The notes under the pieces are model-generated. The model searched no databases and had not been told where the DNA came from. It saw only the letters and a program-made list of their open reading frames with translations. A DNA stretch of 64,000 nt, taken from NCBI GenBank assembly GCA_016708875.1, contig JADJFA010000018.1, forward strand, positions 28,113 through 92,112, in the 5' to 3' direction. Shown here piece after piece: positions 1 to 64,000 of the stretch (position 1 is the first letter of the stretch; every line of letters begins with the position of its first letter). Origin of the DNA: Lewinellaceae bacterium. Its GTDB lineage: Bacteria; Bacteroidota; Bacteroidia; Chitinophagales; Saprospiraceae. The translations under genes were made by a program, and so were the position numbers.

Positions 1-3000
1 ATGCTGGCTGCGGGCAATGACCTTCCGGTTGGCGACAAGGGTGCTGTATTACTAACGGTGAACGTTGCAAATTGTGGCACTGGTCAGACCGACTTTGTGA
101 ATACGGCTACGACCACAGGCACAGCGCCTGACGGTACCGTGGTTACGGATGTCTCCGTTGACGGGTCTGACCCTGACGGTGTGGATGGCGACAACAACCC
201 GGACGAGAGAGAGCGGCACCCCGGTGTCCATCGCTCCCAACCCGGTTATTGGCCTTGCCAAGCGCAACGTGAAGACCGAACTGCTGGCTGACGGTTCTGC
301 CAATGTAACCTTCGAGTTCAACCTGGAGAACTTCGGCAACGTGAACCTGAACAATCTGACGTTGATCGACGATCTGGCGGCTACCTTCCCTACGACTTGC
401 GCAGTGACGGTGATGAGCCTGACGTCGGATGACTTTATCGTTGATCCTGCCTTCAATGGCACGGGCAACAACAATATGCTGGCTGCGGGCAACGACCTGC
501 CGGTTGGCGACAAGGGTGCGGTACTGCTGACGGTGAACGTGGCAGGTTGTGGCATTGGTCAGACTGACTTTGTGAATACGGCTACGACCATGGGCACAGC
601 GCCTGACGGTACCGTGGTTACGGATATGTCTGTTGACGGATCTGATCCTGACGGCACGGATGGCGACAACAACCCGGATGAGGAGAGTGGTACTCCGGTA
701 TCTATCGATCCAAACCCCGTATTGGGTCTTGCCAAGCGCAACGTGAAGACCGAACTGCTGGCTGACGGTTCTGCCAATGTGACCTTCGAGTTCAACCTGG
801 AGAACTTCGGCAATGTGAACCTGAACAACCTGACGTTGACGGACAATCTGGCCTTGACCTTCCCTGCGACTTGTGCGGTGTCGGTGATGAGCCTGACTTC
901 GGATGACTTTATCGTTGACCCTGCCTTCAATGGTACGGGCAACAACAATATGCTGGCTGCGGGCAATGACCTGCCGGTTGGCGACAAGGGCGCGGTACTG
1001 CTGACGGTAAACGTGGCAGGCTGCGGCATTGGTCAGACCGACTTTGTGAATACGGCTACGACGACAGGCACAGCGCCGGACGGTACCGTGGTTACGGACG
1101 TCTCCGTTGACGGGTCTGACCCTGACGGTGTGGATGGCGACAACAACCCGGACGAGGAGAGTGGTACTCCGGTATCCATCGCTCCAAACCCGGTCCTGGG
1201 TCTTGCCAAGCGCACGGTACAAACGGTGTTAAATGCTGACGGTTCTGCCAATGTGACCTTCGAGTTCAACCTGGAGAACTTCGGCAACGTGAACCTGAAC
1301 AACCTGACCCTGACGGATGATCTGGCCGCAACCTTCCCTGCCACTTGTGCAGTGACGGTGATGAGCCTGACTTCGGACGACTTTATCGTTGACCCTGCCT
1401 TCAATGGCACGGGCAGCAACAATATGCTGGCTGCGGGCAATGACCTGCCGGTCGGCGACAAGGGCGCAGTACTGCTGACGGTAAACGTGGCAGGTTGTGG
1501 CATTGGTCAGACCGACTTTGTGAATACGGCTACGACCACAGGCACAGCGCCTGACGGTACAGTGGTTACGGATGTCTCTGTTGACGGATCTGATCCTGAC
1601 GGCGTGGATGGCGACAACAACCCCGACGAGGAGAGCGGCACCCCGGTGTCCATCGCTCCAAACCCAGTCCTGGGCCTTGCCAAGCGCAACGTGAAGACCG
1701 AACTTCTACCCGACGGTTCTGCGAATGTGACCTTCGAGTTCAACCTGGAGAACTTCGGCAACGTGAACCTGAACAACCTGACCCTGACGGATGATCTGGC
1801 CGCAACCTTCCCTGCCACTTGTGCAGTGACGGTGATGAGCCTGACTTCGGACGACTTTATCGTTGATCCTGCCTTCAATGGCACGGGCAGCAACAATATG
1901 CTGGCTGCGGGCAATGACCTGCCGGTCGGCGACAAGGGCGCGGTACTGCTGACGGTAAACGTGGCAGGTTGTGGCATTGGTCAGACCGACTTTGTCAACA
2001 CGGCTACGACGACAGGCACAGCGCCTGACGGTACCGTGGTTACGGACGTCTCCGTTGACGGATCTGATCCTGACGGCACGGATGGCGACAACAACCCGGA
2101 CGAGGAGAGTGGTACTCCGGTGTCCATTGCTCCAAACCCGGTTATTGGCCTTGCCAAGCGCACGGGACAAACGGTGTTAAATGCCGACGGTTCTGCCAAT
2201 GTGACCTTCGAGTTCAACCTGGAGAACTTTGGCAACGTCAACCTGAACAACCTGACCCTGACGGATGATCTGGCCGCAACCTTCCCTGCCACTTGTGCAG
2301 TGACGGTGATGAGCCTGACTTCGGATGACTTTATCGTTGATCCTGCGTTCAATGGTACGGGTTTGAACAATATGCTGGCTGCGGGCAATGACCTGCCGGT
2401 TGGCGACAAGGGTGCTGTCTTGCTGACGGTAAACGTAGCAGGCTGTGGCATTGGTCAGACCGACTTTGTGAATACGGCTACGACGACGGGCACAGCCCCG
2501 GATGGTACGGTCGTTACGGACGCCTCGGTTGACGGATCTGATCCTGACGGCACGGATGGCGACAACAACCCGGATGAGGAGAGTGGTACTCCGGTATCTA
2601 TCGATCCAAACCCGGTCCTGGGTCTTGCCAAGCGCAACGTGAAGACCGAACTTCTACCTGACGGTTCTGCCAATGTGACCTTCGAGTTCAACCTGGAGAA
2701 CTTCGGCAATGTGAACCTGAACAACCTGACGTTGATCGACGATCTGGCAGCCACCTTCCCTGCGACTTGTGCAGTGACGGTGATGAGCCTGACTTCGGAC
2801 GACTTTATCGTTGATCCTGCCTTCAATGGTACGGGCAACAACAATATGCTGGCTGCGGGCAATGACCTTCCGGTTGGCGACAAGGGCGCGGTCTTGCTGA
2901 CGGTAAACGTGGCGGGCTGCGGTGTGGGCCAAACGGACTTTGTGAACACGGCTACGACCATGGGCACAGCGCCTGATGGTACCGTGGTTACGGATGTGTC

Positions 3001-4471
3001 TGTTGACGGAGCTGATCCTGACGGCGTGGATGGCGACAACAACCCGGATGAGGAGAGTGGCACCCCGGTGTCTATCGATCCAAACCCGGTCCTGGGTCTT
3101 GCCAAGCGCACGGTAAAAACCGAATTACATGCCGACGGTTCTGCCAATGTGACCTTCGAGTTCAACCTGGAGAACTTCGGCAATGTGAACCTGAACAACC
3201 TGACGTTGATCGACGATCTGGCCGCCACCTTCCCTGCTACTTGTGCAGTGACGGTGATGAGCCTGACTTCGGACGACTTTATCGTTGATCCTGCGTTCAA
3301 TGGTACGGGCAACAACAATATGCTGGCTGCGGGCAATGACCTGCCGGTTGGCGACAAGGGCGCGGTACTGCTGACAGTAAACGTAGCAGGTTGCGGCATT
3401 GGTCAGACGGACTTTGTGAACACGGCTACGACCATGGGCACAGCGCCTGATGGTACCGTGGTTACGGATGTGTCTGTTGACGGAGCTGATCCTGACGGCA
3501 CGGATGGCGACAACAACCCGGACGAGGAGAGCGGCACCCCGGTGTCCATCGCTCCAAACCCGGTTATTGGCCTTGCCAAGCGCACGGTACAAACGGTGTT
3601 AAATCCTGATGGTTCTGCGAATGTGACCTTCGAGTTCAACCTGGAGAACTTCGGCAACGTGAACCTGAACAACCTGACTTTGACGGACGATCTGGCCTCA
3701 ACCTTCCCTGCGACTTGTGCAGTGACGGTGATGAGCCTGACTTCGGATGACTTTATCGTTGACCCTGCCTTCAATGGTACGGGCAACAACAATATGCTGG
3801 CTGCGGGTAATGACCTTCCGGCTGGCGACAAGGGTGCGGTACTGCTGACGGTAAACGTTGCGGGCTGCGGTGTGGGTCAAACGGACTTTGTCAATACGGC
3901 TACGACCACGGGCACAGCGCCTGACGGTACGGTCGTTACGGACGTCTCCGTTGACGGGTCTGACCCTGACGGCACGGATGGCGACAACAACCCCGACGAG
4001 GAGAGCGGCACCCCGGTGTCCATCGCTCCCAACCCGGTTATTGGTTTAGCGAAGCGAACTGTCCAGGTTCAAACCCTTCCCAACGGAAGTGTAGATGTGA
4101 CCTTCGAGTTCAACCTGGAAAATCTAGGCAATGTCAATATCAATGACTTAGAGGTAATTGATGATTTGGTTTTGGCTTTCCCGGCGACTTGTGTGATCTC
4201 GGTCCAAAGCCTGACTTCGGACGACTTTATCGTTGACCCTGCCTTCAATGGCACGGGCAACAACAATATGCTGGCTGCGGGCAATGACCTTCCAGTAGGA
4301 GACAAGGGGGCCATATTGTTGACGATCAACCTATTGAATTGTGGCCCGAACCAAATAATGTTCACCAACCAAGCCACAGTAAACGGTACTGCGCCTGACG
4401 GCACTTCTGTTTCAGATCCCTCTGATAATGGGAGTGACCCTGATCCTGACGGTGATGGTAATCCTAATGAA
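1..4471 (+). repeat. 474-bp (158-aa) coding tandem repeat array. It comprises 1 partial unit, 8 near-identical units and 1 diverged terminal unit.
   Basis: The unit boundary motif 'gac gag gag agY ggY acY ccg gtR tcY atc' recurs at 206, 680, 1154, 1628, 2102, 2576, 3050, 3524 and 3998, an exact 474-bp period. The antisense ORFs 'MPQPATFTVSS...' repeat with the same period. The unit starting at 3998 is clearly diverged ('VQVQTLPNGSVDVTFEFNLENLGNVNINDLEVIDD'). Confidence 0.95.
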
Positions 4472-4915
4472 ACAGGAGAGAATGATCCGACCCCGGTTGA
4501 TATCAACTGCCTGTTGCCACAGACCTATGCGATAACGCTGAAAACCTGTGCTTTGGGACAAGGCATGTTGATGGGAGATTTCAATTTTGCAGTGCTTCAT
4601 GCGGCAGAATTGGTTACGACTAACACGTTCAATGGTCCGGTTCCGACCGGTATTATTGTAACTTTCCATAATTCACTGGAAGATGCCAATACAAACCAGA
4701 ACCCTCTGCCGAATATTTATAACAGCCAAACGGCTAATATTTGGGCACGTATTCAGCGTAATTCTAATCCGGCATGTTACTCTATTGATGTAATACAGTT
4801 GATTGTCAATCCGTTGCCAATCTTGTTGTTGAACAAAACAGACGAAACATGCTCTGCGTCCAATGATGGTACGGCGAGTGTATTCGTAACAAACACCCAA
4901 GGGGCTTCACCGTGA
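149..4915 (+). CDS. Adhesin fragment: DUF11/CARDB-like 158-aa repeats, a linker and the start of a SprB-type repeat.
   Basis: 1588-aa ORF. Repeat unit: 'ESGTPVSIAPNPVLGLAKR..DGSANVTFEFNLENFGNVNLNNLTLTDDLAATFPATCAVTVMSLTSDDFIVDPAFNGTG.NNMLAAGNDLPVGDKGAVLLTVNVAGCGIGQTDFVNTATTTGTAPDGTVVTDVSVDGSDPDG.DGDNNPDE'. Upstream of ~208 the same repeat continues in frame 1 (ORF 1..291). Confidence 0.8.
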   Translation: MSPLTGLTLTVWMATTTRTRESGTPVSIAPNPVIGLAKRNVKTELLADGSANVTFEFNLENFGNVNLNNLTLIDDLAATFPTTCAVTVMSLTSDDFIVDPAFNGTGNNNMLAAGNDLPVGDKGAVLLTVNVAGCGIGQTDFVNTATTMGTAPDGTVVTDMSVDGSDPDGTDGDNNPDEESGTPVSIDPNPVLGLAKRNVKTELLADGSANVTFEFNLENFGNVNLNNLTLTDNLALTFPATCAVSVMSLTSDDFIVDPAFNGTGNNNMLAAGNDLPVGDKGAVLLTVNVAGCGIGQTDFVNTATTTGTAPDGTVVTDVSVDGSDPDGVDGDNNPDEESGTPVSIAPNPVLGLAKRTVQTVLNADGSANVTFEFNLENFGNVNLNNLTLTDDLAATFPATCAVTVMSLTSDDFIVDPAFNGTGSNNMLAAGNDLPVGDKGAVLLTVNVAGCGIGQTDFVNTATTTGTAPDGTVVTDVSVDGSDPDGVDGDNNPDEESGTPVSIAPNPVLGLAKRNVKTELLPDGSANVTFEFNLENFGNVNLNNLTLTDDLAATFPATCAVTVMSLTSDDFIVDPAFNGTGSNNMLAAGNDLPVGDKGAVLLTVNVAGCGIGQTDFVNTATTTGTAPDGTVVTDVSVDGSDPDGTDGDNNPDEESGTPVSIAPNPVIGLAKRTGQTVLNADGSANVTFEFNLENFGNVNLNNLTLTDDLAATFPATCAVTVMSLTSDDFIVDPAFNGTGLNNMLAAGNDLPVGDKGAVLLTVNVAGCGIGQTDFVNTATTTGTAPDGTVVTDASVDGSDPDGTDGDNNPDEESGTPVSIDPNPVLGLAKRNVKTELLPDGSANVTFEFNLENFGNVNLNNLTLIDDLAATFPATCAVTVMSLTSDDFIVDPAFNGTGNNNMLAAGNDLPVGDKGAVLLTVNVAGCGVGQTDFVNTATTMGTAPDGTVVTDVSVDGADPDGVDGDNNPDEESGTPVSIDPNPVLGLAKRTVKTELHADGSANVTFEFNLENFGNVNLNNLTLIDDLAATFPATCAVTVMSLTSDDFIVDPAFNGTGNNNMLAAGNDLPVGDKGAVLLTVNVAGCGIGQTDFVNTATTMGTAPDGTVVTDVSVDGADPDGTDGDNNPDEESGTPVSIAPNPVIGLAKRTVQTVLNPDGSANVTFEFNLENFGNVNLNNLTLTDDLASTFPATCAVTVMSLTSDDFIVDPAFNGTGNNNMLAAGNDLPAGDKGAVLLTVNVAGCGVGQTDFVNTATTTGTAPDGTVVTDVSVDGSDPDGTDGDNNPDEESGTPVSIAPNPVIGLAKRTVQVQTLPNGSVDVTFEFNLENLGNVNINDLEVIDDLVLAFPATCVISVQSLTSDDFIVDPAFNGTGNNNMLAAGNDLPVGDKGAILLTINLLNCGPNQIMFTNQATVNGTAPDGTSVSDPSDNGSDPDPDGDGNPNETGENDPTPVDINCLLPQTYAITLKTCALGQGMLMGDFNFAVLHAAELVTTNTFNGPVPTGIIVTFHNSLEDANTNQNPLPNIYNSQTANIWARIQRNSNPACYSIDVIQLIVNPLPILLLNKTDETCSASNDGTASVFVTNTQGASP

Positions 4916-6255
4916 CAGTAACGGATGGCAATGGCTGCTCCAGCACTGGTTCCGTAACCGTAGCAGAAGGACCTGTGCTGACGATGGTTGTGATTCCTAA
5001 TATCGGCCCATTGTGCCCAGGCCAGAAGACGATTCAGCCAACACTATTGTCCAGTACGCCATTTAATCCGAATACAGTTTATACCTGGAGTGGTGGGGCT
5101 TTTGCTGGTTTGCCCAATGGCAGCTCAACAGGCTTGAACCCTGTAATTCCTGGATTTGATGCTACGACGATTGAGGGGGTCTATACGGTAACGGTAACGG
5201 CAACTCTTGGCACATTGCCAAACCAGTGCTCTGCGACTACCATGTTTACCATTACAATCAATGATGCGGCGCCACCATTGTTTGACAATTGTCCGACAAC
5301 CATGGTTATGATCGGCAACGATCCGGATCAGTGCAGTGGCAAGTTGAACTGGACTAAGCCGACGGCTACAGATGCGTGTGCTATATTTGTCAATGTTATA
5401 CAAACTGGTGGTCCGTTATCCGGAACGGTAGTTCCGATTACCTGCCCGCCAACACCACAGACCATTACCTACACAGCGAATGACGGCAATGGCAATATCT
5501 CTACCTGTACTTTCCAGATAATGGTAGTTGATACGGAGAAACCAGAGTTTGATGCGGATATTTTAATGCCAGGTAATGTCACAGTGGAATGCGATGCAGT
5601 TCCAACCAACTGTATCCCACGGACTGGAGGCGCTTGTACGCCATTAACCAATGATGATGTGAATGACAATTGTACGGCTCCTGCAGATCTGGAGGTTGAT
5701 TTCAATGAAGTCAGCACACAGAATCCAGATCCGGCAAATTGTGGGCATTACAATTACATGATCACCAGAACCTGGACAATTACAGACTGCGCGGGCAACG
5801 AGTTGGTTCATGTTCAGAAAATCACGGTACAGGATACCAAGGCGCCCACTGCATTGTGTAAAAACGCAACGGCGACATTGGACAAAAACGGCAAGTATAC
5901 CTTAAGTCCGTTTGACGTTGACAATGGGTCTTTTGACAATTGTGCACCTACAGCTAATCTGACTTTCAGTGTTATGCCAGTCAATGGAACCGGTAATCCA
6001 CCGCTGTCCTGTGCAAACCTGGGCCCAAATTTGATCATCCTCACCGTTTCGGATCCTTGTGGCAAATGCAGCAACCTGCACAGCCGTAGTAACGGTGGTA
6101 GAAGGAATTGCACCCTGTGTGCCGGAGATTCAGGTGGAAACCAGCTGTATGGGCATGAACAACATGGGCAATGCCACAACAATGGAAAATGGTCAGTTCA
6201 TGGATCTCATCACCATCAAGTCGCTGGCGATGATGACCTGGAAAATTACCGTTAA
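4912..6255 (+). CDS. Adhesin fragment (SprB-type repeat end, HYR domains).
   Basis: Starts 'VTVTDGNGCSSTGSVTV', and the upstream frame-1 context 'GFTVTVTD' continues the preceding ORF if the G4 run at 4901-4904 is read as G5. The real coding part ends near 6066, where the A-run 'ggcaaatgc' shifts to the next fragment. Confidence 0.7.
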   Translation: MTVTDGNGCSSTGSVTVAEGPVLTMVVIPNIGPLCPGQKTIQPTLLSSTPFNPNTVYTWSGGAFAGLPNGSSTGLNPVIPGFDATTIEGVYTVTVTATLGTLPNQCSATTMFTITINDAAPPLFDNCPTTMVMIGNDPDQCSGKLNWTKPTATDACAIFVNVIQTGGPLSGTVVPITCPPTPQTITYTANDGNGNISTCTFQIMVVDTEKPEFDADILMPGNVTVECDAVPTNCIPRTGGACTPLTNDDVNDNCTAPADLEVDFNEVSTQNPDPANCGHYNYMITRTWTITDCAGNELVHVQKITVQDTKAPTALCKNATATLDKNGKYTLSPFDVDNGSFDNCAPTANLTFSVMPVNGTGNPPLSCANLGPNLIILTVSDPCGKCSNLHSRSNGGRRNCTLCAGDSGGNQLYGHEQHGQCHNNGKWSVHGSHHHQVAGDDDLENYR

Positions 6256-6829
6256 TGTCACCAGCAATGGTCAGGGCTTATATAACATCAATAGCCCAAC
6301 ACCGCCTACAGCACCTGTTCTACTCCCGATAGGTACCACCTTCATTGCTGGAACTGCTGACGGCATTGACAACGATGGAGATGGGCTTATGGATGAAGCA
6401 GATGAGATGATCTACTACACCTTGAAAGTGCTTCATGTGGATTGCCAAGGGTATGACATAACGGTTAGCAACGCAGGGGGAATAGGTATGGGCAGCCTCG
6501 CATCATTCCATATCCAGAACAAGGCATGCTACCCTACACCTTATTTCTGTAACACAGAGGATGTATTCTGCCCTTGCACCACGTTCGACATTGAAGTGTG
6601 TGAATATAACAATGCTGCAGGCTCTGTGGTGCCAGGTTCCATCATGGTGGATGGAGTTCCGACTACCGTTTTCGATGCCGGCGCTTTGGGCGTTGGCCCA
6701 CATACGATTATGGCAACGTTTGACGCAGGAATAGCCACGACTAATCTGGTAATTAACGGTGTGCAATTGGGTGGAACCATGCAAGATGCACTTAACGACC
6801 CAGGCTGCAAGCAAAGATTACGAAGGTAG
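6059..6829 (+). CDS. Adhesin fragment.
   Basis: 'NAATCTAVVTVVEGIAPCVPEIQ...' continues 'LTVSDPCG' of the previous fragment. It ends at an A-run (~6812-6815), where frame 1 continues '(K)ITKVVNIVPTPNTLICND'. Confidence 0.65.
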   Translation: MANAATCTAVVTVVEGIAPCVPEIQVETSCMGMNNMGNATTMENGQFMDLITIKSLAMMTWKITVNVTSNGQGLYNINSPTPPTAPVLLPIGTTFIAGTADGIDNDGDGLMDEADEMIYYTLKVLHVDCQGYDITVSNAGGIGMGSLASFHIQNKACYPTPYFCNTEDVFCPCTTFDIEVCEYNNAAGSVVPGSIMVDGVPTTVFDAGALGVGPHTIMATFDAGIATTNLVINGVQLGGTMQDALNDPGCKQRLRR

Positions 6830-7107
6830 TCAATATTGTTCCGACTCCTAATACGCTGATTTGCAATGACCTGGTTTATGTTTCCATGGACGAGGACTGC
6901 AAAGTGACCCTTGGGGCTGACGATGTGCTTGAAGGCACCTATTTCTGTTATGATGATTATGTGGTCGAGGTGGATAAAACCGCTCCATTCGGCAATGGCC
7001 CATGGGAAATGCCCATGTTTGGTCCTGCTGATATTGGCAAGACTTATTTCTACCATGTGCTTCATGATTGTGGCGGGCCCAATACTTGCTGGGGAGGTAA
7101 AGATTGA
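6796..7107 (+). CDS. Adhesin fragment.
   Basis: Frame 1 is open from 6796: '...TKVVNIVPTPNTLICNDLVYVSMDEDCKVTLGADDVLEGTYFCYDDYVVEVDKTAPFGNGPW...NTCWG'. The G-run at ~7093-7096 shifts to the next fragment. Confidence 0.6.
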   Translation, partial: RPRLQAKITKVVNIVPTPNTLICNDLVYVSMDEDCKVTLGADDVLEGTYFCYDDYVVEVDKTAPFGNGPWEMPMFGPADIGKTYFYHVLHDCGGPNTCWGGKD

Positions 7108-7573
7108 GGATAAATTGGCTCCTAAACTCCATTGCACGATAGACATCACCATTGCTTGCAGTGAACCAGTCGATGTTTCGTATACCGGCAACGTTGTTGT
7201 GACCGATTGCAGTGCTTATACGACTGTAATTGACGATGTATTCGCAGATTTTGGAGAATGTGGAAGCCCTCGGGGTCAGTTTTTACGCACCTGGATTGTC
7301 ACGGACATTTGGGGTAACCAGTCTTCCTGCTCGCAACTTATCACAATCACGAAGTTTGAACTGGCAAGTGTGGTCATGCCGGTTGATATAACAGTCAACT
7401 GTGAAGATTTACACTTGAACCTTTCTGCGATCCAACCCGATGCAACCGGACGTCCAAGCATTAATGGAGCACCTATCGGAAATGGAGGTTATTGTTCTGC
7501 ATCCATTTCCACACAGACGAAAAGTTCGACATCTGTGCCGGAAGTTACTCTATACATCGAACCTGGAAGGTAA
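6911..7573 (+). CDS. Adhesin fragment (HYR-like). Only the part from ~7095 onward is likely genuine.
   Basis: 'EVKIEDKLAPKLHCTIDITIACSEPVDVSYTGNVVVTDCSAYTT...RGQFLRTWIVTDIWGNQSSCSQLITI' has the HYR-type pattern (C..T.TD..GN...C.Q.ITV). Confidence 0.6.
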   Translation: MGLTMCLKAPISVMMIMWSRWIKPLHSAMAHGKCPCLVLLILARLISTMCFMIVAGPILAGEVKIEDKLAPKLHCTIDITIACSEPVDVSYTGNVVVTDCSAYTTVIDDVFADFGECGSPRGQFLRTWIVTDIWGNQSSCSQLITITKFELASVVMPVDITVNCEDLHLNLSAIQPDATGRPSINGAPIGNGGYCSASISTQTKSSTSVPEVTLYIEPGR

Positions 7574-9174
7574 GCAACGAGTGTCTACTACTGGGAAATG
7601 GCAATCCGATCATTCACACCCAACGAATTCGTGTTAAAGACTTTGGTGGTCCAGCATTTGATTGCCCCGCAACGGTAACGGTTTCTACAGATCCGTTTAC
7701 TTGCTGCGCCACGGCTGCGCTTCCAAGCATGATTGTCTCCGAAGGCTGTTCTTTTATAAGTGGCTTGGAAGCCAAAGTGACGGGGATAAATCCGAACAAC
7801 GGCAATGTTATTACATTCACTGTGCCTGGCCATCTTGAGGATTTTGCAGGTAATAATTGGTGGAATCCAGACACTTTAGCTGTCTTTAATTACACACAGT
7901 GTATGCCAATAGGTGAATATACGGTCCAGTACAAAGCGCAAGATCAGTGCAGCAACATCTCATACTGCAGTTTCCTTTTGAGAGTGGAGGACTTGGTGCC
8001 CCCAGCCGTTTCTTGCGACCAGTTCACTCAAGTGGCTCTGACGGTTGACGGTATGGCAATTGTCAATGCTTCAACCTTCGACGACGGCTCGACGGACAAC
8101 TGCTGCCTCGACCGTTTCGAGGTACGCCGCATGAATGCGAACCCTTGTTCAGACGACCAGTTCGACACAACGGTCAAATTCTGCTGCTCCGACATCGGCG
8201 ACACAGTCATGGTCGTGTTCCGTGCATGGGACTGCCACGACAACTACAACGACTGCATGGTGTCCGTTCTGGTGGAGGACAAAATCAAGCCGACTTGCAA
8301 CCCGCCAGCACAAGTAGCAGTGAACTGCGAGAACTTCGATCCAAGCCTCTGGGCTTATGGTTTTGCTACTGGCACCGACAACTGCTGTCTGGACACGATC
8401 ACGCACACTGCGAACTATACCCTGTTCGACACGGTGTGTAACCGCGGCACGATCACACGGACTTTCCGCAGTTTTGACTGCGCGAACAACTCCGCCCAGT
8501 GCACGCAACGCGTCATCGTGTCGTACCTACAGGACTACTTCGTGAAATTCCCGAACGATGCGATCGTGACGGAATGCGACGGAACGGGCCTTTACCAGGA
8601 GCCGATCTTCTTCGGCGAAGATTGCGAACTCTTGGGCGTCAGCTTTGCCGATGAAATCTTCACAGTAGTGCCCGACGCTTGCTTCAAGATTGAGCGGACC
8701 TGGAGCATCATCAACTGGTGTACGTTCAACCCGAACCTGGACTTCATATACGTTCCGAACCCGAACCCGAACGCGATCACGAATCACCCGACGAACCTTG
8801 CAGGCCCGACCGTGTCTGAGTGCGGAACCTTGGCCCCATGGGCGCCGACGGTGGTGCGGATCAATCCTTCGGATCCGACAACGACGAACTTCTGTACGTT
8901 CTGGGACGCGGACGCAAACGGCTACCGGTACAAACAGATCATCAAGATCATTGACGGTCAAAAGCCCACGGGTACGTACGTGACGCCGGCCTGCGACAAC
9001 CAGAACTGGACGACGCCAAACAGCGACCTGCTGTGGAACGAGATGTACTGGTGGGACAACGGCATCCAGACACATGACCTGTGCGAGGAGCCAACCGAAG
9101 CTTTGCATCACGGGCACAGACGCTTGCTCTGGCGCGAACATCAACATCGAGTACCTGTTGTTCCTCGACCTTGA
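7492..9174 (+). CDS. Adhesin fragment (HYR-like Cys-rich domains).
   Basis: 560-aa ORF. 'FDICAGSYSIHRTWKVSNEC', 'CCLDRFEVRRMNANPCSD...VVFRAWDCHDNYNDCMVSVLVEDKIKPTC' and 'CNRGTITRTFRSFDCANNSAQCTQRVIV' are recurring modules. Confidence 0.7.
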   Translation: MFCIHFHTDEKFDICAGSYSIHRTWKVSNECLLLGNGNPIIHTQRIRVKDFGGPAFDCPATVTVSTDPFTCCATAALPSMIVSEGCSFISGLEAKVTGINPNNGNVITFTVPGHLEDFAGNNWWNPDTLAVFNYTQCMPIGEYTVQYKAQDQCSNISYCSFLLRVEDLVPPAVSCDQFTQVALTVDGMAIVNASTFDDGSTDNCCLDRFEVRRMNANPCSDDQFDTTVKFCCSDIGDTVMVVFRAWDCHDNYNDCMVSVLVEDKIKPTCNPPAQVAVNCENFDPSLWAYGFATGTDNCCLDTITHTANYTLFDTVCNRGTITRTFRSFDCANNSAQCTQRVIVSYLQDYFVKFPNDAIVTECDGTGLYQEPIFFGEDCELLGVSFADEIFTVVPDACFKIERTWSIINWCTFNPNLDFIYVPNPNPNAITNHPTNLAGPTVSECGTLAPWAPTVVRINPSDPTTTNFCTFWDADANGYRYKQIIKIIDGQKPTGTYVTPACDNQNWTTPNSDLLWNEMYWWDNGIQTHDLCEEPTEALHHGHRRLLWREHQHRVPVVPRP

Positions 9175-10474
9175 CGGTGACAACGTGATGGAGACTGTTG
9201 TGAACTCGACTGCTGTGGGCATCGCTGGTCTTGGCTGGAACAACGTGCTGTACGGCAACATCAATACGCCGAACTACACGGGCGGTACGCCGCGCCAGTT
9301 CGACGAGCGAAATGTTCCGATCAACCAGAAGTGGGGCTTCTCGATTCAGGAGACGGTGGTTGGCAACAACAAGACGGCCTGTGTTCGCTGGAACACCCAG
9401 CAGGCACAGAACACCCACGTGGTTCCTGAGCTGCCACACGGTACGCACAAGATCAAGTGGTTCATCACGGACGGTTGCGGCAACAACTCGGAGTACGAGT
9501 ACACCTTCACGGTGCGTGACTGCAAGCCTCCAACGGTGGTGTGCATCAACGGCCTGAGCGTGAACATCATGCCAACTGCGATGATCCAGTTGTGGGCATC
9601 AGACTTCCTGCAGTACACGGAAGACAACTGCACCCCTGCTGGTCAGATCAAGATCGGTATCCGCAAGTGTGGCACAGGCACTGGTTTCCCATTTGACAAC
9701 CAGGGAAATCCGATAACTTCTGTGACCTTCGACTGCACAGAACTTGGCACACAGTGCGTGGAACTTTGGGCAATAGACGCACAGGGCAATGCGGACTACT
9801 GCGAGACCTACCTGATCGTACAGGACAACCTTGGCAACTGCCCAAGCCCCGACCATATCAACGTGGCAGGTGCGCTGAAGACAGAATTAGAGGACGGAGT
9901 GGAAGAGGGCACGGTATACATTGACGGCACGAGCACCTTTGCTCCACCGTACTCGTACTTCGACCTTTCAGACACCCTGGGTGTGTACGCGGTGACGAAT
10001 TCGGTGCCTTTGGCAGCGACCTTTGTGATCTCCCCGGAGAAGGACGACAACCCGCTCAATGGTGTGACCACCTATGACCTGGTGTTGATCTCTAAGCACA
10101 TCCTGGGCATAGAGCCTTTGGACTCTCCGTACAAGATGATCGCGGCTGACGCGAACAAGTCTGGCTCGATCACGACATTCGACATCGTGGAGATCAGGAA
10201 ATTGATTTTGGGGGTCTACACCGACCTGCCGAACAACAGTTCCTGGCGTTTTGTGGACAAGGCCTTCCAGTTCCCGAACCTTAACAACCCGTTCCAGACT
10301 GCGTTCCCCGAAACGATTTCGGTGGCAGACGCGATAGCAACGCAGATTGGTGAGGACTTCGTGGGCGTGAAGATCGGCGACGTGAACAACACATCGGTAG
10401 CCAACGCCACGATGCCAGCAGAAGAGCGGACGGCCGCCACGGCACTGTTCGACGTTCCGAAGACCGCAAAGTGA
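9074..10474 (+). CDS. Adhesin fragment (HYR-like and dockerin-like EF-hand pair).
   Basis: 'KLCITGTDACSGANINIEYLLFLDLDGDN', 'HKIKWFITDGCGNNSEYEYTFTVRDCKPP'. Dockerin-like: 'NGVTTYDLVLISKHILGIEPL...ADANKSGSITTFDIVEIRKLILGV'. Confidence 0.7.
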   Translation: MTCARSQPKLCITGTDACSGANINIEYLLFLDLDGDNVMETVVNSTAVGIAGLGWNNVLYGNINTPNYTGGTPRQFDERNVPINQKWGFSIQETVVGNNKTACVRWNTQQAQNTHVVPELPHGTHKIKWFITDGCGNNSEYEYTFTVRDCKPPTVVCINGLSVNIMPTAMIQLWASDFLQYTEDNCTPAGQIKIGIRKCGTGTGFPFDNQGNPITSVTFDCTELGTQCVELWAIDAQGNADYCETYLIVQDNLGNCPSPDHINVAGALKTELEDGVEEGTVYIDGTSTFAPPYSYFDLSDTLGVYAVTNSVPLAATFVISPEKDDNPLNGVTTYDLVLISKHILGIEPLDSPYKMIAADANKSGSITTFDIVEIRKLILGVYTDLPNNSSWRFVDKAFQFPNLNNPFQTAFPETISVADAIATQIGEDFVGVKIGDVNNTSVANATMPAEERTAATALFDVPKTAK

Positions 10475-10519
10475 AAGCAGGCGGAAACCTTTGAGGTAAC
10501 GTTCGAGGGCAGCGAGCAG

Positions 10520-10924
10520 TTGAAGGGCTTCCAGTTCACGATGTTGTTGAACGGCCTGGAGACGGTGGGCGTAGTTGAATCGGACCATGTGACGGCCAGC
10601 AATTTTGGACAATTTGAAGATGCGACAACGGTTTCCATAGACGGCGCACAGGAGTTCACGCTTCGTTTTAAGGCGCTGAAATCTGGCAAATTGAGCGAAA
10701 TGCTGGGCGTTTCTGGCGCGATTACCAGAGCAGAGGCGTACCCACTTACCAATCACCAGGTCACCTCACCAAATGGGTGTAGCATTCCGTTTCAGCGGCA
10801 AGATCCCGACTTTAGTAGGGATTGGTTTCGAACTGTACCAGAACCAGCCGAACCCGTTTGTGAACAAGACAAGCATCGGCTTCTTCCTACCGGAAGCAGC
10901 GGAAGCAACGCTGTCAATTTTTGA
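10520..10924 (+). CDS. Adhesin fragment (cohesin-like module).
   Basis: Same frame as 9074..10474, separated by a TGA at 10472-10474 that lies between two compensating 1-nt shifts. Repaired reading: 'FDV(S)EDRKVKAGETFEVTFEGSEQLKGFQFTMLLNGLETVGV'. Confidence 0.6.
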   Translation: MKGFQFTMLLNGLETVGVVESDHVTASNFGQFEDATTVSIDGAQEFTLRFKALKSGKLSEMLGVSGAITRAEAYPLTNHQVTSPNGCSIPFQRQDPDFSRDWFRTVPEPAEPVCEQDKHRLLPTGSSGSNAVNF

Positions 10925-11084
10925 CGAAACGGGCCGTGTGGTGTACCAGCAGAAAGGCCAGTTTGCCAAAGGGGAGAACACGATCGCGCTTGATCGCGCC
11001 GTGATCAACACCACTGGCATGCTGTACTACAAACTGGAAACTGCTACGGACAGCGACACGAAGAAGATGATACAAGCGAAGTAG
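10773..11084 (+). CDS. Adhesin fragment: T9SS C-terminal sorting domain.
   Basis: 'GIGFELYQNQPNPFVNKTSIGFFLPEAAEATLSIFDETGRVVYQQKGQFAKGENTIALDRAVINTTGMLYYKLETATDSDTKKMIQ' is the classic Por_Secre_tail pattern. A terminator follows. Confidence 0.85.
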   Translation: MGVAFRFSGKIPTLVGIGFELYQNQPNPFVNKTSIGFFLPEAAEATLSIFDETGRVVYQQKGQFAKGENTIALDRAVINTTGMLYYKLETATDSDTKKMIQAK

Positions 11085-11123
11085 GACGCGGGGCTTGTCC
11101 CCGCACTAAGTTTTAATAATTGG

Positions 11124-11163
11124 CAAGAACCACCTCAAGCAATTGAGGTGGTTCTTGTTTTTA
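11124..11163 (+). terminator. Rho-independent terminator of the adhesin gene.
   Basis: 'caagaaccacctcaa gcaa ttgaggtggttcttg' is a perfect ~15-bp stem followed by 'ttttta'. It is preceded by a second small GC hairpin, 'gcggggcttgtccccgc' (~11089-11105). Confidence 0.75.
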
Positions 11164-11229
11164 TACAAAGGCTTAATTCCGTGATTTTCCTACTTTCGCA
11201 GGTAATCGTGAACCAATTCCATTGCCACC

Positions 11230-12852
11230 ATGTCGCTAACCAAACCTGACAAGGCCGCCCTGCGCGCCACCATCTTCCGCCATCTCGACGGTATCGCAAC
11301 AGCGCCCACAGCATACGCTTTGCTGGAAAAAGGCGTGCTAGAGCACCTCCTGAAATTTGGGGAAGCCGACGTTGCCGAGTTGGCCACCAGTTTCCGAGCC
11401 AACGAGGGTTATCTAAACGTCGCGCTGCGTGTCCTTTGCTCCCAAGGCTGGCTTGACTGTGTTGTGGACAATGCCAATAATCGTGTTCTTTACCGCACCA
11501 ACACCAATAGTGCAACCGCTTTTGACCTTTGCCATCTGTACAAGGATGTGGTTGAACTGCTGCGTTTCTCCGGGCGTTTCCACAAAAGGAAATTTGAGCG
11601 CGCTCCCTTTACTGTCCTGGAAAAAATTTTCAGGAAATACCAGGATCATTACGGCATTGAATTATCCGAGAATCCAGAAATACGGAGTATTCAAGATCAG
11701 GTGCTCAAACACATCGAAGGCATCGCCATCGGGCCAAGCATCGTGGCGCTCGGCATGGGTGGAATGTTCCACAAGTACTTTATGGAGGCCTCATTCAAAC
11801 CCGAAGAGTTTCATGAAGACGCGGAAAGTTTTGACAAAATCCTCGATTTTTTTGCCTTTCTGGGTTGGTTCGAAAAGAAAGGCCAGACTTACCGATTCAC
11901 TGAAACGGGGCTGTTTTTTGCCCGCAGAGCCAGTGCCTATGGGGTCACGGTGTCGTATATCCCTACCTTCAGAAATTTGGACGAACTCATTTTTGGGGAT
12001 CCTGAAATCCTGTGGAACACTCCGCCGGGTGCGCCCGAACTGCACGTGGACCGGGAGATGAACGTGTGGGGCAGCGGCGGGGCGCACACCACCTACTTCA
12101 AAAAAATAGACGAGGTGGTCATTGACCTTTTCAACCGCCCTTTGGAAGAGCAGCCAAAGGGCATCGTAGACATGGGCTGCGGCAACGGTGCTTTCCTTCA
12201 ACACATTTTCGAGGTAATTGCCCAACGCACCCTGCGCGGCCAAATGCTAGACGAGTACCCGCTTTTCCTGGTCGGCGCTGATTTCAATGAAGTTGCACTA
12301 CGTGTAAGTCGCGCCAACCTCACCAAAGCCGACATTTGGGCCAAGGTGATTTGGGGCGACATCGGACGACCTGATCTACTGGCCCGCGACCTGCGTGACG
12401 ACTACGGTATAGCCCTCGAAGACCTGCTCAACGTGCGCACTTTCCTTGACCACAACCGCCCTTGGGAGCCGCCCGAAACAGCTTCACCGAGCCGCATCAG
12501 CAGCTCCACAGGAGCCTATGCTTACCGAGGCAAACGCATCAGCAACAACGACGCCGAAGCAAGCTTGCTTCAACACTTGCGGCGCTGGTCGCCCTATGTC
12601 CAGAAGTTTGGCCTCCTGGTCATCGAATTGCATACCGTACCACCCGAGCGCACTGCGGCAAACCTTGGACACAGCGCCGCCACTGCCTACGATGCCACCC
12701 ATGGCTTCTCGGACCAGTACATTCTCGAAGTGGATATTTTTAACCAGATCGCCGCCGAGGCTGGCCTGTCTCCCGATCCAGAACACTTCAGCAAGTTCCC
12801 GGACTCAGATTTGGCGACGGTGAGTGTTAATTTGTTGAAGGGAGAGCGCTAA
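11230..12852 (+). CDS. Class I SAM-dependent methyltransferase with two N-terminal O-MT-dimerisation/winged-helix-like modules.
   Basis: 540-aa ORF. Motif I 'GIVDMGCGNGAFLQHI'. Two wHTH-like segments: 'IFRHLDGIATAPTAYALLEKGVLEHL...VAELA...GYLNVALRVLCSQGWL' and 'VLKHIEGIAIGPSIVALG...ILDFFAFLGWFEKKG'. Confidence 0.7.
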   Translation: MSLTKPDKAALRATIFRHLDGIATAPTAYALLEKGVLEHLLKFGEADVAELATSFRANEGYLNVALRVLCSQGWLDCVVDNANNRVLYRTNTNSATAFDLCHLYKDVVELLRFSGRFHKRKFERAPFTVLEKIFRKYQDHYGIELSENPEIRSIQDQVLKHIEGIAIGPSIVALGMGGMFHKYFMEASFKPEEFHEDAESFDKILDFFAFLGWFEKKGQTYRFTETGLFFARRASAYGVTVSYIPTFRNLDELIFGDPEILWNTPPGAPELHVDREMNVWGSGGAHTTYFKKIDEVVIDLFNRPLEEQPKGIVDMGCGNGAFLQHIFEVIAQRTLRGQMLDEYPLFLVGADFNEVALRVSRANLTKADIWAKVIWGDIGRPDLLARDLRDDYGIALEDLLNVRTFLDHNRPWEPPETASPSRISSSTGAYAYRGKRISNNDAEASLLQHLRRWSPYVQKFGLLVIELHTVPPERTAANLGHSAATAYDATHGFSDQYILEVDIFNQIAAEAGLSPDPEHFSKFPDSDLATVSVNLLKGER

Positions 12853-12858
12853 GACAGG

Positions 12859-12945
12859 GGCCACGGATTGCACGGATTAGACACGGATTTTTATTCAAAT
12901 GGGGAAAATCCGTGAATCCGTGTCTAATCCATGCAATCCGTGGCC
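12859..12945. repeat. Post-gene hairpin with tandem-octamer arms (CACGGATT family).
   Basis: 'ggccacggattgcacggattagacacggatttt ...loop... aaaatccgtgaatccgtgtctaatccatgcaatccgtggcc'. It starts 7 nt after the stop at 12852. The arm is 3 x 'cacggatt'. Confidence 0.9.
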
Positions 12946-13033
12946 CATTCTACGACAAGATGGCCCTTCAAAATTCTAATTCCACCAAAAGCAGTATTTT
13001 CGCCGCTTAGCAAAACAAAAATCTTCTTGCATA

Positions 13034-16000
13034 GTGGAATACAGACCGAGCGAAATCGAGCCTAAATGGCGACAGTGGTGGATAGAAAACAGCACTTACA
13101 GGGTTGAAAATCAGGGGATTAAGCCGAAGTATTACATCCTCGATATGTTTCCTTACCCAAGTGGAGCAGGGCTGCACGTGGGTCACCCTTTGGGCTATAT
13201 TGCCTCCGACATTCTTGCACGTTACAAGCGCTTGCGGGGTTTCAACGTGCTTCACCCAATGGGCTTCGATTCTTTCGGATTGCCCGCCGAGCAGTACGCC
13301 ATCCAAACGGGGCAACATCCAGCCATCACTACCGAACAGAATCTTGCCCGTTACCGCGAGCAACTCGGTAACCTTGGCTTTTCCTTCGATTGGAGTCGGG
13401 AAGTTCAAACCTCCAACCCTGCTTTTTACAAGTGGACCCAGTGGATTTTTATCCAACTTTTCAACCATTATTATGACCTTGAAGCTGACAAGGCATTGCG
13501 TATCAGCGATCTGGAACGCCGTTTCACCCAATCTGGCAATGCTGGCCTTCGCGCTGTTTGCGACGATGATACGCCCGCCGTTTCAGCAGCAGAGTGGAAT
13601 GCCTGGAGCAAGCAGGAGCAACAGCAGTTCCTCCTCAAGTACCGCATCACCTTCCCGGGTGAAGAGTATGTAAACTGGTGTTCAGCGCTCGGCTCGGTTC
13701 TTTCTAACGATGAGGTGAAAGACGGTGTGAGCGAACGCGGCGGCCACCCTGTGGAGCGCAAACTCATGAAACAATGGGTAATGCGCATCACCGCATACGC
13801 CGAACGCCTGCTCGAAGGCCTGAATACCATTGACTGGCCCGAATCTATCAAGGAACAACAGCGCAACTGGATTGGAAAATCGGTGGGCGCATCGGTCAAA
13901 TTTCAGGTGGAAGGCTTTGAAGATTTGTACATAGAGGTGTTCACCACACGGATAGACACGATTTATGGTGTGACATTCATGGTAATTGCACCAGAATTGG
14001 ATCTGGTTAAAACACTTTGCACCAGCGAACAGCGCACCGAGGTGGATGGTTACATAAAATGGACCGCCGCCCGCACCGAAATCGAGCGCATGGCCGATAC
14101 CCGCAAAGCCACGGGGGTTTTCACAGGTTCATACGCGATCAATCCTTTTACGGAAGAGCGTGTGCCGATTTGGATTGCAGACTATGTGCTGGCGGGATAC
14201 GGCACTGGCGCGGTTATGGCCGTCCCTTCTGGCGATCAGCGCGACTGGAATTTTTCCCAGGAATTCAATCTACCCGTAGTGCCCATTTTGGACAGCCAAA
14301 AAGATTTAGATACCGCTGCCGATCCGAGCAAAGAAGGCCAATATATCAACTCCAAGTTAATCAATGGCATGCGGTACGCAGAAGCTGTGCCAATGCTCAT
14401 TCAATGGCTTGAAGAAAAAGGATTGGGCCGTGGAAAAACACAATACAAGCTCCGCAATGCTGTTTTCAGCCGCCAGCGTTACTGGGGCGAACCAGTTCCT
14501 GCGCTTTGGGAGGACGGTGTGCCCTATTTGATTGACGAGAAAGACCTTCCGCTCGTGCTGCCTTCCGTGGATAAGTATTTGCCTACCGAATCCGGTGAGC
14601 CACCACTCGCCCGAGCCAAAGGGTGGAAATACGAACTCTCCACCATGCCCGGTTGGGCAGGATCTTCCTGGTATTTCTACCGTTACATGGATCCGCACAA
14701 CGATCAGGCGTTTTGCTCGGAAGAAGCCATGGACTATTGGCAAAGGGTGGATTTCTACATCGGTGGCTCGGAGCACGCTGTGGGCCACTTGTTGTACAGC
14801 CGTTTTTGGAACCACTTTTTGTACGACCTGGGCTTGGTGCCGCATCGGGAGTTTGCCCAGCGTTTGGTGAACCAAGGGATGATCCAGGGCCGCTCCAACT
14901 TTGTCTACAGGGCTAAGGAGCGTTTTTTTGAGGAATACCTGATGCTCAAAGTGCTCAAACCTTTCTTTGCCGATGAGGGTCCCATCCACATTTCTGGGCC
15001 TGAGTTTGAAGAAGAAATCAAGTACGATTTTGCGTTCGAGATCAACAATCTCGTTATTGAAGTCACTTCCATTAAGCAATTGGACAAAATTGAGCGTATC
15101 CGCCAAACAGCCCAGGAGGATGGCAAACGGCTCATGGTGCTCTACACCGAAGAACTTACAGATCAAATCAACGAGCCGGAAGCCATTGCTGAAAAGGTAC
15201 GCGAAGCGCTTGCAAGTCGGGAGGATTTTATCGTAACATCAAATCAGCCCAGCGCTGAGCAACTGTTTGTTTCGCATAGCCTTTTGTACAAATACAGCCC
15301 GGAGGTGGTTACCAAACTTCATGTGGACGTGAATCTTGTAGACAACGATGTGCTGAATTTGGAAAAAGCCCGTGCAACGCCGCAGTTTGCCAACTCAAAT
15401 TTCAAACTTGACACGACGGGAAAGTATTCCTGCTCTTGGGAAGTGGAGAAAATGTCGAAATCCAAGTTCAATGTTGTCAACCCTGACGATATTATTGAGG
15501 AACATGGGACCGATTGTTTTCGGATGTTCGAGATGTTCCTTGGCCCTATCACCGACGCAAAGCCTTGGAATACAAAGGGAATAACGGGCGTGAGCGGCTT
15601 TTTGCGAAAATTTTGGAGCATGTTTTTTGAGGCTGAAAACTTCCGCGTCACCGATGATGCGCCTAGCCGCGATGAGCTCCGCATCCTCCATACCTGCATC
15701 AAAAAAGTGAGCGACGATATCGAGCGGATCAGTATGAATACCTGTGTCAGTCATTTCATGATTGCCACCAACGAGCTGCGTGCATTGAAATGTTCCAAAC
15801 GCGCAGTGCTGGAGCCTTTGGTTGTTCTTATCGCGCCCTTTGGCCCGCACATTGCAGAGGAACTCTGGAATCGGCTCGGGCACAACACTTCTGTTTGTGA
15901 TGCAGCATGGCCGATTCTCAACGAGGAAAACCTCAAAACAGACACGGTCAATTATCCTATCCAGATCAACGGTAAACTCCGCGCCAACATCGAGCTTCCC

Positions 16001-16129
16001 GCCGGCATCACCGCACAGGAAGCTGAAAAGGCGACATTGGAATTAGAACTGGTACAAAAATGGCTGGAAGGGAACACGCCTAAAAAGGTGGTGTTTGTGC
16101 CGGGCAGGATGATTAATTTGGTGGTGTGA
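13034..16129 (+). CDS. leuS: Leucine--tRNA ligase.
   Basis: 1031-aa ORF with a GTG start ('MEYRPSEIEPKWRQWW'). HIGH-type motif 'PYPSGAGLHVGHPLGY'. 'KMSKS' lies ~220 aa from the C-terminus. 'GYGTGAVMAVP', 'FSRQRYWGEP' and 'GGSEHAVGHLLYSRFW' are typical bacterial LeuS blocks. Confidence 0.95.
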   Translation: MEYRPSEIEPKWRQWWIENSTYRVENQGIKPKYYILDMFPYPSGAGLHVGHPLGYIASDILARYKRLRGFNVLHPMGFDSFGLPAEQYAIQTGQHPAITTEQNLARYREQLGNLGFSFDWSREVQTSNPAFYKWTQWIFIQLFNHYYDLEADKALRISDLERRFTQSGNAGLRAVCDDDTPAVSAAEWNAWSKQEQQQFLLKYRITFPGEEYVNWCSALGSVLSNDEVKDGVSERGGHPVERKLMKQWVMRITAYAERLLEGLNTIDWPESIKEQQRNWIGKSVGASVKFQVEGFEDLYIEVFTTRIDTIYGVTFMVIAPELDLVKTLCTSEQRTEVDGYIKWTAARTEIERMADTRKATGVFTGSYAINPFTEERVPIWIADYVLAGYGTGAVMAVPSGDQRDWNFSQEFNLPVVPILDSQKDLDTAADPSKEGQYINSKLINGMRYAEAVPMLIQWLEEKGLGRGKTQYKLRNAVFSRQRYWGEPVPALWEDGVPYLIDEKDLPLVLPSVDKYLPTESGEPPLARAKGWKYELSTMPGWAGSSWYFYRYMDPHNDQAFCSEEAMDYWQRVDFYIGGSEHAVGHLLYSRFWNHFLYDLGLVPHREFAQRLVNQGMIQGRSNFVYRAKERFFEEYLMLKVLKPFFADEGPIHISGPEFEEEIKYDFAFEINNLVIEVTSIKQLDKIERIRQTAQEDGKRLMVLYTEELTDQINEPEAIAEKVREALASREDFIVTSNQPSAEQLFVSHSLLYKYSPEVVTKLHVDVNLVDNDVLNLEKARATPQFANSNFKLDTTGKYSCSWEVEKMSKSKFNVVNPDDIIEEHGTDCFRMFEMFLGPITDAKPWNTKGITGVSGFLRKFWSMFFEAENFRVTDDAPSRDELRILHTCIKKVSDDIERISMNTCVSHFMIATNELRALKCSKRAVLEPLVVLIAPFGPHIAEELWNRLGHNTSVCDAAWPILNEENLKTDTVNYPIQINGKLRANIELPAGITAQEAEKATLELELVQKWLEGNTPKKVVFVPGRMINLVV

Positions 16130-16130
16130 T

Positions 16131-16206
16131 GGGGGGGGTGTTGTTTTTAGGGGGGTGTGGGGGGGAGTTTTGCTGCCGCGGGCGATTCCCCCCGCCCCGC
16201 GCCCGG
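16131..16206 (+). other. G-run / C-run low-complexity tract just after the leuS stop.
   Basis: G8 (16131-38), G6 (16150-55) and G7 (16159-65), then C6-G-C4-GCGCCC (16188-16204), followed by A-rich 'aaaaaaaagaaaaccaaaaaaa'. Confidence 0.9.
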
Positions 16207-16267
16207 ACCAGAAACCAAAAAAAAGAAAACCAAAAAAACCCAACATAGAACATCCAATTTTTGGACA

Positions 16268-17509
16268 ATGATACATTTCAAGTCGTTTACTCAAAACAAG
16301 AGGAGGGTTCTATTATACCTAATCTATCTGCTGTTGTTTGTTTTTGCTTTGACCAAAGTAAAGGAGAACGGTGATTTTATTGGCTACGTAAATGCAGGCA
16401 ATCTCGTATTGAGTCAGGGGGATATTTACAGCGATGTGTTTAATACCTGGCCGCCTGCTTTTAGTATAATCTCTGTGCCGCTGGCTATTGTCAATAATTT
16501 CAGTTTTATTTTTGTCCGTGTAATATGGATGGGGTTTATATTCTTCTGTTTTTTCTTTTGTATAAAGTCCTGTCTTGAAATTCTGAATAAAACACAATAC
16601 ACCTACAAAGCATTATTAACAGAGGTTTTAGCCACGCCATTTTACTTATTGGCCTTGTTTCTGTGTTGCCGTTCTTTTATGGACAATATCATGTACATGC
16701 AGATCAATGTAGTGATGTTGGCAGCCTGTTGTTATTATATTCAGCATATTGACGATAAAAAAACGGTGCTTTCTTCGGTGTTGTTAGGCTTGTCCATTGG
16801 CTCGAAAGTGTACAATATCCTGTTGCTCCCGGTGGCAATTCTATTCAGGAAATGGCGAAGTATAGGGTATGTTTTGCTGGGTTTTGGTATAACTTTTCTG
16901 CTTTGTCTATTGGTTTTTGGTGTTCAACAAACGATTGATTATCAAAACCATTGGTATAACGTGATCGCCTCTGTAAAACAAACCATTGTGCATCGGAATC
17001 AATCGCTTATTGCTGGACTGGTTCGGATGTTTTCTAATGAAAATTTGGCAGTAAACAGTACAGCCCCAATCATGGATCTGCCCTATTCTACGATTAATTC
17101 TATACAGATTTACATAATAGGGCTGCTATCGGCGATTTACCTTTTTTTGTTTTCAGGATTGGTAAGAAGTGCCAATAAGGATTTTGTATTCCATTCGTTT
17201 CTGCTCGTTTTAACCATGATTCCAGTGTTAACCCCAGTATCCTGGAAAGCAAATTACATTTTTACACTCCCAGCTTTTTTCTTTATCTGCCATACGATCC
17301 AAAATAAGCATGCAACAAGGGCAATCACCACCATATTCATTTTATCGTGTATGGCGCTTTGTCTTTCCAACGAAACCTTTATTGGCCGACCAGCTATGTA
17401 TTTCCTGGAAAACTATAATGTCCTGATTGTGGGTGGAATGTTATTGTTCTTCACCCAATTGATGCAAATGCATGTATTGAAAAACAAGAATTTTTATAAG
17501 ACTCAGTAA
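16268..17509 (+). CDS. GT87/DUF2029-like polytopic membrane glycosyltransferase (GT-C type).
   Basis: Start chosen at 'MIHFKSFTQNKRRVLLYLIYLL' because the ORF extension from 16157 reads through the G-tract. 'GDFIGYVNAGNLVLSQGDIYSDVFNTWPPAFSII' matches the DUF2029 N-terminal pattern. About 10 or more hydrophobic segments. Confidence 0.6.
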   Translation: MIHFKSFTQNKRRVLLYLIYLLLFVFALTKVKENGDFIGYVNAGNLVLSQGDIYSDVFNTWPPAFSIISVPLAIVNNFSFIFVRVIWMGFIFFCFFFCIKSCLEILNKTQYTYKALLTEVLATPFYLLALFLCCRSFMDNIMYMQINVVMLAACCYYIQHIDDKKTVLSSVLLGLSIGSKVYNILLLPVAILFRKWRSIGYVLLGFGITFLLCLLVFGVQQTIDYQNHWYNVIASVKQTIVHRNQSLIAGLVRMFSNENLAVNSTAPIMDLPYSTINSIQIYIIGLLSAIYLFLFSGLVRSANKDFVFHSFLLVLTMIPVLTPVSWKANYIFTLPAFFFICHTIQNKHATRAITTIFILSCMALCLSNETFIGRPAMYFLENYNVLIVGGMLLFFTQLMQMHVLKNKNFYKTQ

Positions 17510-18265
17510 ATGTACAAAAACAAAAAAGTTGTTGTCGTGCTCCCGGCATATAATGCCGCCCTCACGCTCGAAAAAACATACCGGGAAATCCCCTTTGAAT
17601 TGGTGGACGAGGTCATCCTATGCGACGACCACAGCAAAGACAATACGGCAGCACTCGCCCTTTCGCTGGGCATCCAGCACGTGATTGTGCACGAAAAAAA
17701 CACAGGCTACGGCGGCAACCAAAAATCGCTCTACAACAAGGCCCTCGAAATCGGTGCGGATATCGTGATCATGCTCCACCCCGACTATCAGTACACGCCA
17801 AAACTCATCCCGAGCATGGTCAATATCATCGGCGAAGAACTCTACCCGGTGGTACTCGGCTCCCGCATTCTCGGCATGGGCGCACGCAAAGGCGGGATGC
17901 CGATGTACAAATACATTGCCAATCGGTTCCTCACATTCGTGCAGAACACCTTGATTCACTACAAGTTATCGGAATACCACACCGGCTACCGGGCCTTCAG
18001 TCGCGAGGTGCTGTTGGGCATAAAATTCAACCAGAACTCCGACGATTTTGTGTTCGACAACGAGATGCTTTCCCAGATTGTCTATGCGGGTTTCGACATT
18101 GGCGAGGTCACTTGCCCCACCAAATACTTCGCAGAAGCCTCGAGTATTAACTTTAGCAGGAGCATGAAATATGGCCTTGGTGTGTTGCGCGTGTCGTTCT
18201 GTCACTGGCTTCAGCGAATGGGGATTTGGAAGTTTGGGATGTATCCGGAAATAGTTTCAAGTTAA
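17510..18265 (+). CDS. Family 2 glycosyltransferase (polyprenol-phosphate sugar synthase-like).
   Basis: 'VVVLPAYNAALTLEKT...VILCDDHSKDNT...GYGGNQK...IVIMLHPDYQY...' is the GT2 DxD/ED architecture. The start abuts the stop of the GT87-like gene (17509/17510). Confidence 0.85.
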   Translation: MYKNKKVVVVLPAYNAALTLEKTYREIPFELVDEVILCDDHSKDNTAALALSLGIQHVIVHEKNTGYGGNQKSLYNKALEIGADIVIMLHPDYQYTPKLIPSMVNIIGEELYPVVLGSRILGMGARKGGMPMYKYIANRFLTFVQNTLIHYKLSEYHTGYRAFSREVLLGIKFNQNSDDFVFDNEMLSQIVYAGFDIGEVTCPTKYFAEASSINFSRSMKYGLGVLRVSFCHWLQRMGIWKFGMYPEIVSS

Positions 18266-18311
18266 AAGTGGCAAGTTTCAAGTCGCCTTCGCGTCTAAAA
18301 CTTGCCACTTT
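18265..18311. terminator. Bidirectional hairpin between convergent genes, containing a CAAGTTT heptamer.
   Basis: 'aaagtggcaagttt caagtcgccttcgcgtct aaaacttgccacttt' has a 14-bp stem. It overlaps the stops of the GT2 gene (18265) and the DUF2721 gene (18278). Confidence 0.6.
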
Positions 18312-18721
18312 AACAAATATTCCCTACTTGTTCTCTCCTCCAAATCCTTCAACACCACCCGCAGAGCCCCGGCTGAAAGCCCAATTTCTACCAAGGTAAG
18401 CACCAGGGAGGCGATCATCAAAAGCAGGCTCATGGCAAACAAAATTTTGGCCCAAACCTGCCAACCTGCGTAGATAAAATACATGGTGATAACGCAAACC
18501 AGGATGCTCGTTACCCCACAAACTTGCATCCATCGGATGAGCATGAGGCGGCGACGAAGGCTGCTGATTTGTTTTAACAGATCATGGTTTTTTTTCTCCT
18601 CGTATTCGGATACGAGTTTGCGGATGAGGCTGGCAATCGCCAAAAACTTGTTGGTAAACGCGATCAACAACAGCGATACGGCAGGGAAAAGCAGGGCGGG
18701 CGTTTGTATGTTTAATTCCAT
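18278..18721 (-). CDS. DUF2721-like small membrane protein.
   Basis: 147 aa. 'TPALLFPAVSLLLIAFTNKFLAIASLIRKL' plus two further TM segments. Pattern recalled for DUF2721. Confidence 0.55.
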   Translation of the reverse strand: MELNIQTPALLFPAVSLLLIAFTNKFLAIASLIRKLVSEYEEKKNHDLLKQISSLRRRLMLIRWMQVCGVTSILVCVITMYFIYAGWQVWAKILFAMSLLLMIASLVLTLVEIGLSAGALRVVLKDLEERTSREYLLKWQVLDAKAT

Positions 18722-18859
18722 AGATAGTTGATTTGAGTATTTGGGGGAAGTTTCAGGTAATTTGTTTCAACTTGGCAATTTGTGCTTGCTATTAACAAGG
18801 TACGAAGAACGGCCAACGAATCCCAAGTCACTTGAAACTTCCGAAACTCCACCTTGAAC

Positions 18860-20287
18860 CTATTTCCAAGACATTCGACTGAGGGCTTCGCCAAGTTTGT
18901 CGGGCTGTATGCGTTTGGCAACAATGCGTTTGTCTTTGTCAAGCAGGTAAATGACGGGCAGATTGACTGCCGCGAATTGTTTTTCAAGGTTTTCCAGGCC
19001 TTTGGGGCTGGCCAGATCGAGCCATTGCCAGCCTTGCTGCACCACAAATTTTTTCCAATAAACATGTTGTTTGTCCGTGTTCAATGCAATGGCCTTCAAG
19101 CCCTTAGGCGTATAATCCAGGTACGTTTGGTAAATTTTAGGCATCATTTCTTTGCAATGCTCGCAAAGCGGGCTGTAGAAAACCAGCATTGTAACGGGTG
19201 CTTCCAAGCCGTAGAGTGCATGATTTTTTCCTGTTTCGTCCTGTAATTCAAAATTGACTGCAAGGCTGCCCGTGAGGTTTGGGCGATGGACCTCTGCTTT
19301 GTAGGCCAGGCGTTCGAGGGTAGCCAGATCAAGCCAGGGCGTGTCGTCTTTTTGTTGGTATTTATCCACCAGGTGAACGAATACCCGGTCGGCTCCGGGG
19401 GCTTCATTTTGCTCAAAAAATTGCGTGAGTCGCAGCACTGAAAAACGGTAAAACGCTCCATTTCGGGGCATTTTTACCAGGACTTCATCTATGGCACGGA
19501 TCAAAGAATCGGGCTGTGGAAACACATGCTGCGCAAAAAATCCATCAAAAAACGAGTGCCAGAAATTGTTGTACAAGAGTCGCTCGTCCTCAAAATCCGT
19601 ATGGTCGAAATAGTGCTCGCGCGGCCATCGCCTGAATGCAGGATTGGGCTTGCCTTTGAGCATTGGACTTAATTTTTGCGGCGGTTCAGGAGGCCGAACA
19701 GAAAGCAACATTTGTGCGTAAAGCGTTGAGGGGTACTTTTTTGTGAACGCAATCGCTAATGAATCACCCGACCTGTACAGAGCCATAAGGTCCTTTTGTA
19801 TGGGTTTCAGCGCTTCCTGATCGCCATTGGTGGCTCGGCCCACCATATCGAGCATTTGTTCGCTGGCCTTTATCTTTTCTTCCAGATTTTTTCTTTCCGC
19901 TTCGAAAGCAAAGTAGGCTGTATTTTCCTCGGAATTTTCGGCCACCCAAGCACCCGGTCCCGACATCGAGCCGCGCACCGTGAACGAATCCGCAGCACTT
20001 GCAAGCACGAAATCAAAGAGCCGCGAACCACCCGCTGTCAGGAAATACAGGCCTGGTTTCAGCCCTTCTTTTTGAAAAGAAAATCTGCCGGTATCCAGGC
20101 CAATTTTAACAGAATCAGCACGATAAGCTTTGCCCGCGTAGTAGTAGCCCAGCGTCACCATTGGAGCAGTCAGGCCTTCTATTTGAAAAGAAAGTGTAGC
20201 ACGGAAGGACGTTTGCGCCTGAGCCGTTTGGCTGATAACAAACACGAATAACACGAAGAGGCCGTTCTTCATAAGACAATGCTTCAC
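18860..20287 (-). CDS. Thioredoxin-fold (TlpA/AhpC-like) thiol:disulfide oxidoreductase with a large N-terminal domain.
   Basis: 475 aa. Signal peptide 'MKNGLFVLFVFVISQTAQA'. The C-terminal Trx fold has the CxxC motif 'MLVFYSPLCEHCKEMMPKI'. 4-bp overlap with the upstream SCO gene. Confidence 0.75.
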   Translation of the reverse strand: MKHCLMKNGLFVLFVFVISQTAQAQTSFRATLSFQIEGLTAPMVTLGYYYAGKAYRADSVKIGLDTGRFSFQKEGLKPGLYFLTAGGSRLFDFVLASAADSFTVRGSMSGPGAWVAENSEENTAYFAFEAERKNLEEKIKASEQMLDMVGRATNGDQEALKPIQKDLMALYRSGDSLAIAFTKKYPSTLYAQMLLSVRPPEPPQKLSPMLKGKPNPAFRRWPREHYFDHTDFEDERLLYNNFWHSFFDGFFAQHVFPQPDSLIRAIDEVLVKMPRNGAFYRFSVLRLTQFFEQNEAPGADRVFVHLVDKYQQKDDTPWLDLATLERLAYKAEVHRPNLTGSLAVNFELQDETGKNHALYGLEAPVTMLVFYSPLCEHCKEMMPKIYQTYLDYTPKGLKAIALNTDKQHVYWKKFVVQQGWQWLDLASPKGLENLEKQFAAVNLPVIYLLDKDKRIVAKRIQPDKLGEALSRMSWK

Positions 20288-20910
20288 TTATTTTCTTCCT
20301 TCAAAAGTGTTTCAATGTCCTTCATAAACTTGTCCACATCCTCCGCGTTGGTGCCGTCGCAGAAGGATCGGACGTGCCGGTTTTTGTCTACCAAAATCAA
20401 ACGACCGGAATGATCAAAACCGCCGGGGGCTGAAGGGTCTTCTTTCGCCACACTGAAATAATTGTCGGCGATGGCGTAGATGGCATCATGGTCGCCGGTT
20501 ACCATGCGCCATTTGTTGCCTTCGATGCCGAGTTTTTCGGCGTGGCGTTTCAAGGCTGCCACGGTATCGTTTCGGATGTCAATCGAGTGCGAGAGGATCA
20601 TCAAGCGGTCCTCGTTTTTAAACTTTTGATACACGCGCAGGCCGTTTGCTTTCACTTTTGGGCAAATGGTGGGGCAATGGATAAAAAAGAAATCTACCAC
20701 GTAAGCTTTGCCCGCGAAAGTGGCATTGTTCACGATCTGGCTGTCTTGGTCAATAAATTGAAAATCAGGGATTTGGGGGTAAATCGTGTCGCCCGCCGGG
20801 TTAATGTCCCGTTCGCCGAGGATGGGGAGTTTACGCGGTTTTTCGTCCAATAGACAGCCTGTTGCGAAGGCGAAAAATAAGAGGAAAAAGAGTGGGGAAA
20901 TACGTTGCAT
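20284..20910 (-). CDS. SCO1/SenC family copper chaperone.
   Basis: Start taken at the lipoprotein signal 'MQRISPLFFLLFFAFATGC'. 'AYVVDFFFIHCPTICPKV' is the CxxxC motif. 'HSIDIRNDTVAALKRHAEKLG' and 'FDHSGRLILVD' are also present. Confidence 0.85.
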   Translation of the reverse strand: MQRISPLFFLLFFAFATGCLLDEKPRKLPILGERDINPAGDTIYPQIPDFQFIDQDSQIVNNATFAGKAYVVDFFFIHCPTICPKVKANGLRVYQKFKNEDRLMILSHSIDIRNDTVAALKRHAEKLGIEGNKWRMVTGDHDAIYAIADNYFSVAKEDPSAPGGFDHSGRLILVDKNRHVRSFCDGTNAEDVDKFMKDIETLLKEENK

Positions 20911-20945
20911 GGAGATGGTGAAAATGTATGTGTTGTTTGGGTGTG

Positions 20946-20953
20946 CAAAGGTA
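20946..20953 (-). promoter_or_regulatory. Candidate Bacteroidota -7 box (TACCTTTG).
   Basis: Fits TAnnTTTG, 35 nt upstream of the SCO1 ATG. Confidence 0.35.
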
Positions 20954-21125
20954 GTGGACTGAGAAGTGAGTTGTGCGCGAAATTGAATTCCCTCCAGCTG
21001 CAAAGCCTGTGCAGAAATCTCATTCCGACGTACATTCGCCCATTCAACCGCCGAAGCATCTTGCCGCCGCCGCCTTAGTCCAAAGACTAAGGCGAGTAAA
21101 AGCGAAGGAGGTACAACCGCTGCAC

Positions 21126-23349
21126 ATGAAAAAACTACTTTTCTCCTTCCTCGCCCTTTGCATCGCCGCAAGCCTCTCCGCTCAGGGAATGTGGCTCCCT
21201 TCCTTGCTTGAAAAACAGAACGAAAAGGACATGAAATCGCTCGGCCTGAAACTTTCAGCCGACGATATCTACCATCCTGTGGATCCCAGTATCAAGGATG
21301 CTATTTGTCAATTCGACGGTGGCTGCACGGGTGAAATGATTTCTCCTGATGGGCTGCTGCTCACCAACCACCACTGTGGTTATGATGCCATCCAGCAACT
21401 TAGTACGCTTGAAAACAATCTCCTCGAAAACGGACATTGGGCCAAAGACCGCGCTTCCGAGCTTCCGGCTAAAGACGTCACCGCCGTGTTCGTCACCCGG
21501 ATGGAAGATGTGACCATTGTGGTTTTGCAAAACGTGACGGAAAACATGGGCGAGCGTGACCGTCAGTCGCAGATTGACAAAAACATCGCCAGCCTGAAAA
21601 CAACGACCAAAAAAGAAAAGTGGGAAGAAGTTTCGGTGCGCCCGTTTTACAATGGCAACCAATACTATTTGTTTGTAACGCAGACGTTCAGTGATGTGCG
21701 TTTTGTAGGAGCTCCGCCCAGCAGCATTGGAAAATTCGGCGCAGATACCGACAACTGGGTATGGCCACGGCACACGGGCGATTTCTCGATGTTCCGGGTA
21801 TATGCCGACAAAGACAACCATCCTGCGGCATACTCAAAAGACAATGTACCGTACCGTCCGCGGCATTTCCTGCCCATCTCGCTTGATGGGGCAGAAGAGG
21901 GTGATTTCACGATGGTGTACGGCTTTCCTGGCGCGACCAACGAGTACCTGACCGAAGCGGCGGTCCGACAAACAGGCGAGGTGCTCGACCCGGCAAGGGG
22001 TGGCCATTCGTGACCGCGCTCTCAAGATTATGGACGGTTTTATGCGCAAAGACCCGGCGGTGAAAATTGCCTACTCCTCCCGTTACGCCGGCATTGCCAA
22101 CGCCTGGAAAAAATGGCTGGGCGAAATGCAGGGTTTGAAAACCTACGGAGCCCTTGAAAAAAAACGAGCATACGAAGCCGAATTCACCCGCAGAATACAG
22201 CAAAATCCGGATTGGAACATCCGCTGGAAAAACCTGTTGCCCCGTCTCAATCAACTTTACACAGAGATTGAGCCCTATGCTCTGGCACGCGATTATTACT
22301 TGGAAACAATGGTGCGCAACAATCAGATTTTGGCGCAGGCTGCCAATTTGCAACCGCTGGTAGAAGCCAACGAAGGGACGATTGAAAACCGGAGAAAAAA
22401 CATTGCCGAAAATCTTGAATATTTCTACAAAGACTATCGACCTGAAGTGGACGAGGCTGTGCTGGCTGCAATGCTTGAGATGTACGGCGAAAATATGAAA
22501 CCCGAATGGGGAGGCGCCGATGTGAAGGCAATGGCAAAGGATTTGGGAGGTTATGCCGACTTTGCTAAAGCGATTTTTGAAGGCAGTGTCCTTGCTAATC
22601 GCGAAAAAATGATGGCGGTGCTGGCCCGAAAGCCCGACGAAATTTTCAACGACCTGACGAATGACATAGCCTACAATCTTTGGGAAAGCCTTCAAGGCTA
22701 TTATGTCGGAAAGGTTCAGCCTAAGCTTCAGGAATTGCAGCCCCAAATCAACCTGCTTCAACGCCAATATATGGCCGCCCAAATACAGGTATTCAAAGAA
22801 AAGCGCTTTTTCCCGGACGCAAACAGCACCCTTCGCCTCACTTATGGCAAAGTGCGTGGCTACTCCCCCCGAGATGCCGTGCAGTACGAATACCAAACCG
22901 ATCTTGATGGCGTGATGGAAAAATACATCCCCGGAGATTATGAGTTCGATGTACCGCAAAAACTCATCGAACTCTGGAAGTCAAAGGATTACGGCCAGTA
23001 TGCCACTGCTGATGGGCGTTTGCCTGTGGCGAGTATCGGTACCAACCATACTACGGGCGGGAACTCTGGTTCGCCGGCAATTGATGCAAACGGGAACCTG
23101 GTCGGACTTAATTTTGACCGCGTATGGGAAGGCACCATGAGCGACCTGAACTACGACCCCGCCATTTGCCGCAACATCATGGTGGATGCCCGGTATATTC
23201 TTTTCATCGTGGACAAGTTTGGCGGCGCAGGGTATTTGCTGGATGAAATGAAGCTGGTAAAAAGGGAAGAAGAAGCGGAAAAAGTGATTGCGCAGCAACA
23301 CCAATCACCAATTCACCAATTCACCAATTCACCAGTCACTAACCCGTGA
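21126..23349 (+). CDS. S46 family dipeptidyl-peptidase (DPP7/DPP11-like), with the frame broken once.
   Basis: Signal 'MKKLLFSFLALCIAASLSAQGMW'. 'GGCTGEMISPDGLLLTNHHCG' carries the catalytic His and 'TTGGNSGSPAIDANGNLVGLNFD' the catalytic Ser. ORFs 20973..22013 and 22000..23349 join as 'VLDPAR|VAIRDRALKIMD' if the G4 run at 21997-22000 is read as G3. Confidence 0.85.
23299..23339 (+). repeat. Tandem octamer (c)ACCAAT(t/c)C x4, plus a degenerate fifth copy.
   Basis: 'caccaatc accaattc accaattc accaattc accagtc'. It encodes the peptidase tail 'HQSPIHQFTNSPVT'. No inverted partner is visible. Confidence 0.9.
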
Positions 23350-24131
23350 ACCGTCCAACCCTCCCAATCTTTCAAGACATCTCGTTCAACGAGCACTACA
23401 TCGAGGAATACATCCCGATGCAGCCCTTGCATACGATGGTGTTTGACCGATTTTGTGAGGATGGTTGGACGTATTGGTCGGACCAGATTTTCCGGCGCAA
23501 TTACTGGGAATGGCGCGGACGACCTTGTCGGGTGGTTTTGCTGCGCATTGACTTGCGCAACTTTGAGTTTAGCAAAAGCCAGCGTAAATGTCTGCGACGC
23601 AATGAAGACCTGGTAATACTGCGTCGCCCTATTCGTATTGAGCCGATGCATGAGATGTTGTTTGAGCGGCACGCAAAAAGGTTCAGGCACAATCGCCCGG
23701 AAAGCATTTATGGGTTTTTTAGTGCTTTTAGCAGCCTGATGCCCTGCTATGGCATTCAGTTCGATGTGTTTAGTGGGGAAAAACTGGTCGCCACGAGCTA
23801 TTTCCACATGGGGCGTAAAAGCATGGCTGCGAACTACTGCATCCATGAGCCAGATGAGTGGAAACGCGGCCTCGGCACCTTTACGATGTTGAAGGAAATC
23901 GAGTTTGCGATAGAGCACAAACGCCCGTATTACTATCCCGGTTTTGTATACGACGTGCCGAGTGAGTTCGATTACAAATTGAATTTCAACAACCTGGAGT
24001 ATTTCGATTGGTGGGGCAATTGGTATCCACTGGATCGGATGCCTGTGCGCAACTGGCGCAGCGAATATGAAGTGGCGCCGCCGCTATCAGAAGATGAGTT
24101 AAAGGATTATAGAAAAGATTTGCCACTTTGA
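23346..24131 (+). CDS. Arginyl/leucyl-tRNA--protein transferase-like (ATE/Bpt family) protein.
   Basis: 'DGWTYWSDQIFRRNYW...CRVVLLRIDLRNFEFSKSQRKCLRRN' and 'YYYPGFVYDVPSEFDYKLNFNNLEYFD' resemble the ATE_N/ATE_C signatures. The start is uncertain: GTG at 23346 or ATG at 23418. Confidence 0.55.
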   Translation: MNRPTLPIFQDISFNEHYIEEYIPMQPLHTMVFDRFCEDGWTYWSDQIFRRNYWEWRGRPCRVVLLRIDLRNFEFSKSQRKCLRRNEDLVILRRPIRIEPMHEMLFERHAKRFRHNRPESIYGFFSAFSSLMPCYGIQFDVFSGEKLVATSYFHMGRKSMAANYCIHEPDEWKRGLGTFTMLKEIEFAIEHKRPYYYPGFVYDVPSEFDYKLNFNNLEYFDWWGNWYPLDRMPVRNWRSEYEVAPPLSEDELKDYRKDLPL

Positions 24132-24208
24132 AATGTATGAGTGAAAATCAGCGGGTAAAGCCAACCGATGGTTTCAAATTGCGGTCTTAGAAAAAAATAC
24201 ATTTCAAC

Positions 24209-24919
24209 ATGAAACTACTACACCATCTATTCGCCGCGACTGCGTTATGTGCCCTCCTATTTTCTGCTTGCAGACATGATCCCCACGTTTATCCTGAGCC
24301 AGATCCCATTCCAAATCCCAACCCAATACGTTTTGATAATTTAACTGTGGGCCAAAGTAGCCGTTACATTGGGCTTTGGGGGGAGGACTATTACACGAAC
24401 AACAACAACAATTTTGGATACACCGACGATACCCTTCAACTGAAAATTGTGGGTCTTGGCGTACAGGGCTTCAAAGTGGAAGAAACCTTCCATTTTACTG
24501 GCAATGTACTTTCCTGGCTGAATTTCGACAAAGACAGTGTGTATCACTATTATTTGACAGTCTCGGATGATACGCTGCGTATAAAACCGAGCCACGATAA
24601 TTATGTGAATTCGCGCATGTTTGGATATTATACAGTTAAAAACGGCCTCGCCTTGGCGGACATCGTGGCGCCCAAAATTGAGATATCAGGTTAGAAAACA
24701 AACTTGCCTTACTGCGAATGTCGCAGAAATGGTTTTGTCGAGGATTATACGCTCTTTGGACAAACTTACCCAAGGCTGAATGTGGTAGTGGAAAATTCAC
24801 CAATGTCCTTTGATGGCAACGGCGAAACCAATGTGTTTTCCAAATCAGCTGGCATTGTCCGTGTTTCAACATACAGTTGGTGGACGCAAGGCGGCATTGG
24901 TTGGGATTTGATTCCATAG
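24209..24919 (+). pseudogene. Hypothetical lipoprotein interrupted by one in-frame TAG.
   Basis: Lipobox 'LCALLFSAC'. ORFs 24209..24694 and 24704..24919 are in the same frame and are separated only by the TAG at 24692-24694 ('KIEISG*KTNLPYCECRR'). Confidence 0.5.
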
Positions 24920-25042
24920 GTGGTTTTGTCGCCCAGGGTTCATATTTGCAAAATATTTCTCTATAAATATGAATTACTGCGGAGGAATTGTACTTTTCGC
25001 CCCAATTTTACAATTCACCACAACTTTTCTTGCTATCCGCCT

Positions 25043-28000
25043 ATGAAAAAGCAACTTTTACTCCTCGTGTTCCTCATGATGGGTTGGCATTCAGCGTATG
25101 CACAAATCCCTGATGGGAGCATCGCGCCAGATTTTAATGCCACAGATATCCGTGGCTTTTCCACAAACCTTTACACCGTTCTGGATTCAGGTTACACTGT
25201 TTTCTTGGACGTTTCGGCCACCTGGTGCGGCCCTTGCTGGGGCTATCACAATTCTGGCGCGTTTGAAGGCCTCTGGGACCAATATGGCCCTGAAGGTACC
25301 AACGAGGTCCGAATCTATTTTATTGAAGGGGATGCTTCCACCAACGAGGCTTGCCTCCATGGCCCTTCCGGCTGTGTCGGTGGCACCCAAGGTGACTGGA
25401 CTGCAGGAACCCTTTATCCTATTATCCACACGCAAGGGCCTAGTATAGCCAGTAGTTACCAAATCAATTATTACCCCACCATTTTTGGTATTTGCCCACT
25501 CGATAAGAAAGTATATGAGGTGGGGCAGCTGCCTACATCAGGGCTTTATGACTTCATTGGTACTCATTGTTTGCCTCCTCCTTTGGTCATTACCACCAAT
25601 AGTGTTACCAAGATCAAATGCCATGGAACCAACACAGGGGCGATTGATATTACTCCCAGCGGAGGCGTTCCTCCATATACCTATCTTTGGAGCAATGGCG
25701 CTACTACGCAGGATTTGAACAATATCCCGGCAGGAACTTATACCGTTATAGTGCGAGGTCAGGCCGACACCGAAGGCATTTCTGATCCTATAGAAGTAGA
25801 AGGCCCTGCTGCACCGCTCGTGCTGACTTTGGAGAATTCTACTCCGGTAGGCTGCAACGGCCTTCTTGGCACCGCTACAGTGAGTGCTGCTGGTGGCTGG
25901 GATGCCAACTATACCTATAATTGGCAAAATGGCCAATTGGGAGAAACCGCCTACAACCTCACAGTCGGCAACCATATTGTCAGCGTGACCGACGACAATA
26001 ATTGCAAAGTGAGCATTACGGTAAACATGGCGCCCGTCGTGTATCCTACTGCTTCGATCGCCGATCCAAACACCATCACTTGCAGCCAACCCAGTATCCA
26101 ACTCAACGGTACTGCTTCGAGTTCAGGGCCAGATATTGTGTATCAATGGTTCCCCGGCGTCGGCGGGAATATTGTGTCAGGTGGAACTACCACCACACCA
26201 ACCGTAGATGCTCCGGCCAACTACACCATTCAGGTAACAGACTTAGTGACTACTTGCATATCTTATGCGGTCAAAAATGTTCCTGCAAACCTGGTTCAAC
26301 CTGATGCCAATGCAGGGCCGACACAAACCATCTCCTGCCTTGTGCCTGAGGCTACCTTGCAAGGAACAGGCTCGAGCGGTTCCAATTTTAGTTACCTCTG
26401 GACGGTTGCCGATGGAGGCAATATTGTGAGTGGCGGAACTACACTCACCCCTGTGGTGAATGCTGCCGGAACCTATACGTTGAAAGTAACCAACAGCATC
26501 AATGGCTGCACGCGAATTTCGACCACCACAGTGAATGGTATTCCAGCACCTATGCTCAATACCACCAGTGGTACCCTCAATTGTATCGCATCGTCTGTTG
26601 CACTGATCACTACGACCAATGCTGCCAGCCCAACTTTCAAGCTGGACGGGGCCCAATGGTTATACCTCCTCCCTGCAAAGCCCTACGGTGAACGTTTCTG
26701 GATCTTATAACGTCGTGGTTACAGACAGCATCACTACCTGTACCAGCACGGCAACCGCCAACGTAACTTCCAACACCAATGCCCCTGGTGCATCGGCCAC
26801 AGGCAACACACTCACTTGCGTGGTCAATAGCGTGGTGATCACAGGCGCCACCTTGGATACTGCCGCTACATTTGCCTGGACGGGTCCTAATAATTACAAT
26901 TCAAGTTTGCAAAACCCGACCGTGGGCGAGGCAGGTACATACACGCTTGTTGTCACAGATACTTTGAATGGCTGTACTTCCTCTGCTTCAGCCGCAGTTT
27001 TGCTGAACAATACGCCGCCTGTGGCTTCTGTAGTTACGCCCGGCAATCTGAACTGCAACGTATCGCAACTTCAACTCAACGGAACGGGTTCTTCGCAAGG
27101 TTCAAACATCAGTTACGCATGGACTGCCACCGATGGGGGACATATTGTTTCTGGAGAAAATACTCAAACCCCGCTCGTGGATGCGGCTGGTACTTATACC
27201 ATTTTGGTTTCAAATGCTACCAATGGGTGTACCCAAACGGCAACGGCCATTGTGCTGCAAAGCCTCAATGTTACAGCCGCTATTGTTGACCAAAACGATG
27301 TGCTTTGCTTTGGCGGCTCCAACGGAGAAGCCACCGCAGCAGGCGGAGGCGGGAACGGAAATTACACTTATGTCTGGAGCAATGGTGGCAGCACCGCTTC
27401 CATTTCAGGCCTTGGAGTGGGAACTTATGTAGTGGTGGTGACTGATGCGGAAAACTGCTCAGCCACGACTTCTGTACTCGTTTCACAACCCAGCGTTTTG
27501 ACAGCCAACGCCAGCGCTACCGCTCAATCGGGCTTTGGCCAAAATGATGGAACGGCCACTGCCAATCCAACAGGCGGCACCGCCAACTATACTTATGCCT
27601 GGGACAATGGCGGCACAACACAGAGCATTTCGGGCCTGGCTCCCGGGAATTACAACGTGGTCGTCACAGATGCCAATGGTTGCAGTGCGGTGCAAACAGT
27701 TACAGTCAATTCGTTCAACTGCACCCTGGCTGCCAATATTTCAGGAACGAACGTAGTCTGCTTCGGCGCCAATAATGGTACGGCAGAAGTGTTTGTCACA
27801 ACAGGGGCAAATCCTGCCACTTATGCCTGGAGCAATGGAGAAACTACCGCCGCAGTGAGCAATCTTGCTGCCGGACTTTACACCGTCAATATCACCGACG
27901 CCAACAATTGCCCGGCATTGCTTAACATCAGCATCAGCGAGCCAGCCCTTTTGGACGCCAACGCAACTTCCACCTCGGAGTCTGCTCTAGGCGCCAACGA

Positions 28001-29618
28001 CGGCACGGCTACAGCCAACCCGACGGGCGGAACGGGGGCATACAGCTACCTCTGGAACGGCGGCGCCACCACCCAGAGCATCAACAACCTCGTACCTGGA
28101 ACCTACACGGTGGTTGTTACGGATGAAAATGGTTGTACCTCAGAGCAAACGGTGGAAGTATCTTCCTTCCTGTGTGCCATTTCTTCACAACAAACAATCG
28201 TGGACGTGAGCTGCGCGGGTGCGGCCAATGGTTCGGTTACAGTCTCCCTCACGGGCGGAACTGCACCGTTTACATATGCCTGGAGCAATGGTGGTACTAC
28301 TGCGACCATTTCCAACCTCGAAGGCGGTACCTACACCGTCAACGTATTGGATGCAAACGGATGCGACTTCAGCGCCAACGCTGCTGTTGCTGAACCTGCT
28401 CCATATTCTGCCTGGGATGTTCAAACCACTAACCCACTTTGTCCGAACGATGCAACGGGTTCGGCTACGGCCTCCATTACTGGCGGTACCCAGCCATACA
28501 CATTCCTTTGGAGCAATGGTGCGGTGGGCAATACACTTTCCAATGTGCCAACAGGGACGTATACCATACAGGTGACTGACCAAAATGACTGTCAGTCCAG
28601 CACTTCTGTATCGCTCACGTCAACTGACATCGAGGCTCCGACGGTTACCGCCCAGAATGCGACCCTTGCCCTCAATAACAACGGTACGGTTCAGGTGACA
28701 CTGGCTAATCTCTCGGCTCAATTTAGTGACAACTGCGGCATTGCCAGCACGAGCATCCTTCCACAAAATTTTGATTGCCAACAACTTGGCGAACAAACCG
28801 TGACAGTTATAGTAACGGACCTTTCAGGCAATACTGCTGCGGCAACTGCATTGGTAAATGTGGTGGACAACATTGTTCCAGTGTTGACCTGCCCTTCTGA
28901 TATCGTGGCTTGTTCTTACAACAACGTAGTAAACTATGCATCGCCCGTGGCAGAGGACAATTGCCTTTTGGCTGGCAACGGTCAATGGGTAATAGACGGC
29001 CCGGCGAGTGGTTCGATATTCCCCGAAGGGACAACCACCGTGACCTATACTTACACGGACGCAAGCGGCAATGCTGGAAATTGTGCCTTCAATGTCAGGG
29101 TAACGAGCGCAGTAGTGTTCACCAGCGTGAACGTGAACAACGATGTGAACGGTCAGCAGGTCGGCTCTATCGACATCACTGTAGAAGGTGGCACCGGCCC
29201 ATTCCTGTATGAATGGACCGACGAAAATGCCAACGTGATTGCCAACACAGAAGACGTGACGGGCCTCGGCGAAGGCATTTACCGTGTGCAGATTACCGAC
29301 GCGAACGGTTGCATTTACGCCGAGGAAGACATCAAAATGCAAAATACCAGCAGCGCAAAGGAACCGGCTTGGCTCACAGGCATTAGCCTTCAGCCCAACC
29401 CGACAAGCGGCTTCACCAACGTTGTTTTCAGTCTTCCGGTGGCTTCCACTTTGGAAATCTCCCTGATTGACGCAACAGGTCGAATCCTCTTAACCGACAT
29501 CAGCGAGCAGGAAAGCGTGGTCAGAATTGACTGCACAAACCTGCCTGGCGGGGTGTATTATCTGCGTTTCCGCACCGGTCAGGAAGTGGGTGTTCGGAAG
29601 TTGGTGGTTAGTAAGTGA
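25043..29618 (+). CDS. Large T9SS adhesin: N-terminal thioredoxin-fold domain, Ig-like repeats, ~10 SprB repeats, 2 HYR domains and a T9SS CTD. The frame is broken once.
   Basis: Signal 'MKKQLLLLVFLMMGWHSAYAQ'. Trx motif 'FLDVSATWCGPCWGYH'. SprB units such as '[53 protein letters not shown]'. HYR 'APTVTAQNATLALNNNGTVQV...' and 'VPVLTCPSDIVACSYNNVVNYASPVAEDNC...TYTYTDASGNAGNCAFNV'. CTD 'ISLQPNPTSGFTNVVFSLPVASTLEISLIDATGRIL...GVYYLRFRTGQEVGVRKLVVSK'. ORFs 24920..26710 and 26619..29618 join as 'ASPTF|SWTGPNGYTSSLQSP' if the AA at 26639-40 is read as A. Confidence 0.85.
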
Positions 29619-29731
29619 TTAGTTACAAGTTTCAAGTTTCAAGATTCAAGTTTCAAGTTTCAAGTTTCAGGCGCCTGCTCGGAGATACCGGGTGGGCGCT
29701 TGAAACTTTTAACTTGAACTTGTAACTAATT
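29618..29731. repeat. Hairpin with tandem CAAGTTT heptamer arms (REP-like) between the adhesin stop and the RAYT stop.
   Basis: Left arm 'attagttacaagtttcaagtttcaagattcaagtttcaagtttcaagtttcag' holds ~6.5 heptamers. Centre: 'gcgcctgctcggagataccgggtgggcgc'. Right arm 'ttgaaacttttaacttgaacttgtaactaat' holds ~4 units. The outermost 'ttagttacaagtt/aacttgtaactaa' pair perfectly. Confidence 0.9.
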
Positions 29732-30392
29732 ACCCCGCCTTCACAGGATTATGGAGGATGTACTTGACTATCTTTTCAAACTCGGCGGCTTCCTTTACCC
29801 GAAAATCAAAAGTCCGCTCGTGCCAAAATTTCCCTTCCATTTTCACGCTTCCATTTTGGGTATGTTTTTGAAATGTTTTAGGGTCAATGTGCTCTCCTAA
29901 TTGTTGCAATGCTTTTTTCAAGGGCGCTTCCGTGGCATGTTGAATTTCTCCTACAATGTCGCGCAGTGGTTGGTATTGATAACTTTCAAGATCTTCCAAG
30001 ACTGGCGTGTCGGCCATTGAGCTGTGCAAATCCAACAGCAAATGGACGTGGTTGGGCAGGATGGAATAGGCCAGCAGTGCATAATCCGACCCATCGCGAC
30101 GAAGTATTTCGTCCGCAAGGATTTTGGCCAAAGCCGGTTCACGAAGGTAGGTATGGCCGTATTTTTCCAAGTCCAGTGCATCATCATAGCGAGCGAAAAG
30201 GCGTTTGCGGGCTTGCCTCAATTGTGCTGTACGATCAGGATGTTGGGCGAATTTGAGCTGTTTGCTGTAGTATTGAAGTGCAAGATTTTGCCCAAAACTC
30301 TCTGGCAGGGCATTCCGCAGCCGCAGGGTGACAAAGAAAACGCCTTCGAGTGAGGAGGGTAAGGATAGGGTAGGGGACTTGAAGGAATTCAT
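29730..30392 (-). CDS. REP-associated tyrosine transposase-like protein (IS200/IS605 TnpA-type HUH/Y1 enzyme).
   Basis: 221 aa from the ATG at 30392; the ORF extension to 30530 looks non-coding. N-terminal strand 'GVFFVTLRLRNALP', HUH motif 'ILPNHVHLLLDL' and C-terminal Tyr motif 'KYILHNPVKAG'. It is single-copy with no IS ends of the usual kind, but repeat hairpins sit on both sides. Confidence 0.7.
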   Translation of the reverse strand: MNSFKSPTLSLPSSLEGVFFVTLRLRNALPESFGQNLALQYYSKQLKFAQHPDRTAQLRQARKRLFARYDDALDLEKYGHTYLREPALAKILADEILRRDGSDYALLAYSILPNHVHLLLDLHSSMADTPVLEDLESYQYQPLRDIVGEIQHATEAPLKKALQQLGEHIDPKTFQKHTQNGSVKMEGKFWHERTFDFRVKEAAEFEKIVKYILHNPVKAG

Positions 30393-30413
30393 TGGTGCGG
30401 TGGGTTTTGTATT

Positions 30414-30421
30414 CAAAAATA
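30414..30421 (-). promoter_or_regulatory. Candidate -7 box (TATTTTTG) for the RAYT-like gene.
   Basis: Fits TAnnTTTG, 21 nt upstream of the ATG at 30392. Confidence 0.35.
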
Positions 30422-30538
30422 AGGGAAAAAATGTGACATCCGTTCTCGAAGACCTGAACATCTTTGAGATGTGGCTGCGGTGAGGAAGCTGCTGCTTAAA
30501 AAGTGAAATGCATGGCAGAAAAATCTCCATTTTGCACT

Positions 30539-30546
30539 TAACTTTG
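30539..30546 (+). promoter_or_regulatory. Candidate -7 box (TAACTTTG) for the DUF433 gene.
   Basis: Exact TAnnTTTG, 17 nt upstream of the ATG at 30564. The same octamer recurs upstream of three other genes in the window. Confidence 0.4.
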
Positions 30547-30563
30547 TAAAAAAATACTCAACC

Positions 30564-30893
30564 ATGACAGCATTGGAAAGGGCCACCGCAATATTGCCCG
30601 ACATGTCGCAAAGCGAGATAGCACAATTGGTTCAAAGGGCAGCCAGCAGAATCTCTGAAGATTTCCCGGGCATTGAAAAAACTCCGGGCGTTTGCGGAGG
30701 AAGCGCGTGCATTATTCGCACAAGGATTCCTGTTTGGTCTATCATCGAATACATTCAGATGGGCGTTGGAAAGGAGAAAATGCTCCAAAACTTCCCTTCT
30801 CTTCGTGCCCAAGATTTGGCAAATGCCTGGGCATATTACGATGCCAATAAGGAAGAAATTGACAGTGAAATCAAAGAAAACAACGAAGACTGA
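30564..30893 (+). CDS. DUF433 domain protein (antitoxin-like HTH).
   Basis: 109 aa. 'PGVCGGSACIIRTRIPVWSIIEYIQMGVGKEKMLQNFPSLRAQDLANAWAYY' is the DUF433 core pattern. Confidence 0.7.
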   Translation: MTALERATAILPDMSQSEIAQLVQRAASRISEDFPGIEKTPGVCGGSACIIRTRIPVWSIIEYIQMGVGKEKMLQNFPSLRAQDLANAWAYYDANKEEIDSEIKENNED

Positions 30894-30967
30894 ACCTTTA
30901 TTAAAGTCCTTCTTCAATCTGGAGAAGATGTCTCCAGCCAATTAATTCGAGTCTATCGAGAGCAGAG

Positions 30968-30992
30968 ATAGTTTTGAACTTGAAACTTTCAA
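30968..30992. repeat. Solo copy or remnant of the AAACTTG/CAAGTTT heptamer repeat.
   Basis: 'tagttttgaacttgaaactttcaac' resembles the right arm of the 29618-29731 hairpin ('cttgaaacttttaacttgaacttg'). Confidence 0.5.
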
Positions 30993-31256
30993 CTACTCCC
31001 CACTCTTCTTCCACTTCTCCATCTGCTCCCGCGCATTATCCGATAACACCGCCGGGTCATATTCCAGTTTGGAAAGAATGTCCAGCAGCGTGTTGATCCT
31101 GGCTTCCACGTCAAAAAACTTGTTGACCACGACCACACGGCGGCTTTCCACGAGGCAGTAGCCACTCTGGAAACTACCCTTCTCGTAACGGACAGTGTAG
31201 TCGAGCTCGTCGAAGACGTCTTCAATTTTTTTGAGGGTTGTTTGCGTGTAGCGCAT
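30993..31256 (-). CDS. Small conserved hypothetical protein.
   Basis: 87 aa from 'MRYTQTTLKKIEDVFDELDYTVRYEKGSFQSGYCLVESRRVVVVNKFF...'. No recognised domain. Confidence 0.45.
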   Translation of the reverse strand: MRYTQTTLKKIEDVFDELDYTVRYEKGSFQSGYCLVESRRVVVVNKFFDVEARINTLLDILSKLEYDPAVLSDNAREQMEKWKKSGE

Positions 31257-31395
31257 ATTGTATCGGGTTTTCGCAGCAATTTTGTGGGGCAAAAATACCA
31301 CGCTCAAAGTCCAAACTTTCCGAAAGTTTTGCTTTCGGATTTCAAACTACTGAGGTTTCTAAAACCTCATGGGTTTTTAACACAACAACTATATC

Positions 31396-32028
31396 ATGAA
31401 AAAACTCCCTTTCCTCCTCCTCGCATTTCTCCCCATCGTCCTTGCTGCTCAACCCCGTTTTCGCGCAGGCGCAGTGCTGGGACTTACCGCTTCCCAGATT
31501 GACGGCGACCTTTCGGCTGGCTACAACAAACTTGGGTTCCAGGGTGGGCTTCGCGTTATCACCCGACTAAAGGGCCGCACGGAAGCCAGCATGGAATTCC
31601 TCTTTTCTCAGCGCGGCTGTCAAAACGAACTCATTCCGAGCGAATACGACCCCAATCCATTTGCACTGACACTCAACTACGTGGAGGTGCCGGTGCAATG
31701 GCATTTCAAAGATTGGCTCATTGAATACGATGAGGAAAATCTCAATTATTACAAAGTTTCTTTCAATATCGGGCTTTCCTATGCACGTTTGATCAGCTCC
31801 AAGGTGGACGACGATTTCAACTGGCTCAATGGCGTAGCGCCTGATTACCTGAAAAAAAACGACCTCGGCATTGTGTTGGGCGCCAATTTTTTTGCCACCC
31901 GGAATTTGGGCTTTACGTTTCGCTGGAACCGCTCGTTTCTGCTGTTGTACGATTCCCGGAAATCCCCTCGTGGCGGAAAAAGCTGGAACAGTCACAATTT
32001 GAATTTCCAGACGGTGTACTTGTTCTAG
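31396..32028 (+). CDS. Outer-membrane beta-barrel protein (PorT/OMP_b-brl_2-like).
   Basis: Signal 'MKKLPFLLLAFLPIVLAAQ'. Alternating beta-strand pattern with a terminal '...NLNFQTVYLF' aromatic end. Confidence 0.65.
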   Translation: MKKLPFLLLAFLPIVLAAQPRFRAGAVLGLTASQIDGDLSAGYNKLGFQGGLRVITRLKGRTEASMEFLFSQRGCQNELIPSEYDPNPFALTLNYVEVPVQWHFKDWLIEYDEENLNYYKVSFNIGLSYARLISSKVDDDFNWLNGVAPDYLKKNDLGIVLGANFFATRNLGFTFRWNRSFLLLYDSRKSPRGGKSWNSHNLNFQTVYLF

Positions 32029-32080
32029 AACTTGGAGCATGTCTTACTTTCGCGCCCAAATTTCACCCGTACATCTTTTT

Positions 32081-32878
32081 ATGAGAAAACTACTTCCAGC
32101 TGTTTTAATGGTTTTTTGCGCTGTGGCGCTCCTTTTTTGTAAATCTAAAGACACTACCCCCCAAACGACCAATGGACTGAAGATAGAGAGCATCCAATTT
32201 TCCAAACGGCATTGTGTAGACGAATCCAAGGACTTGTGTGCCGATTTCAGCATTACTTACCCCGTTTTTTCGGGAGGGGATGCGGCTATTGCAGCGGCTT
32301 TAAACAAATCGGTGCAGAATTATGTGCTTAGTGCAGTAGGTGGAAATGGACAGTCCAATTTTGCTCAAGCGCTCGATACTGCGGGACAGCAGTTTGTTCA
32401 AATGTACCTGGATATCCTTAAAGAGAATCCTGATTATATAATGGGGTACTCCACCGAAATCACGGACTCCGTCCCTCTTTTGAACGCCAAAGTCGCAACC
32501 ATTCAAATGGATGGCTATTCTTTCACAGGCGGCGCGCACCCCAACCCTTTTGGTTTGCTGGTTTCTTACGATCTCAGCAAAGGCGCAAAGCCCCTGGAAA
32601 TCACTGATTTAGTGAGCGATACCAACGCTGTTCGCCCCGCTCTGGAGAAGGCTTATAAAATTTTGAAAGGGCTGAAAGAAACCGACCCGCTTGGTGATCT
32701 TGTTTATCCCGAAATCACACAACTGCCCATGCCTGCCAACGTCGGCGTGGTAGCAGAAGGCATTCGGTTCTTTTACAACGCCTACGAAATCGCGCCTTAT
32801 GCCGTTGGCGCCGGCGATGTGCTGCTGACCTGGGAGCAATTGGGTGGTTTGGCGGACAAAAAGAGGTGGGTGGAATGA
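32081..32878 (+). CDS. DUF4163/DUF3298 (RsiV/PdaC-like) lipoprotein.
   Basis: Lipobox 'VALLFCKS'. 'ITYPVFSGGDAAIAAALNKSVQNYV', 'GYSFTGGAHPNPF' and 'FFYNAYEIAPYAVGAGDVLLTWEQL' match these domain signatures. Confidence 0.7.
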   Translation: MRKLLPAVLMVFCAVALLFCKSKDTTPQTTNGLKIESIQFSKRHCVDESKDLCADFSITYPVFSGGDAAIAAALNKSVQNYVLSAVGGNGQSNFAQALDTAGQQFVQMYLDILKENPDYIMGYSTEITDSVPLLNAKVATIQMDGYSFTGGAHPNPFGLLVSYDLSKGAKPLEITDLVSDTNAVRPALEKAYKILKGLKETDPLGDLVYPEITQLPMPANVGVVAEGIRFFYNAYEIAPYAVGAGDVLLTWEQLGGLADKKRWVE

Positions 32879-32882
32879 GTTC

Positions 32883-33022
32883 AAAATTAAACCGCAAAAT
32901 GTAAAACCGGAGAACAGGAAAATGTAAAACCAAACGACGGAAACCCAAGCAGTAAGAACAGTTTAACCCCTCTTAGTTTTAAATTTTGCGGTTCTCCGGT
33001 TTTACATTTTGCGGTTTAAATT
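32883..33022. repeat. Post-gene long hairpin (AAAATGTAAAACC / CCGCAAAAT motif arms).
   Basis: 'aaaattaaaccgcaaaatgtaaaaccggagaac ...~65 nt... gttctccggttttacattttgcggtttaaatt' has ~32-bp near-perfect arms. The spacer carries an extra 'aaaatgtaaaacc' copy. Confidence 0.9.
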
Positions 33023-33031
33023 CCCTATCTT

Positions 33032-33547
33032 ATGTTAGTTAAATACTTCATTCCGACTCCCATTGGCCGCATGGAAATTACCGGCAGCGAGCTCGGTGTC
33101 CGCACTGCCCAACTCTGCGAAGGACGCGAGACTTCTGCCGACGCTGTGGCGCAAGAGGTGACGGAAATGCTTGAAAATCATCCCGTTGCGGAGTGTGCCC
33201 GGCAGATTGCGGAATATTTCGCAGGAGCAAGGCAGGACTTTGAATTGAAACTGGATTGGGGTGGCGCGCCCGAATTTCACCGACAAGTGTGGGCGGAATT
33301 GCTGAAAATCCCGTTTGGGAAAACCACCTCTTATTCCGCCATCGCTGAACGGCTAGGCAACCCTGATGCTTCACGCGCCGTGGGTATGGCCAACCGAAGC
33401 AATCCCATTGCAATTGTGGTGCCTTGCCACCGGGTGATTGGTAAAGCCGGCGAGTTGCGTGGGTATTTCTACGGACTTGACACGAAAATGCTACTGCTTC
33501 GGCATGAGAATCCGGTTAGGTTTGCGGAACAGGGGCAGTTGTTTTAA
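33032..33547 (+). CDS. ogt: Methylated-DNA--protein-cysteine methyltransferase.
   Basis: 171 aa. Active site 'IVVPCHRVIG'. 'FGKTTSYSAIAERLGNPDASRAVGMANRSNPIAI' is also present. Confidence 0.9.
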   Translation: MLVKYFIPTPIGRMEITGSELGVRTAQLCEGRETSADAVAQEVTEMLENHPVAECARQIAEYFAGARQDFELKLDWGGAPEFHRQVWAELLKIPFGKTTSYSAIAERLGNPDASRAVGMANRSNPIAIVVPCHRVIGKAGELRGYFYGLDTKMLLLRHENPVRFAEQGQLF

Positions 33548-33550
33548 AGC

Positions 33551-33660
33551 AATTACGATTTTGGAATTACGATTTACGATTTTGTTGATCCGAAAAGGCA
33601 TGATTCTAACCTTCTTCGGATCAAAAAATCGTAAATCGTAAATCGTAATTCCAAAATCCA
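33551..33660. repeat. Post-gene hairpin with tandem ACGATTT heptamer arms.
   Basis: 'ttttggaattacgatttacgattttgttgatccgaa ...loop... ttcggatcaaaaaatcgtaaatcgtaaatcgtaattccaaaa'. It starts 4 nt after the ogt stop. Confidence 0.9.
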
Positions 33661-33946
33661 AAACCGTTTCTCATGAAAGTTAAACCGTTCCCTCAAAAGA
33701 GAAAATTGCTGTATCCTTGCCAAAAATTTTCAACTAGTTTTGTCGAACCTTTTTGAAGAATTATTTTCTTTAAAAATTGAAAATCAATTGTTTAGCGAAT
33801 TAGTTCGGGGTTTAATCAAAGAAGGCAAACCCTCAAAATCTATTTGAGATAAAATCTGGCCTTTTATTTGTTGAGGCCGTTTTTCAGCCCCGTCCAAACC
33901 AACCATACCCCCCGAACCAACTAACCGGAAACATCCCAACCGCTCA

Positions 33947-35551
33947 ATGGCATCTTCATACGGACCGAGGCAGTCGCTCTCTCAAAAACTACAGCAAAAG
34001 CTATCCCCCCAGCAGATTCAATTGATGAAACTGCTGCAAATTCCCACAGCTACCCTCGAACAACGTATTGAAGAAGAACTGGAAGCCAACCCCGCACTCG
34101 AAGAAGGCGATGAAACTGCCGACCTCTCAGAAGGCTTGAGCGATATGGACTTGTCCGACGCCGATCTGAGTTATTACGAACGCGAACAGAAAGTCGAGAG
34201 CGGCCAGGCAGACGATGATTTAGGGGGTGAAAGTGTCACTGCGTCCGAAGACGTGATTGTCGAGATTGACCGCGAAACTGCCGACGACTATGCAGATGAA
34301 GATGACTCCGTCAGCCTCCGCGACGACGATGGTCCCGACCTTGACGACTACCTCATCAATTTTATAGAAGACGACCCCTCGACCTACAAAACCCGCGACG
34401 ACAGTCGGGGCGGCGACCAGGAAGACAAACAGGTGCCGCTTGCCTTCGAAAACACTTTTCACGAATATCTGGAGCAACAACTTGGAATGCTCAAACTCGA
34501 CGACGAGCGCGAACACGCCATTGCGCTTCAGGTCATAGGCTCGATAGACGACGATGGTTACCTCCGCCGCGAACCTTCGGCTATGGTGGACGACCTGCTT
34601 TTTAGTCAAAACATCAGCACCCACGAGAAGGAGATCAAGCAAATTCTCCTAAAAATACAACGATTTGATCCACCGGGTATTGGCGCACGGGACCTTAGAG
34701 AATGCCTGATCCTTCAGCTCCAGCACCGACTTCGGCAAGACGATGATTCGCTTTCGCATGACGAAAAAATCGTAGTCCAGATAGCCTTGCGCATCATTGA
34801 CCAGTATTTTGACGAGTTCACCAAAAAACACTACCCCAAGCTTTGCCGGCAACTCGGCATTGAAGAAGAAGACCTCCGCGACGCGATCAACGAGATTCTC
34901 AAACTCAACCCAAAACCCGCCAGTGGCTTTGCCTCAAAAGGCGACCGGGCCAACAATTATGTAGTGCCCGACTATATCGTGAGCAACCGCGACGGCGAAC
35001 TGGAACTCACCCTCAACGCCCGAAACGCCCCCGACCTGCGCATCAACGACCAGTACCGTGATATGCTCAAGGCCTTCCACGATGGCCGAAACGGAAGGCG
35101 CGCCAACAAGAAAGAAAAGGAAGCCGTGCTTTTTATCAAGCAAAAAATAGACTCGGCCAAGTGGTTCATTGATGCCATCAAACAGCGGCAGCAAACCATG
35201 ATGCTCACCATGGGCGCCATCCTCAAGCACCAGGAAGAGTACTTCCTCACCGGCGACCAAAAGAAGATCAGGCCCATGATTCTCAAGGATATAGCCGACG
35301 TGACGAGCCTCGACATTTCGACCGTGAGCCGCGTGGCGAACTCCAAATATGTGCAGACAGAATTTGGCACAAAACGCCTGAAAGAGTTTTTCTCCGAAAG
35401 CCTCAGCACCCAGGACGGCGAGGAAGTATCCACCCTGGAAGTGCGGATATTAGACAGCCCAATTCCGTCGGACTCAATTTTTTTCGGATCAAAACCTTGG
35501 CCATCGTCTTCTACGGTGAGCAGCAGATTCCCTTCGTTTTCAAGCAATTGA
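33947..35551 (+). CDS. rpoN: RNA polymerase sigma-54 factor. The homology ends at ~35445 and the RpoN box is missing.
   Basis: Region I 'LSQKLQQKLSPQQIQLMKLLQIPTATLEQRIEEELEANPALE', an acidic region II, the core-binding region and HTH 'LDISTVSRVANSKYVQTEFGTKRLKEFFSE'. After '...GEEVSTLEV' the ORF runs antisense through the kinase gene. No 'ARRTVAKYR' appears anywhere. Confidence 0.8.
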   Translation: MASSYGPRQSLSQKLQQKLSPQQIQLMKLLQIPTATLEQRIEEELEANPALEEGDETADLSEGLSDMDLSDADLSYYEREQKVESGQADDDLGGESVTASEDVIVEIDRETADDYADEDDSVSLRDDDGPDLDDYLINFIEDDPSTYKTRDDSRGGDQEDKQVPLAFENTFHEYLEQQLGMLKLDDEREHAIALQVIGSIDDDGYLRREPSAMVDDLLFSQNISTHEKEIKQILLKIQRFDPPGIGARDLRECLILQLQHRLRQDDDSLSHDEKIVVQIALRIIDQYFDEFTKKHYPKLCRQLGIEEEDLRDAINEILKLNPKPASGFASKGDRANNYVVPDYIVSNRDGELELTLNARNAPDLRINDQYRDMLKAFHDGRNGRRANKKEKEAVLFIKQKIDSAKWFIDAIKQRQQTMMLTMGAILKHQEEYFLTGDQKKIRPMILKDIADVTSLDISTVSRVANSKYVQTEFGTKRLKEFFSESLSTQDGEEVSTLEVRILDSPIPSDSIFFGSKPWPSSSTVSSRFPSFSSN

Positions 35552-37406
35552 ATGTTGACATGCCGCGCTTTGGCGTGTTTCAGCACATTTCCGATCAGTT
35601 CTTGCACCATGCGGTAGATGTGGATTTTTTCCAATCCCCCACTTCTTCGAGCGGGTAGTTGGAAAAAAGTTGGACGTCAAGTCCAGGCTGGCCTGGCGGG
35701 CGCGCACGGCGAGTTCTTCGAGGGCTGCGGGCAAACCAGTCTTTTCGAGGGCCTTCGACATGAGGTCGTGTGAAATGCCGCGCACTTCACGGTATGTAGC
35801 ATCGAGGTCGTCGGCGATGTCGCGCGCCCGTTCGGCCATCTCGGGAGAATCGGAGAGCTGCTCGCGCAGCATATCCATTTTCATGTTGATGGCGGCGAGG
35901 TTGACGCAGGCGCCATCGTGGAGATCGCGGGCGATGCGCTTGCGTTCGTTTTCAGCACCGATTACCAGGGCATTCAAGCCTTCCTCCTTGGCGCGTGCAA
36001 TCCGGAGTTCGGCGCGCTGGTTTTTTTCAATCAAACGGAGAAATCGGCTTACAGAAAAATAGAACACCAGTACCATTTCCAGAAAAAAAGCGGCGATCAC
36101 GAAGGGCGGCAAAAAGAAGGTATTGGCAATGCCAAAGCCCGTCAACAAGTCGGCAGTAACGTCAAAAAATGCAGGGCTGAAGCCTAAATATTGCAAGGTA
36201 GTGGCCCCCACACCTACAAAATTGAGTCCTATAACCAGAATCAAGAAAGAAAAACGGGTGCGCTTTTTAAACAGCATTTCATAAAGCACCCATACCAACA
36301 TTGTCATGCAAAACAGCATCAGGAATACAAAAAATGGATACAACACCCATTGGAAATTACCGAAAGTTTGGGCAATGATCTGAAAAAACAGCGTGGCGAT
36401 CAATGCCCGGACGCTGCCGCTCACAAAGCGGTCGAACCGTGGGGCGGTGCGGGGCAAATCAAAATAGAGCCTGAAAAACTGGATGCCAAAAACAAGCCGA
36501 AGCGTATTGAGCGCCACCGGGACAATATGCTGCAATAGCGGATAATCAGGCCAAACGTACCAAAAACCAAGTCCCAAATGGGCCAGGATAAACAGCGTAG
36601 TGACGAGTATGTAAAAAAAGTAGTGCCAGTTGAAATACTCCCGACTGACTGCGATCAAGATTCCCGACAAAACCAAAAACAGGGTGCAAAACACCAGAAA
36701 AACGGTCATCAGAATGTCTACCACCCATTGCTGGTGATTGATTCGTTCGCCTTGTTCAAAAAAAAGGATCCGAAGGTGGAGCGGTGCATCTGACTCAAGA
36801 CGGATAAAAATCTGAGCCGTGCTGTCTGGTGCAAGTGTAAGCGGGAAACGAAAGTTGCGGTTATTGGTATCCGGGCGTTCGGAGAAAGTAAAGCCTTTGG
36901 AACCAGTCACATACGAAGTGCGCAAAACGTCCGTCTCACTAAGTTCGTAATAATTGATTTTGGGAATGAATGGGTTAATGATTTCGGTAAAAAACTGGGT
37001 TTTGGTTTTGCCAAAAAGGGTCAAAGTGCTGTCGTTTCCTGACTTTGAAACGCAACCAAATAGGACCTTTTGGCGTACCGAATTCGCAACAGTCTTCCCG
37101 GATGGCAAATGCTGTTTCTGGCAATAGGCTTATTTCTGCCACGCTCATCGGGCGGTTATTGGATACTTCCTTGTACACACCGATATCGCCCGGCACTTCA
37201 CCCGGCACAGGAAGCCCTTCAATCAGGAGACCAGAAAACCACTTGATGCCCGAGACGGCTACGATCAGCAGGCAACTGGCAAGGATAAGTAGGGGGCGTT
37301 TCAAAAGCGATAAGTATTTCTTGGCCAAAAGTAATGCGTTGGCAGCGTGCGGCAACCATGCCACACACTGCCAACTTGCAAAATCAATGGATTTAGTTGA
37401 GATCAC
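35446..37406 (-). pseudogene. 7TMR-DISM-type membrane sensor histidine kinase (HisKA_3/HATPase_c), with two frame breaks and no C-terminal end.
   Basis: Three fragments: 36975..37406 ('GPIWLRFKV', DISMED2-like), 35540..37108 (7 TM segments, 'RIARDLHDGACVNLAAINMK') and 34972..35634 ('LEKIHIYRMVQELIGNVLKHAKA...VEDDGQGFD...GIGLSNIR'). Breaks lie at the A6/T6 run 35663-68 and at ~37046-52. The G2 box region is lost at ~35445. Confidence 0.75.
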
Positions 37407-38915
37407 CTGTTTAGAATGATTTGTTTCGACTGAGGCAGTCCATCCAAAACCATGTACACGAAGTAAGTGCCGTTGGGCAATCTTTGAAGATCAAGATTGT
37501 GGCGGTTGGAGCCAGCGCTGAGCAAACCGAGTTGCTCTGAAAGCACCTGCCGTCCCAATTGATCAAAAACCGAAACTGCGACTTCTGCGTCTTTTTGCAG
37601 GGAGAATGTAAGCATAACTGTGCCAGTGCTGGGGTTTGGAGTTAGTGCAAGTTGGGCAATGGCGGCAAGGTTTTCGACTTTGCGTTCGCTGCTGGTACCC
37701 GCGATAAGCGCCTGGACCATTTGCTGTAAATCAGCAATTTGGCGACCTTGTTGTTCGATGATGCGCTGCTGTTCCTGGACCGCTTTTACCAGCGGAACTG
37801 TGAATTCGGCATACCGGAGGCCATAGTTATCGTTTTCGTTTTGCGGCTTTGATACCCCACTGAAATCGTATCCAGACTCGGCTGCAGCCTCTTCAACTTC
37901 CTGCGCCAAAAACCCGGTATAGCGTATTTGTTCAGCGGCGTGGGCATTGGCATCGAGTTCTGCCAGTTCTTTTTCCACATCTTGGTGTTTTCCATTGCCT
38001 TTGGAGGCTTCGGCTCGGATACGCTCTGTCACACCATAGAAATTGTTGAGCGCCCGGATGTCATAATGGTATGTGACGGGCCTTAGGCGCATAATAAAAT
38101 CAAGGCCGGAAACATCTTCGCGTAAATCCTTTTTGAAGCGACTGTCTGAAGTAACGGTAAGGTTCACTTGGCTCTCGAGGCTGGTGACCGTGGCATTGCC
38201 CAAACGGATTTTGTTACTGGCATTGGCTGTGGCAGCAAAACCAACAGCGGTAGCATTGTTGAAATTGACGACGGAAGTCCAGCGCCCCAGACCTGTGTTG
38301 TTCGAGCCTGTAACGTTGTAGTTCAAGGCATTTTCTCCAAGTCCGGTGTTGCCAACGCCGATTGTATTGCGGCGCAGGGCATCTTCGCCTACTCCTGTGT
38401 TGGCGCTGCCAGTCAGGTTGGCCGTGAGCGCGAGGTCGCCGAATGCAGTGTTGGAAGATGCAGTAGTGCTGCTATGAAATGCACCGTTGCCAAAAGCGGC
38501 ATTCCATACCCCAGTCGTGTTTTTTGCAAGTGAAGCAGTTCCTACTGCCGTATTGTCGCCGCCCGTAGTATTGAGTCGAAGGGCATCTCTGCCTATGGCG
38601 GTGTTGTTATTGCCCAATGTGTTGGAATTCAGGGCGTTGTTGCCAAAGGCGGAATTGGATTCGCCTGTACTGCTGGCACCGTTGGTGTTTGACCCAAAAA
38701 AGGTATTGAATTTTGTAGGATCAATTAGTCCTGCTCTTTGGTTGTTCACTCGGAAGAGCAGCGGTTTGTTGTCCGTTGTACCGATAAAATGGAGGGCAGG
38801 GTTGGTGCTACTGTTTCCCAAGAATATTCCAGTTTTGGGCATTTACAGGATTTGCAATGAGCATTGAAATGGTTGAAAAAAAGCAAGCAGCGAAAAAAGT
38901 TGTCATGTTTTTCAT
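37403..38915 (-). CDS. Tail-fibre-like protein with a peptidase S74 (intramolecular chaperone) domain and T9SS CTD. The frame is broken once.
   Basis: Signal 'MKNMTTFFAACFFSTISMLIANPVNAQ'. Repeats 'NTA.G..AL..NT.G..NT'. S74 pattern 'SDSRFKKDLREDVSGLDFIMRLRPVTYHYD...GFLAQEVEE'. CTD 'LALTPNPSTGTVMLTFSLQKDAEVAVSVFDQLGRQVL...GTYFVYMVLDG'. It joins as 'NWNILG|NSSTNPALHF' if the TTT at 38804-06 is read as TT. Confidence 0.8.
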
Positions 38916-39163
38916 GATGTCGAAATTTAGATTGGTTGGTGAATAAATCTGTGGCAAAAGTGTCCGTGCCCAGCTCCCGCCGACAACCCCCAAATGGGTG
39001 GTTTTGAAAAACTCACCCCTTCCCCCGTTTCCGGGATACAGGTTCTCCCCTTTACCCACCAGTACCGGGATTTTCCCAAACTCACCTTTTTCGGGGTTTT
39101 AGGCGCAGCCAAGTGCCTGGACTTTTGTGCCATCAATTATTGCTCACCAATCAAAATTTCGTC

Positions 39164-39571
39164 ATGAAAAATTCAATCAAATTTTATCTGTTCATAGCCC
39201 TTGCGGCTCTTTTCAACGTCTATGCAGAATGTTCGCCCGAACCTATGGATCCGCCCCCTGACGATCTTGTAGGCAAATGGGAATCCTATTACTTCGAAAG
39301 CAATGGCAACGATGTTACCCAGCAATACCAAATGACGCTTCAGTTCAACGACCAGGGCCAATGCGTACAAACCCTCGTAAAGCCCGGAGCAACCATCTCC
39401 TCCAACCTTCAGTACGCCAAAAATCCGGAGGGGACTGCTGTGACCATTGGCGCCGCCAATCTTTTTATTGATAAAAACGATGGGACAAGTATTCGGCTGC
39501 GGTATCTTAACGGCGCACAACCGGCAGGTTTTATTGAGCCTTGGACAGCCGATTTTTTGAAGGTTGAATAA
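39164..39571 (+). CDS. Hypothetical lipoprotein (lipocalin-like size).
   Basis: Signal/lipobox 'MKNSIKFYLFIALAALFNVYAEC'. 135 aa with no recognised domain. Confidence 0.5.
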   Translation: MKNSIKFYLFIALAALFNVYAECSPEPMDPPPDDLVGKWESYYFESNGNDVTQQYQMTLQFNDQGQCVQTLVKPGATISSNLQYAKNPEGTAVTIGAANLFIDKNDGTSIRLRYLNGAQPAGFIEPWTADFLKVE

Positions 39572-39600
39572 GGTTATAGCACCTCCAGAAATCTTTCTTA

Positions 39601-39697
39601 AACCTCATAGCCTTTATTAAACCACATAGTACACATAGTTTACAATTAGCAATTGTTCGATTTTCTAAACTATGTGTACTATGTCAACTATGTGGTT
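39601..39697. repeat. Post-gene hairpin with tandem CACATAGT octamer arms.
   Basis: 'aaccacatagtacacatagttta ...loop... taaactatgtgtactatgtcaactatgtggtt'. An additional 'aacctcatagcc' unit lies upstream. Confidence 0.9.
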
Positions 39698-39721
39698 GCC
39701 AAACATCAAAATCAAACAGTC

Positions 39722-40510
39722 ATGAAAATCCAACACATCTCCTTGTTTTTCAGCATTTTGGCTATTGCCGTTCTTTCGCTGCCCAGTTGCCGCACCCACG
39801 GCCCGGCATTTTCAGCCAATGCAGACCCCTATATGGCCAAGCCAGCGTATCGGGGTGAAAACGAAGGTGCATTCTATCTGTCTGGCCGCATCAACCAGGG
39901 CTATGAATATTATGAAGGCGAGAAGAATACGGGCGCGGAATTGTCGGGACATGTCTCGTTCATGTCTAAGCACATCTATGTCTGCGGCGGTTTTTTTGGT
40001 TATTGGGGCAAGTATGATGTGAATGCCGCAGTTAGTCCCATCACAGGCGGCGGTAAGCAGTCATTCAATGGCGGTGGTGTGCGGGGAGAATTGGGCGGAC
40101 GTATCCCGTTGGAAAGCAATTTCGACCTGCTGCTGGGTATAAATGGGGAGATGTTCAGAGAAGGTGGCAAGTATGCAGACAATAGCAGCGAAGCACTGGC
40201 AGATTTCTTCACCCTTGGCTTGAGCCGTACCCACCTCAATATTGCACCTGCGCTCGACCTGCGTTATGCCCCACCGGGCAAATGGGACATCGGGCTGCGC
40301 TACACCCTGGATTCTTACATTTCCGTCTCCGACGTATTTGAATCGGAACAAGACAACAGTTACCTGCACCGCCTTACATTGCATACCACCATTGACCGCG
40401 TGACGGCCTATGGCCAAATCGGTTTCACGCCCGATGAGCAGCGCGTATTCAGCCTTGGGATGGCGTATGGGATTCCGTTCAAAAAGAAAGAAAAAGCGAT
40501 GAAACTGTAA
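39722..40510 (+). CDS. Hypothetical outer-membrane or lipoprotein (beta-rich).
   Basis: Lipobox 'VLSLPSC'. Gly/aromatic-rich beta-strand pattern. The ORF extension from 39653 reads through the hairpin. Confidence 0.5.
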   Translation: MKIQHISLFFSILAIAVLSLPSCRTHGPAFSANADPYMAKPAYRGENEGAFYLSGRINQGYEYYEGEKNTGAELSGHVSFMSKHIYVCGGFFGYWGKYDVNAAVSPITGGGKQSFNGGGVRGELGGRIPLESNFDLLLGINGEMFREGGKYADNSSEALADFFTLGLSRTHLNIAPALDLRYAPPGKWDIGLRYTLDSYISVSDVFESEQDNSYLHRLTLHTTIDRVTAYGQIGFTPDEQRVFSLGMAYGIPFKKKEKAMKL

Positions 40511-40554
40511 CAGGGCTTCTTCACATAAGTCTATTAGCGCGGTAACCAAGGATT

Positions 40555-40590
40555 AGAAGTGACGCTTTTTCAAAAAGTGTCACTTCTTTT
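40555..40590 (+). terminator. Rho-independent terminator.
   Basis: 'agaagtgacgcttttt c aaaaagtgtcacttct' followed by 'tttg', 45 nt after the stop at 40510. Confidence 0.5.
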
Positions 40591-40669
40591 GTGGCCTGAA
40601 CGGCTATTTGCCGCTGAAACAAATCCCAGCAAATCTATCTTTACCCATTCAATTCAAAATCAACGATCC

Positions 40670-42568
40670 ATGAACAAATCTACCCTCCTTTCGCTCCTTT
40701 TTGTCTTTCTGTTTGCCGGTGTGGTGCAAGCCCAAGCCTTCCTCCAATTAGGCGCCATGCAGGTGGAAGACCAGGGCCATCGAATGGTTGCCACAAGTGA
40801 TGGCGGTTATATCACCGCTGGCTCGGCGGGAACCAAAGCTGTGCTGTACAAAACCAATTGTCTGGGCGCTCTTGTAGCCCAGATCGAAAAAACATACATA
40901 CCTGGTCCGGCTGCATTTTGGGACGTGACAGAGCTTGCCGATGGCAGTATTGTGGCGGTCGGCGGTGCGGGCTACGCTTCTCCAACCGACACCGGTGGCC
41001 ATGTAGTTTTATTAAAAACCACGGCAGACCTGGTTGAAACTACGTCCTCCAGTTTTCAAATCCTGAATAAGGAAGCGCGAGGCTTATCTGTTACCCAATC
41101 CACCACAGGCCATTTGTTGGTCTGGGGCGAGGTGACTGGATTCTCAGTAGATTTCACAGACGCTTTTTTTCAGCGCGTCAGTCCGATCACCTTACAACCA
41201 ACGGACAACCCGGTGATTTTCAACAACGGCGTTGATCTTGCCAAAAGCATCGTCCCTACTGCCGACAGCAATTATTTGTTGATTGGATCCACCTATACAG
41301 GCAATGCTTTTGATCCAGAGGCCCTCATTAACAACAATTTGCGGGCCTATAAAGTGGACGAAAACGGGGCGCTGCTATGGCAGGTGGCTGTTAATCAGGT
41401 GTTTAAAGCCAAATATGGTGTAGCGAGGGCCAGTGGTGCAGCTCAAAATTCGGACACGGGCAATTTCATGTTGGGTGGAACGCTTTTTGGCGGCACCGAC
41501 GAGCGTGAACAAGACGCAGTTTTTGCGCTTATTGGCAATGACGGTACGGTGTTGGACACCACGCATTGCGCGGCCCCAGGCCAGCAACAATTTTATGGCA
41601 TCGTAGCCCACCATGATTTTGTTGGTTTGTTCACCATTGCAGGCGAAAGTGAAGGTTCTCCACTCGGCGTGCCTTCCGTTGCAGTGGCGCAGGCTTATGA
41701 ACTTAGCAATACAATCGCGTTTTCCGGGGCTACCCTTGACCCAGCCACTCCTATTTCAGTGCGCGATTTATTAGAATTAGACCCCGGTCGCATCGCTTAT
41801 ATGGGCACGCTTCCCGACAATCCTACCGTGCTTGGGTTAACCGATATCCTAATCATAACACCTGCAGCGACGGTAAGTATAGTGTATCAAAATTGCGCAC
41901 TCGCTGCCACCTTCAGCGTTCCCGCTGTTGCATTCCAATGGTATCGTGAAGGTCAAGCCATTCCGGGAGCAAATCAGGGAGCGTTTTTCCCCACAGCGCC
42001 AGGGCTTTACCAATTGCAAATACTGGATGACAAAGGATGTTTTGGCGTATCTGATACCTTCCGGGTTGAAGGCCCTTTAGCTGGGTTCACAGTTGTTCCC
42101 GATGTGCTTACGGCCACATTTACCAATACCTCTCAAGGCGCCGTTACCTACGCCTGGGACTTTGGTGATGGCAGTACCAGTACACAGCCCAATCCCATGC
42201 ACACGTATGCTGTGACGGGGGTATATTCGGTGCGGCTCATTGCAACGGACAATTGTGGGCTTAAAGACACGATTGTGCAGCAAATTGGCGTGACACCAGT
42301 CAACGAAGTGAGTTGGTTGAGCCATTTTAGCCTATCACCGAATCCGACAAGCGGCGTTTTCAATCTTGAAATGAGTGGTGCGCCCCAAGGGAAAGTGGAG
42401 TTCGCCATTTTCAATGCTGTTGGCCAATTGCTTAGTCAGGAGGCGGTTAGTTTCCAAAATGGATGGATTCAACAAAGCTTCGACCTTGGTCATTTGCCCG
42501 GTGGTGTTTATTCCCTTCAAATCAGGTCGGGCAAAGAGATGAAAAACGTGCGTGTGGTGAAGCAATAG
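40670..42568 (+). CDS. Secreted protein with a PKD domain and T9SS CTD.
   Basis: Signal 'MNKSTLLSLLFVFLFAGVVQAQ'. PKD 'FTNTSQGAVTYAWDFGDGSTSTQPNPMHTYAVTGVYSVRLIATDNCG'. CTD 'FSLSPNPTSGVFNLEMSG...GVYSLQIRSGKEMKNVRVVKQ'. Confidence 0.8.
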   Translation: MNKSTLLSLLFVFLFAGVVQAQAFLQLGAMQVEDQGHRMVATSDGGYITAGSAGTKAVLYKTNCLGALVAQIEKTYIPGPAAFWDVTELADGSIVAVGGAGYASPTDTGGHVVLLKTTADLVETTSSSFQILNKEARGLSVTQSTTGHLLVWGEVTGFSVDFTDAFFQRVSPITLQPTDNPVIFNNGVDLAKSIVPTADSNYLLIGSTYTGNAFDPEALINNNLRAYKVDENGALLWQVAVNQVFKAKYGVARASGAAQNSDTGNFMLGGTLFGGTDEREQDAVFALIGNDGTVLDTTHCAAPGQQQFYGIVAHHDFVGLFTIAGESEGSPLGVPSVAVAQAYELSNTIAFSGATLDPATPISVRDLLELDPGRIAYMGTLPDNPTVLGLTDILIITPAATVSIVYQNCALAATFSVPAVAFQWYREGQAIPGANQGAFFPTAPGLYQLQILDDKGCFGVSDTFRVEGPLAGFTVVPDVLTATFTNTSQGAVTYAWDFGDGSTSTQPNPMHTYAVTGVYSVRLIATDNCGLKDTIVQQIGVTPVNEVSWLSHFSLSPNPTSGVFNLEMSGAPQGKVEFAIFNAVGQLLSQEAVSFQNGWIQQSFDLGHLPGGVYSLQIRSGKEMKNVRVVKQ

Positions 42569-42573
42569 AAACA

Positions 42574-42785
42574 TGAGTCATCCCGAATTTTGATCCAATT
42601 GGTTTTGATTGCTGATTGATGAGTACATGAATGATGATTGTTGATGGAATGGTGGATTGATAATGGCCGATGTGCCGCCATCGTCAATAATTACATCGTC
42701 CCTTTACATCAAAAATCATCATTCATGTACTCATCAATCGTCAATCAATCAAAATCAGAGAAATCTCAAAATTCGGGATGACTCC
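42574..42785. mobile_element. Nested-palindromic MITE-like element, copy C (a diverged family member).
   Basis: Outer arms 'gagtcatcccgaattttga'/'tcaaaattcgggatgactc'. Inner arms 'ttgattgctgattgatgagtacatgaatgatgattgttgatgg'/'catcaaaaatcatcattcatgtactcatcaatcgtcaatcaatcaa'. By eye the inner arms are largely identical to the arms of copies A and B. Confidence 0.8.
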
Positions 42786-42894
42786 TGTTTCATATCCCTC
42801 CCTTTTTTTGCGAATAATGGCAAAGACCCAACTTAAGCGGGCAGCCTAAAGTAGAAATTTGTACTCTTGTACCATAAACCGGCTGCAATTGAAC

Positions 42895-45611
42895 ATGAAA
42901 CACAAACTACTGCTTTCGCTCCTCGTTTTTTTGGCTGCGCCCAGCGCACTATTCGCTACGCACAACCGCGCGGGTGAAATCCATATCGAACAAATCGGAC
43001 CGCTCACCATCCGCGCCACCATCATCACCTGGACGAAAGCGAGCAGTGTAAACGCCGACCGCGATACCCTGGATATCTTCTGGGGTGACGGTATAAGCCA
43101 AAAAGTGCGGCGCTCCAACGGCAATGGCAACCCGCCACAGGGTTTCCCGCTTGCCAACGATATCAAGTACAACACCTATATCGCAGAGCATACTTACCCT
43201 GGGCCTGATAGTTTCGTGATTTCCATGACCGATCAAAACCGTATTGGAGGTATCATCAATGTGAACCCGCCTGCATCGGACAATGTGCCGTTTCACATCC
43301 AAACCACCTATGTTTTCCAGGATGCTCAGTTTGGCGGTACCAACCACACGCCCTATCTTTTGCAGCCACCGATTGACAATGCTTGTGTGGGCAAGCCTTA
43401 CAAACACAACCCCAATGCCTCAGACATTGATGGTGACAGCCTTTCGTACGAACTCATCGTGCCGATGCAAGGTCCTGGCGTGAATGTGCCCAACTATGCC
43501 TTCCCGAACGAGATAATGCCGGGTATAAACAACTCCTTTCAACTCGATCCCGTTTCGGGCGATATTCTTTGGCAATCGCCGCAAGTGCCGGGTATTTACA
43601 ATATTGCGTTCACCATTATATCCTGGAGGAAAGGCAAGATCATTGACATCACAATTCGTGATATGCAAATTTTTGTGGCCGCTTGTGACAACAACCCACC
43701 CGCGGTCCAAACAATTGACAAAATCTGCGTGGTGGCAGGAAATGACGTAACGTTTGGAGTAACAGCAACCGATATTGACTCTACAGATGTGATTTTGCTG
43801 ACCGCGTTGGGTGCGCCCTTGACCTCGCCTTTCAGCCCGGCCACCTTCATGGCACCTACTGAATGGAAGAAATCGCCTGTGTCCGGCACATTCCACTGGA
43901 CAACGGCTTGCGAGCATATTTCCAATCAGCCTTATTCGGTTGTTTTCAAAGCCACCGACTCGCTTACTACGCCGCAATTGGCTGATTTACACACCGTTTC
44001 TATCAAGGTGGTAGGTCCCTCTCCCGAAGATTTGCAAGCCGACGCCGCACTTGGTAATATTGAACTTAGATGGGCAAAACCTTATGTCTGTGAGGGGGCG
44101 GCGAACAATTATTTCCTTGGATTTTCGGTGTGGCGGCGACAGGGCAGCAACCCATTTGTGCTCGATACCTGCGACCCCGGACTTGAGGGGAAAGGGTACA
44201 CCCAGTTGACCGCCATTACCAAAACCGTGCAAAACGGGCGCTATTATTTCAAAGACACGCAGGTGGAACGTGGGTTCACCTACTGCTATCGGGTGTTGGC
44301 AAAATTCGCCCGTGTTTCGGCGGGCGGCTACCCATACAACATCGTGGAAAGCCTGGCTTCCGAAGAGGTCTGCGCTCAACTCCCGCGCGATCTTCCGCTT
44401 ATCACCAATGTCTCGGTGGAAGCCACAGATGTTGCAACAGGAAGATCAGAATCGCATGGTCAAAACCAGTGGGGGGCGATTTGGATACTGTCATCAATCA
44501 TGGCCCGTATCGCTACCAGCTGCTTCGGGCGCCCGGGTTTACGGGCGGGGTTTTTACCGAATTGCCCGGCGCTTCCTTTGTCTCTAATACTTTTTGGGAG
44601 GCCAACGACACCATTTATGAGTTTGACGAAAACCTCAATACCGTGGACGGGCCTTATCGCTACAAAGTTGATTTTTACGTAAAAGGGACCACCTTACTCG
44701 GCTCTACTCGCGATGCATCGTCGCTCTTTTTAACCGTCGCATCTACTGACCAAACGAACATCCTTTCCTGGGAAGCCAATGTGCCCTGGAGCAATTACGA
44801 CTACAAGATTTTCCGAAAAAATGATGTGACGGGCTTGTTCGATCCAATCGGAAATTCGACAACAAAAAAATACGAAGACCGGGGCTTGATCAATGGGAAG
44901 GAATACTGTTACTATGTGGAGAGTGAGGGAACTTACAGCGTTAGCGGGCTTTTAAACCCCTTATTCAACAAATCCCAAGAGGCCTGTGGCGTACCCATTG
45001 ATACGGTTCCACCCTGTCCACCTGTTTTAGCTGTTACAAATTTGTGCGACGATCCAACGGCCAATCCCAGTCCACCTTACCTCAACAAGCTTTCCTGGAC
45101 AAACCCCAACGAGGCATGCGGTGGAACGGACGACGCGGTTTCTTACAACATCTGGTACACGCCATTGGAGGGCGAACCGCTGCTGCTGTTGACCAATCAA
45201 TCCGGCGCGACCAACATAACTTTCGACCATGCGCTCGAAACGCAACTAGCTGGTTGTTATGCAGTTTCAGCCATTGACTCGGTGGGCAATGAGAGTCTGT
45301 TGAGCAATCTTTTTTGTGTGGATAATTGCCCGAACTACGAACTTCCCAATGCTTTCACGCCCAATGGCGATGGGGCAAATGACATTTATACGCCTTTTCC
45401 CGGCTGGCGATTTGTACAAAGCGTAGACATGCAAATCTTCAACCGCTGGGGAAACCTTGTTTTCCAAACTACCGATCCCAACATCAGTTGGAGCGGCAAG
45501 AACGAAGGCGGAAATGAACTGTCCGAGGGCACGTATTTCTTTGTCTGCAAGGTGTACGAAAGCCGTGTGGGCGGGGTGGTTTTGCGAGGTTGGCTGTTCA
45601 GGGTAGGGTAA
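42895..45611 (+). CDS. Large surface protein with a gliding-motility-associated C-terminal domain (CHU_C / T9SS type B). The frame is broken once.
   Basis: Signal 'MKHKLLLSLLVFLAAPSALFA'. The N-terminal 'THNRAGEI' module is typical of CHU-type proteins. C-terminus: 'LPNAFTPNGDGANDIYTPF...MQIFNRWGNLVFQT...WSGKNEGGNELSEGTYFFVC'. It joins as 'VATG|KIRIAWSKPVGGDLDTV' if the AA at 44442-43 is read as AAA. Confidence 0.85.
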
Positions 45612-45954
45612 TTGAGTTGGTGAGAGGGTAGGGCACAAGCGGATAAATGCTTAGAAGGGATTCACATTCTTTATTGCCAATTGAGTTAACTCAAAATTTG
45701 AGGTAAATGATCGTAGATCTGTTCCGATAACCGCGCCCTAATATTTACGCATTTGAGGCCTGTAAGTGGAAGTCACTCAGCCCGCATTTGATGCAGATAA
45801 GGGCAGGGCGATTTTATGAGCTATGGTTGACCGGAACGATTCGCCGAGGGACGAAAAGTTTGAACCTGCATGGTGTAAGACCCCGCAGAACCAAAAAGTC
45901 CCCGCCGAACGCATCGTTCGACAGGGACAAAAAAGAACTCTATTTATCTATGTA

Positions 45955-47178
45955 TCAAAGCATGTCGTCATCGGAATGCATAACCAAAATGGGAATATCG
46001 CTGCTTGTCAGCACCTCATTGGTCACGCTTTTGTGCAGGATGTTGTCCCAAAAAGTGCGATGGTGCGTCACGAACACCATCAGGTCAATCCGATGAAAAA
46101 AAGCATATTCATACAAGGCGCCCACAATGTCTTCGCTCACCATTTTACTAAAAATGAAGGGCTTTTGGTAGTCCGCTTCTTTAAAGCTTGCTTCAAAACG
46201 CTCCCGTTGCGTGTCAAGGTTCTGCTCTCCTCCCGGCCCTACGTGTACAAAATGGATTTGCCCCTCAAAGCGCTTGGCAAACGAAACCGCCTGCTGCACA
46301 GAAAGCGCGTTGAGCGAATCGAAATCGCTGGCATACAGCATATTTTCAAAGCCGGTGAACTCGGCTAATTTGGAAACAAAAAGTACCGGGCAGTGCGCAT
46401 TTCTCGACACCTCAATACTCACCGAACCAAAGAGTTTTTTCCCGATTCCCCCACGCCCGGTAGCCCCCATCACGAGGAGATCCGTATGACGTGAGTACTC
46501 GGCAAGCGCAACATCCGGGGCGCCGTATATGACCTTCGACACAATCTGCGGCGATTTGCTTTTGGATGCAAAAAGTTCGCCAGGCTCTCCGGCAAATCGG
46601 GAGGGAGGTTCGTATTGAACCCCTAACGCACCCATTGTTTCGCTGGTAAAAGCATCTAATTCCGACTGCATTGTTTTCGAATAACTGGATAAAAATCCAG
46701 AAGCAGACGGCACCGTACCTTCAAAGATGCTGTCCATCGCATACACGACTTCCAGATTGCTGTCCATTTTCTGGGCAATTTTCCAGGCAAACCCCAAGGC
46801 ATTTGCTGAAACCTCGCTCATGTCAACCGCCACGCTAAGCGTGTGCAGGTGGAACAACTTGCTTTTGAAAAGATCTTTGTTTTTCATAAGTCGGGCGATT
46901 TCAGCGACTTCCGGCACATTACCCTGCAATAGGAGCTCCCCCTCAACCATGAGCGCAGGCAGGGCTGTAATCCCGAAAGCCTGCATGGCAATAGGGTCAG
47001 CAATTTCCAGCACTTTTCCTTCCATGGCATTGGATTCCAATGCCATGTGAACACGGTCCGCCAATAGCCGCGACGATTGAGCGTGCGCACCAAATATCTT
47101 GATGTGGATTTTGCCACAGCCTTGGCAATTGCCAGTGCAAGCTGCGGAATCAGCGGGAACGCTTGCTATTTCTTTCAT
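45955..47178 (-). CDS. Tandem universal stress protein (2 x UspA) with an N-terminal Thioredoxin_3-like domain that lacks CxxC.
   Basis: 'LLVMGATGRGGIGKKLFGSVSIEVSRNAHCPVLFV' and 'DLMVFVTHHRTFWDNILHKSVTNEVLTSSDIPILVMH' are Usp C-terminal motifs. N-terminus: 'CTGNCQGCGKIHIKIFGAHAQSS...ITALPALMVEGELL'. Confidence 0.75.
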   Translation of the reverse strand: MKEIASVPADSAACTGNCQGCGKIHIKIFGAHAQSSRLLADRVHMALESNAMEGKVLEIADPIAMQAFGITALPALMVEGELLLQGNVPEVAEIARLMKNKDLFKSKLFHLHTLSVAVDMSEVSANALGFAWKIAQKMDSNLEVVYAMDSIFEGTVPSASGFLSSYSKTMQSELDAFTSETMGALGVQYEPPSRFAGEPGELFASKSKSPQIVSKVIYGAPDVALAEYSRHTDLLVMGATGRGGIGKKLFGSVSIEVSRNAHCPVLFVSKLAEFTGFENMLYASDFDSLNALSVQQAVSFAKRFEGQIHFVHVGPGGEQNLDTQRERFEASFKEADYQKPFIFSKMVSEDIVGALYEYAFFHRIDLMVFVTHHRTFWDNILHKSVTNEVLTSSDIPILVMHSDDDML

Positions 47179-47180
47179 AA

Positions 47181-47642
47181 TCAGTCCTTGTTTTCATACA
47201 CCAAACTTGAGTCAGCGGGTACTTGCTTCGACAAAGCATTCATAATATCATACGGTGTAAGCATGCCCACCAACTCCCCATCTTCTACTACTGGCAAGGC
47301 GTGGAAACGGTTGATCAGGAAAATTTCAAGCGCAACGTTGATGCGGTCGTCGGGAGCAACTTTGCCGAGTTTTTTGATCATGATTTCTTTTACATGCGTG
47401 CGCTCAAGCCGCAATTGATTCACATATTTGTCTTCTTCGTAGTGCGAGGCGCCGCCCATGAAAAATTCGAAGTCAGATCGGCTGACGATCCCCACTATTT
47501 CACGGAAATGCACCACAGGAATGTGGTGAAACTTGTGCGCATCAAATATTTCTTTGACTTGAGTAAGGTTATCTTCTGGAGCGACCGTTATCAAATGCTT
47601 GTGGTCGGTCATGAGGGAAGAGATAGGTGCGAAGATGTTCAT
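47181..47642 (-). CDS. CBS domain pair protein.
   Basis: 153 aa with two CBS-like units: '...FHHIPVVHFREIVGIVSRSD' and 'FHALPVVEDGELVGMLTPYDI'. Confidence 0.75.
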   Translation of the reverse strand: MNIFAPISSLMTDHKHLITVAPEDNLTQVKEIFDAHKFHHIPVVHFREIVGIVSRSDFEFFMGGASHYEEDKYVNQLRLERTHVKEIMIKKLGKVAPDDRINVALEIFLINRFHALPVVEDGELVGMLTPYDIMNALSKQVPADSSLVYENKD

Positions 47643-47771
47643 AATCGAAATTGAAATTTATTTATGCAGTTGAATGATGATGCAAAGATGCCCCTTCCCC
47701 ACTCGCAGCGGGAATGACGGCGGTTACCGAATCAATTGATTGAAATCATTGATAGGCATGAGGAAGGTTTC

Positions 47772-47779
47772 TAACTTTG
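47772..47779 (+). promoter_or_regulatory. Candidate -7 box (TAACTTTG).
   Basis: Exact TAnnTTTG, 7 nt upstream of the ATG at 47787. This would give a near-leaderless mRNA. Confidence 0.35.
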
Positions 47780-47786
47780 CTGTGAT

Positions 47787-48826
47787 ATGAAACGAATCCT
47801 TGTTATCGAAGACAATTCGGATGTCCGCGAGAATCTCGCCGAGATCCTGACCCTTAGTGGCTACGAAGCTATTACGGCCGAAAACGGCAAAGTCGGTGCA
47901 GCCAAAGCTCAGGCAGAACTTCCTGACCTCATTTTGTGCGACATCATGATGCCCGAACTGGACGGCTACGGGGTATTGCACATCCTCAGTCGGCAGGCAA
48001 GTACTACCGACATCCCTTTCATCTTTCTAACGGCAAAAGCCGAAAAGGAGGATTTCCGACGGGGCATGTCGCTGGGGGCAGACGACTATATCACGAAACC
48101 ATTCGATGATGTGGTGTTGCTGCAAACCATCGAAAACCGTTTGAAAAAGAGTGAACGGCTTCGCGTCGCCTCAGAACAGTCGAGCGGTTCGCTCGACCGT
48201 TTTATTGACGAAGCCCGAGCCATGGAGGCCATCAAACACCTTTCTGAAATCGCGAGGTGCGGCACTACAAGAAAAAAGACGTTGTGTTCCGCGAAGGAGA
48301 ACACCCGCGTTGGCTTTACTTTGTAGAAAGCGGCAAGGTCAAAGTGTTCAAAACCAGCGAAGATGGCCGCGAACTCATTGTGAAAGTGGCACAAACCGGC
48401 GACTTTCTGGGCTTTTTAGCCTTGTTCAAAGAAGATGCCTACCCGGAAAGTGCTGCCGCACTGGAAGATTGCAGCATCAAACTAGTGCCCAAGCAGGACT
48501 TTGCGGCCCTTGTATTTGGCAACCGCGATGTGAACGCCCGGTTCATCAAAATGCTCGCAGGCCATATCGCCGAGCGCGAGCAGCAACTGATCGAACTGGC
48601 CTACAACTCAGTACGCAAACGCGTTGCCACTACGCTCACCCATCTTTGCGATCAAAGTGGCCCGGTTATCCATCTGCTGCGCGAAGACCTTGCTGCCCTT
48701 GCAGGCACAGCCAAAGAAACCCTCATCCGTACCCTCACCGATTTCAAAAACGAAAACATGGTGGACATTAAAGATGGGGTGGTGACGGTGCTTAAGCTGG
48801 AGAAGCTTCGGGAGATGCCGAATTGA
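47787..48826 (+). CDS. Response-regulator receiver fused to a cNMP-binding/Crp-type HTH regulator. The frame is broken once.
   Basis: REC: 'ILVIEDNSDVRENL...DLILCDIMMPELDGYGVL...FIFLTAKAEKED...GADDYITKPF'. Crp/Fnr: 'VVFREGEHPRWLYFVESGKVKVFKTSEDGRELIV' and HTH 'REDLAALAGTAKETLIRTLTDFKNENMV'. It joins as 'HLSE|NREVRHYKKKD' if the AAA at 48247-49 is read as AAAA. Confidence 0.8.
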
Positions 48827-48833
48827 GTGGGTG

Positions 48834-49009
48834 ATTTTGATTGATGATTGATGAATACATGAGTGTTGATTTTTGATGGAATTGAAGATTGGGGTATTTA
48901 CGATGTACGATTTAGCCAACTTATCGTGATAAATCATCCATAAAACATCAAAAAATCACCCATTCCATCAACAATCAACACTCATGTATTCATCAATCAT
49001 CAATCAAAA
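48834..49009. mobile_element. Nested-palindromic MITE-like element, copy A.
   Basis: Arms 'ttttgattgatgattgatgaatacatgagtgttgatttttgatgga' / 'tccatcaacaatcaacactcatgtattcatcaatcatcaatcaaaa' match at 45/46 positions. An ~85-bp core lies between them. Confidence 0.9.
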
Positions 49010-49054
49010 TAGCCCTGCCCAAATATCTAAATATCCCAACAACTCAATCTCCCT

Positions 49055-50155
49055 ATGCGCTACGCTTTTGCATTTCTCCTCCTTGCCCATGGCCTGATCC
49101 ACCTGATGGGTTTTGCCAAAGCATTCAAATACGCAGAAATCAGCCAACTTACACAACCCATTTCGCGGACTGCTGGCGTTTTTTGGTTGCTTGCCGCAGT
49201 GTTGTTTCTGGTGGCTACCGCAATGTTTTTTCTCCAAAAAGACAATTGGTGGATGTTTGCGCTTCCTGCGGTTTTACTTTCTCAGGGGCTCATTTTTATT
49301 AGTTGGCAGGATGCTAAATTTGGCACCATCGCCAATGTGCTGATCTTGATTGCTACGATTGTTGGATATGGAACCTGGAGTTATTACAAGCAGTATAAAA
49401 ACGAAGTGGACAACGGATTGGTTGTTGCTGCCTCGATTCCCGAGTCAATATTGACCGAAGCGGATATGCAACATTTGCCGGAACTAGTGCGCAAATACCT
49501 TCGATACAGCGGAGCCGTCGGCAAGCCAAAAGTGAATAATTTTAAAGTTGAATTCGTGGGCCAAATCAGAAAGAATGAGCAGAGTGAATGGATGCCCTTT
49601 ACCTCCGAGCAACACAATTTCATGGAGCCTGCCACCCGGCTGTTTTTTATGAAGGCATCCATGAAACACCTCCCAGTGGCCGGGTTTCACCGCTTCAATA
49701 ATGGGAATGCCGATATGGATATCCGATTGCTTTCCCTTTTTAAAGTGCAATACCAGTCCGGGAAAGAAATGGCTATTTCAGAAACGGTTACTTTCTTCAA
49801 CGACATGTGCTGCATGGCGCCTGCCACCTTGATTGACAAAAGGGTACAATGGCAGGAAGCAGAAGGAAATAAGGTGAAAGCCTCCTTTACCAATAATGAC
49901 ATAACGATCAGCGCTCAGCTGTTTTTTAATGATCAGGGAGCTTTGGTCAATTTTGTTTCGGAAGACAGGTATGCTGTTTCTGATGACAATAGTTTCAAAC
50001 AACTCCCCTGGTCAACACCCTTGAAAGATAATAAAGTGATAAACGGGCATAATCTTGCAGGGTACGCAGAAACGATTTATGCTTACCCGGAAGGCGATTT
50101 GTGTTATGGTACTTTCAGGCTTTCCAATATTGAGTACAATTGCAAGCGTTTTTAA
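49055..50155 (+). CDS. Hypothetical membrane-anchored protein (4 N-terminal TM segments plus a soluble beta-rich domain; possibly DUF6544-like).
   Basis: 366 aa. 'MRYAFAFLLLAHGLIHLMGFAKAF...' gives the hydrophobic N-terminus. No motif recognised with confidence. Confidence 0.5.
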   Translation: MRYAFAFLLLAHGLIHLMGFAKAFKYAEISQLTQPISRTAGVFWLLAAVLFLVATAMFFLQKDNWWMFALPAVLLSQGLIFISWQDAKFGTIANVLILIATIVGYGTWSYYKQYKNEVDNGLVVAASIPESILTEADMQHLPELVRKYLRYSGAVGKPKVNNFKVEFVGQIRKNEQSEWMPFTSEQHNFMEPATRLFFMKASMKHLPVAGFHRFNNGNADMDIRLLSLFKVQYQSGKEMAISETVTFFNDMCCMAPATLIDKRVQWQEAEGNKVKASFTNNDITISAQLFFNDQGALVNFVSEDRYAVSDDNSFKQLPWSTPLKDNKVINGHNLAGYAETIYAYPEGDLCYGTFRLSNIEYNCKRF

Positions 50156-50164
50156 TAGCACTCC

Positions 50165-50995
50165 ATGCAGGTCACAAAATCTTCCGGGCTAACAGAAGCA
50201 TTCAATGCGGAAAAACTGCGTCGCTCCTTGCGCCGCTCAGGCGCGGATGAAGCAATCATTGAACAAATACTGGAAGACCTCGAAGGGCAATGGTACGAAG
50301 GCATCAGTACCAAGTCCATTTTCAAACGCGCATTCAAGATGCTGAAACGACGGCACCGACCCGCCGCAGCCCGATACACCTTGAAGCAAGCCATGTTCGA
50401 TTTTGGTCCCTCGGGATTTCCATTTGAAGATTTTTTTGCCGAGGTATTGAAAAGCCTTGGTTATCAGGTACAAGTACGCCAATTACTGCCTGGCGTGTGC
50501 GTCCAACATGAAATGGACGTGATCGCTGAAAACGCTGACACGCTGATTTGGGTTGAATGCAAATACCATCCAATGGCCGGGTCGGTAAGCAACATAAAAA
50601 TACCCTTGTACATCCATTCGCGGTTTCGTGATTTGGAACAATATTGGGAAAAAAATCAGGCCGGAAAAAAGAGCCAAAAAATAGAAGGCTGGATCGTGAC
50701 GAACACCCGTTTTTCCGACGACGCAATGGACTACGGACGCTGTGCGGGAATGCACTTAGTCGGTTGGAACTACCCCGCAAAAGGAAGTCTCCGGGAAATG
50801 GTAGACGAGGCAAAACTGCACCCCGTCACCTGTCTCACCCTCCTGACACGCCAGGAAAAAAACAGGCTGCTTGAACACAACATCATCCTGAGCAAAGCGC
50901 TCAGCAAACCCGGCAGATGGTCAGATTTTCTGCACCTTTCGAATGAACGCCGGGATAAGGTAATGCGGGAGGCGAGTACGCTTTGTCAAATGTGA
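50165..50995 (+). CDS. ATP-cone domain fused to an Mrr-cat-like PD-(D/E)xK restriction endonuclease domain.
   Basis: N-terminus 'VTKSSGLTEAFNAEKLRRSLRRSGADEAIIEQILEDLEG...STKSIFKRAFKML' has the ATP-cone pattern seen in NrdR/NrdA. Then 'FEDFFAEVLKSLGYQVQVRQ...HEMDVIAENADTLIWVECKYH' provides the D...E-x-K nuclease core. Confidence 0.7.
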   Translation: MQVTKSSGLTEAFNAEKLRRSLRRSGADEAIIEQILEDLEGQWYEGISTKSIFKRAFKMLKRRHRPAAARYTLKQAMFDFGPSGFPFEDFFAEVLKSLGYQVQVRQLLPGVCVQHEMDVIAENADTLIWVECKYHPMAGSVSNIKIPLYIHSRFRDLEQYWEKNQAGKKSQKIEGWIVTNTRFSDDAMDYGRCAGMHLVGWNYPAKGSLREMVDEAKLHPVTCLTLLTRQEKNRLLEHNIILSKALSKPGRWSDFLHLSNERRDKVMREASTLCQM

Positions 50996-51023
50996 ATCCT
51001 GAATTTTACGCATTCTGTGGTTT

Positions 51024-51199
51024 GTTTGATTGATGATTGATGAATACATGAGTGTTGATTTTTGATGGACATGGGTGATTTTTGATTTTTTATGGATGAT
51101 TTATCACAATGAGTAAGCTAAATCATCCATCGTAAATACCCCAATCTGCCATGTCCATCAAAAATCAACACTCATGTATTCATCAATCATCAATCAAAA
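51024..51199. mobile_element. Nested-palindromic MITE-like element, copy B, with its core inverted relative to copy A.
   Basis: Perfect ~50-bp arms 'ttttgattgatgattgatgaatacatgagtgttgatttttgatggacatgg'/revcomp. The reverse complement of the core ('cagattggggtatttacgatggatgatttagc...gtgataaatcatccataaaaaatcaaaaatcac') aligns with the core of copy A ('agattggggtatttacgatgtacgatttagc...gtgataaatcatccataaaacatcaaaaaatcac'). Confidence 0.9.
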
Positions 51200-51235
51200 T
51201 AGCCCAACAATTGCAACCGTTTTTAATATCTACCT

Positions 51236-52513
51236 ATGGACTGGCTACAATCACTTTCCGCGTACCTGAATCCCGCCCTGATCAGTCTGATCGTATCGGC
51301 TGGCATTGGCCTGATCATCGGGTTGGAGCGGGAATTCAACACCCGGGAGGATCCTGCCCATGTGGGCGGCATCCGCACCTTTGTGTTGGCCGCGATTTTG
51401 GGCAATGTGGCAGAATGGGCTTCAAATCACACGTCTCCAGTGCTGCTCATTGCGGTGTTGGCGGGTTTCTTTTTGTTGGTTTGTGTAGCCTATTATGTGC
51501 AGGCACAAAATGGAAAAATCGGTCTGACGACAGAGTTGGCTTTGTTACTGACCTTTCTTTTGGGCGTAGCCGTTTCAAAAGGCCTGATGCAGGAATCGCT
51601 GGCAGTGGTGGTGTTGATGACTGCCGTGCTGTCGCTCAAAGACGAGTTGCATGGTTTTATCCAGAAAATTACGGAAGAGGAGTTGTTTGCTTTCATCAAG
51701 TTCATCGTGCTGGCTTTGCTCATTTTGCCCATGTTGCCTACAGAACCATTCGGGCCGGACAACTTGCTGACGCCGAGGGATTTGGGATATATCGTGGTTT
51801 TGGTGCTTTCCATCAGTTTTACGGGCTATTTGTTGCTGAAATTTGGCAGTCCGCAAAAAGGCATTTTGTTGACCTCCATTATCGGAGGCTTGTTCTCCTC
51901 CACTTTAATCGCCTGGGTTTTTTCTGCTAAAAGCAGGGAACGGCCAGACCTCTCATCTGCCTATGGCTCCGGGATAGTGTTGGCGTCCACGATCATGTTT
52001 GTTCGTGTATTTATTTGGGCTGCCATCTTTGCTTTTCCTGTTGCGAAGGATTTATTTCTTCCGCTTTTGCTGATGCTCTTGGTCAGTTTGGTACCTACCT
52101 GGAAGGTGCTTCGAGATCATAAAAAGGAAGAGGATGCCGCCCCGCTCATTCCCGGCAATCCATTGGACATCAAAAACGCCATCTTTTTTGTATTTCTTTA
52201 TATTGGCATCACCTTGCTCATGTCGGCTTCCCGCCAATGGCTCACCCCGGCAATGACCTATCTTTCTGGTGCGGTGGCGGGCATTGCCGACATTGACGCC
52301 ATTTCTATTTCCACCGCAAAATGGGCGAGCACTACTATCGGACAAACCCGCGAAGCCGCCATCATCATTTTGCTTGCGGTAATGTCCAATTCGCTCTTCA
52401 AATGGTTGGTAAGTGTATTTAGGGGCCATCAAGCTTTGCGCAAGCCTGTTGGGATTGGCTTTGGCCTGGTGCTGCTGGTGGGAACAGGATGGCTACTGTG
52501 GTGGGTGGTTTAG
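51236..52513 (+). CDS. MgtC/SapB family membrane protein with a DUF4010 extension.
   Basis: 425 aa. 'GLIIGLEREFNTRE...GGIRTFVLAAILG' is the MgtC signature. About 10 or more TM segments. Confidence 0.7.
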   Translation: MDWLQSLSAYLNPALISLIVSAGIGLIIGLEREFNTREDPAHVGGIRTFVLAAILGNVAEWASNHTSPVLLIAVLAGFFLLVCVAYYVQAQNGKIGLTTELALLLTFLLGVAVSKGLMQESLAVVVLMTAVLSLKDELHGFIQKITEEELFAFIKFIVLALLILPMLPTEPFGPDNLLTPRDLGYIVVLVLSISFTGYLLLKFGSPQKGILLTSIIGGLFSSTLIAWVFSAKSRERPDLSSAYGSGIVLASTIMFVRVFIWAAIFAFPVAKDLFLPLLLMLLVSLVPTWKVLRDHKKEEDAAPLIPGNPLDIKNAIFFVFLYIGITLLMSASRQWLTPAMTYLSGAVAGIADIDAISISTAKWASTTIGQTREAAIIILLAVMSNSLFKWLVSVFRGHQALRKPVGIGFGLVLLVGTGWLLWWVV

Positions 52514-52720
52514 AATTCAGCGGTGCATCTGAGGCCGGATTAACCTGAATTGGGCTGCATTTTCTACTTTTTAATGCAATCTTGCCGTATGGGGAAATAT
52601 CGCAGGATTTTGGCAGCAGAGGTACTGATTGGATGCCTGTTTCATTTTCAGAATCTCCACCATAACTAAAACAGCCTTGGTTCCTCCTACCTTCCATGAC
52701 CTTTGCCAAAATCACAGGCC

Positions 52721-53149
52721 ATGAAAATATATGTTTCTACACGTATGTCCATTGCTGCATTACAGCAGGCATTCAGCGAATGCTTCCCATATTTGTCGCT
52801 CTCTTTTTTCTCCAAACCTCATGACATTTACCAATCCAGTCCTGTAAAATACCTTATTACAGAATGTACCACCACGCTCGAACGTATTGAGGCACAGCCG
52901 CATAGTGCCGATGTAGAAATATTCGCTGATATGAAGGTGAGCGAACGTGAACAACCGTTCGAACAGGAATTCGGCCTTCATGTGCAAGTGCTTCGCAAGG
53001 AAGGAAACGCGTGGGAAGAGACTACACTCACAGACAATCTCAGCCTTAGTGAGCAAAACGCAATGGCTGCAGCGGCACTGGATTCTGATTTGCACAGTGT
53101 TCCGCTTTCAGAATATCACGATGCCCGAACCGAATGGTTTTTGGGCTAA
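52721..53149 (+). CDS. Hypothetical protein.
   Basis: 142 aa from 'MKIYVSTRMSIAALQQAFSECFPYLSLSFFSKPHD'. No recognised domain. Confidence 0.45.
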   Translation: MKIYVSTRMSIAALQQAFSECFPYLSLSFFSKPHDIYQSSPVKYLITECTTTLERIEAQPHSADVEIFADMKVSEREQPFEQEFGLHVQVLRKEGNAWEETTLTDNLSLSEQNAMAAAALDSDLHSVPLSEYHDARTEWFLG

Positions 53150-53165
53150 ACTCAAACCTGGCGCC

Positions 53166-53747
53166 ATGACAAAAACATCTTTTACCTTACTTGCAGTCAT
53201 TTTTTCCACTTTCATTTTGCTTGAAAGTTGCTCTCCTTTCTCCAAGGTATATTCCGAAGAGGAGCCGGGCATAAACCTCAGCAAATACCATACTTATCAC
53301 TGGTTGGATAATACCTCTGCCAAAGCGGGCAATGCCGGGCCGGAATGGCTGGCAGGGTCAACGCAAGGCAAAATCCGTGCTGCTGTCGAGGAACAATTGG
53401 GGCATTATGGCTTGAAGCCCTGCGACGAAAAACCCGATTTGATGTTGCATTACCATGTAGTGATAAAAAACGAGGTGTTGTATGTCCACGACTGGTCATG
53501 CGAAGGCGTATTTGAGGGTCCCGGTCAATATGAGCGGTGTCACCGTGTGCTGCCCGTACATTACCGCGAAGGCACGCTTATTCTTGACTTTATTGACACC
53601 AAAAACGGCAATCAGGTTTGGCGCGGTGTGGCGGTAGGCGTGTTGGAAAATTTAAGGCCCGAACAGGCCGATGCCCGCATCAAAGCAGCCGCCGAAGCGA
53701 TTTTTACAAAATATCCGGAGAAACCGATTCCTAGTATTATTCAGTAA
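53166..53747 (+). CDS. DUF4136 lipoprotein.
   Basis: Lipobox 'FILLESC'. 'KYHTYHWLD', 'DLMLHYHVVIK' and 'GTLILDFIDTKNGNQVWRGVA' match the DUF4136 pattern. Confidence 0.7.
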   Translation: MTKTSFTLLAVIFSTFILLESCSPFSKVYSEEEPGINLSKYHTYHWLDNTSAKAGNAGPEWLAGSTQGKIRAAVEEQLGHYGLKPCDEKPDLMLHYHVVIKNEVLYVHDWSCEGVFEGPGQYERCHRVLPVHYREGTLILDFIDTKNGNQVWRGVAVGVLENLRPEQADARIKAAAEAIFTKYPEKPIPSIIQ

Positions 53748-53755
53748 TATTAAGC

Positions 53756-54867
53756 ATGGAACAAGATGCTGTCATCCAGTGGCTGTTGAGTGGGGATATT
53801 TCCATTCAATATCAGGTTTATCGCGACTTGCTGTGCACAGACAAGCCGGATTTTCAGCATCTGATAAAAAGTGAAGGCTGGGGGAATCAATTACTTTCCA
53901 AAAGGTTGGAAAACGGTCACTGGGGGCAACGTTTTTATCAACCCAAATGGACTTCTACCCACTACACCTTGCTTGATTTAAAAAACCTGGCGATTGATCC
54001 AGAGATACCGTGCATTCAGGAAACGCTGAAATTGATTTTTCGGGAGGAAAAAGGCCCCGATGGGGGCATCCGGCCAATAGGAAGTACAATGAAAAGCGAT
54101 GTTTGCATCAATGGCATGTTTATAAATTATGCCTGTTATTTTCAGGTGGAAGAAAGCGACTTGAATTCTGTGATAGATTTTTTGCTATCCCAGCACATGA
54201 AAGATGGTGGTTTCAATTGTTATTCAAATCGAAAAGGCTGCGTCCACAGCTCCTTGCATACTACCATATCAGTGCTTGAAGGATTTTAGAATACGCCCGC
54301 AATGGATATACCTACCGATTAAGTGAACTGCTTTCCGCAGCAGCAGCCTCCCGGGAATTTATCCTTATGCACCGTCTGTATAAGTCCGATAAAACAGGCA
54401 ATATTATAGATCCTAAAATGACAATGCTTTCTTATCCCTGCCGATGGCGGTATGATATTTTGAGGGCTTTGGATTACTTTCAAAATGCCGGTATCGCCTG
54501 GGATCAAAGGATGGAAGACGCCATAGAATTGCTTTTGAAAAAACGATCCAAAGAAGGCACTTGGCCGCTCCAGAACAAACATCCCGGCCAGACGCATTTT
54601 GAAATGGAAAAACCCGGGAAGGCAAGCAGGTGGAATACATTGAGAGCCTTGAGGGTCTTGAAAAGGTATGAAATTCTGCTAAAAGGTCTGAACAACCGGG
54701 TGCGGCGGGGGGGGGGTGGGGGGGGGGTTCCGGGGGGGGGCGGCCGGCGTGGGCGTCCATTTATATGGCCGGTAGTGGGCGTTTGGGATCCCTTGATGCC
54801 GTTTTATATTTTCATTGCTACAGGCGGGTTTATTTTCCTGTGGATTTATCTAAAGAACTTGGAATAA
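53756..54867 (+). CDS. Hypothetical alpha/alpha-toroid (prenyltransferase/terpene-cyclase-like repeat) protein. The frame is broken once and the 3' end runs into a poly-G tract.
   Basis: 'NGHWGQRFYQPKWTSTHYTLLDL', 'KDGGFNCYSNRKG' and 'KEGTWPLQNKHPG' are toroid-repeat-like. ORFs 53756..54289 and 54367..54867 join as 'SVLEGF|LEYARNGYTYRLSELL' if the T4 at 54284-87 is read as T5. The true stop is uncertain because of the G-runs at 54707-54740. Confidence 0.55.
54698..54753 (+). other. Extreme G-tract (G10-T-G10-TTCC-G9...).
   Basis: 'cgggtgcggc gggggggggg t gggggggggg ttcc ggggggggg cggccggcgtggg'. Confidence 0.9.
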
Positions 54868-54869
54868 GT

Positions 54870-54877
54870 TAACTTTG
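54870..54877 (+). promoter_or_regulatory. Candidate -7 box (TAACTTTG).
   Basis: Exact TAnnTTTG, 6 nt upstream of the ATG at 54884. Confidence 0.35.
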
Positions 54878-54883
54878 CTTTTG

Positions 54884-55984
54884 ATGACAAATTCGCATAT
54901 TTTGAGATATTCAACGATCGTATTTATAGCCGCACTGCTCCTTTCCGCCTGTAAAAAGGAACCCGAAAAAACCCAGCCCGTCATGGAGCGCATCACCGAA
55001 TCCGTCTATGCATCGGGCATCATAAAAAGCAAAAAACAATATCAGGTTTTTTCCACCGTGGGTGGCCTGATCCAACAGATACTGGTCAAGGAAGGCGATG
55101 TGGTCAAAAAAGGAGATGCGCTGTTTGTCATTCAAAGCGAAACCTCCAAACTGAACACAGAAAACGCTAAACTCTCCGCTGATTTTGCCGATTTGAATAC
55201 CAGGGGGGATCGCTTAAATGAATTGAAAAGCGTCATAGAAACCGCCCGGAGCAAAATGCTCAACGATTCGCTGTTGCTCTTGCGCCAACGCGGACTCTGG
55301 GCGCAACAAATCGGCTCAAAAGTGGAATTGGAACAACGGGAATTGGCCTATACCAGTTCAGTAAATAACTACGAGTCTGCCGTTCTTCGATACAAAGACC
55401 TGCAAAAGCAGCTCAAATTCGCCGCCGCTCAATCCCAAAAACTACTTTCCATCAGCAAAACCCTCGCACAGGATTTCATCATCCGAAGCCAAACGGACGG
55501 ACGTGTGTACAGCATCTCCAAAGAATTGGGCGAAATCGTGAACATCCAAAGTCCGGTGGCCATCATTGGCGATGCGGAGGAATTCGAAGCGGAATTACAA
55601 ATTGATGAAAGTGATATTGCCCGTATCCGCCTGGAGCAGCGTGTTTTATTAACGCTGGACAGTTACAAAGGGCAGGTGTTGGAGGCCGCCATTGCTAAAA
55701 TTGACCCGCTGATGAATGAACGGACGCGTACATTCACTATAGTGGCCAATTTTACCAAAAAACCGCCTACCCTCTACCCAAATTTGACCACGGAGGCCAA
55801 TATTGTTATTCAAACAAAAGAAAAAGCGATGACCATTCCAAGAGCATATCTGCTCAATGACTCGCTGGTTATTTTGGAAAACAAGGAAAAACGAAAGGTG
55901 GAAATCGGCCTGAAAGATTATATGAAAGTGGAGATATTGAGTGGCCTTTCTCAAAGCGATTTCATTCTAAATCCAACAAAATGA
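54884..55984 (+). CDS. Efflux transporter periplasmic adaptor (HlyD/MacA family).
   Basis: Lipobox 'ALLLSAC'. Lipoyl-like 'GGLIQQILVKEGDVVKKGDALFVI', a coiled-coil hairpin, a beta-barrel 'DGRVYSISKELGEIV' and 'QRVLLTLDSYKGQVLEAAIAKIDP'. Confidence 0.8.
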   Translation: MTNSHILRYSTIVFIAALLLSACKKEPEKTQPVMERITESVYASGIIKSKKQYQVFSTVGGLIQQILVKEGDVVKKGDALFVIQSETSKLNTENAKLSADFADLNTRGDRLNELKSVIETARSKMLNDSLLLLRQRGLWAQQIGSKVELEQRELAYTSSVNNYESAVLRYKDLQKQLKFAAAQSQKLLSISKTLAQDFIIRSQTDGRVYSISKELGEIVNIQSPVAIIGDAEEFEAELQIDESDIARIRLEQRVLLTLDSYKGQVLEAAIAKIDPLMNERTRTFTIVANFTKKPPTLYPNLTTEANIVIQTKEKAMTIPRAYLLNDSLVILENKEKRKVEIGLKDYMKVEILSGLSQSDFILNPTK

Positions 55985-56019
55985 ATATTTTACTTTTTAA
56001 TAAAATAACGATAGGCACC

Positions 56020-56127
56020 ATGATATTTGCAATTGTCATGTTGCATTTACTCGCAGGTTTTGGATATGCATTGTACAAAATCCAGTTTGGCTCTGATAAA
56101 AAATCGGCCCCAAAATCTGAGCAATGA
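56020..56127 (+). CDS. Candidate 35-aa single-TM micro-protein, absent from the ORF track because it is under 60 aa.
   Basis: 'MIFAIVMLHLLAGFGYALYKIQFGSDKKSAPKSEQ*'. Its stop overlaps the permease start (caATGA at 56124-56127). It lies between the adaptor and permease genes. Confidence 0.4.
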   Translation: MIFAIVMLHLLAGFGYALYKIQFGSDKKSAPKSEQ

Positions 56128-57219
56128 ACCTCAACCTAATCGCAGATATCGCAAAATCACTCCTCTTGGCGCGTTGGCGGCAATCTTTAGTCGCAGCCAT
56201 TGGTGTGACGTTCAGCATTACTATGTTCATCACCTTGTTGGGCTTTATGAATGGGCTAAACGACCTGCTGGACGGTCTGATCCTGAACAGAACGCCGCAC
56301 GTCCGCCTTTTCAATGAAATAAAGCCCAATCCCAACCAGCCGGTCAACCTATCCAGCGATTTTCAAGGTGGCCACAACTTCATTCAGTCCATTAAATCAA
56401 GTGGCGGGAGACTTGAAATTCACAACGGTGGAGCTATACTCGAAGCCCTTAAAGTGGATCCGCGCGTTTTGGGCATTTCGCCAAAAATAAGTTCCCCTGT
56501 GCTATACAATGCGGGTACTATTGACATAACGGGTGCGGTCAGTGGCATTGACGTAATCGCCGAAAGTGCACTGTTTTTTTTTAAAGATTATGTTCGGGAA
56601 GGCAACCCGCTGGATTTAAAAAACGTAAGCAACAGCATTATCCTGGGCAAAGGAGTAGCCGAAAAATTGTTGGCCGAGATTGGCGATATGGTGCAGGTAA
56701 CCACTTCCAAAGGCGACCGATTGCCCCTGCCGGTGGTCGGTACTTTCCAGTCAGGGATTGCAGATTTTGATAAAGTACAAAGTTTTGCATCCATTGCAAC
56801 GGTTCAAAAATTGCTTGGAAAACCAAACACCTATATCACAGACATCCAAATCAAACTGAAAGACCTTAAAACCGCCCCCGTCGTCGCCAAGGAATATGCC
56901 CGACTCTTCCAGGCGGATGCAGAGGATATTCAGACGGCAAATTCGCAGTTTGAGACAGGCAGTTTTATCCGCACCCTCATTTCCTATGTGGTTGGGATCG
57001 TGTTGTTGATCGTGGCCGGATTCGGCATTTTCAATATTCTCAACATGATGATCTACGAAAAAATGGATACCATCGCCATCCTGAAAGCCACGGGTTTTTC
57101 TGGCAGTATTTTACGTCATCGGGATTATGTTTTCGCTGATCACCACCTATTTGGCTGGTTATTTCCCTGCTAGAAAGGCAAGTAAAATTGACCCAGTTAT
57201 AATTATTAGAGGGAAATAA
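56124..57219 (+). pseudogene. ABC transporter permease (FtsX/MacB-LolE family) with an apparent internal deletion and frame change near 57105-57115.
   Basis: N-terminal TM 'WRQSLVAAIGVTFSITMFITLLGF', a MacB-PCD-like periplasmic domain, TM2 and 'MDTIAILKATGFSG'. The canonical C-terminus 'VFYVIGIMFSLITTYLAGYFPARKASKIDPVIIIRGK*' is present only in another frame. The TM3 region (~40-50 aa) is absent. Confidence 0.7.
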
Positions 57220-57362
57220 AACACATAGGTATTGAACCACAAAAGGCACATAAGGACACAAAAGAACATATAGTCCTTAATTTGAACGCATTATGTTGAA
57301 TGAGGATTCCATTTGACCTTTGTGTCCTTATGTGCCTTTTGTGGTTTAATACCCTAAGTGTT
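57220..57362. repeat. Intra-operon long hairpin (CACAAAAGG/CACATAAGG nonamer arms).
   Basis: 'aacacataggtattgaaccacaaaaggcacataaggacacaaa ...~55 nt... tttgtgtccttatgtgccttttgtggtttaataccctaagtgtt'. It lies between the permease stop and the ATPase start. Confidence 0.9.
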
Positions 57363-57374
57363 TGCTCTATAGAA

Positions 57375-58050
57375 ATGACAAAAACTGTTCTCCAGTCCTC
57401 GAATATAAACAAAAGTTTCAAGGATCCGATTGTAGTCCCGGTATTGAAAGACATCAGTTTTTCCGTGGATCAAGGTGAATTTGTTGCCGTCACGGGCAAA
57501 TCCGGTTGCGGGAAGTCCACGTTATTGTACATCCTATCTACCATGGACACCGATTACGAAGGAGATTTGCGGATAGATGGCGATCTGATGCGCGGCAAAA
57601 CCGAGGCAGAATTAGCGCGCATCCGAAATGAAAAAATCGGCTTCGTTTTCAATTTCATTACCTGCTCAACGAATTCACAGTCCTGAAAAACGTAATGCTG
57701 CCCGGCTTAAAACTCCAGAAATTTTCGGCAGCCGAAGTAGAACACCGCGCCATGGAACACCTCAAAACCTTGGGAATCGAAGCACTCGCTTTAAAAAAAG
57801 CCAATCAATTGTCGGGCGGTGAAAAACAACGGGTAGCCATCGCGCGTGCCTTGATCAACGACCCCCTGATTATCATGGGCGATGAACCGACAGGCAATCT
57901 GGACAAAAAAACAGCGACATTGTCTTCGATATCTTCAAGCAACTTTGTGAAGAATTTAAACAAACCTTGCTCATCGTAACCCACGACCAAAGTTTCGCCG
58001 AAAACACCCACCGGATCATTGAAATGGAGGACGGGCGGATTATTGGGTAA
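57375..58050 (+). CDS. ABC transporter ATP-binding protein (MacB/LolD-like). The frame is broken twice.
   Basis: Walker A 'GKSGCGKST', Q-loop 'IGFVF(Q)[14 protein letters not shown]', signature '[15 protein letters not shown]', Walker B '[12 protein letters not shown]' and H-loop 'LLIVTHD'. Breaks lie at ~57650 (C versus CC) and at the A7 run 57905-11. Confidence 0.85.
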
Positions 58051-58063
58051 AAACACTAAAGGT

Positions 58064-58142
58064 TTTCACACAACGCCACAACGGCACAACGTTTTGCTAA
58101 TCAATAATTTATAACGGTGTGTCGTCGTGGCGTTGTGTGAAA
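58064..58142. repeat. Post-gene hairpin with tandem CACAACG(N) octamer arms.
   Basis: 'tttcacacaacgccacaacggcacaacgtt ...loop... aacggtgtgtcgtcgtggcgttgtgtgaaa'. Confidence 0.9.
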
Positions 58143-58165
58143 TCAACTACCACTTACTAAAAAAC

Positions 58166-59542
58166 ATGAAAGACACGATCTTCATACACTTCCTAGGCGC
58201 AGCCGGCACTGTCACCGGCTCCAAGTACCTCATTGAGGCCCCTGAAAAAAAATTCCTGGTGGATTGCGGGCTATTCCAGGGCCTGAAACAATTGCGCCTC
58301 CTGAACTGGGATCATCTGCCGGTAGATGTGCCAAGTATTGATTTTGTGTTGCTTACCCACGGGCACCTCGATCACGTCGGGTATTTGCCGCGATTGATCA
58401 AAGACGGGTTCAAGGGAAAAGTCTACGGCACGGCGCCCACACTCGACATTGCGGAAATCATCCTTCGGGACAGTGCCCGCTTGCAGGAAGAAGAAGCAGA
58501 ACAGGCCAATAAAGAAGGGTTTTCAAAGCACCATCCTGCCAAACCGTTTTACACGGAAAAAGACGTGGAATCCACCCTCACGCATTTTAGCACGATTGAC
58601 CTCAATCAATGGATTGATCTGGGAGGTCAGGTGAAAGCCCGTTTTCAGACCAATGGCCATATCATTGGCTCCACTTTTATTGAAGTACATGTGCAGGGCA
58701 AAAAATTCGTTTTCAGCGGGGATGTCGACCAAGAAGACGACCTCCTGCTTATGCCACCAAAAAAGCCTACAGAAGCCGATATTTTGTTTGTGGAAAGCAC
58801 TTATGGCGATCGGCTGCACCCGGAAGGGGACGTGAAAGAACGGCTGAAAACCATTGTGCTTGAAACGATTGCAAGAGGTGGCTCCGTCATAATTCCAAGC
58901 TTTGCCGTGGAGCGCACGCAAGTAATGATGTACTTGCTCTGGCAATTGCGCATATCAGGCGAATTGCCGGATGTGCCATTAATCATGGACAGTCCCATGG
59001 GCGCTCGCGTGTTGGGCGTATTCGAAAAACACCGCGATTGGCACAAATTGCCCACTGCCGAATACACCGCTATGTGCGAGATGTTTCAGGTGGTGGAAGA
59101 TTACCGGGAAACCATGAACTTGATTGACACCAAATACCCCAAAATCATCATTGCTGGCAGTGGCATGGTGACGGGTGGGCGTGTATTGAGTTATCTCCAG
59201 CACTACATTGAATACCCACAGCACACGGTCCTATTGGTAGGTTATCAAGGCGAAGGGACCCGTGGGCGACAATTGTTGGAAGGAACCCATGAGATAAAAA
59301 TTCACGGCAAATACTATCCAGTAAAGTCTCATGTGGAAATCCTGCACGGCTTATCCGCGCACGGCGACCAAACAGAATTGCTGCATTGGATGAGCGATAT
59401 AAAAAAAGCCCCTGAGCACATATTTGTGATTCATGGGGAAAAACAGGCCGCCGATACGTTTCAAGTGAAGATTAAGGACACTTTTGGCTGGCAGGCGGTG
59501 GTGCCTAATTTGTATGAAATAGTGGAGATACCGATAATATAG
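58166..59542 (+). CDS. MBL-fold beta-CASP family hydrolase (RNA-metabolising metallo-beta-lactamase).
   Basis: 'HFLGAAGTVTGSKYLIE...LVDCGLFQG', 'VLLTHGHLDHVGYLPRL', 'VESTYGDRLH' and 'GLSAHGDQTELLHW' are beta-CASP motifs. Confidence 0.85.
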   Translation: MKDTIFIHFLGAAGTVTGSKYLIEAPEKKFLVDCGLFQGLKQLRLLNWDHLPVDVPSIDFVLLTHGHLDHVGYLPRLIKDGFKGKVYGTAPTLDIAEIILRDSARLQEEEAEQANKEGFSKHHPAKPFYTEKDVESTLTHFSTIDLNQWIDLGGQVKARFQTNGHIIGSTFIEVHVQGKKFVFSGDVDQEDDLLLMPPKKPTEADILFVESTYGDRLHPEGDVKERLKTIVLETIARGGSVIIPSFAVERTQVMMYLLWQLRISGELPDVPLIMDSPMGARVLGVFEKHRDWHKLPTAEYTAMCEMFQVVEDYRETMNLIDTKYPKIIIAGSGMVTGGRVLSYLQHYIEYPQHTVLLVGYQGEGTRGRQLLEGTHEIKIHGKYYPVKSHVEILHGLSAHGDQTELLHWMSDIKKAPEHIFVIHGEKQAADTFQVKIKDTFGWQAVVPNLYEIVEIPII

Positions 59543-59551
59543 CTTGTTTTT

Positions 59552-59620
59552 GCCACGAATTGCACGAATTTTCACTAAATAGTTCAAGTTTTTTTAGTGT
59601 AAATTCGTGCAATTCGTGGC
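59552..59620. repeat. Post-gene hairpin with tandem CACGAATT octamer arms.
   Basis: 'gccacgaattgcacgaattttcactaaa ...loop... tttagtgtaaattcgtgcaattcgtggc'. The unit is a 1-nt variant of the CACGGATT unit. Confidence 0.9.
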
Positions 59621-59652
59621 TATATTACCCTAATAATAGCACAACAATAACC

Positions 59653-60765
59653 ATGGCAGAAAAATCAGCACAACTACAACTGGAAGTAGACACCGCCTTC
59701 CTCTACGAAAGCCTTGCAAATATTCAGGAAGATGCTTCCACAGCCGAAGTATTGCGGGAGTTGGCGGGCATCGAAAGAAGCCATGTGGAACATTTTCTGG
59801 CAAAAATGCGAGAAACAAAGCCCGATTTTCAGCTGCCACCGCCAAGCCTACGAGCCAGGCTCCAATTTAAACTTGGCGGTATTTTCGGGTACGATTTTAT
59901 CATCGCCAATCTCTCGTCCGTTGAACGGCACATCGCCGTATCTGCCATTGAGGAAAAACGCAAGCACGGGGAAAAGCCCAGTGGTTTTGAGCACAATCAC
60001 CTCAAAATCCTGGAATCCCTCTCACACAATTCTACCGCCAATGTAAGCGGTGGTTTTTTGTCCAAAATGGAAGGAAGGCACAAATCAGTGGGCGGCAATG
60101 CGTTGCGGGCTGCGGTGCTAGGCGCGAACGACGGACTGTTGTCCAATATGAGCCTCGTGATGGGTGTGGCGGGCGCGGCGGTTGCAAATGACACGATTTT
60201 ACTGACTGGCTTGGCGGGCCTTTTGGCAGGCGCTATTTCGATGGCCTTAGGCGAATGGCTGTCGGTGCAGAGTTCGAGGGAACTGTTTATGAATCAAATT
60301 GCACTGGAAGCCGAAGAATTGGAAGCCTCTCCAGAGCATGAAGAATTGGAACTGGCGCTCATTTATCAGGCGAAGGGCATGGAAAAATCAAAGGCTCAGG
60401 AAATGGCGCATAAAATTATGTCCAACAAAGAAACGGCCCTTGAAACCCTTGTACGCGAAGAACTGGGCATTGACCAGGCTGAATTGGGCGGCTCAGCCTG
60501 GGAGGCGGCGTTGACTTCTTTTGTTTTGTTTGCAATGGGCGCCATCATCCCGGTCATACCCTTCTTTTTCACCAGCGGCAGCGAAGCCATTTATATCAGC
60601 CTGGTTCTCAGCGTGATAGGACTGTTCGGCATCGGCAGCGCGACCTCCCTTTTCACAGGGCGGACGGTTTGGTTTTCAGGCATCCGGCAGGTGTTGTTTG
60701 GATTGGTGGCGGCAGCCGTCACGTACGGCGTGGGACATTTGATTGGCGTTTCGATAGCGGGATGA
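59653..60765 (+). CDS. VIT1/CCC1 family iron/manganese transporter with an N-terminal ferritin-like domain.
   Basis: 'LRAAVLGANDGLLSNMSLVMGVAGA', 'ISMALGEWLSVQSSRE' and C-terminal TM segments. The N-terminal 'FLYESLANIQEDASTAEVLRELAGIERSHVEHF' is a rubrerythrin-like helix pair. Confidence 0.8.
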   Translation: MAEKSAQLQLEVDTAFLYESLANIQEDASTAEVLRELAGIERSHVEHFLAKMRETKPDFQLPPPSLRARLQFKLGGIFGYDFIIANLSSVERHIAVSAIEEKRKHGEKPSGFEHNHLKILESLSHNSTANVSGGFLSKMEGRHKSVGGNALRAAVLGANDGLLSNMSLVMGVAGAAVANDTILLTGLAGLLAGAISMALGEWLSVQSSRELFMNQIALEAEELEASPEHEELELALIYQAKGMEKSKAQEMAHKIMSNKETALETLVREELGIDQAELGGSAWEAALTSFVLFAMGAIIPVIPFFFTSGSEAIYISLVLSVIGLFGIGSATSLFTGRTVWFSGIRQVLFGLVAAAVTYGVGHLIGVSIAG

Positions 60766-60778
60766 TCTGAGAGGGTAA

Positions 60779-60874
60779 GAACACGGATGACACAGATGGG
60801 ACACGGATTGCACGGATTTTATCAATCAAAAAAAATCCGTGCAATCCGTGTCCAATCCGTGTCATCCGTGTTCC
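60779..60874. repeat. Hairpin with tandem CACGGAT(N) arms between convergent genes.
   Basis: 'gaacacggatgacacagatgggacacggattgcacggatttt ...loop... aaaatccgtgcaatccgtgtccaatccgtgtcatccgtgttc'. It shares 'ggattgcacggatt' with the 12859-12945 hairpin. Confidence 0.9.
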
Positions 60875-60879
60875 ACCTA

Positions 60880-61080
60880 TCACGCTGACTCTTTGGTTCC
60901 CATTTCCAATTCCTGAAGGTGCTCCTCCAAATCGGCGAGCCAGCTGTCCAACTGTTCGGTTGCTGTATTTTTCAAGCGCTCAAGCCATTGACGTCCACTT
61001 TCGGTGTAGAAAAGAAAGTAGGCAGCCCCTGCAATCAATGCGGCGGCAAGCAGGATTTCGGCAGCAGTTCTTTTTTGCAT
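60880..61080 (-). CDS. YtxH-like small membrane-anchored protein.
   Basis: 66 aa. 'AAEILLAAALIAGAAYFLFYTESGRQWLERL' is the YtxH pattern. Confidence 0.55.
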   Translation of the reverse strand: MQKRTAAEILLAAALIAGAAYFLFYTESGRQWLERLKNTATEQLDSWLADLEEHLQELEMGTKESA

Positions 61081-61086
61081 AATGTT

Positions 61087-61365
61087 TTAATTTTCAGGTT
61101 GATTGGTGATTTTTTCAGGGATTTTTTCAATCTCTGCTTCGGGTTTTCGCAGCTTGGCCCGGAGGTTGGATATACCGCTCCTGAGTTTGCCATAAACCTT
61201 GGTTTTTATAGAAGTACTTGGTGGTTTTTCTCCCAGTTTATGCCCTTCCTGCTTTTCAGGCCGCTTCCAAAATTTCAACACGACCGGAGTGAGCAATTTC
61301 AATCCAAGCGCCCATTTTGGGTCTTTGACGAGTATATCTACCAAAAAGGAAACCGGGGCGGGCAA
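61087..61365 (-). CDS. Hypothetical small basic protein.
   Basis: 92-aa ORF in a same-strand cluster. No recognised domain. Confidence 0.35.
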   Translation of the reverse strand: MPAPVSFLVDILVKDPKWALGLKLLTPVVLKFWKRPEKQEGHKLGEKPPSTSIKTKVYGKLRSGISNLRAKLRKPEAEIEKIPEKITNQPEN

Positions 61366-61378
61366 GCGCCTTAGAATA

Positions 61379-61564
61379 CTAGGTTCGGCTCGTCGGTTTA
61401 TTGGTAGAAAACCCCAAAGCCCCGCTAACAGCCTTTTTGAGTAAGTTTGCTGGCTCTATTTCCTCCCTGATTTCACGAAAAGTCTCTTTCAAATCAGCAC
61501 GTTGTTGCTCGATTTGGGCTTCTAATGCTGCCTTTCGGCGCTGGAGTTGGCTTGTTTTATCCAT
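61379..61564 (-). CDS. Hypothetical coiled-coil protein.
   Basis: 61 aa from 'MDKTSQLQRRKAALEAQIEQQRADLKETFREIREEIEP'. 8-bp overlap with the upstream gene. Confidence 0.4.
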   Translation of the reverse strand: MDKTSQLQRRKAALEAQIEQQRADLKETFREIREEIEPANLLKKAVSGALGFSTNKPTSRT

Positions 61565-61928
61565 TTGTATTTGGGTTTTCTTCAGTTTCGTCGTGCAAGA
61601 CGGATTCGAGGACCTTGTCGCGAACAAACGGGCCAATCCACCGATAAACGAAAAAGGCTATTGGCACAAAGATCAGCCCTGCAAGCGCAAAGCCCCCAGC
61701 ACGGTGGCCAATAAGATCGCCTAGCCACCATGCGAAACCCATGCTGAAAAAGAACAACATGATGAGCGCGAAGATCATCAAGGTTAATACCTGGGCCAGG
61801 CTGGCTGCAATGCCGGAGAATTTTTCGGTAGCAGTGAGTGAAAAATACGCCCAGCGTGTTTCGATGTGCTGATTGACCTGGTCAAAAAGCCGGTGCAGCA
61901 TTTGTTCGGTATCGGTTTGTTCTGCCAT
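61557..61928 (-). CDS. Holin-X/Phage_holin_3_6-like two-TM membrane protein.
   Basis: 123 aa from 'MAEQTDTEQMLHRLFDQVNQHIETRWAYFSLTATEKFSGIAASLA...'. Two TM helices. These are commonly clustered with YtxH genes. Confidence 0.5.
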   Translation of the reverse strand: MAEQTDTEQMLHRLFDQVNQHIETRWAYFSLTATEKFSGIAASLAQVLTLMIFALIMLFFFSMGFAWWLGDLIGHRAGGFALAGLIFVPIAFFVYRWIGPFVRDKVLESVLHDETEENPNTNG

Positions 61929-61993
61929 GTAATTGATTCGATTGGTTCGATTGATGGGATTGGTTAGATTGATTCCGTTGAAAACCCAATGGT

Positions 61994-62341
61994 CTATTTT
62001 CCGTGCAAGCGAAAAGCCAAGAGGATGCAAATTACAACAAACAAGGTGGTATAAATTAATTTGTTGTGCCTGGCCAACCAGTTGGGCAGGAAAATATCAA
62101 AATTGTCTTTGGTTGAATCGGAATATTTACGGGCCAAAACAGTAAGCGGGCACATTCTCCCAAAAATCAGTAATACTATCCCTTCTAATAAAATTAGGCC
62201 TATTCCTATCCAAACATATTTGTCAATTTTATTGACCACCACTGCATAGGCCATATAAAACAACACCACATTGAAAAAAAGCCAAATGAGGGTGTGAATA
62301 AGCTTGAGTACAAAGAGATTGGATTGCTTGGCTCGATCCAT
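61994..62341 (-). CDS. DUF2784-like membrane protein.
   Basis: 115 aa with 3-4 TM segments. 'FGRMCPLTVLARKY' resembles the DUF2784 CPLT motif. Confidence 0.5.
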   Translation of the reverse strand: MDRAKQSNLFVLKLIHTLIWLFFNVVLFYMAYAVVVNKIDKYVWIGIGLILLEGIVLLIFGRMCPLTVLARKYSDSTKDNFDIFLPNWLARHNKLIYTTLFVVICILLAFRLHGK

Positions 62342-62444
62342 ATATAATCTTGATTTTATAGTCAACGCAAAGTGGTTTTGAAACTGCAACCCCTCAACAC
62401 CTTGGTTCTCAATCGAATCAATCTTCCAAAATCGAATCATTCGA

Positions 62445-63350
62445 CTATAATTCCCTCAATGCTTCATACAATTCCCTTTCTTTTGCCGAAAGTTCGCGTG
62501 GAATCTCGACCATAATCTCTACATAAAGGTCACCAAAACTGCCCGAAGTATCATAAACAGGCATTCCAAGACCGCGCATCCGCAGCACTGCTCCATTTTG
62601 GGTGCTTGGCTGTAGGGTCATCACCTTTTCTCCGTGAAGTGTGGGTACGCGGGCTTTGCCTCCCAATACCGCAGCGACCAAATCTACCGATTGTTTGCAT
62701 CGTAGATCATTACCCGTACGGGTGTAGCGAGGGTGCGGTGCGATACGGATGTTGAGCAATAAATCACCCGTTTTTCCGCCATTTTGACCAGGCTGCCCCT
62801 TTCCGCGCAAGCGAAATTGCTGGCCTTCGCGCACGCCTTTTTTCAACGTCAATCGGTACTGTTCTGTGCCGAGGGATAGCATCCGGGTCATGCCATTAAA
62901 GGCATCTTCCAGGGATATTTGCACTTCCGCCTCCAGATCAGCGCCATTGCGCGCTCTGGGAGCTCTGCCACGCCCTGCCTGCTGACCGCCAAAAAACTGG
63001 CTGAACAAGTCCTCAAATCGCTCATCATTTTCAAAATCGCTGGCATCAAAGGAAAACGGTGGCTGTTGCCTGGTTGTTCGTGGTCTTCCAGAAGCGCCGC
63101 CACCAGCCGGGCCGCCTTGTTGCACTTGTTCCCAGTTTTCGCCGTACTGATCGTACAATTTGCGCTTTTCCGGATCAATCAGCACACTGTTTGCCTCGTT
63201 TACTGCCTTGAATTTTTCCTCAGCAATTTTGTCGCCCTTATTCTTATCGGGGTGGTATTGCAAGGCCAATTTTCGGTAGGCTTTTTTAATATCCTCCGAG
63301 CTGGCATTTTTCGCAATACCCAATGTTTTATAAAAATCTTTGGAAGCCAT
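62445..63350 (-). CDS. cbpA: DnaJ-class co-chaperone without a zinc finger (CbpA-like).
   Basis: J domain 'DFYKTLGIAKNASSEDIKKAYRKLALQYHPDKNKGD', a G-rich linker and DnaJ_C beta domains. No CxxCxGxG repeats. Confidence 0.85.
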   Translation of the reverse strand: MASKDFYKTLGIAKNASSEDIKKAYRKLALQYHPDKNKGDKIAEEKFKAVNEANSVLIDPEKRKLYDQYGENWEQVQQGGPAGGGASGRPRTTRQQPPFSFDASDFENDERFEDLFSQFFGGQQAGRGRAPRARNGADLEAEVQISLEDAFNGMTRMLSLGTEQYRLTLKKGVREGQQFRLRGKGQPGQNGGKTGDLLLNIRIAPHPRYTRTGNDLRCKQSVDLVAAVLGGKARVPTLHGEKVMTLQPSTQNGAVLRMRGLGMPVYDTSGSFGDLYVEIMVEIPRELSAKERELYEALREL

Positions 63351-63360
63351 AATTTGAATG

Positions 63361-63368
63361 CAAAGTTA
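63361..63368 (-). promoter_or_regulatory. Candidate -7 box (TAACTTTG) for cbpA.
   Basis: Exact TAnnTTTG on the minus strand, 10 nt upstream of the ATG at 63350. Confidence 0.35.
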
Positions 63369-63479
63369 TCCGGGCTGAATATTTGCCTGGGTGACATTCG
63401 TCATCCCCACTCAAGACCTGCGTCATTCAACATTAAATACTTATCAGCCCAACTTTGTTGTAACAAAAACTGTAATGTC

Positions 63480-64000
63480 ATGCCCGTTTTCATCAAAAAT
63501 TTTGCTGAAATATCCATTCGCGAATTACCCTTGGTGGGTGGTAAAAATGCCTCGCTTGGCGAGATGTTTTCTCAACTGACCCCTAAAGGTATATGGGTGC
63601 CCGATGGTTTTGCGCTAACCGCTGATGCCTACCGATTGTTTTTGCAAGAAAATAAGCTGTATCAGCCCCTGGAGGCCATTGTCAGAAAATTGGACAAAAC
63701 TAATTTTTCGAACCTCCATGAAATCGGCCAGCAAGCGCGGGATTTGATTCAAAACGCCCCGCTTCCTGCAAGCATTGTCGCTGAAATCAAGCAGGCCTAT
63801 CGAGACTTGCGCGAACGAGAGAATGCAGAAATTTCACTGGCTGTACGCAGCAGCGCTACGGCGGAGGATCTGCCTTCGGCAAGCTTTGCCGGACAATTGG
63901 AGAGTTTTCTCAACATCAGCGGGGAGGAAACTTTGGTGGAAACGGTACACCGCTGTTTCACTTCCTTGTTCACCAACCGCGCCATTAAATACCGGGAAGA
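63480..64000 (+). CDS. ppsA: Phosphoenolpyruvate synthase, N-terminal part. The gene continues beyond the window.
   Basis: My own translation from the ATG at 63480 gives 'MPVFIKNFAEISIRELPLVGGKNASLGEMFSQL...VPDGFALTADAYRLFL...AVRSSATAEDLPSASFAGQLESFLNISGEE...TSLFTNRAIKYRE'. The frame is open to the window end. It is not in the ORF track because no stop is reached. Confidence 0.9.
   Translation, partial: MPVFIKNFAEISIRELPLVGGKNASLGEMFSQLTPKGIWVPDGFALTADAYRLFLQENKLYQPLEAIVRKLDKTNFSNLHEIGQQARDLIQNAPLPASIVAEIKQAYRDLRERENAEISLAVRSSATAEDLPSASFAGQLESFLNISGEETLVETVHRCFTSLFTNRAIKYRE

Follow-up and report, generated by a model that had tools for sequence, protein, structure and literature searches.

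The closest described counterparts of the elements reported here are the palindromes of REP, BIME, and REPIN-RAYT systems, which are short and extragenic, lie densely in genomes and mostly at gene 3′ ends, belong to several families per genome, lack target-site duplications, and occur in nested or clustered arrangements. MITEs offer a second comparison as multicopy noncoding elements with inverted arms, and intrinsic terminators a third as stem-loops just past stop codons. Neisseria DUS and Haemophilus USS are short over-represented motifs, often in inverted pairs that form hairpins behind genes, and such DNA uptake sequences are genus- or family-specific.

Tandem heptamers in intergenic DNA are known as STRR/LSSR, including TAACTGA repeats in Beggiatoaceae, Cyanobacteria, and Bacteroidetes (PMC4679880). 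That study lists 169 direct repeat sets and one indirect set, and it cites Mrazek 2007 for heptamers being more common in bacteria than any other long simple repeat. Table S1 of PMC6006769 includes a single-unit GGCACGGATT-GCA-AATCCGCGC hairpin that neighbors a subclass 2.6 TnpA_REP gene in Flavobacterium johnsoniae and is classed there as an atypical REP. Because most subclass 2.6 REPs in that paper are of a different type, with a GCTRG foot, this hairpin may be a bystander. It was the sole trace in the literature we found of the hairpins described below; we encountered no description of their tandem-arm architecture or cross-phylum spread. The view in a first-pass annotation of this DNA that they form no described family therefore holds for architecture and spread, but not for the STRR/LSSR heptamers or the F. 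johnsoniae REP, which were known.

Tandem-unit hairpins populate intergenic spacers

We called hairpin loci in a 64-kb stretch of a Lewinellaceae genome (the window) with a purpose-written finder and a separate repeat search (Table 1). The window contained 12 loci with stems of ≥20 bp, all 12 in intergenic spacers, versus none in 20 dinucleotide shuffles, and 14 loci with stems of ≥16 bp versus 0.75 in shuffles. Stems were 20 to 50 bp and not G+C-rich, loops were 11 to 80 nt, and folding energies ranged from -25 to -71 kcal/mol (z of -6 to -14). Neither the window nor 16 loci had an Rfam match at the gathering score. These findings support a nonchance population of structured intergenic elements that is probably genome-wide in this Lewinellaceae genome. 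All ten hairpin sites listed in the first-pass annotation were present, none more than a few bases from its stated position, and three MITE-like copies were located; the comparison with shuffled sequence bore out its view that the hairpins are not due to chance.

Table 1. Hairpin elements and the RAYT-like gene in the 64-kb window (dG in kcal/mol)
Position	Strand	Feature	Context and properties
12858..12946		CACGGATT-unit palindrome	3 units/arm, complementary spacers G and AGA; 5 nt past AprA-like methyltransferase stop, 87 nt ahead of LeuRS; dG -64.1, z -12.0
18266..18311		Small hairpin, ~14-bp stem AAAGTGGCAAGTTT / AAACTTGCCACTTT, weakly tandem	Between convergent GT2 and DUF2721 genes, overlapping both stop codons; dG -24.8, z -9.2
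29621..29727		Long CAAGTTT palindrome	Fills convergent SprB-like/RAYT-like spacer; conserved G+C-rich core hairpin; dG -54.6, z -10.0
29730..30437	-	RAYT-like HUH/Y1 transposase gene	Motifs PNHVH, FWHE, YILHNPVKAG
30960..31000		Short palindrome TTGAAAGTTTCAA, CAAGTT-like units, weak member	Just past stop of 104-aa minus-strand ORF
32884..33022		50-bp-arm palindrome, ~22-nt units (AAACCGCAAAATGTAAAACCGG...)	Fills PdaC-like/MGMT spacer; same family at same site in L004 and at another locus in L265; dG -56.3, z -8.7
33551..33667		ACGATTT-heptamer palindrome, inner GATCCGAA...TTCGGATC core	Begins 3 nt past MGMT stop; dG -50.7, z -11.9
39620..39697		CACATAGT-unit palindrome	dG -29.1, z -6.0
42573..42790		Nested palindrome, outer arms AAACATGAGTCATCCCGAATTTTGA / inverse	Encloses TGATTGA-unit element at 42605-42748 (MITE-like copy)
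48829..49015		TGATTGA-unit palindromic element, MITE-like copy 2	2 nt past upstream stop
51012..51211		TGATTGA-unit palindromic element, MITE-like copy 3	ATP-cone/MgtC spacer
57228..57353		CACA(A/T)AAGG-unit palindrome	Between macB and its ATPase gene; dG -68.1, z -12.5
58064..58142		CACAACG-unit palindrome	ABC ATPase/beta-CASP spacer; dG -43.8, z -8.1
59552..59620		CACGAATT-unit palindrome	beta-CASP/VIT1 spacer; dG -41.0, z -11.5
60779..60873		CACGGATT-unit palindrome, 42-bp arms	Outer units CACGGATG/CACAGATGG, inner units CACGGATT; 13 nt past VIT1 stop; dG -70.7, z -13.9

The arms of most window hairpins consisted of tandem 7- to 10-mers as identified by TRF: CACGGATT(N) at 12862 and 60834, AGTTTCA at 29621 (7.0 copies), TTACGAT/AAATCGT at 33553 and 33626, AACTATGTG at 39668, CACAAAAGGA at 57238, CACAACGC at 58069, and TGATTGA in the three MITE-like copies. 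The tandem-unit arms described previously were thus found at most sites; those at 18265 (~14-bp stem) and 30968 (~6-bp stem) were small and loosely tandem. Head-to-tail arrays of 5- to 11-nt units in intergenic DNA, which characterize STRR/LSSR, were present at 29621, 33553, 33626, 58069, 60834, and other positions. The CAAGTTT, ACGATTT, and TGATTGA arms resemble STRRs as intergenic 7-nt tandem arrays, and STRR copy number shifts by one unit. However, STRRs are one-directional direct repeats, whereas the window arrays are inverted pairs that fold into long and nearly perfect hairpins; the octamer family described below also differs in having variable spacers. In the 29621 palindrome, one flank of the core held 7 perfect CAAGTTT heptamers and the opposite flank ~4 degenerate copies in inverted orientation, confirming the asymmetry noted earlier; together with one-sided arrays beside the same core in relatives, this pattern agrees with the slippage or active expansion that had been suggested. 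One-armed tandem arrays also occurred in the window, at 23299 and 61932.

Hairpins began 0 to 16 nt past a stop codon at 11 of 13 window sites, within the 0 to 30 nt reported before, with outliers at 48 nt (39620) and 36 nt (42605) that exceed it. Between same-strand gene pairs, the hairpin was nearer the upstream stop than the next start at 8 of 9 sites. The association had been described as one with plus-strand stops, but it carries no strand information because a palindrome is identical on both strands and nearly all window genes lie on the plus strand. Despite their resemblance in position to intrinsic terminators, the hairpins differ in their stem composition and loop sizes, lack a U-tract, and occupy divergent spacers as well. 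Consistent with the T-tract absence reported for most sites, we detected no T-tract enrichment, and a terminator scan called none of these hairpins terminator-like within 45 to 64 kb. The 29621 element has a classical terminator as its core, and sites 11124 and 40555 are also classical terminators. Terminator-like exceptions were the 29621 core in relatives and a hairpin in an Acidobacteriaceae trio.

Hairpins are gained, lost, and dispersed among relatives

Comparison of orthologous spacers revealed presence or absence of whole hairpins at the MGMT, beta-CASP/VIT1, and macB sites. The 113-bp ACGATTT hairpin past MGMT was present in the window and in L004 but absent from L002 and from L001, whose MGMT protein is identical. 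Where the hairpin is missing, the sequence is TGAAGAATTTAAACCG; where it is present, the sequence is TAAAG[113 bp]AAAACCG. The junctions are sharp, and no target-site duplication was found at this single resolvable site. The CACGAATT hairpin was absent from L265, a 92%-identical orthologue in which the beta-CASP/VIT1 spacer is 10 nt. Orthologues of macB and its ATPase gene overlap (ATGA) or stand 23 nt apart, and L266 has a small TTCAA-T-TTGAA palindrome where the window carries the 57228 hairpin. This hairpin had been placed inside an operon, and it does lie between the two genes, but the operon is degraded: a 142-nt stretch is deleted from macB, and the ATPase gene carries a frameshift.

Members of the same family also occurred at different loci. 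A whole-length homologous copy of the ACGATTT element was found in L265 at a nonorthologous locus, the TGATTGA family had one copy in L002 in addition to those in the window, and CACATAG(G) hairpins related to the 39620 element were present in L002, L004, and L092 (Saprospiraceae). Conversely, differing families shared one spacer in close relatives, as in the PdaC/MGMT spacer and the ATP-cone/MgtC spacer, which contains the TGATTGA element in the window and an ACGATTT element in the L265 orthologue. Nested hairpins with outer CACGAATG and inner CACGGATT arms were found in L090, L095, and L108. Tandem-unit hairpins abounded in the window, L002, L004, and L265, whereas few were present in L266 to L268, L261, and L005. 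These findings show that whole hairpins come and go as insertion/deletion polymorphisms, with clean borders and, at the one resolvable site, no target-site duplication, that hairpin families have dispersed to nonorthologous loci, and that these hairpins expanded within one narrow lineage.

Several of these features are shared with MITEs, as the elements are noncoding, 70 to 220 bp long, inverted-armed, multicopy (TGATTGA), polymorphic in presence, and nested. Unlike MITEs, they left no target-site duplication at the sole comparable filled/empty site and each whole element is approximately one hairpin. No insertion sequence with ends matching these elements was seen in the window.

A RAYT-like gene abuts one hairpin

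The product of the gene abutting the 29621 hairpin matched NCBIfam REP_Tyr_transpos with an E value of 8e-11 and 42 bits, under the cut-off of 80. As in REP-RAYT systems, the gene is single copy, vertically inherited, and syntenic across Saprospiraceae/Lewinellaceae genomes, and its motifs are intact. In contrast to such systems, the flanks of its orthologues are not conserved, with CACATAG hairpins in L002 and L004, none in L005 and L261, and CAAGTTT in the window. Since L005 and L261 kept the gene with few hairpins, gene presence does not predict the elements. The RAYT-like protein is a candidate, as yet unproven, for the mobilizing enzyme.

The hairpins themselves also depart from canonical REPs. 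No window hairpin had the GT[AG]G (or CGTC) tetranucleotide at its foot, and the arms are tandem nonpalindromic 7- to 10-nt units rather than two inverted, individually palindromic REPs as in REPINs. Other fetched loci did contain classical GTAG REPs, which differ in appearance from the window hairpins.

A CACGRATT octamer is shared across phyla

The CACGRATT units (CACGGATT/CACGAATT) were not confined to the Lewinellaceae. We found CACGGATT hairpins at at least 117 loci in Acidobacteriota, Verrucomicrobiota, Chloroflexota, Bacteroidota, and other phyla, including, among the matches listed, isolate genomes and megabase-scale contigs. Bacteroides stercorirosoris DSM 26884 and F. johnsoniae are cultured bacteria that carry such hairpins. 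In viral contigs, CACGGATT and CACGAATT yielded 10 and 8 loci, and two scrambled units yielded none each. All 18 viral loci were in forward polarity versus 0 in reverse, whereas the reverse arrangement was common in metagenomes. Among the CACGGATT matches listed, 163 of 177 arms had 2 to 3 units with a period of 9 to 10 bp, and spacers between units varied from 0 to 3 nt. The octamer was strongly conserved while spacers and loops varied, and the variable spacers were complementary between the two arms, with changes compensated between species. Taken together, these matches show the CACGRATT unit to be sequence-specific and set in the same architecture in many phyla.

This distribution differs from that of REP families, which are lineage-specific, and, in contrast to recent REPIN copies, CACGGATT copies agree in their units but differ in spacers and loops. 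Like uptake sequences, the octamer is a short specific motif in inverted pairs, but it is cross-phylum and iterated 2 to 4 times per arm. Apart from L086, where ordinary GTAG REPs are present, none of the at least 117 listed loci had a RAYT homologue nearby; this absence is weak evidence because RAYTs are single copy. We distinguish two classes, a cross-phylum CACGRATT octamer family and lineage-restricted heptamer and other families, which the first-pass annotation had lumped into one shared system.

In an Acidobacteriaceae trio, one hairpin was kept at the same site, with 0 substitutions in the sense-strand 5′ arm and ~7 in the 3′ arm; a T-rich tail and a TATAAT-like box come after it. This pattern looks like functional constraint at that locus.

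Weighing alternative explanations

A primary function in RNA, in which the hairpins would be U-tract-independent or factor-dependent terminators or 3′ exonuclease barriers in 3′ untranslated regions and the octamer an RNA-binding protein site, would account for their positions just past stops, their extreme stability, the Acidobacteriaceae trio, and the excess of convergent over divergent spacers across all fetched loci (57 to 38). We consider it unlikely, as among the CACGGATT matches listed T4 runs followed 12 of 110 hairpins and A4 runs 14 of 110, and divergent spacers were as well occupied as convergent ones (15 versus 14), with two further hairpins in divergent spacers of L002. The sense strand showed no G.U excess (69 G.U versus 72 A.C mismatches), and arm asymmetry did not follow gene direction (19 versus 18). 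Hairpins are also missing from near-identical strains, one sits in a degraded operon whose orthologous genes overlap, and the terminator scan called none within 45 to 64 kb. The terminator option raised previously is thus disfavored by the missing U-tract, the missing G.U bias, and the occupied divergent spacers. Alternatively, small hairpins may have grown in place by slippage and quasi-palindrome template switching, with neither transposition nor function. The SprB/RAYT spacers argue for such growth, with heptamers on one side of the conserved core in L005 and L002 and on both in the window, as do the unequal CAAGTTT arms, the small L266 palindrome, the one-armed arrays, and the general frequency of heptamers cited above. 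This reading is quite unlikely in view of the homologous ACGATTT and TGATTGA copies at separate loci, the different families in one spacer, the failure of scrambled units to give loci in viral contigs, the identical octamer in many phyla, and the 0- to 3-nt spacers between CACGGATT units, which simple slippage would not be expected to produce.

Iteron-like arrays that bind a conserved protein on double-stranded DNA, with an 8-bp motif recurring every 9 to 10 bp, or roughly once per helical turn, in two sets of opposite orientation, would explain the period, the conserved octamer amid variable spacers, and the polarity in viral contigs. However, a pure double-stranded binding array, another option of the annotation, would not need complementary arm spacers, and compensated changes in these spacers point to intrastrand pairing or copying rather than mere site repetition. 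Moreover, no neighboring gene recurred among the at least 117 CACGGATT loci listed, reverse polarity is common in metagenomes, and the elements are dispensable between strains, making this reading improbable. An assembly artifact is hardly credible: the window matches a Lewinellaceae metagenome-assembled genome, and chimeric assembly can create palindromes, but independent assemblies (L004 from JGI and L002 from NCBI) have the same hairpins at the same sites, CACGGATT hairpins occur in isolate genomes and megabase-scale contigs, and the hairpins lie within contigs and keep to gene boundaries.

A model for the origin and spread of the hairpins

Among the options initially proposed, the REP/REPIN-like one fits best: whole hairpins are polymorphic in presence, homologous copies are dispersed, abundance is specific to a lineage, and the window contains a RAYT-like gene. 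We give an even chance to the reading that the hairpins are small, noncoding, DNA-level palindromic repeats of the REP/REPIN/MITE kind that occupy short spacers, mostly behind stops, and are gained and lost as whole units. Under this palindromic-repeat reading, tandem-unit arms would arise by local amplification, with replication slippage in one arm followed by intrastrand template switching that copies the units into the other, or, alternatively, through one palindrome inserting into the tip of another, which would give nested or iterated arms. The intermediates of spread may be single-stranded hairpins on which an HUH/Y1 enzyme acts; the 29730-30437 protein is a candidate for this enzyme, and such a route would explain the missing target duplications. 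Our data give no sign that blocking of exonucleases or read-through is selected for; stable hairpins that have settled in 3′ untranslated regions may block either one incidentally.

Tandem-arm hairpins exceed chance and follow genes

Long inverted repeats were found, by repeat search and in the raw sequence, at every coordinate listed in the first-pass annotation, although the two at 18265 and 30968 are small, with no more than a loose tandem structure. An ungapped finder returned 18, 14 and 12 hairpin loci in the window for stems of at least 14, 16 and 20 bp, respectively, against means of 2.35, 0.75 and 0 loci in 20 dinucleotide-preserving shuffles of the window. With 12 loci in the longest class and none in the shuffles, these hairpins are real and in excess of chance. 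Single-strand folding yielded energies of -25 to -71 kcal/mol (z-scores of -6 to -14), and tandem arrays in the arms were detected independently with Tandem Repeats Finder (see table). The elements can also be nested, as the TGATTGA element at 42605 forms the centre of a larger palindrome.

On a gene map curated by hand, the hairpin begins 0-16 nt past a stop codon at 11 of 13 sites, within the 0-30 nt proposed earlier, but this range does not hold for 39620 (48 nt) and 42605 (36 nt). The additional remark that the hairpins follow stop codons of the + strand is without strand content because a palindrome is identical on both strands and the genes of the window are almost all on the + strand. 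Two other arrays are one-armed, without an inverted partner: one with a CAC+5 layout occupies the last codons of the ORF at 22000-23349, and one of ~9-nt units is found close to where a minus-strand ORF begins.

Pfam domains in the window proteins, which include SprB repeats, Por_Secre_tail and sigma-54, point to the Saprospiraceae/Lewinellaceae (Bacteroidota), and the beta-CASP protein has a 100%-identical counterpart in a Lewinellaceae MAG. The 1588-aa ORF at 149-4915 consists mostly of a 474-bp tandem repeat (9.1 copies, 88% identity), predicting a protein of about nine 158-aa repeats. Elsewhere, ~45 nt within the ORF region 54367-54867 hold runs of 9-10 G with GGGGGGGGGGT repeated, which may be either a tract prone to slippage or a fault of the assembly.

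Coordinates of repeat features and associated genes in the window and in fetched comparison loci (L-numbers)
Feature	Position	Source or remark
CACGGATT(N) array	12862 and 60834	Tandem Repeats Finder
AGTTTCA x7.0	29621	Tandem Repeats Finder
TTACGAT/AAATCGT	33553 and 33626	Tandem Repeats Finder
AACTATGTG	39668	Tandem Repeats Finder
CACAAAAGGA	57238	Tandem Repeats Finder
CACAACGC	58069	Tandem Repeats Finder
TGATTGA, three "MITE-like" copies	42605-42748; 48829-49015; 51012-51211	Tandem Repeats Finder
Larger palindrome around a TGATTGA element	42573-42790	
One-armed array CACCAATT x4.6	23299-23339	
One-armed array ATTGATTCG x4.9	61932-61975	
Classical terminators	11124-11160; 40555-40590	
474-bp tandem repeat	1-4308	
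G-run tract	54703-54747	
RAYT-like gene	29730-30437 (-)	
127-aa ORF	30558-30941 (-)	
Efflux operon (MacB-type permease and ABC ATPase genes)	56124-58050	
ABC ATPase gene, two ORFs	57300-57686 and 57695-979	
tRNA-Tyr gene upstream of MGMT	L001 42-127	relative, metagenome contig
Acidobacteriaceae CACGGATT hairpin	L008 2444-2501; L017 1877-1935; L091 ~1930-1990	
Head-to-tail CACGGATT hairpin arrays	L110 1-950; L104 5700-6100	Bacteroidales MAG; Thermoflexales MAG
Ordinary short REP-like palindromes	L262 5770-5960; L263 9850-10900; L264 9900-10720	beside distant RAYT-like homologues

Elements come and go whole among relatives

The 113-bp ACGATTT hairpin after MGMT is present in the window and in the relative L004 and absent in the relatives L002 and L001, the last of which encodes an identical 171-aa MGMT yet lacks the hairpin. 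The empty sites read TAAAGAAAAAAAACCG and TGAAGAATTTAAACCG and the filled site TAAAG[113 bp]AAAACCG; thus, at the one site resolved to the base, the whole element is polymorphic and no target duplication accompanies it. Similarly, the beta-CASP/VIT1 spacer is lengthened by the CACGAATT hairpin to 110 nt in the window, against 10 nt in a 92%-identical orthologue. In two orthologues the macB and ATPase genes share an ATGA overlap, and in a third 23 nt separate them; in the window the hairpin at 57228 lies between the two. This hairpin had been described as sitting inside an operon, and it does lie between the two genes, but macB is frameshifted by a 142-nt internal deletion relative to three orthologues and the ATPase gene is split in two. 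The efflux operon looks like a pair of pseudogenes or the product of sequence errors.

Close relatives carry different families in one and the same spacer: that between the ATP-cone and MgtC genes is occupied by TGATTGA in the window and by ACGATTT in the relative L265, and that between PdaC and MGMT by AAACCG... in the window and L004 and by TGATTGA in L002. Homologous copies are also dispersed over different spacers. From end to end, inner core included, the window's ACGATTT element behind MGMT aligns with the one that follows the ATP-cone gene in L265, and members of the TGATTGA family number three in the window and one in L002. Hairpins with tandem units occur frequently in the window, L002 (where two divergent spacers carry them), L004 and L265, and rare or absent in 20-kb samples of five other relatives (L266-L268, L261 and L005), indicating a lineage-specific burst; L005 and L261 are poor in hairpins although they retain the RAYT-like gene. 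In L001, a tRNA-Tyr gene replaces the PdaC-like gene upstream of MGMT and only the right arm of the 32884-type palindrome is left, which places the rearrangement breakpoint inside the palindrome.

The spacer between the SprB-like and RAYT-like genes contains a G+C-rich core hairpin in all genomes compared, which in L005 is a classical terminator with a T-tail. Tandem heptamers flank this core on the SprB side only in L005 and L002; in the window, seven perfect CAAGTTT units on the SprB side face an inverted degenerate set, bearing out the arm asymmetry reported at 29618. The spacers form a growth series leading from a core hairpin through a one-sided heptamer array to a two-sided palindrome.

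One octamer family recurs across phyla

The hairpins at 12858 and 60779 (CACGGATT) and at 59552 (CACGAATT) are built from two CACGRATT octamers. When one genome per species was scanned for CACGGATT-N0-3-CACGGATT-N3-33-AATCCGTG, at least 117 loci were found, where we estimate ~0.5 matches for random sequence; counts from the genome- and metagenome-contig scans are lower bounds and cannot be compared as ratios between collections. The matches listed, among them isolates and megabase contigs, come from Acidobacteriota, Verrucomicrobiota, Chloroflexota, Bacteroidota (including Bacteroides and Flavobacteriia), Planctomycetota, Calditrichota, Spirochaetota, several Proteobacteria, a Planktothrix chromosome and others. 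Across these matches the architecture is uniform, with 2-3 units in 163 of 177 arms, spacers mostly of 1-2 nt (a period of 9-10 nt) that are complementary from arm to arm, and variable, A/T-rich loops. Other hairpins in the same loci often share this build with the related units CGCGGATT, CACGGAG, CACGAAT, ACGATT, CGTGAAA or CACATAGG. No neighbouring gene recurred among the matches listed (at least 117 loci).

Viral contigs contained 10 loci of CACGGATT and 8 of CACGAATT in forward arm order, none of either in reverse order, and none of two scrambled octamers of the same composition. The unit sequence is thus not arbitrary. The CACATAGT hairpin was likewise absent from the viral contigs, and its family seems lineage-restricted. 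Reverse arm order proved common in a much larger metagenome collection, where the matches listed are mostly loop-less; many prove to be true reverse palindromes with ...CCGTGGCCACGG... at the centre, and some mark the point where tandem hairpins adjoin. Absolute polarity was rejected accordingly, and polarity is a strong preference and no rule; orientation relative to gene strand was also discarded as a test, as a palindrome has no strand and its real polarity is which arm sequence lies 5'. Loop-less reverse palindromes of the form (AATCCGTG-N)2-3 GC (CACGGATT-N)2-3 with the centre GTGGCCAC (L133, L139, L148, L152, L159, L164, L167 and other loci) are common in soil metagenomes, and none was seen in the genome-contig sample, which was selected on the forward form.

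Whole CACGGATT hairpins with their spacer also recur head to tail with a period of ~105 bp, in at least five copies in a Bacteroidales MAG and three in a Thermoflexales MAG, a BIME-like or satellite-like higher-order array. A candidate TA target duplication in Bacteroides copies (TAGGCACGG...CCGTGCCTA) was dismissed, being indistinguishable from extension of the palindrome and absent in other taxa.

The elements are best read at the level of DNA

We rejected the elements as intrinsic terminators: among the matches listed, T4 runs come after 12 and A4 runs after 14 of 110 CACGGATT hairpins, and a terminator scan called none of the tandem-arm hairpins of the window, upholding the earlier remark that most lack a T-tract. 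The two classical terminators named there do have a G+C-rich stem, short loop and T-tail, indicating that the genome uses the canonical form beside the long palindromes. By gene calls that are crude longest-ORF approximations, the CACGGATT hairpins listed occupy 57 co-directional, 14 convergent and 15 divergent spacers. Mismatches in co-directional contexts comprise 69 sense-strand G.U and 72 A.C, giving no hint that an RNA helix on the sense strand is selected for, and neither arm is better kept with respect to transcription (19/18/20 among the CACGGATT matches listed). As a sign of some constraint, over all fetched loci hairpins with stems of at least 18 bp are more numerous in convergent (57) than in divergent (38) spacers. 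We read the elements as DNA-level entities that are best tolerated behind genes.

Co-option is probable for some of them. Constraint shows also in three Acidobacteriaceae with flanking proteins 85-93% identical, where the same pair of genes encloses a three-unit CACGGATT hairpin, with 0 substitutions in the units of one arm and ~7 in the other, compensated spacer changes, and then a T-rich tail and a TATAAT-like box. To judge from this pattern, it may be a co-opted terminator.

Relation to RAYT and known repeat systems

The 29621 hairpin fills the 111-nt gap between the SprB-like gene and the RAYT-like gene. The latter encodes a HUH/Y1 transposase and is single-copy, in the same place and convergent with the SprB-like gene also in genomes whose copies are 90%, 85%, 63% and 54% identical. 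The RAYT-like product scored 42 bits against NCBIfam REP_Tyr_transpos (E = 8e-11), where the curated cut-off is 80, matched Pfam Y1_Tnp weakly, and contains the motifs PNHVH, FWHE and YILHNPVKAG; a PDB sequence search with this protein gave no meaningful match. The gene's orthologues are flanked by differing hairpins or none, and the only RAYT homologue near CACGGATT hairpins among the matches listed (at least 117 loci), at L086, is accompanied by ordinary GTAG REPs. We regard the tie of the elements to RAYT as a lead and not as a result. In three other loci, REP-like palindromes of the ordinary short kind cluster beside distant RAYT-like homologues (CCCGAAGCTAGAGCTTCGGG, CAGGCTNNAGCCTG and GGTCGAGNNC...GNCCTCGACC). 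A 127-aa ORF without family match lies between the RAYT-like gene and a 104-aa ORF; in L004 and L261 it is missing and the small ORF is followed directly by the RAYT-like gene, which makes it an insertion beside the transposase gene.

The system that the elements work most like is REP/REPIN, as the first-pass annotation had suggested. Polymorphism without duplication and dispersed copies agree with this likeness, but the elements lack the GT[AG]G head and their arms are not built of individually palindromic REPs. Heptamer arrays of the STRR/LSSR type (PMC4679880) occur here, but as inverted pairs, and the absence of a target duplication at the site resolved to the base separates the elements from MITEs. 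A sigma-54 promoter (GGCACG...TTGC) was rejected on its GG-to-GC spacing of 8 nt instead of 10, and resemblances to a CsrA-type GGA motif, parS half-site, DnaA box, IHF site and tRNA T-arm were set aside as none fits all units.

Rfam gave no match for the window and 16 loci, and full-text literature searched for 17-mers and both octamers held nothing relevant, in keeping with the view that this is not a described family. That view needs one qualification. Quentin et al. 2018 (PMC6006769) assigned TnpA_REP subclass 2.6 mostly to Bacteroidetes and described its flanks as "atypical secondary structures" without GT[AG]G, and the Flavobacterium johnsoniae entry in their Table S1, CTTTGCGGGCACGGATTGCAAATCCGCGCAATCG, amounts to a CACGGATT hairpin with a single unit. 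As the other subclass 2.6 entries mostly belong to a different type with a GCTRG foot, this entry may be a bystander.

Proposed mechanism and significance

The likeliest mechanism, with about an even chance of being right in our judgment, is that these are small palindromic repeat elements that spread to new spacers and grow in place. Slippage in one arm would produce a tandem array, which intrastrand template switching would then copy into the other arm; alternatively, tandem arms could arise by insertion of one palindrome at the apex of another. Spread would proceed via single-stranded hairpin intermediates and an HUH enzyme. The lack of target duplications is what an HUH/Y1 mechanism leaves and equally what template switching leaves. 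Conservation of a single octamer in so many phyla, against drifting spacers and loops, calls for a putative sequence-specific factor.

A bolder reading, which we consider less likely than not but a real possibility, takes the CACGRATT tandem-arm palindromes as a distinct, undescribed, sequence-specific element class with its own machinery, which would span Bacteroidota, Acidobacteriota, Verrucomicrobiota, Chloroflexota, Planctomycetota, some Proteobacteria and Cyanobacteria. A conserved, putative trans-acting factor would recognise the octamer, iterated every 9-10 nt in both arms, as its module; candidates would be a hairpin-binding host protein or an HUH-type single-strand DNA enzyme of wide distribution. 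This factor would amplify units inside an element and also seed new copies, unlike REPIN transposition.

If true, much of the "empty" intergenic DNA of several poorly studied phyla, which dominate soil, sediment and gut metagenomes, would be shaped by a palindromic class that current annotation ignores. Its elements would break short-read assemblies, make operon spacing differ between otherwise identical strains and set perfect hairpins of 30-50 bp in 3' UTRs. The persistence of one octamer in different phyla suggests that the putative trans-acting factor should be recognisable, and such a factor would either take the REP/RAYT paradigm past Proteobacteria or show a second system. The SprB/RAYT growth series also provides a natural case of long-palindrome construction in bacterial genomes.

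Follow-up and report, generated by a model that had tools for sequence, protein, structure and literature searches.

Next to a gene that resembles the REP-associated tyrosine transposases (RAYTs), the genome of a Lewinellaceae bacterium carries a hairpin with heptamer arms. Heptamer-armed palindromes that hug stop codons are a poorly understood repeat class found in many phyla. The locus raises the question of whether the enzyme made the hairpin. The initial annotation of this 64,000 bp stretch of DNA (the window) suggested that it may have done so, describing the gene as bracketed by CAAGTTT repeats that it mobilizes. A RAYT-like gene near a hairpin is no proof that the enzyme made the hairpin, and the two can be separated by comparing orthologous loci. 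The explanation favored here, at a probability of roughly two in three, is a domesticated RAYT-derived gene beside an independent inverted duplication produced by template switching, the hairpin not being a transposed REP.

A divergent RAYT relative at a fixed locus

The RAYT-like gene lies at 29730..30392 on the minus strand and encodes 220 aa, with HUH histidines H115 and H117 and a tyrosine at the catalytic position (Y211). The annotated motifs PNHVHLLL and KYILHNPVKAG were borne out by the translation. An upstream start giving 266 aa was rejected, the extension being unsupported because every ortholog begins at MNS.... The proposed RAYT/Y1 identity stood at the level of fold and superfamily but scored below the family cut-offs. 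HMM searches matched both Pfam Y1_Tnp (E = 4e-4, 20.9 bits, cut-off 23) and NCBIfam REP_Tyr_transpos (E = 3.5e-11, 43.2 bits, cut-off 80), neither at its curated cut-off. The Pfam cut-off was narrowly passed by the distant homologs P0035 and P0042. A PDB profile search gave E. coli TnpA-REP (4ER8) as top match with E = 4.5e-9. The AF2 model had a pLDDT of 81. Foldseek with this model ranked 4er8_A first (E = 1.2e-4), and the top 30 matches were all Y1 transposases, those at ranks 2 to 30 being ISDra2, IS200 and IS608 transposases. The HUH Y1 superfamily is characterized by an RRM-like fold, with the HUH motif on a beta-strand and a single catalytic Tyr on a C-terminal helix. As expected of it, PNHVHLL was invariant in the clade and Y211 was located on the last helix. 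The YILHNP of the ORF matches Y-x-x-x-N-P, the Tyr motif of class 2 TnpA-Y1, as opposed to the Y-x-x-x-Q of class 1/IS200 (PMC6006769). Membership of the HUH/Y1 superfamily (TnpA-Y1, COG1943 'RayT') as a divergent RAYT relative is supported.

The protein was compared with 4ER8 and with class 2 TnpA-Y1 subclasses 2.4 and 2.7 (Quentin et al., 2018; PMC6006769), with Bertels et al. (2017; PMC5581495) as the reference for RAYT groups. With TnpA-REP/RAYT it shares the HUH motif (NHVH), the C-terminal helix with Y-x-x-x-N-P behind it, and a W at the W94 position. Unlike them it is without the N-terminal RRNLPH motif and has two inserts, a long helical one that follows strand 1 and an extra one of ~21 aa before the W motif. 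Residues W94, Q95, E/D100, H101, and R104 contact the GTAG guide and are conserved in the REP-associated subclasses (PMC6006769). The PDB-profile alignment (E. coli numbering) showed Q95->H and H101->F to be fixed in the clade and the R104 position to vary. At these positions the window protein reads W-H...D-F..K, a departure from the canonical REP guide. The WQ..DH..R signature and the Tyr were both retained by distant homologs. Among orthologs the HUH motif, which forms the metal site, and more than 25 other positions were invariant. Phe replaced the Tyr in three of 25 orthologs (P0010, P0013, P0018) and also in that of locus L008, and the NP motif was degenerate in several. The IS200/IS605 TnpA proteins (IS608, ISDra2) share the fold, HUH and single Tyr; the window protein differs from them in its class 2 Y---NP signature, where class 1 has Y---Q (PMC6006769). 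Nor did it occur in multiple copies in the genomes sampled, and its syntenic locus is fixed. No tnpB was found in the neighborhood of the gene, and no LE/RE subterminal hairpins were conserved with it in the orthologous loci.

Each of the 12 RAYT-like loci found belongs to a different genome, and the order PdaC-OMP-orf104-RAYT-SprB was conserved in at least 10. The gene was present once in each genome sampled, with no paralog elsewhere within the 64-kb window. Its position was constant, with a small gene (orf87/104) on one side and a convergent SprB-like gene on the other. In the window the former is orf104 (30993..31307, minus strand), a conserved small Saprospiraceae gene of probably 87 aa and the syntenic upstream neighbor. 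Single copies, vertical inheritance and the lack of a mobile unit resemble TnpA-REP/RAYT, and the pattern is not plasmid- or IS-like. The box TATTTTTG (30414..30421, minus strand), ~20 nt upstream of the ATG, was kept with a short leader in all orthologous loci. It fits TAnnTTTG, the consensus of the Bacteroidota sigma-A -7 box, and is a putative promoter -7 box of the RAYT-like gene.

The gene could instead be a functionless, decaying relic whose truncation is one step of its loss. The window protein ends at ..HNPVKAG*, ~15 residues short of its orthologs, which continue ..KAELVKDWVDWNFSYWPE. C-terminal tails were lost or replaced independently in ~6 lineages, so this gene end has been eroded repeatedly, and the Tyr to Phe changes and degenerate NP motifs point the same way. 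The four metatranscriptomes yielded no RNA contigs over the gene and did cover a neighboring gene, a weak indication, as contigs show presence and not absence. Against decay, dN/dS among orthologs was 0.14-0.31, indicating purifying selection, and was 0.22 between the two tail-less copies of the window and L136. The ORF was unbroken in all of at least 14 loci, and the invariant positions and conserved promoter box also argue for function. Decay is therefore considered improbable. The best explanation of the gene is a small Saprospiraceae-specific clade of domesticated, chromosomally fixed descendants of class 2 TnpA-Y1/RAYT proteins. By analogy, the protein has probably kept the ability to bind or cut hairpins of single-stranded DNA.

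The hairpin and the convergent SprB-like gene

The 114 nt hairpin reported at this site is real. Positions 29616-29735 fold at -59.2 kcal/mol, compared to -23.9 ± 3.2 kcal/mol for shuffles (z = -11.2). The RAYT-like stop meets the right arm as annotated, the TAA (TTA on the plus strand, 29730-29732) being inside the arm. Heptamers are present on both sides, but the structure is asymmetric and nested, with seven units on the left and ~4 degenerate units on the right. An Rfam scan of 29000-31500 returned only a spurious mir-605 match far under threshold.

The left side of the hairpin belongs to the convergent gene. This is the 3' part of a SprB-like gene for a T9SS-secreted giant surface protein (26619..29618, plus strand). 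Its stop is TGA (29616-29618) in the window and TAA in relatives. The left arm (29619..29669, plus strand) follows immediately with seven tandem heptamers (TTAGTTA CAAGTTT x ...). Metatranscriptome contigs covered the SprB-like 3' end up to 29643-29667, showing that transcription includes the gene end and the first part of the array. The inner GC-rich hairpin GGCGCCTGCTCGG..CCGGGTGGGCGC (29670..29699) has an ortholog, AAGCGCCCGCCCGG..CCGGGCGGGCGCTT, in all relatives and probably serves the convergent gene pair as a bidirectional intrinsic terminator. The SprB 3' region was compared across 12 relatives (L001, L003, L005, L006, L008, L010-L013, L015, L136, L137). An orthologous array was found in most syntenic relatives, with 2 to ~35 units of the form NNRAGTT on the SprB sense strand; the unit differs in the close relative L003, where it is of the CAAATCC type. 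The succession of SprB stop, heptamer array and the same GC hairpin was seen in all syntenic relatives whose locus reaches SprB. As array and GC hairpin follow SprB in more than 10 syntenic loci, the alignments show the left arm and core to be ancestral local sequence.

The right arm (29700..29733) duplicates the left arm in inverted orientation and is specific to this lineage. It was absent from all 12 compared syntenic relatives reaching SprB and present only in the window. In the alignment its outer 17 nt (29717-29733) equal the reverse complement of 29615-29631 at 16 of 17 positions. The sole mismatch is an A, at the position where relatives have the TAA stop. The right arm thus carries a copy of the ancestral SprB TAA (29730-29732), which is now the stop codon of the RAYT-like gene. 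Comparison with the orthologous loci shows that the arm took the place of ~130-230 nt, including the last 15 RAYT-like codons. The replaced 3' intergenic stretch includes a CACATAG hairpin in L001 and L003.

An inverted arm of this kind could be artefactual, a fold-back chimera introduced by the assembly or sequencing of a long-read MAG. The junction was spanned by Logan contigs of two studies (X1, 29300-29924; X2, 29640-30089), which run across both the right arm and the end of the gene and show 0 gaps and 3-5 substitutions there. Since two studies yielded gap-free contigs, the junction is not an assembly fold-back, and an artefact can practically be dismissed.

A second possibility is that the whole hairpin is a MITE-like mobile palindrome, inserted in the RAYT-like 3' end by some mobilizing enzyme. 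True multi-copy hairpin families do exist here, such as the TGATTGA family with three copies at 42.6, 48.8, and 51.0 kb. For the TTACGAT hairpin after ogt, relatives offer clean empty sites. This presence/absence pattern is compatible with insertion or with local growth, and some hairpins may have been inserted and not home-grown. The 29.6-kb hairpin differs in that relatives lacking the second arm can be aligned base for base with its GC core and SprB-side array. The palindrome also takes in the SprB stop and the coding G before it, both specific to this locus, and no target-site duplication was seen. Insertion of a mobile palindrome is accordingly judged unlikely.

The 29.6-kb locus has the form of a stop-codon-adjacent heptamer SSR and of a heptamer-armed hairpin. 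Rehm et al. (2015; PMC4692102) place heptameric SSRs just after stop codons, with units GGGAATC in Xanthomonas and GGGGAYT in Nostoc. The present arrays resemble them: copy number is variable, the array lies within ~50 bp of the stop on the sense strand, it is transcribed and it is often between convergent genes. Unlike those heptamers, the CAAGTTT units are A/T-rich and incapable of forming G-quadruplexes, many different units occur in one genome, and the array pairs with an inverted counterpart across a terminator hairpin. A comparable class is formed by the STRR repeats of cyanobacteria, which are also heptamers.

Do gene and hairpins go together?

The initial annotation placed the gene between cognate REPs, with a solo CAAGTTT copy on its other side and a third member elsewhere. 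This bracketing did not survive comparison: the left arm and core are the SprB 3' region, the right arm is a local copy and the solo motif is ancestral. The solo motif TTGAAAGTTTCAAGTTCAAAA (30972..30992, minus strand) directly follows the orf104 stop in sense orientation. It consists of only 2-3 degenerate units, a 14-mer match with two mismatches; at that level chance alone would give 0.9 matches per window. It is identical in L136, whose RAYT-like protein is 90% identical, and is therefore ancestral local sequence at the orf104/DUF5615 junction. The supposed third member is a separate small hairpin (18266..18311, plus strand; stem GTGGCAAGTTT/AAACTTGCCAC; z = -8.6) with only 1-2 CAAGTTT units and is no copy of the 29.6-kb hairpin. 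It has xxxAAG heptamers before its stem, immediately past the stop codon of ORF 17510..18265, and shares the general architecture of the 29.6-kb hairpin.

The gene had also been paired with a DUF433 gene. This antitoxin-like gene (30564..30893, plus strand) belongs to an inserted DUF433/DUF5615 cassette found only in some relatives. In the window DUF5615 is a remnant of the last 25 codons (30894..30971, plus strand), with ~270 nt deleted relative to L136. A functional RAYT-DUF433 pairing was rejected given the patchy cassette and the remnant state of DUF5615. A PF05635-like (23S IVS four-helix-bundle) gene was not found in the window with a motif regex, a weak test.

Elsewhere in the syntenic region, a hairpin after PdaC is one-armed in L005 and has its loop flipped in L136. 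It fits an in-situ origin and shows rapid in-situ palindrome dynamics.

The annotation's model would be an active RAYT with the CAAGTTT hairpins as its flanking cognate REP/REPIN (a REPtron), spread by the enzyme. The RAYT-like fold and motifs, and a hairpin adjoining the stop codon, agree with this model. In L001, L003, and L006 a heptamer- or octamer-armed hairpin is directly 3' of the RAYT-like gene, as REPs are beside RAYTs. In sludge metagenomes the word depth of the CAAGTTT array was 40-80x that of its flanks, which shows it to be multi-copy somewhere. A single syntenic empty site came to light, L138, with neither the gene nor the heptamer array. This double absence is compatible with an association of gene and array, at n = 1 and in a more distant genome with a different terminator.

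The remaining evidence is against an active REPtron. In all relatives the SprB 3' region is the ortholog of the left arm and core, the right arm is a local inverted copy that includes the SprB stop, and an insertion would have truncated the very enzyme credited with it. Both the solo site and the third one are degenerate. In a REPtron, cognate REPs that recur many times in the genome and bear a 5' GT[AG]G foot lie on either side of the gene. Flanks here vary among orthologs, with no conserved flanking REP and no GT[AG]G foot at the flanks of the RAYT-like gene. The guide residues are replaced and the Tyr is Phe in some orthologs. Hairpin richness did not follow the presence of the gene. The window contains 33 long inverted repeats per 64 kb; L005, L011, L013, and L137 have the gene, yet only 0-2 per 10-20 kb. 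Hairpin density in the syntenic region was high only in close relatives of the window and near zero in other genomes with an intact gene. (CAAGTTT)3 was found in more than 120 metagenome contigs with GC contents of 21-63%, and hairpins of this type occur in very different taxa. An inverted array lay within ~260 nt in 25 of 80 such loci, many of the 25 having stop-bearing outer units on both sides. No RAYT-like homolog was found in these 80 loci (494 kb). The proposal that this enzyme is behind the CAAGTTT hairpins was not upheld, and an active RAYT with these hairpins as its REPs is regarded as very unlikely. The enzyme may have a role in trans on other hairpin families here, the TGATTGA family being one candidate.

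A proposed origin by inverted copying

Domestication of the gene and a separate template-switch duplication account for the locus as follows. The ancestral layout would have been an SprB-like TAA stop, a slippage-prone heptamer array and a GC-rich terminator hairpin. In the lineage of the window, a fold-back with an intra-strand template switch may have occurred at the terminator hairpin. The array and SprB stop codon would have been copied inverted to its far side. The polymerase would then have returned to the template inside the RAYT-like gene, with ~130-230 nt lost (15 codons and 3' intergenic sequence). The copied TAA would have fallen in frame by chance and become the new end of the shortened ORF. 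Afterwards the left array may have grown from ~4 to 7 units by slippage, and the SprB stop may have later changed from TAA to TGA. The replication fold-back and the order of the later steps are inferred from a single end-state, no intermediate having been observed.

Template-switch mutations associated with quasipalindromes were reportedly described by Ripley in 1982 and by the Lovett laboratory in E. coli. RNA hairpins are said by Monttinen and Loytynoja (2022) to be able to arise by template switching. The proposed event resembles these in that one-sided sequence by a hairpin becomes a longer perfect inverted repeat in a single event, in which the replaced sequence is lost. It differs in being larger (~35 nt copied, 130-230 nt lost), in having a tandem-repeat arm and in re-terminating a protein-coding gene with a copied stop.

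Heptamer-armed, stop-hugging palindromes could in general arise without a dedicated transposase, by an array being copied inverted across a terminator. The inverted copy would overwrite the end of the convergent gene and give that gene the copied stop codon. This extension is tentative. A bolder idea, in which the inverted-copy events are set off by nicks that the resident HUH protein makes in such hairpins, is disfavored by the evidence and appears extremely doubtful.

The comparison removes an attractive but wrong link between enzyme and hairpin. It delineates a clade of domesticated RAYT descendants in the Saprospiraceae that have lost the REP-guide residues, and sometimes the nucleophile, and are still under selection. 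With this clade there is further evidence that many RAYT-like proteins have roles other than moving REPs. The comparison also offers a concrete, testable origin for one heptamer-armed palindrome, namely inverted duplication across a terminator with capture of the neighbor's stop. If true, the 29.6-kb locus would be the first caught-in-the-act example of the birth of a palindrome without a transposase, and inverted copying would explain why stop codons are frequent at both outer ends of such palindromes. If general, inverted duplication would explain a repeat class that is only partly described in the literature.

Identity and conservation of the RAYT-like protein

The minus-strand ORF at 29730..30392 encodes a 220 aa protein which has the motif PNHVHLLL and ends in ...KYILHNPVKAG*. 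It scored E = 4e-4 (20.9 bits vs. a cut-off of 23) with the Pfam HMM Y1_Tnp and E = 3.5e-11 (43 bits vs. a cut-off of 80) with the NCBIfam HMM REP_Tyr_transpos. Both scores are significant yet under the curated cut-offs. The best solved relative of the family profile was E. coli TnpA-REP (4ER8, E = 4.5e-9), and the alignment covered all three blocks (strand-1, HUH and Tyr-helix). Foldseek on the AF2 model (pLDDT 81) gave 4er8_A as the top match followed solely by IS200/IS605 transposases. Because of these profile and structure matches the protein is classed as a RAYT-type (REP-associated tyrosine transposase) Y1 HUH enzyme that, by the criteria of PMC6006769, carries the class-2 motif Y-x-x-x-N-P. 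The initial annotation of the ORF as a RAYT-like HUH transposase holds at superfamily level.

Among 1.84 billion representatives searched there were 6407 relatives, of which just ~11 belonged to the clade of the window protein. The named members were all Saprospiraceae, Lewinellaceae or Chitinophagales MAGs. The gene was present in one copy in each of 12 GTDB species and the gene order PdaC - OMP - orf104 -> RAYT-like -> <- SprB-like was kept in at least 10 of the 12, orf104 being a small conserved neighbour. The dN/dS was 0.14-0.31 and a conserved box, TATTTTTG, was located upstream of the ATG. The gene is a fixed host gene and not mobile. It was absent at the syntenic site in the more distant genome L138. 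In the orthologues at L001, L005, L006, L008, L014, L015 and L137 the promoter box is preceded by a further conserved element of ~35 nt (..GCCAAGTTATGGTGGATAAACAAGAT..), ~40-90 nt before the ATG; this element is replaced by other sequence in the window, L136 and L003.

The positions by which E. coli TnpA-REP contacts the GTAG guide of the REP were changed throughout the clade. In E. coli numbering Q95->H and H101->F were invariant while the R104 position was variable. The catalytic Tyr was replaced by Phe in three of 25 orthologues. Distant homologues (31-38% identity) retained WQ..DH..R and the Tyr. Such features would be expected of a domesticated derivative whose substrate or role has changed. 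RAYT subclasses that lack REP association and have atypical flanking structures in Bacteroidetes have already been described (PMC6006769, PMC5581495).

Structure of the hairpin and its supposed family members

The RAYT-like ORF is convergent with a large gene encoding an SprB-like, T9SS-tailed surface protein whose stop is at 29618. The two stops are separated by one nested 114-nt hairpin. The left arm (29619-29669) has seven heptamers, TTAGTTA followed by CAAGTTT-type units, the inner part (29670-29699) is GC-rich and the right arm (29700-29733) has approximately four degenerate inverted units and contains the TAA stop of the RAYT-like ORF. The folding energy was -59.2 kcal/mol compared to -23.9 kcal/mol for shuffled sequences (z = -11.2). 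Contigs of two independent studies spanned the right arm and gene end without gaps, which shows that the hairpin did not come from a fold-back in assembly. The first array units and the 3' end of the SprB-like gene were present in metatranscriptome contigs and are transcribed. In four metagenome sequencing runs (X1-X4) word depth was 130-900 over the array (29608-29695) vs. ~4-11 on its flanks, and the loose ends of the array ran into many unrelated sequences. The CAAGTTT array thus occurs at numerous loci or in numerous organisms of activated-sludge metagenomes.

A supposed solo copy at 30972-30992 was a two-mismatch match, of which ~0.9 are expected per window by chance. It directly follows the orf104 stop and is identical in L136, in which the gene opposite is an intact DUF5615. 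The supposed third copy at 18266-18311 was a distinct small hairpin downstream of another stop codon. DUF433 had been paired with the RAYT but belongs to an inserted DUF433/DUF5615 cassette. The PIN-like DUF5615 of the window was cut to its last 25 codons (30894-30971, plus strand) by a deletion of ~270 nt relative to L136:2550-2894, and DUF433 is thus an orphaned cassette partner that does not belong with the RAYT-like gene.

Hairpin distribution and the RAYT-like enzyme

Hairpin density was compared in the same syntenic region across genomes. Long inverted repeats were common both in the window (33 per 64 kb) and in its closest relatives, which had seven (L001), 11 (L003) and three in 6.7 kb (L136). 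Such repeats were nearly absent from L005, L011, L013 and L137, all of which have an intact RAYT-like gene, and from L138-L140. Exact (CAAGTTT)3 arrays were found in more than 120 metagenome contigs (GC 21-63%) from soils, sediments, rumen and sludge. An inverted array was within ~260 nt in 25/80 contigs and both sides of these hairpins often ended in stop-bearing outer units. No RAYT-like sequence was found in the 494 kb surrounding the metagenomic arrays. Intact genes without hairpin richness and arrays without RAYT-like sequence argue against a specific link between the enzyme and the hairpins. A trans role of the enzyme on other hairpin families in this genome would be compatible with these results.

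The first unit of the metagenomic arrays (L016-L095) was often a stop codon (TAAGTTT, TAGGTTT or TGAGTTT) and several contigs had an inverted stop-bearing unit at the far end, as convergent gene pairs would give. Two further hairpin types were observed in the window. A nested TTACGAT-armed hairpin after an ogt-like gene (33551-33667) was present only in the closest relatives of the window, vs. a clean empty site in more distant relatives (compared with L003, L136, L005, L009, L011-L013 and L138). This pattern is compatible with insertion, and the hairpin may have arisen by insertion or by local growth. A long palindromic element with TGATTGA-type arms had three copies within 9 kb (42605-42748, 48829-49015 and 51012-51211) and is a genuinely multi-copy hairpin family.

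Origin of the palindrome

A sense-strand heptamer array followed the SprB-like stop in every syntenic relative whose locus reached that gene. Its length and units (AACTTGT, AACTTGA, AACTCAT and others) differed among relatives. In L012 (5711-5953) it was ~200 nt of the 14-nt unit AACTCGTTACTTTC, a sign of fast expansion of such arrays. As in the window, the array was followed by the same GC-rich hairpin (AAGCGCCCGCCCGG...CCGGGCGGGCGCTT), and core and array were orthologous base for base in a multiple alignment. None of the syntenic relatives had the inverted array on the RAYT side. The window coding sequence agreed with its orthologues as far as GTGAAGGCGG and there switched to GGTAATTAGTTACAAGTTCAAGTTAAAAGTTTCAAG, the reverse complement of SprB-side sequence. 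The outer 17 nt of the palindrome matched at 16/17 positions, the sole mismatch being an A where L001, L136 and L137 show the TAA stop of SprB; this stop is now TGA in the window. The TAA ending the RAYT-like ORF is therefore an inverted copy of its neighbor's ancestral stop codon. The last 15 codons of the gene (ELVKDWVDWNFSYWPE) were lost together with 3' intergenic sequence, which in L001/L003 contains a CACATAG-type hairpin. C-terminal tails were independently altered in five other lineages and the gene end has therefore been repeatedly remodeled. With SprB-side orthology, a local inverted copy and hairpin-poor relatives that have the gene, the suggestion that CAAGTTT hairpins bracket the RAYT as its REPs was not supported.

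A second hairpin nearby, after PdaC (32884-33022), had the same arms in three relatives (L136:556-688, L003:3997-4110 and L005). Its ~50-nt loop was in opposite orientation in the window and L136, and L005 kept a single arm. An orthologous site has thus undergone flip-flop as well as the gain or loss of an arm, local dynamics like those of the hairpin at 29.6 kb. In Xanthomonas and Nostoc, heptamer repeats are described from the 50 bp downstream of stop codons (PMC4692102).

The simplest mechanism would be a template switch by fold-back at the probable terminator hairpin, after which the polymerase rejoined its template over 1-2 nt of microhomology. The right arm equals the L137 array at approximately four units vs. 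seven in the left arm, which implies later slippage; this would have lengthened the left arm afterwards. The locus offers a clean case of palindrome birth through inverted duplication, in which a gene was clipped and re-terminated by a copied stop codon.
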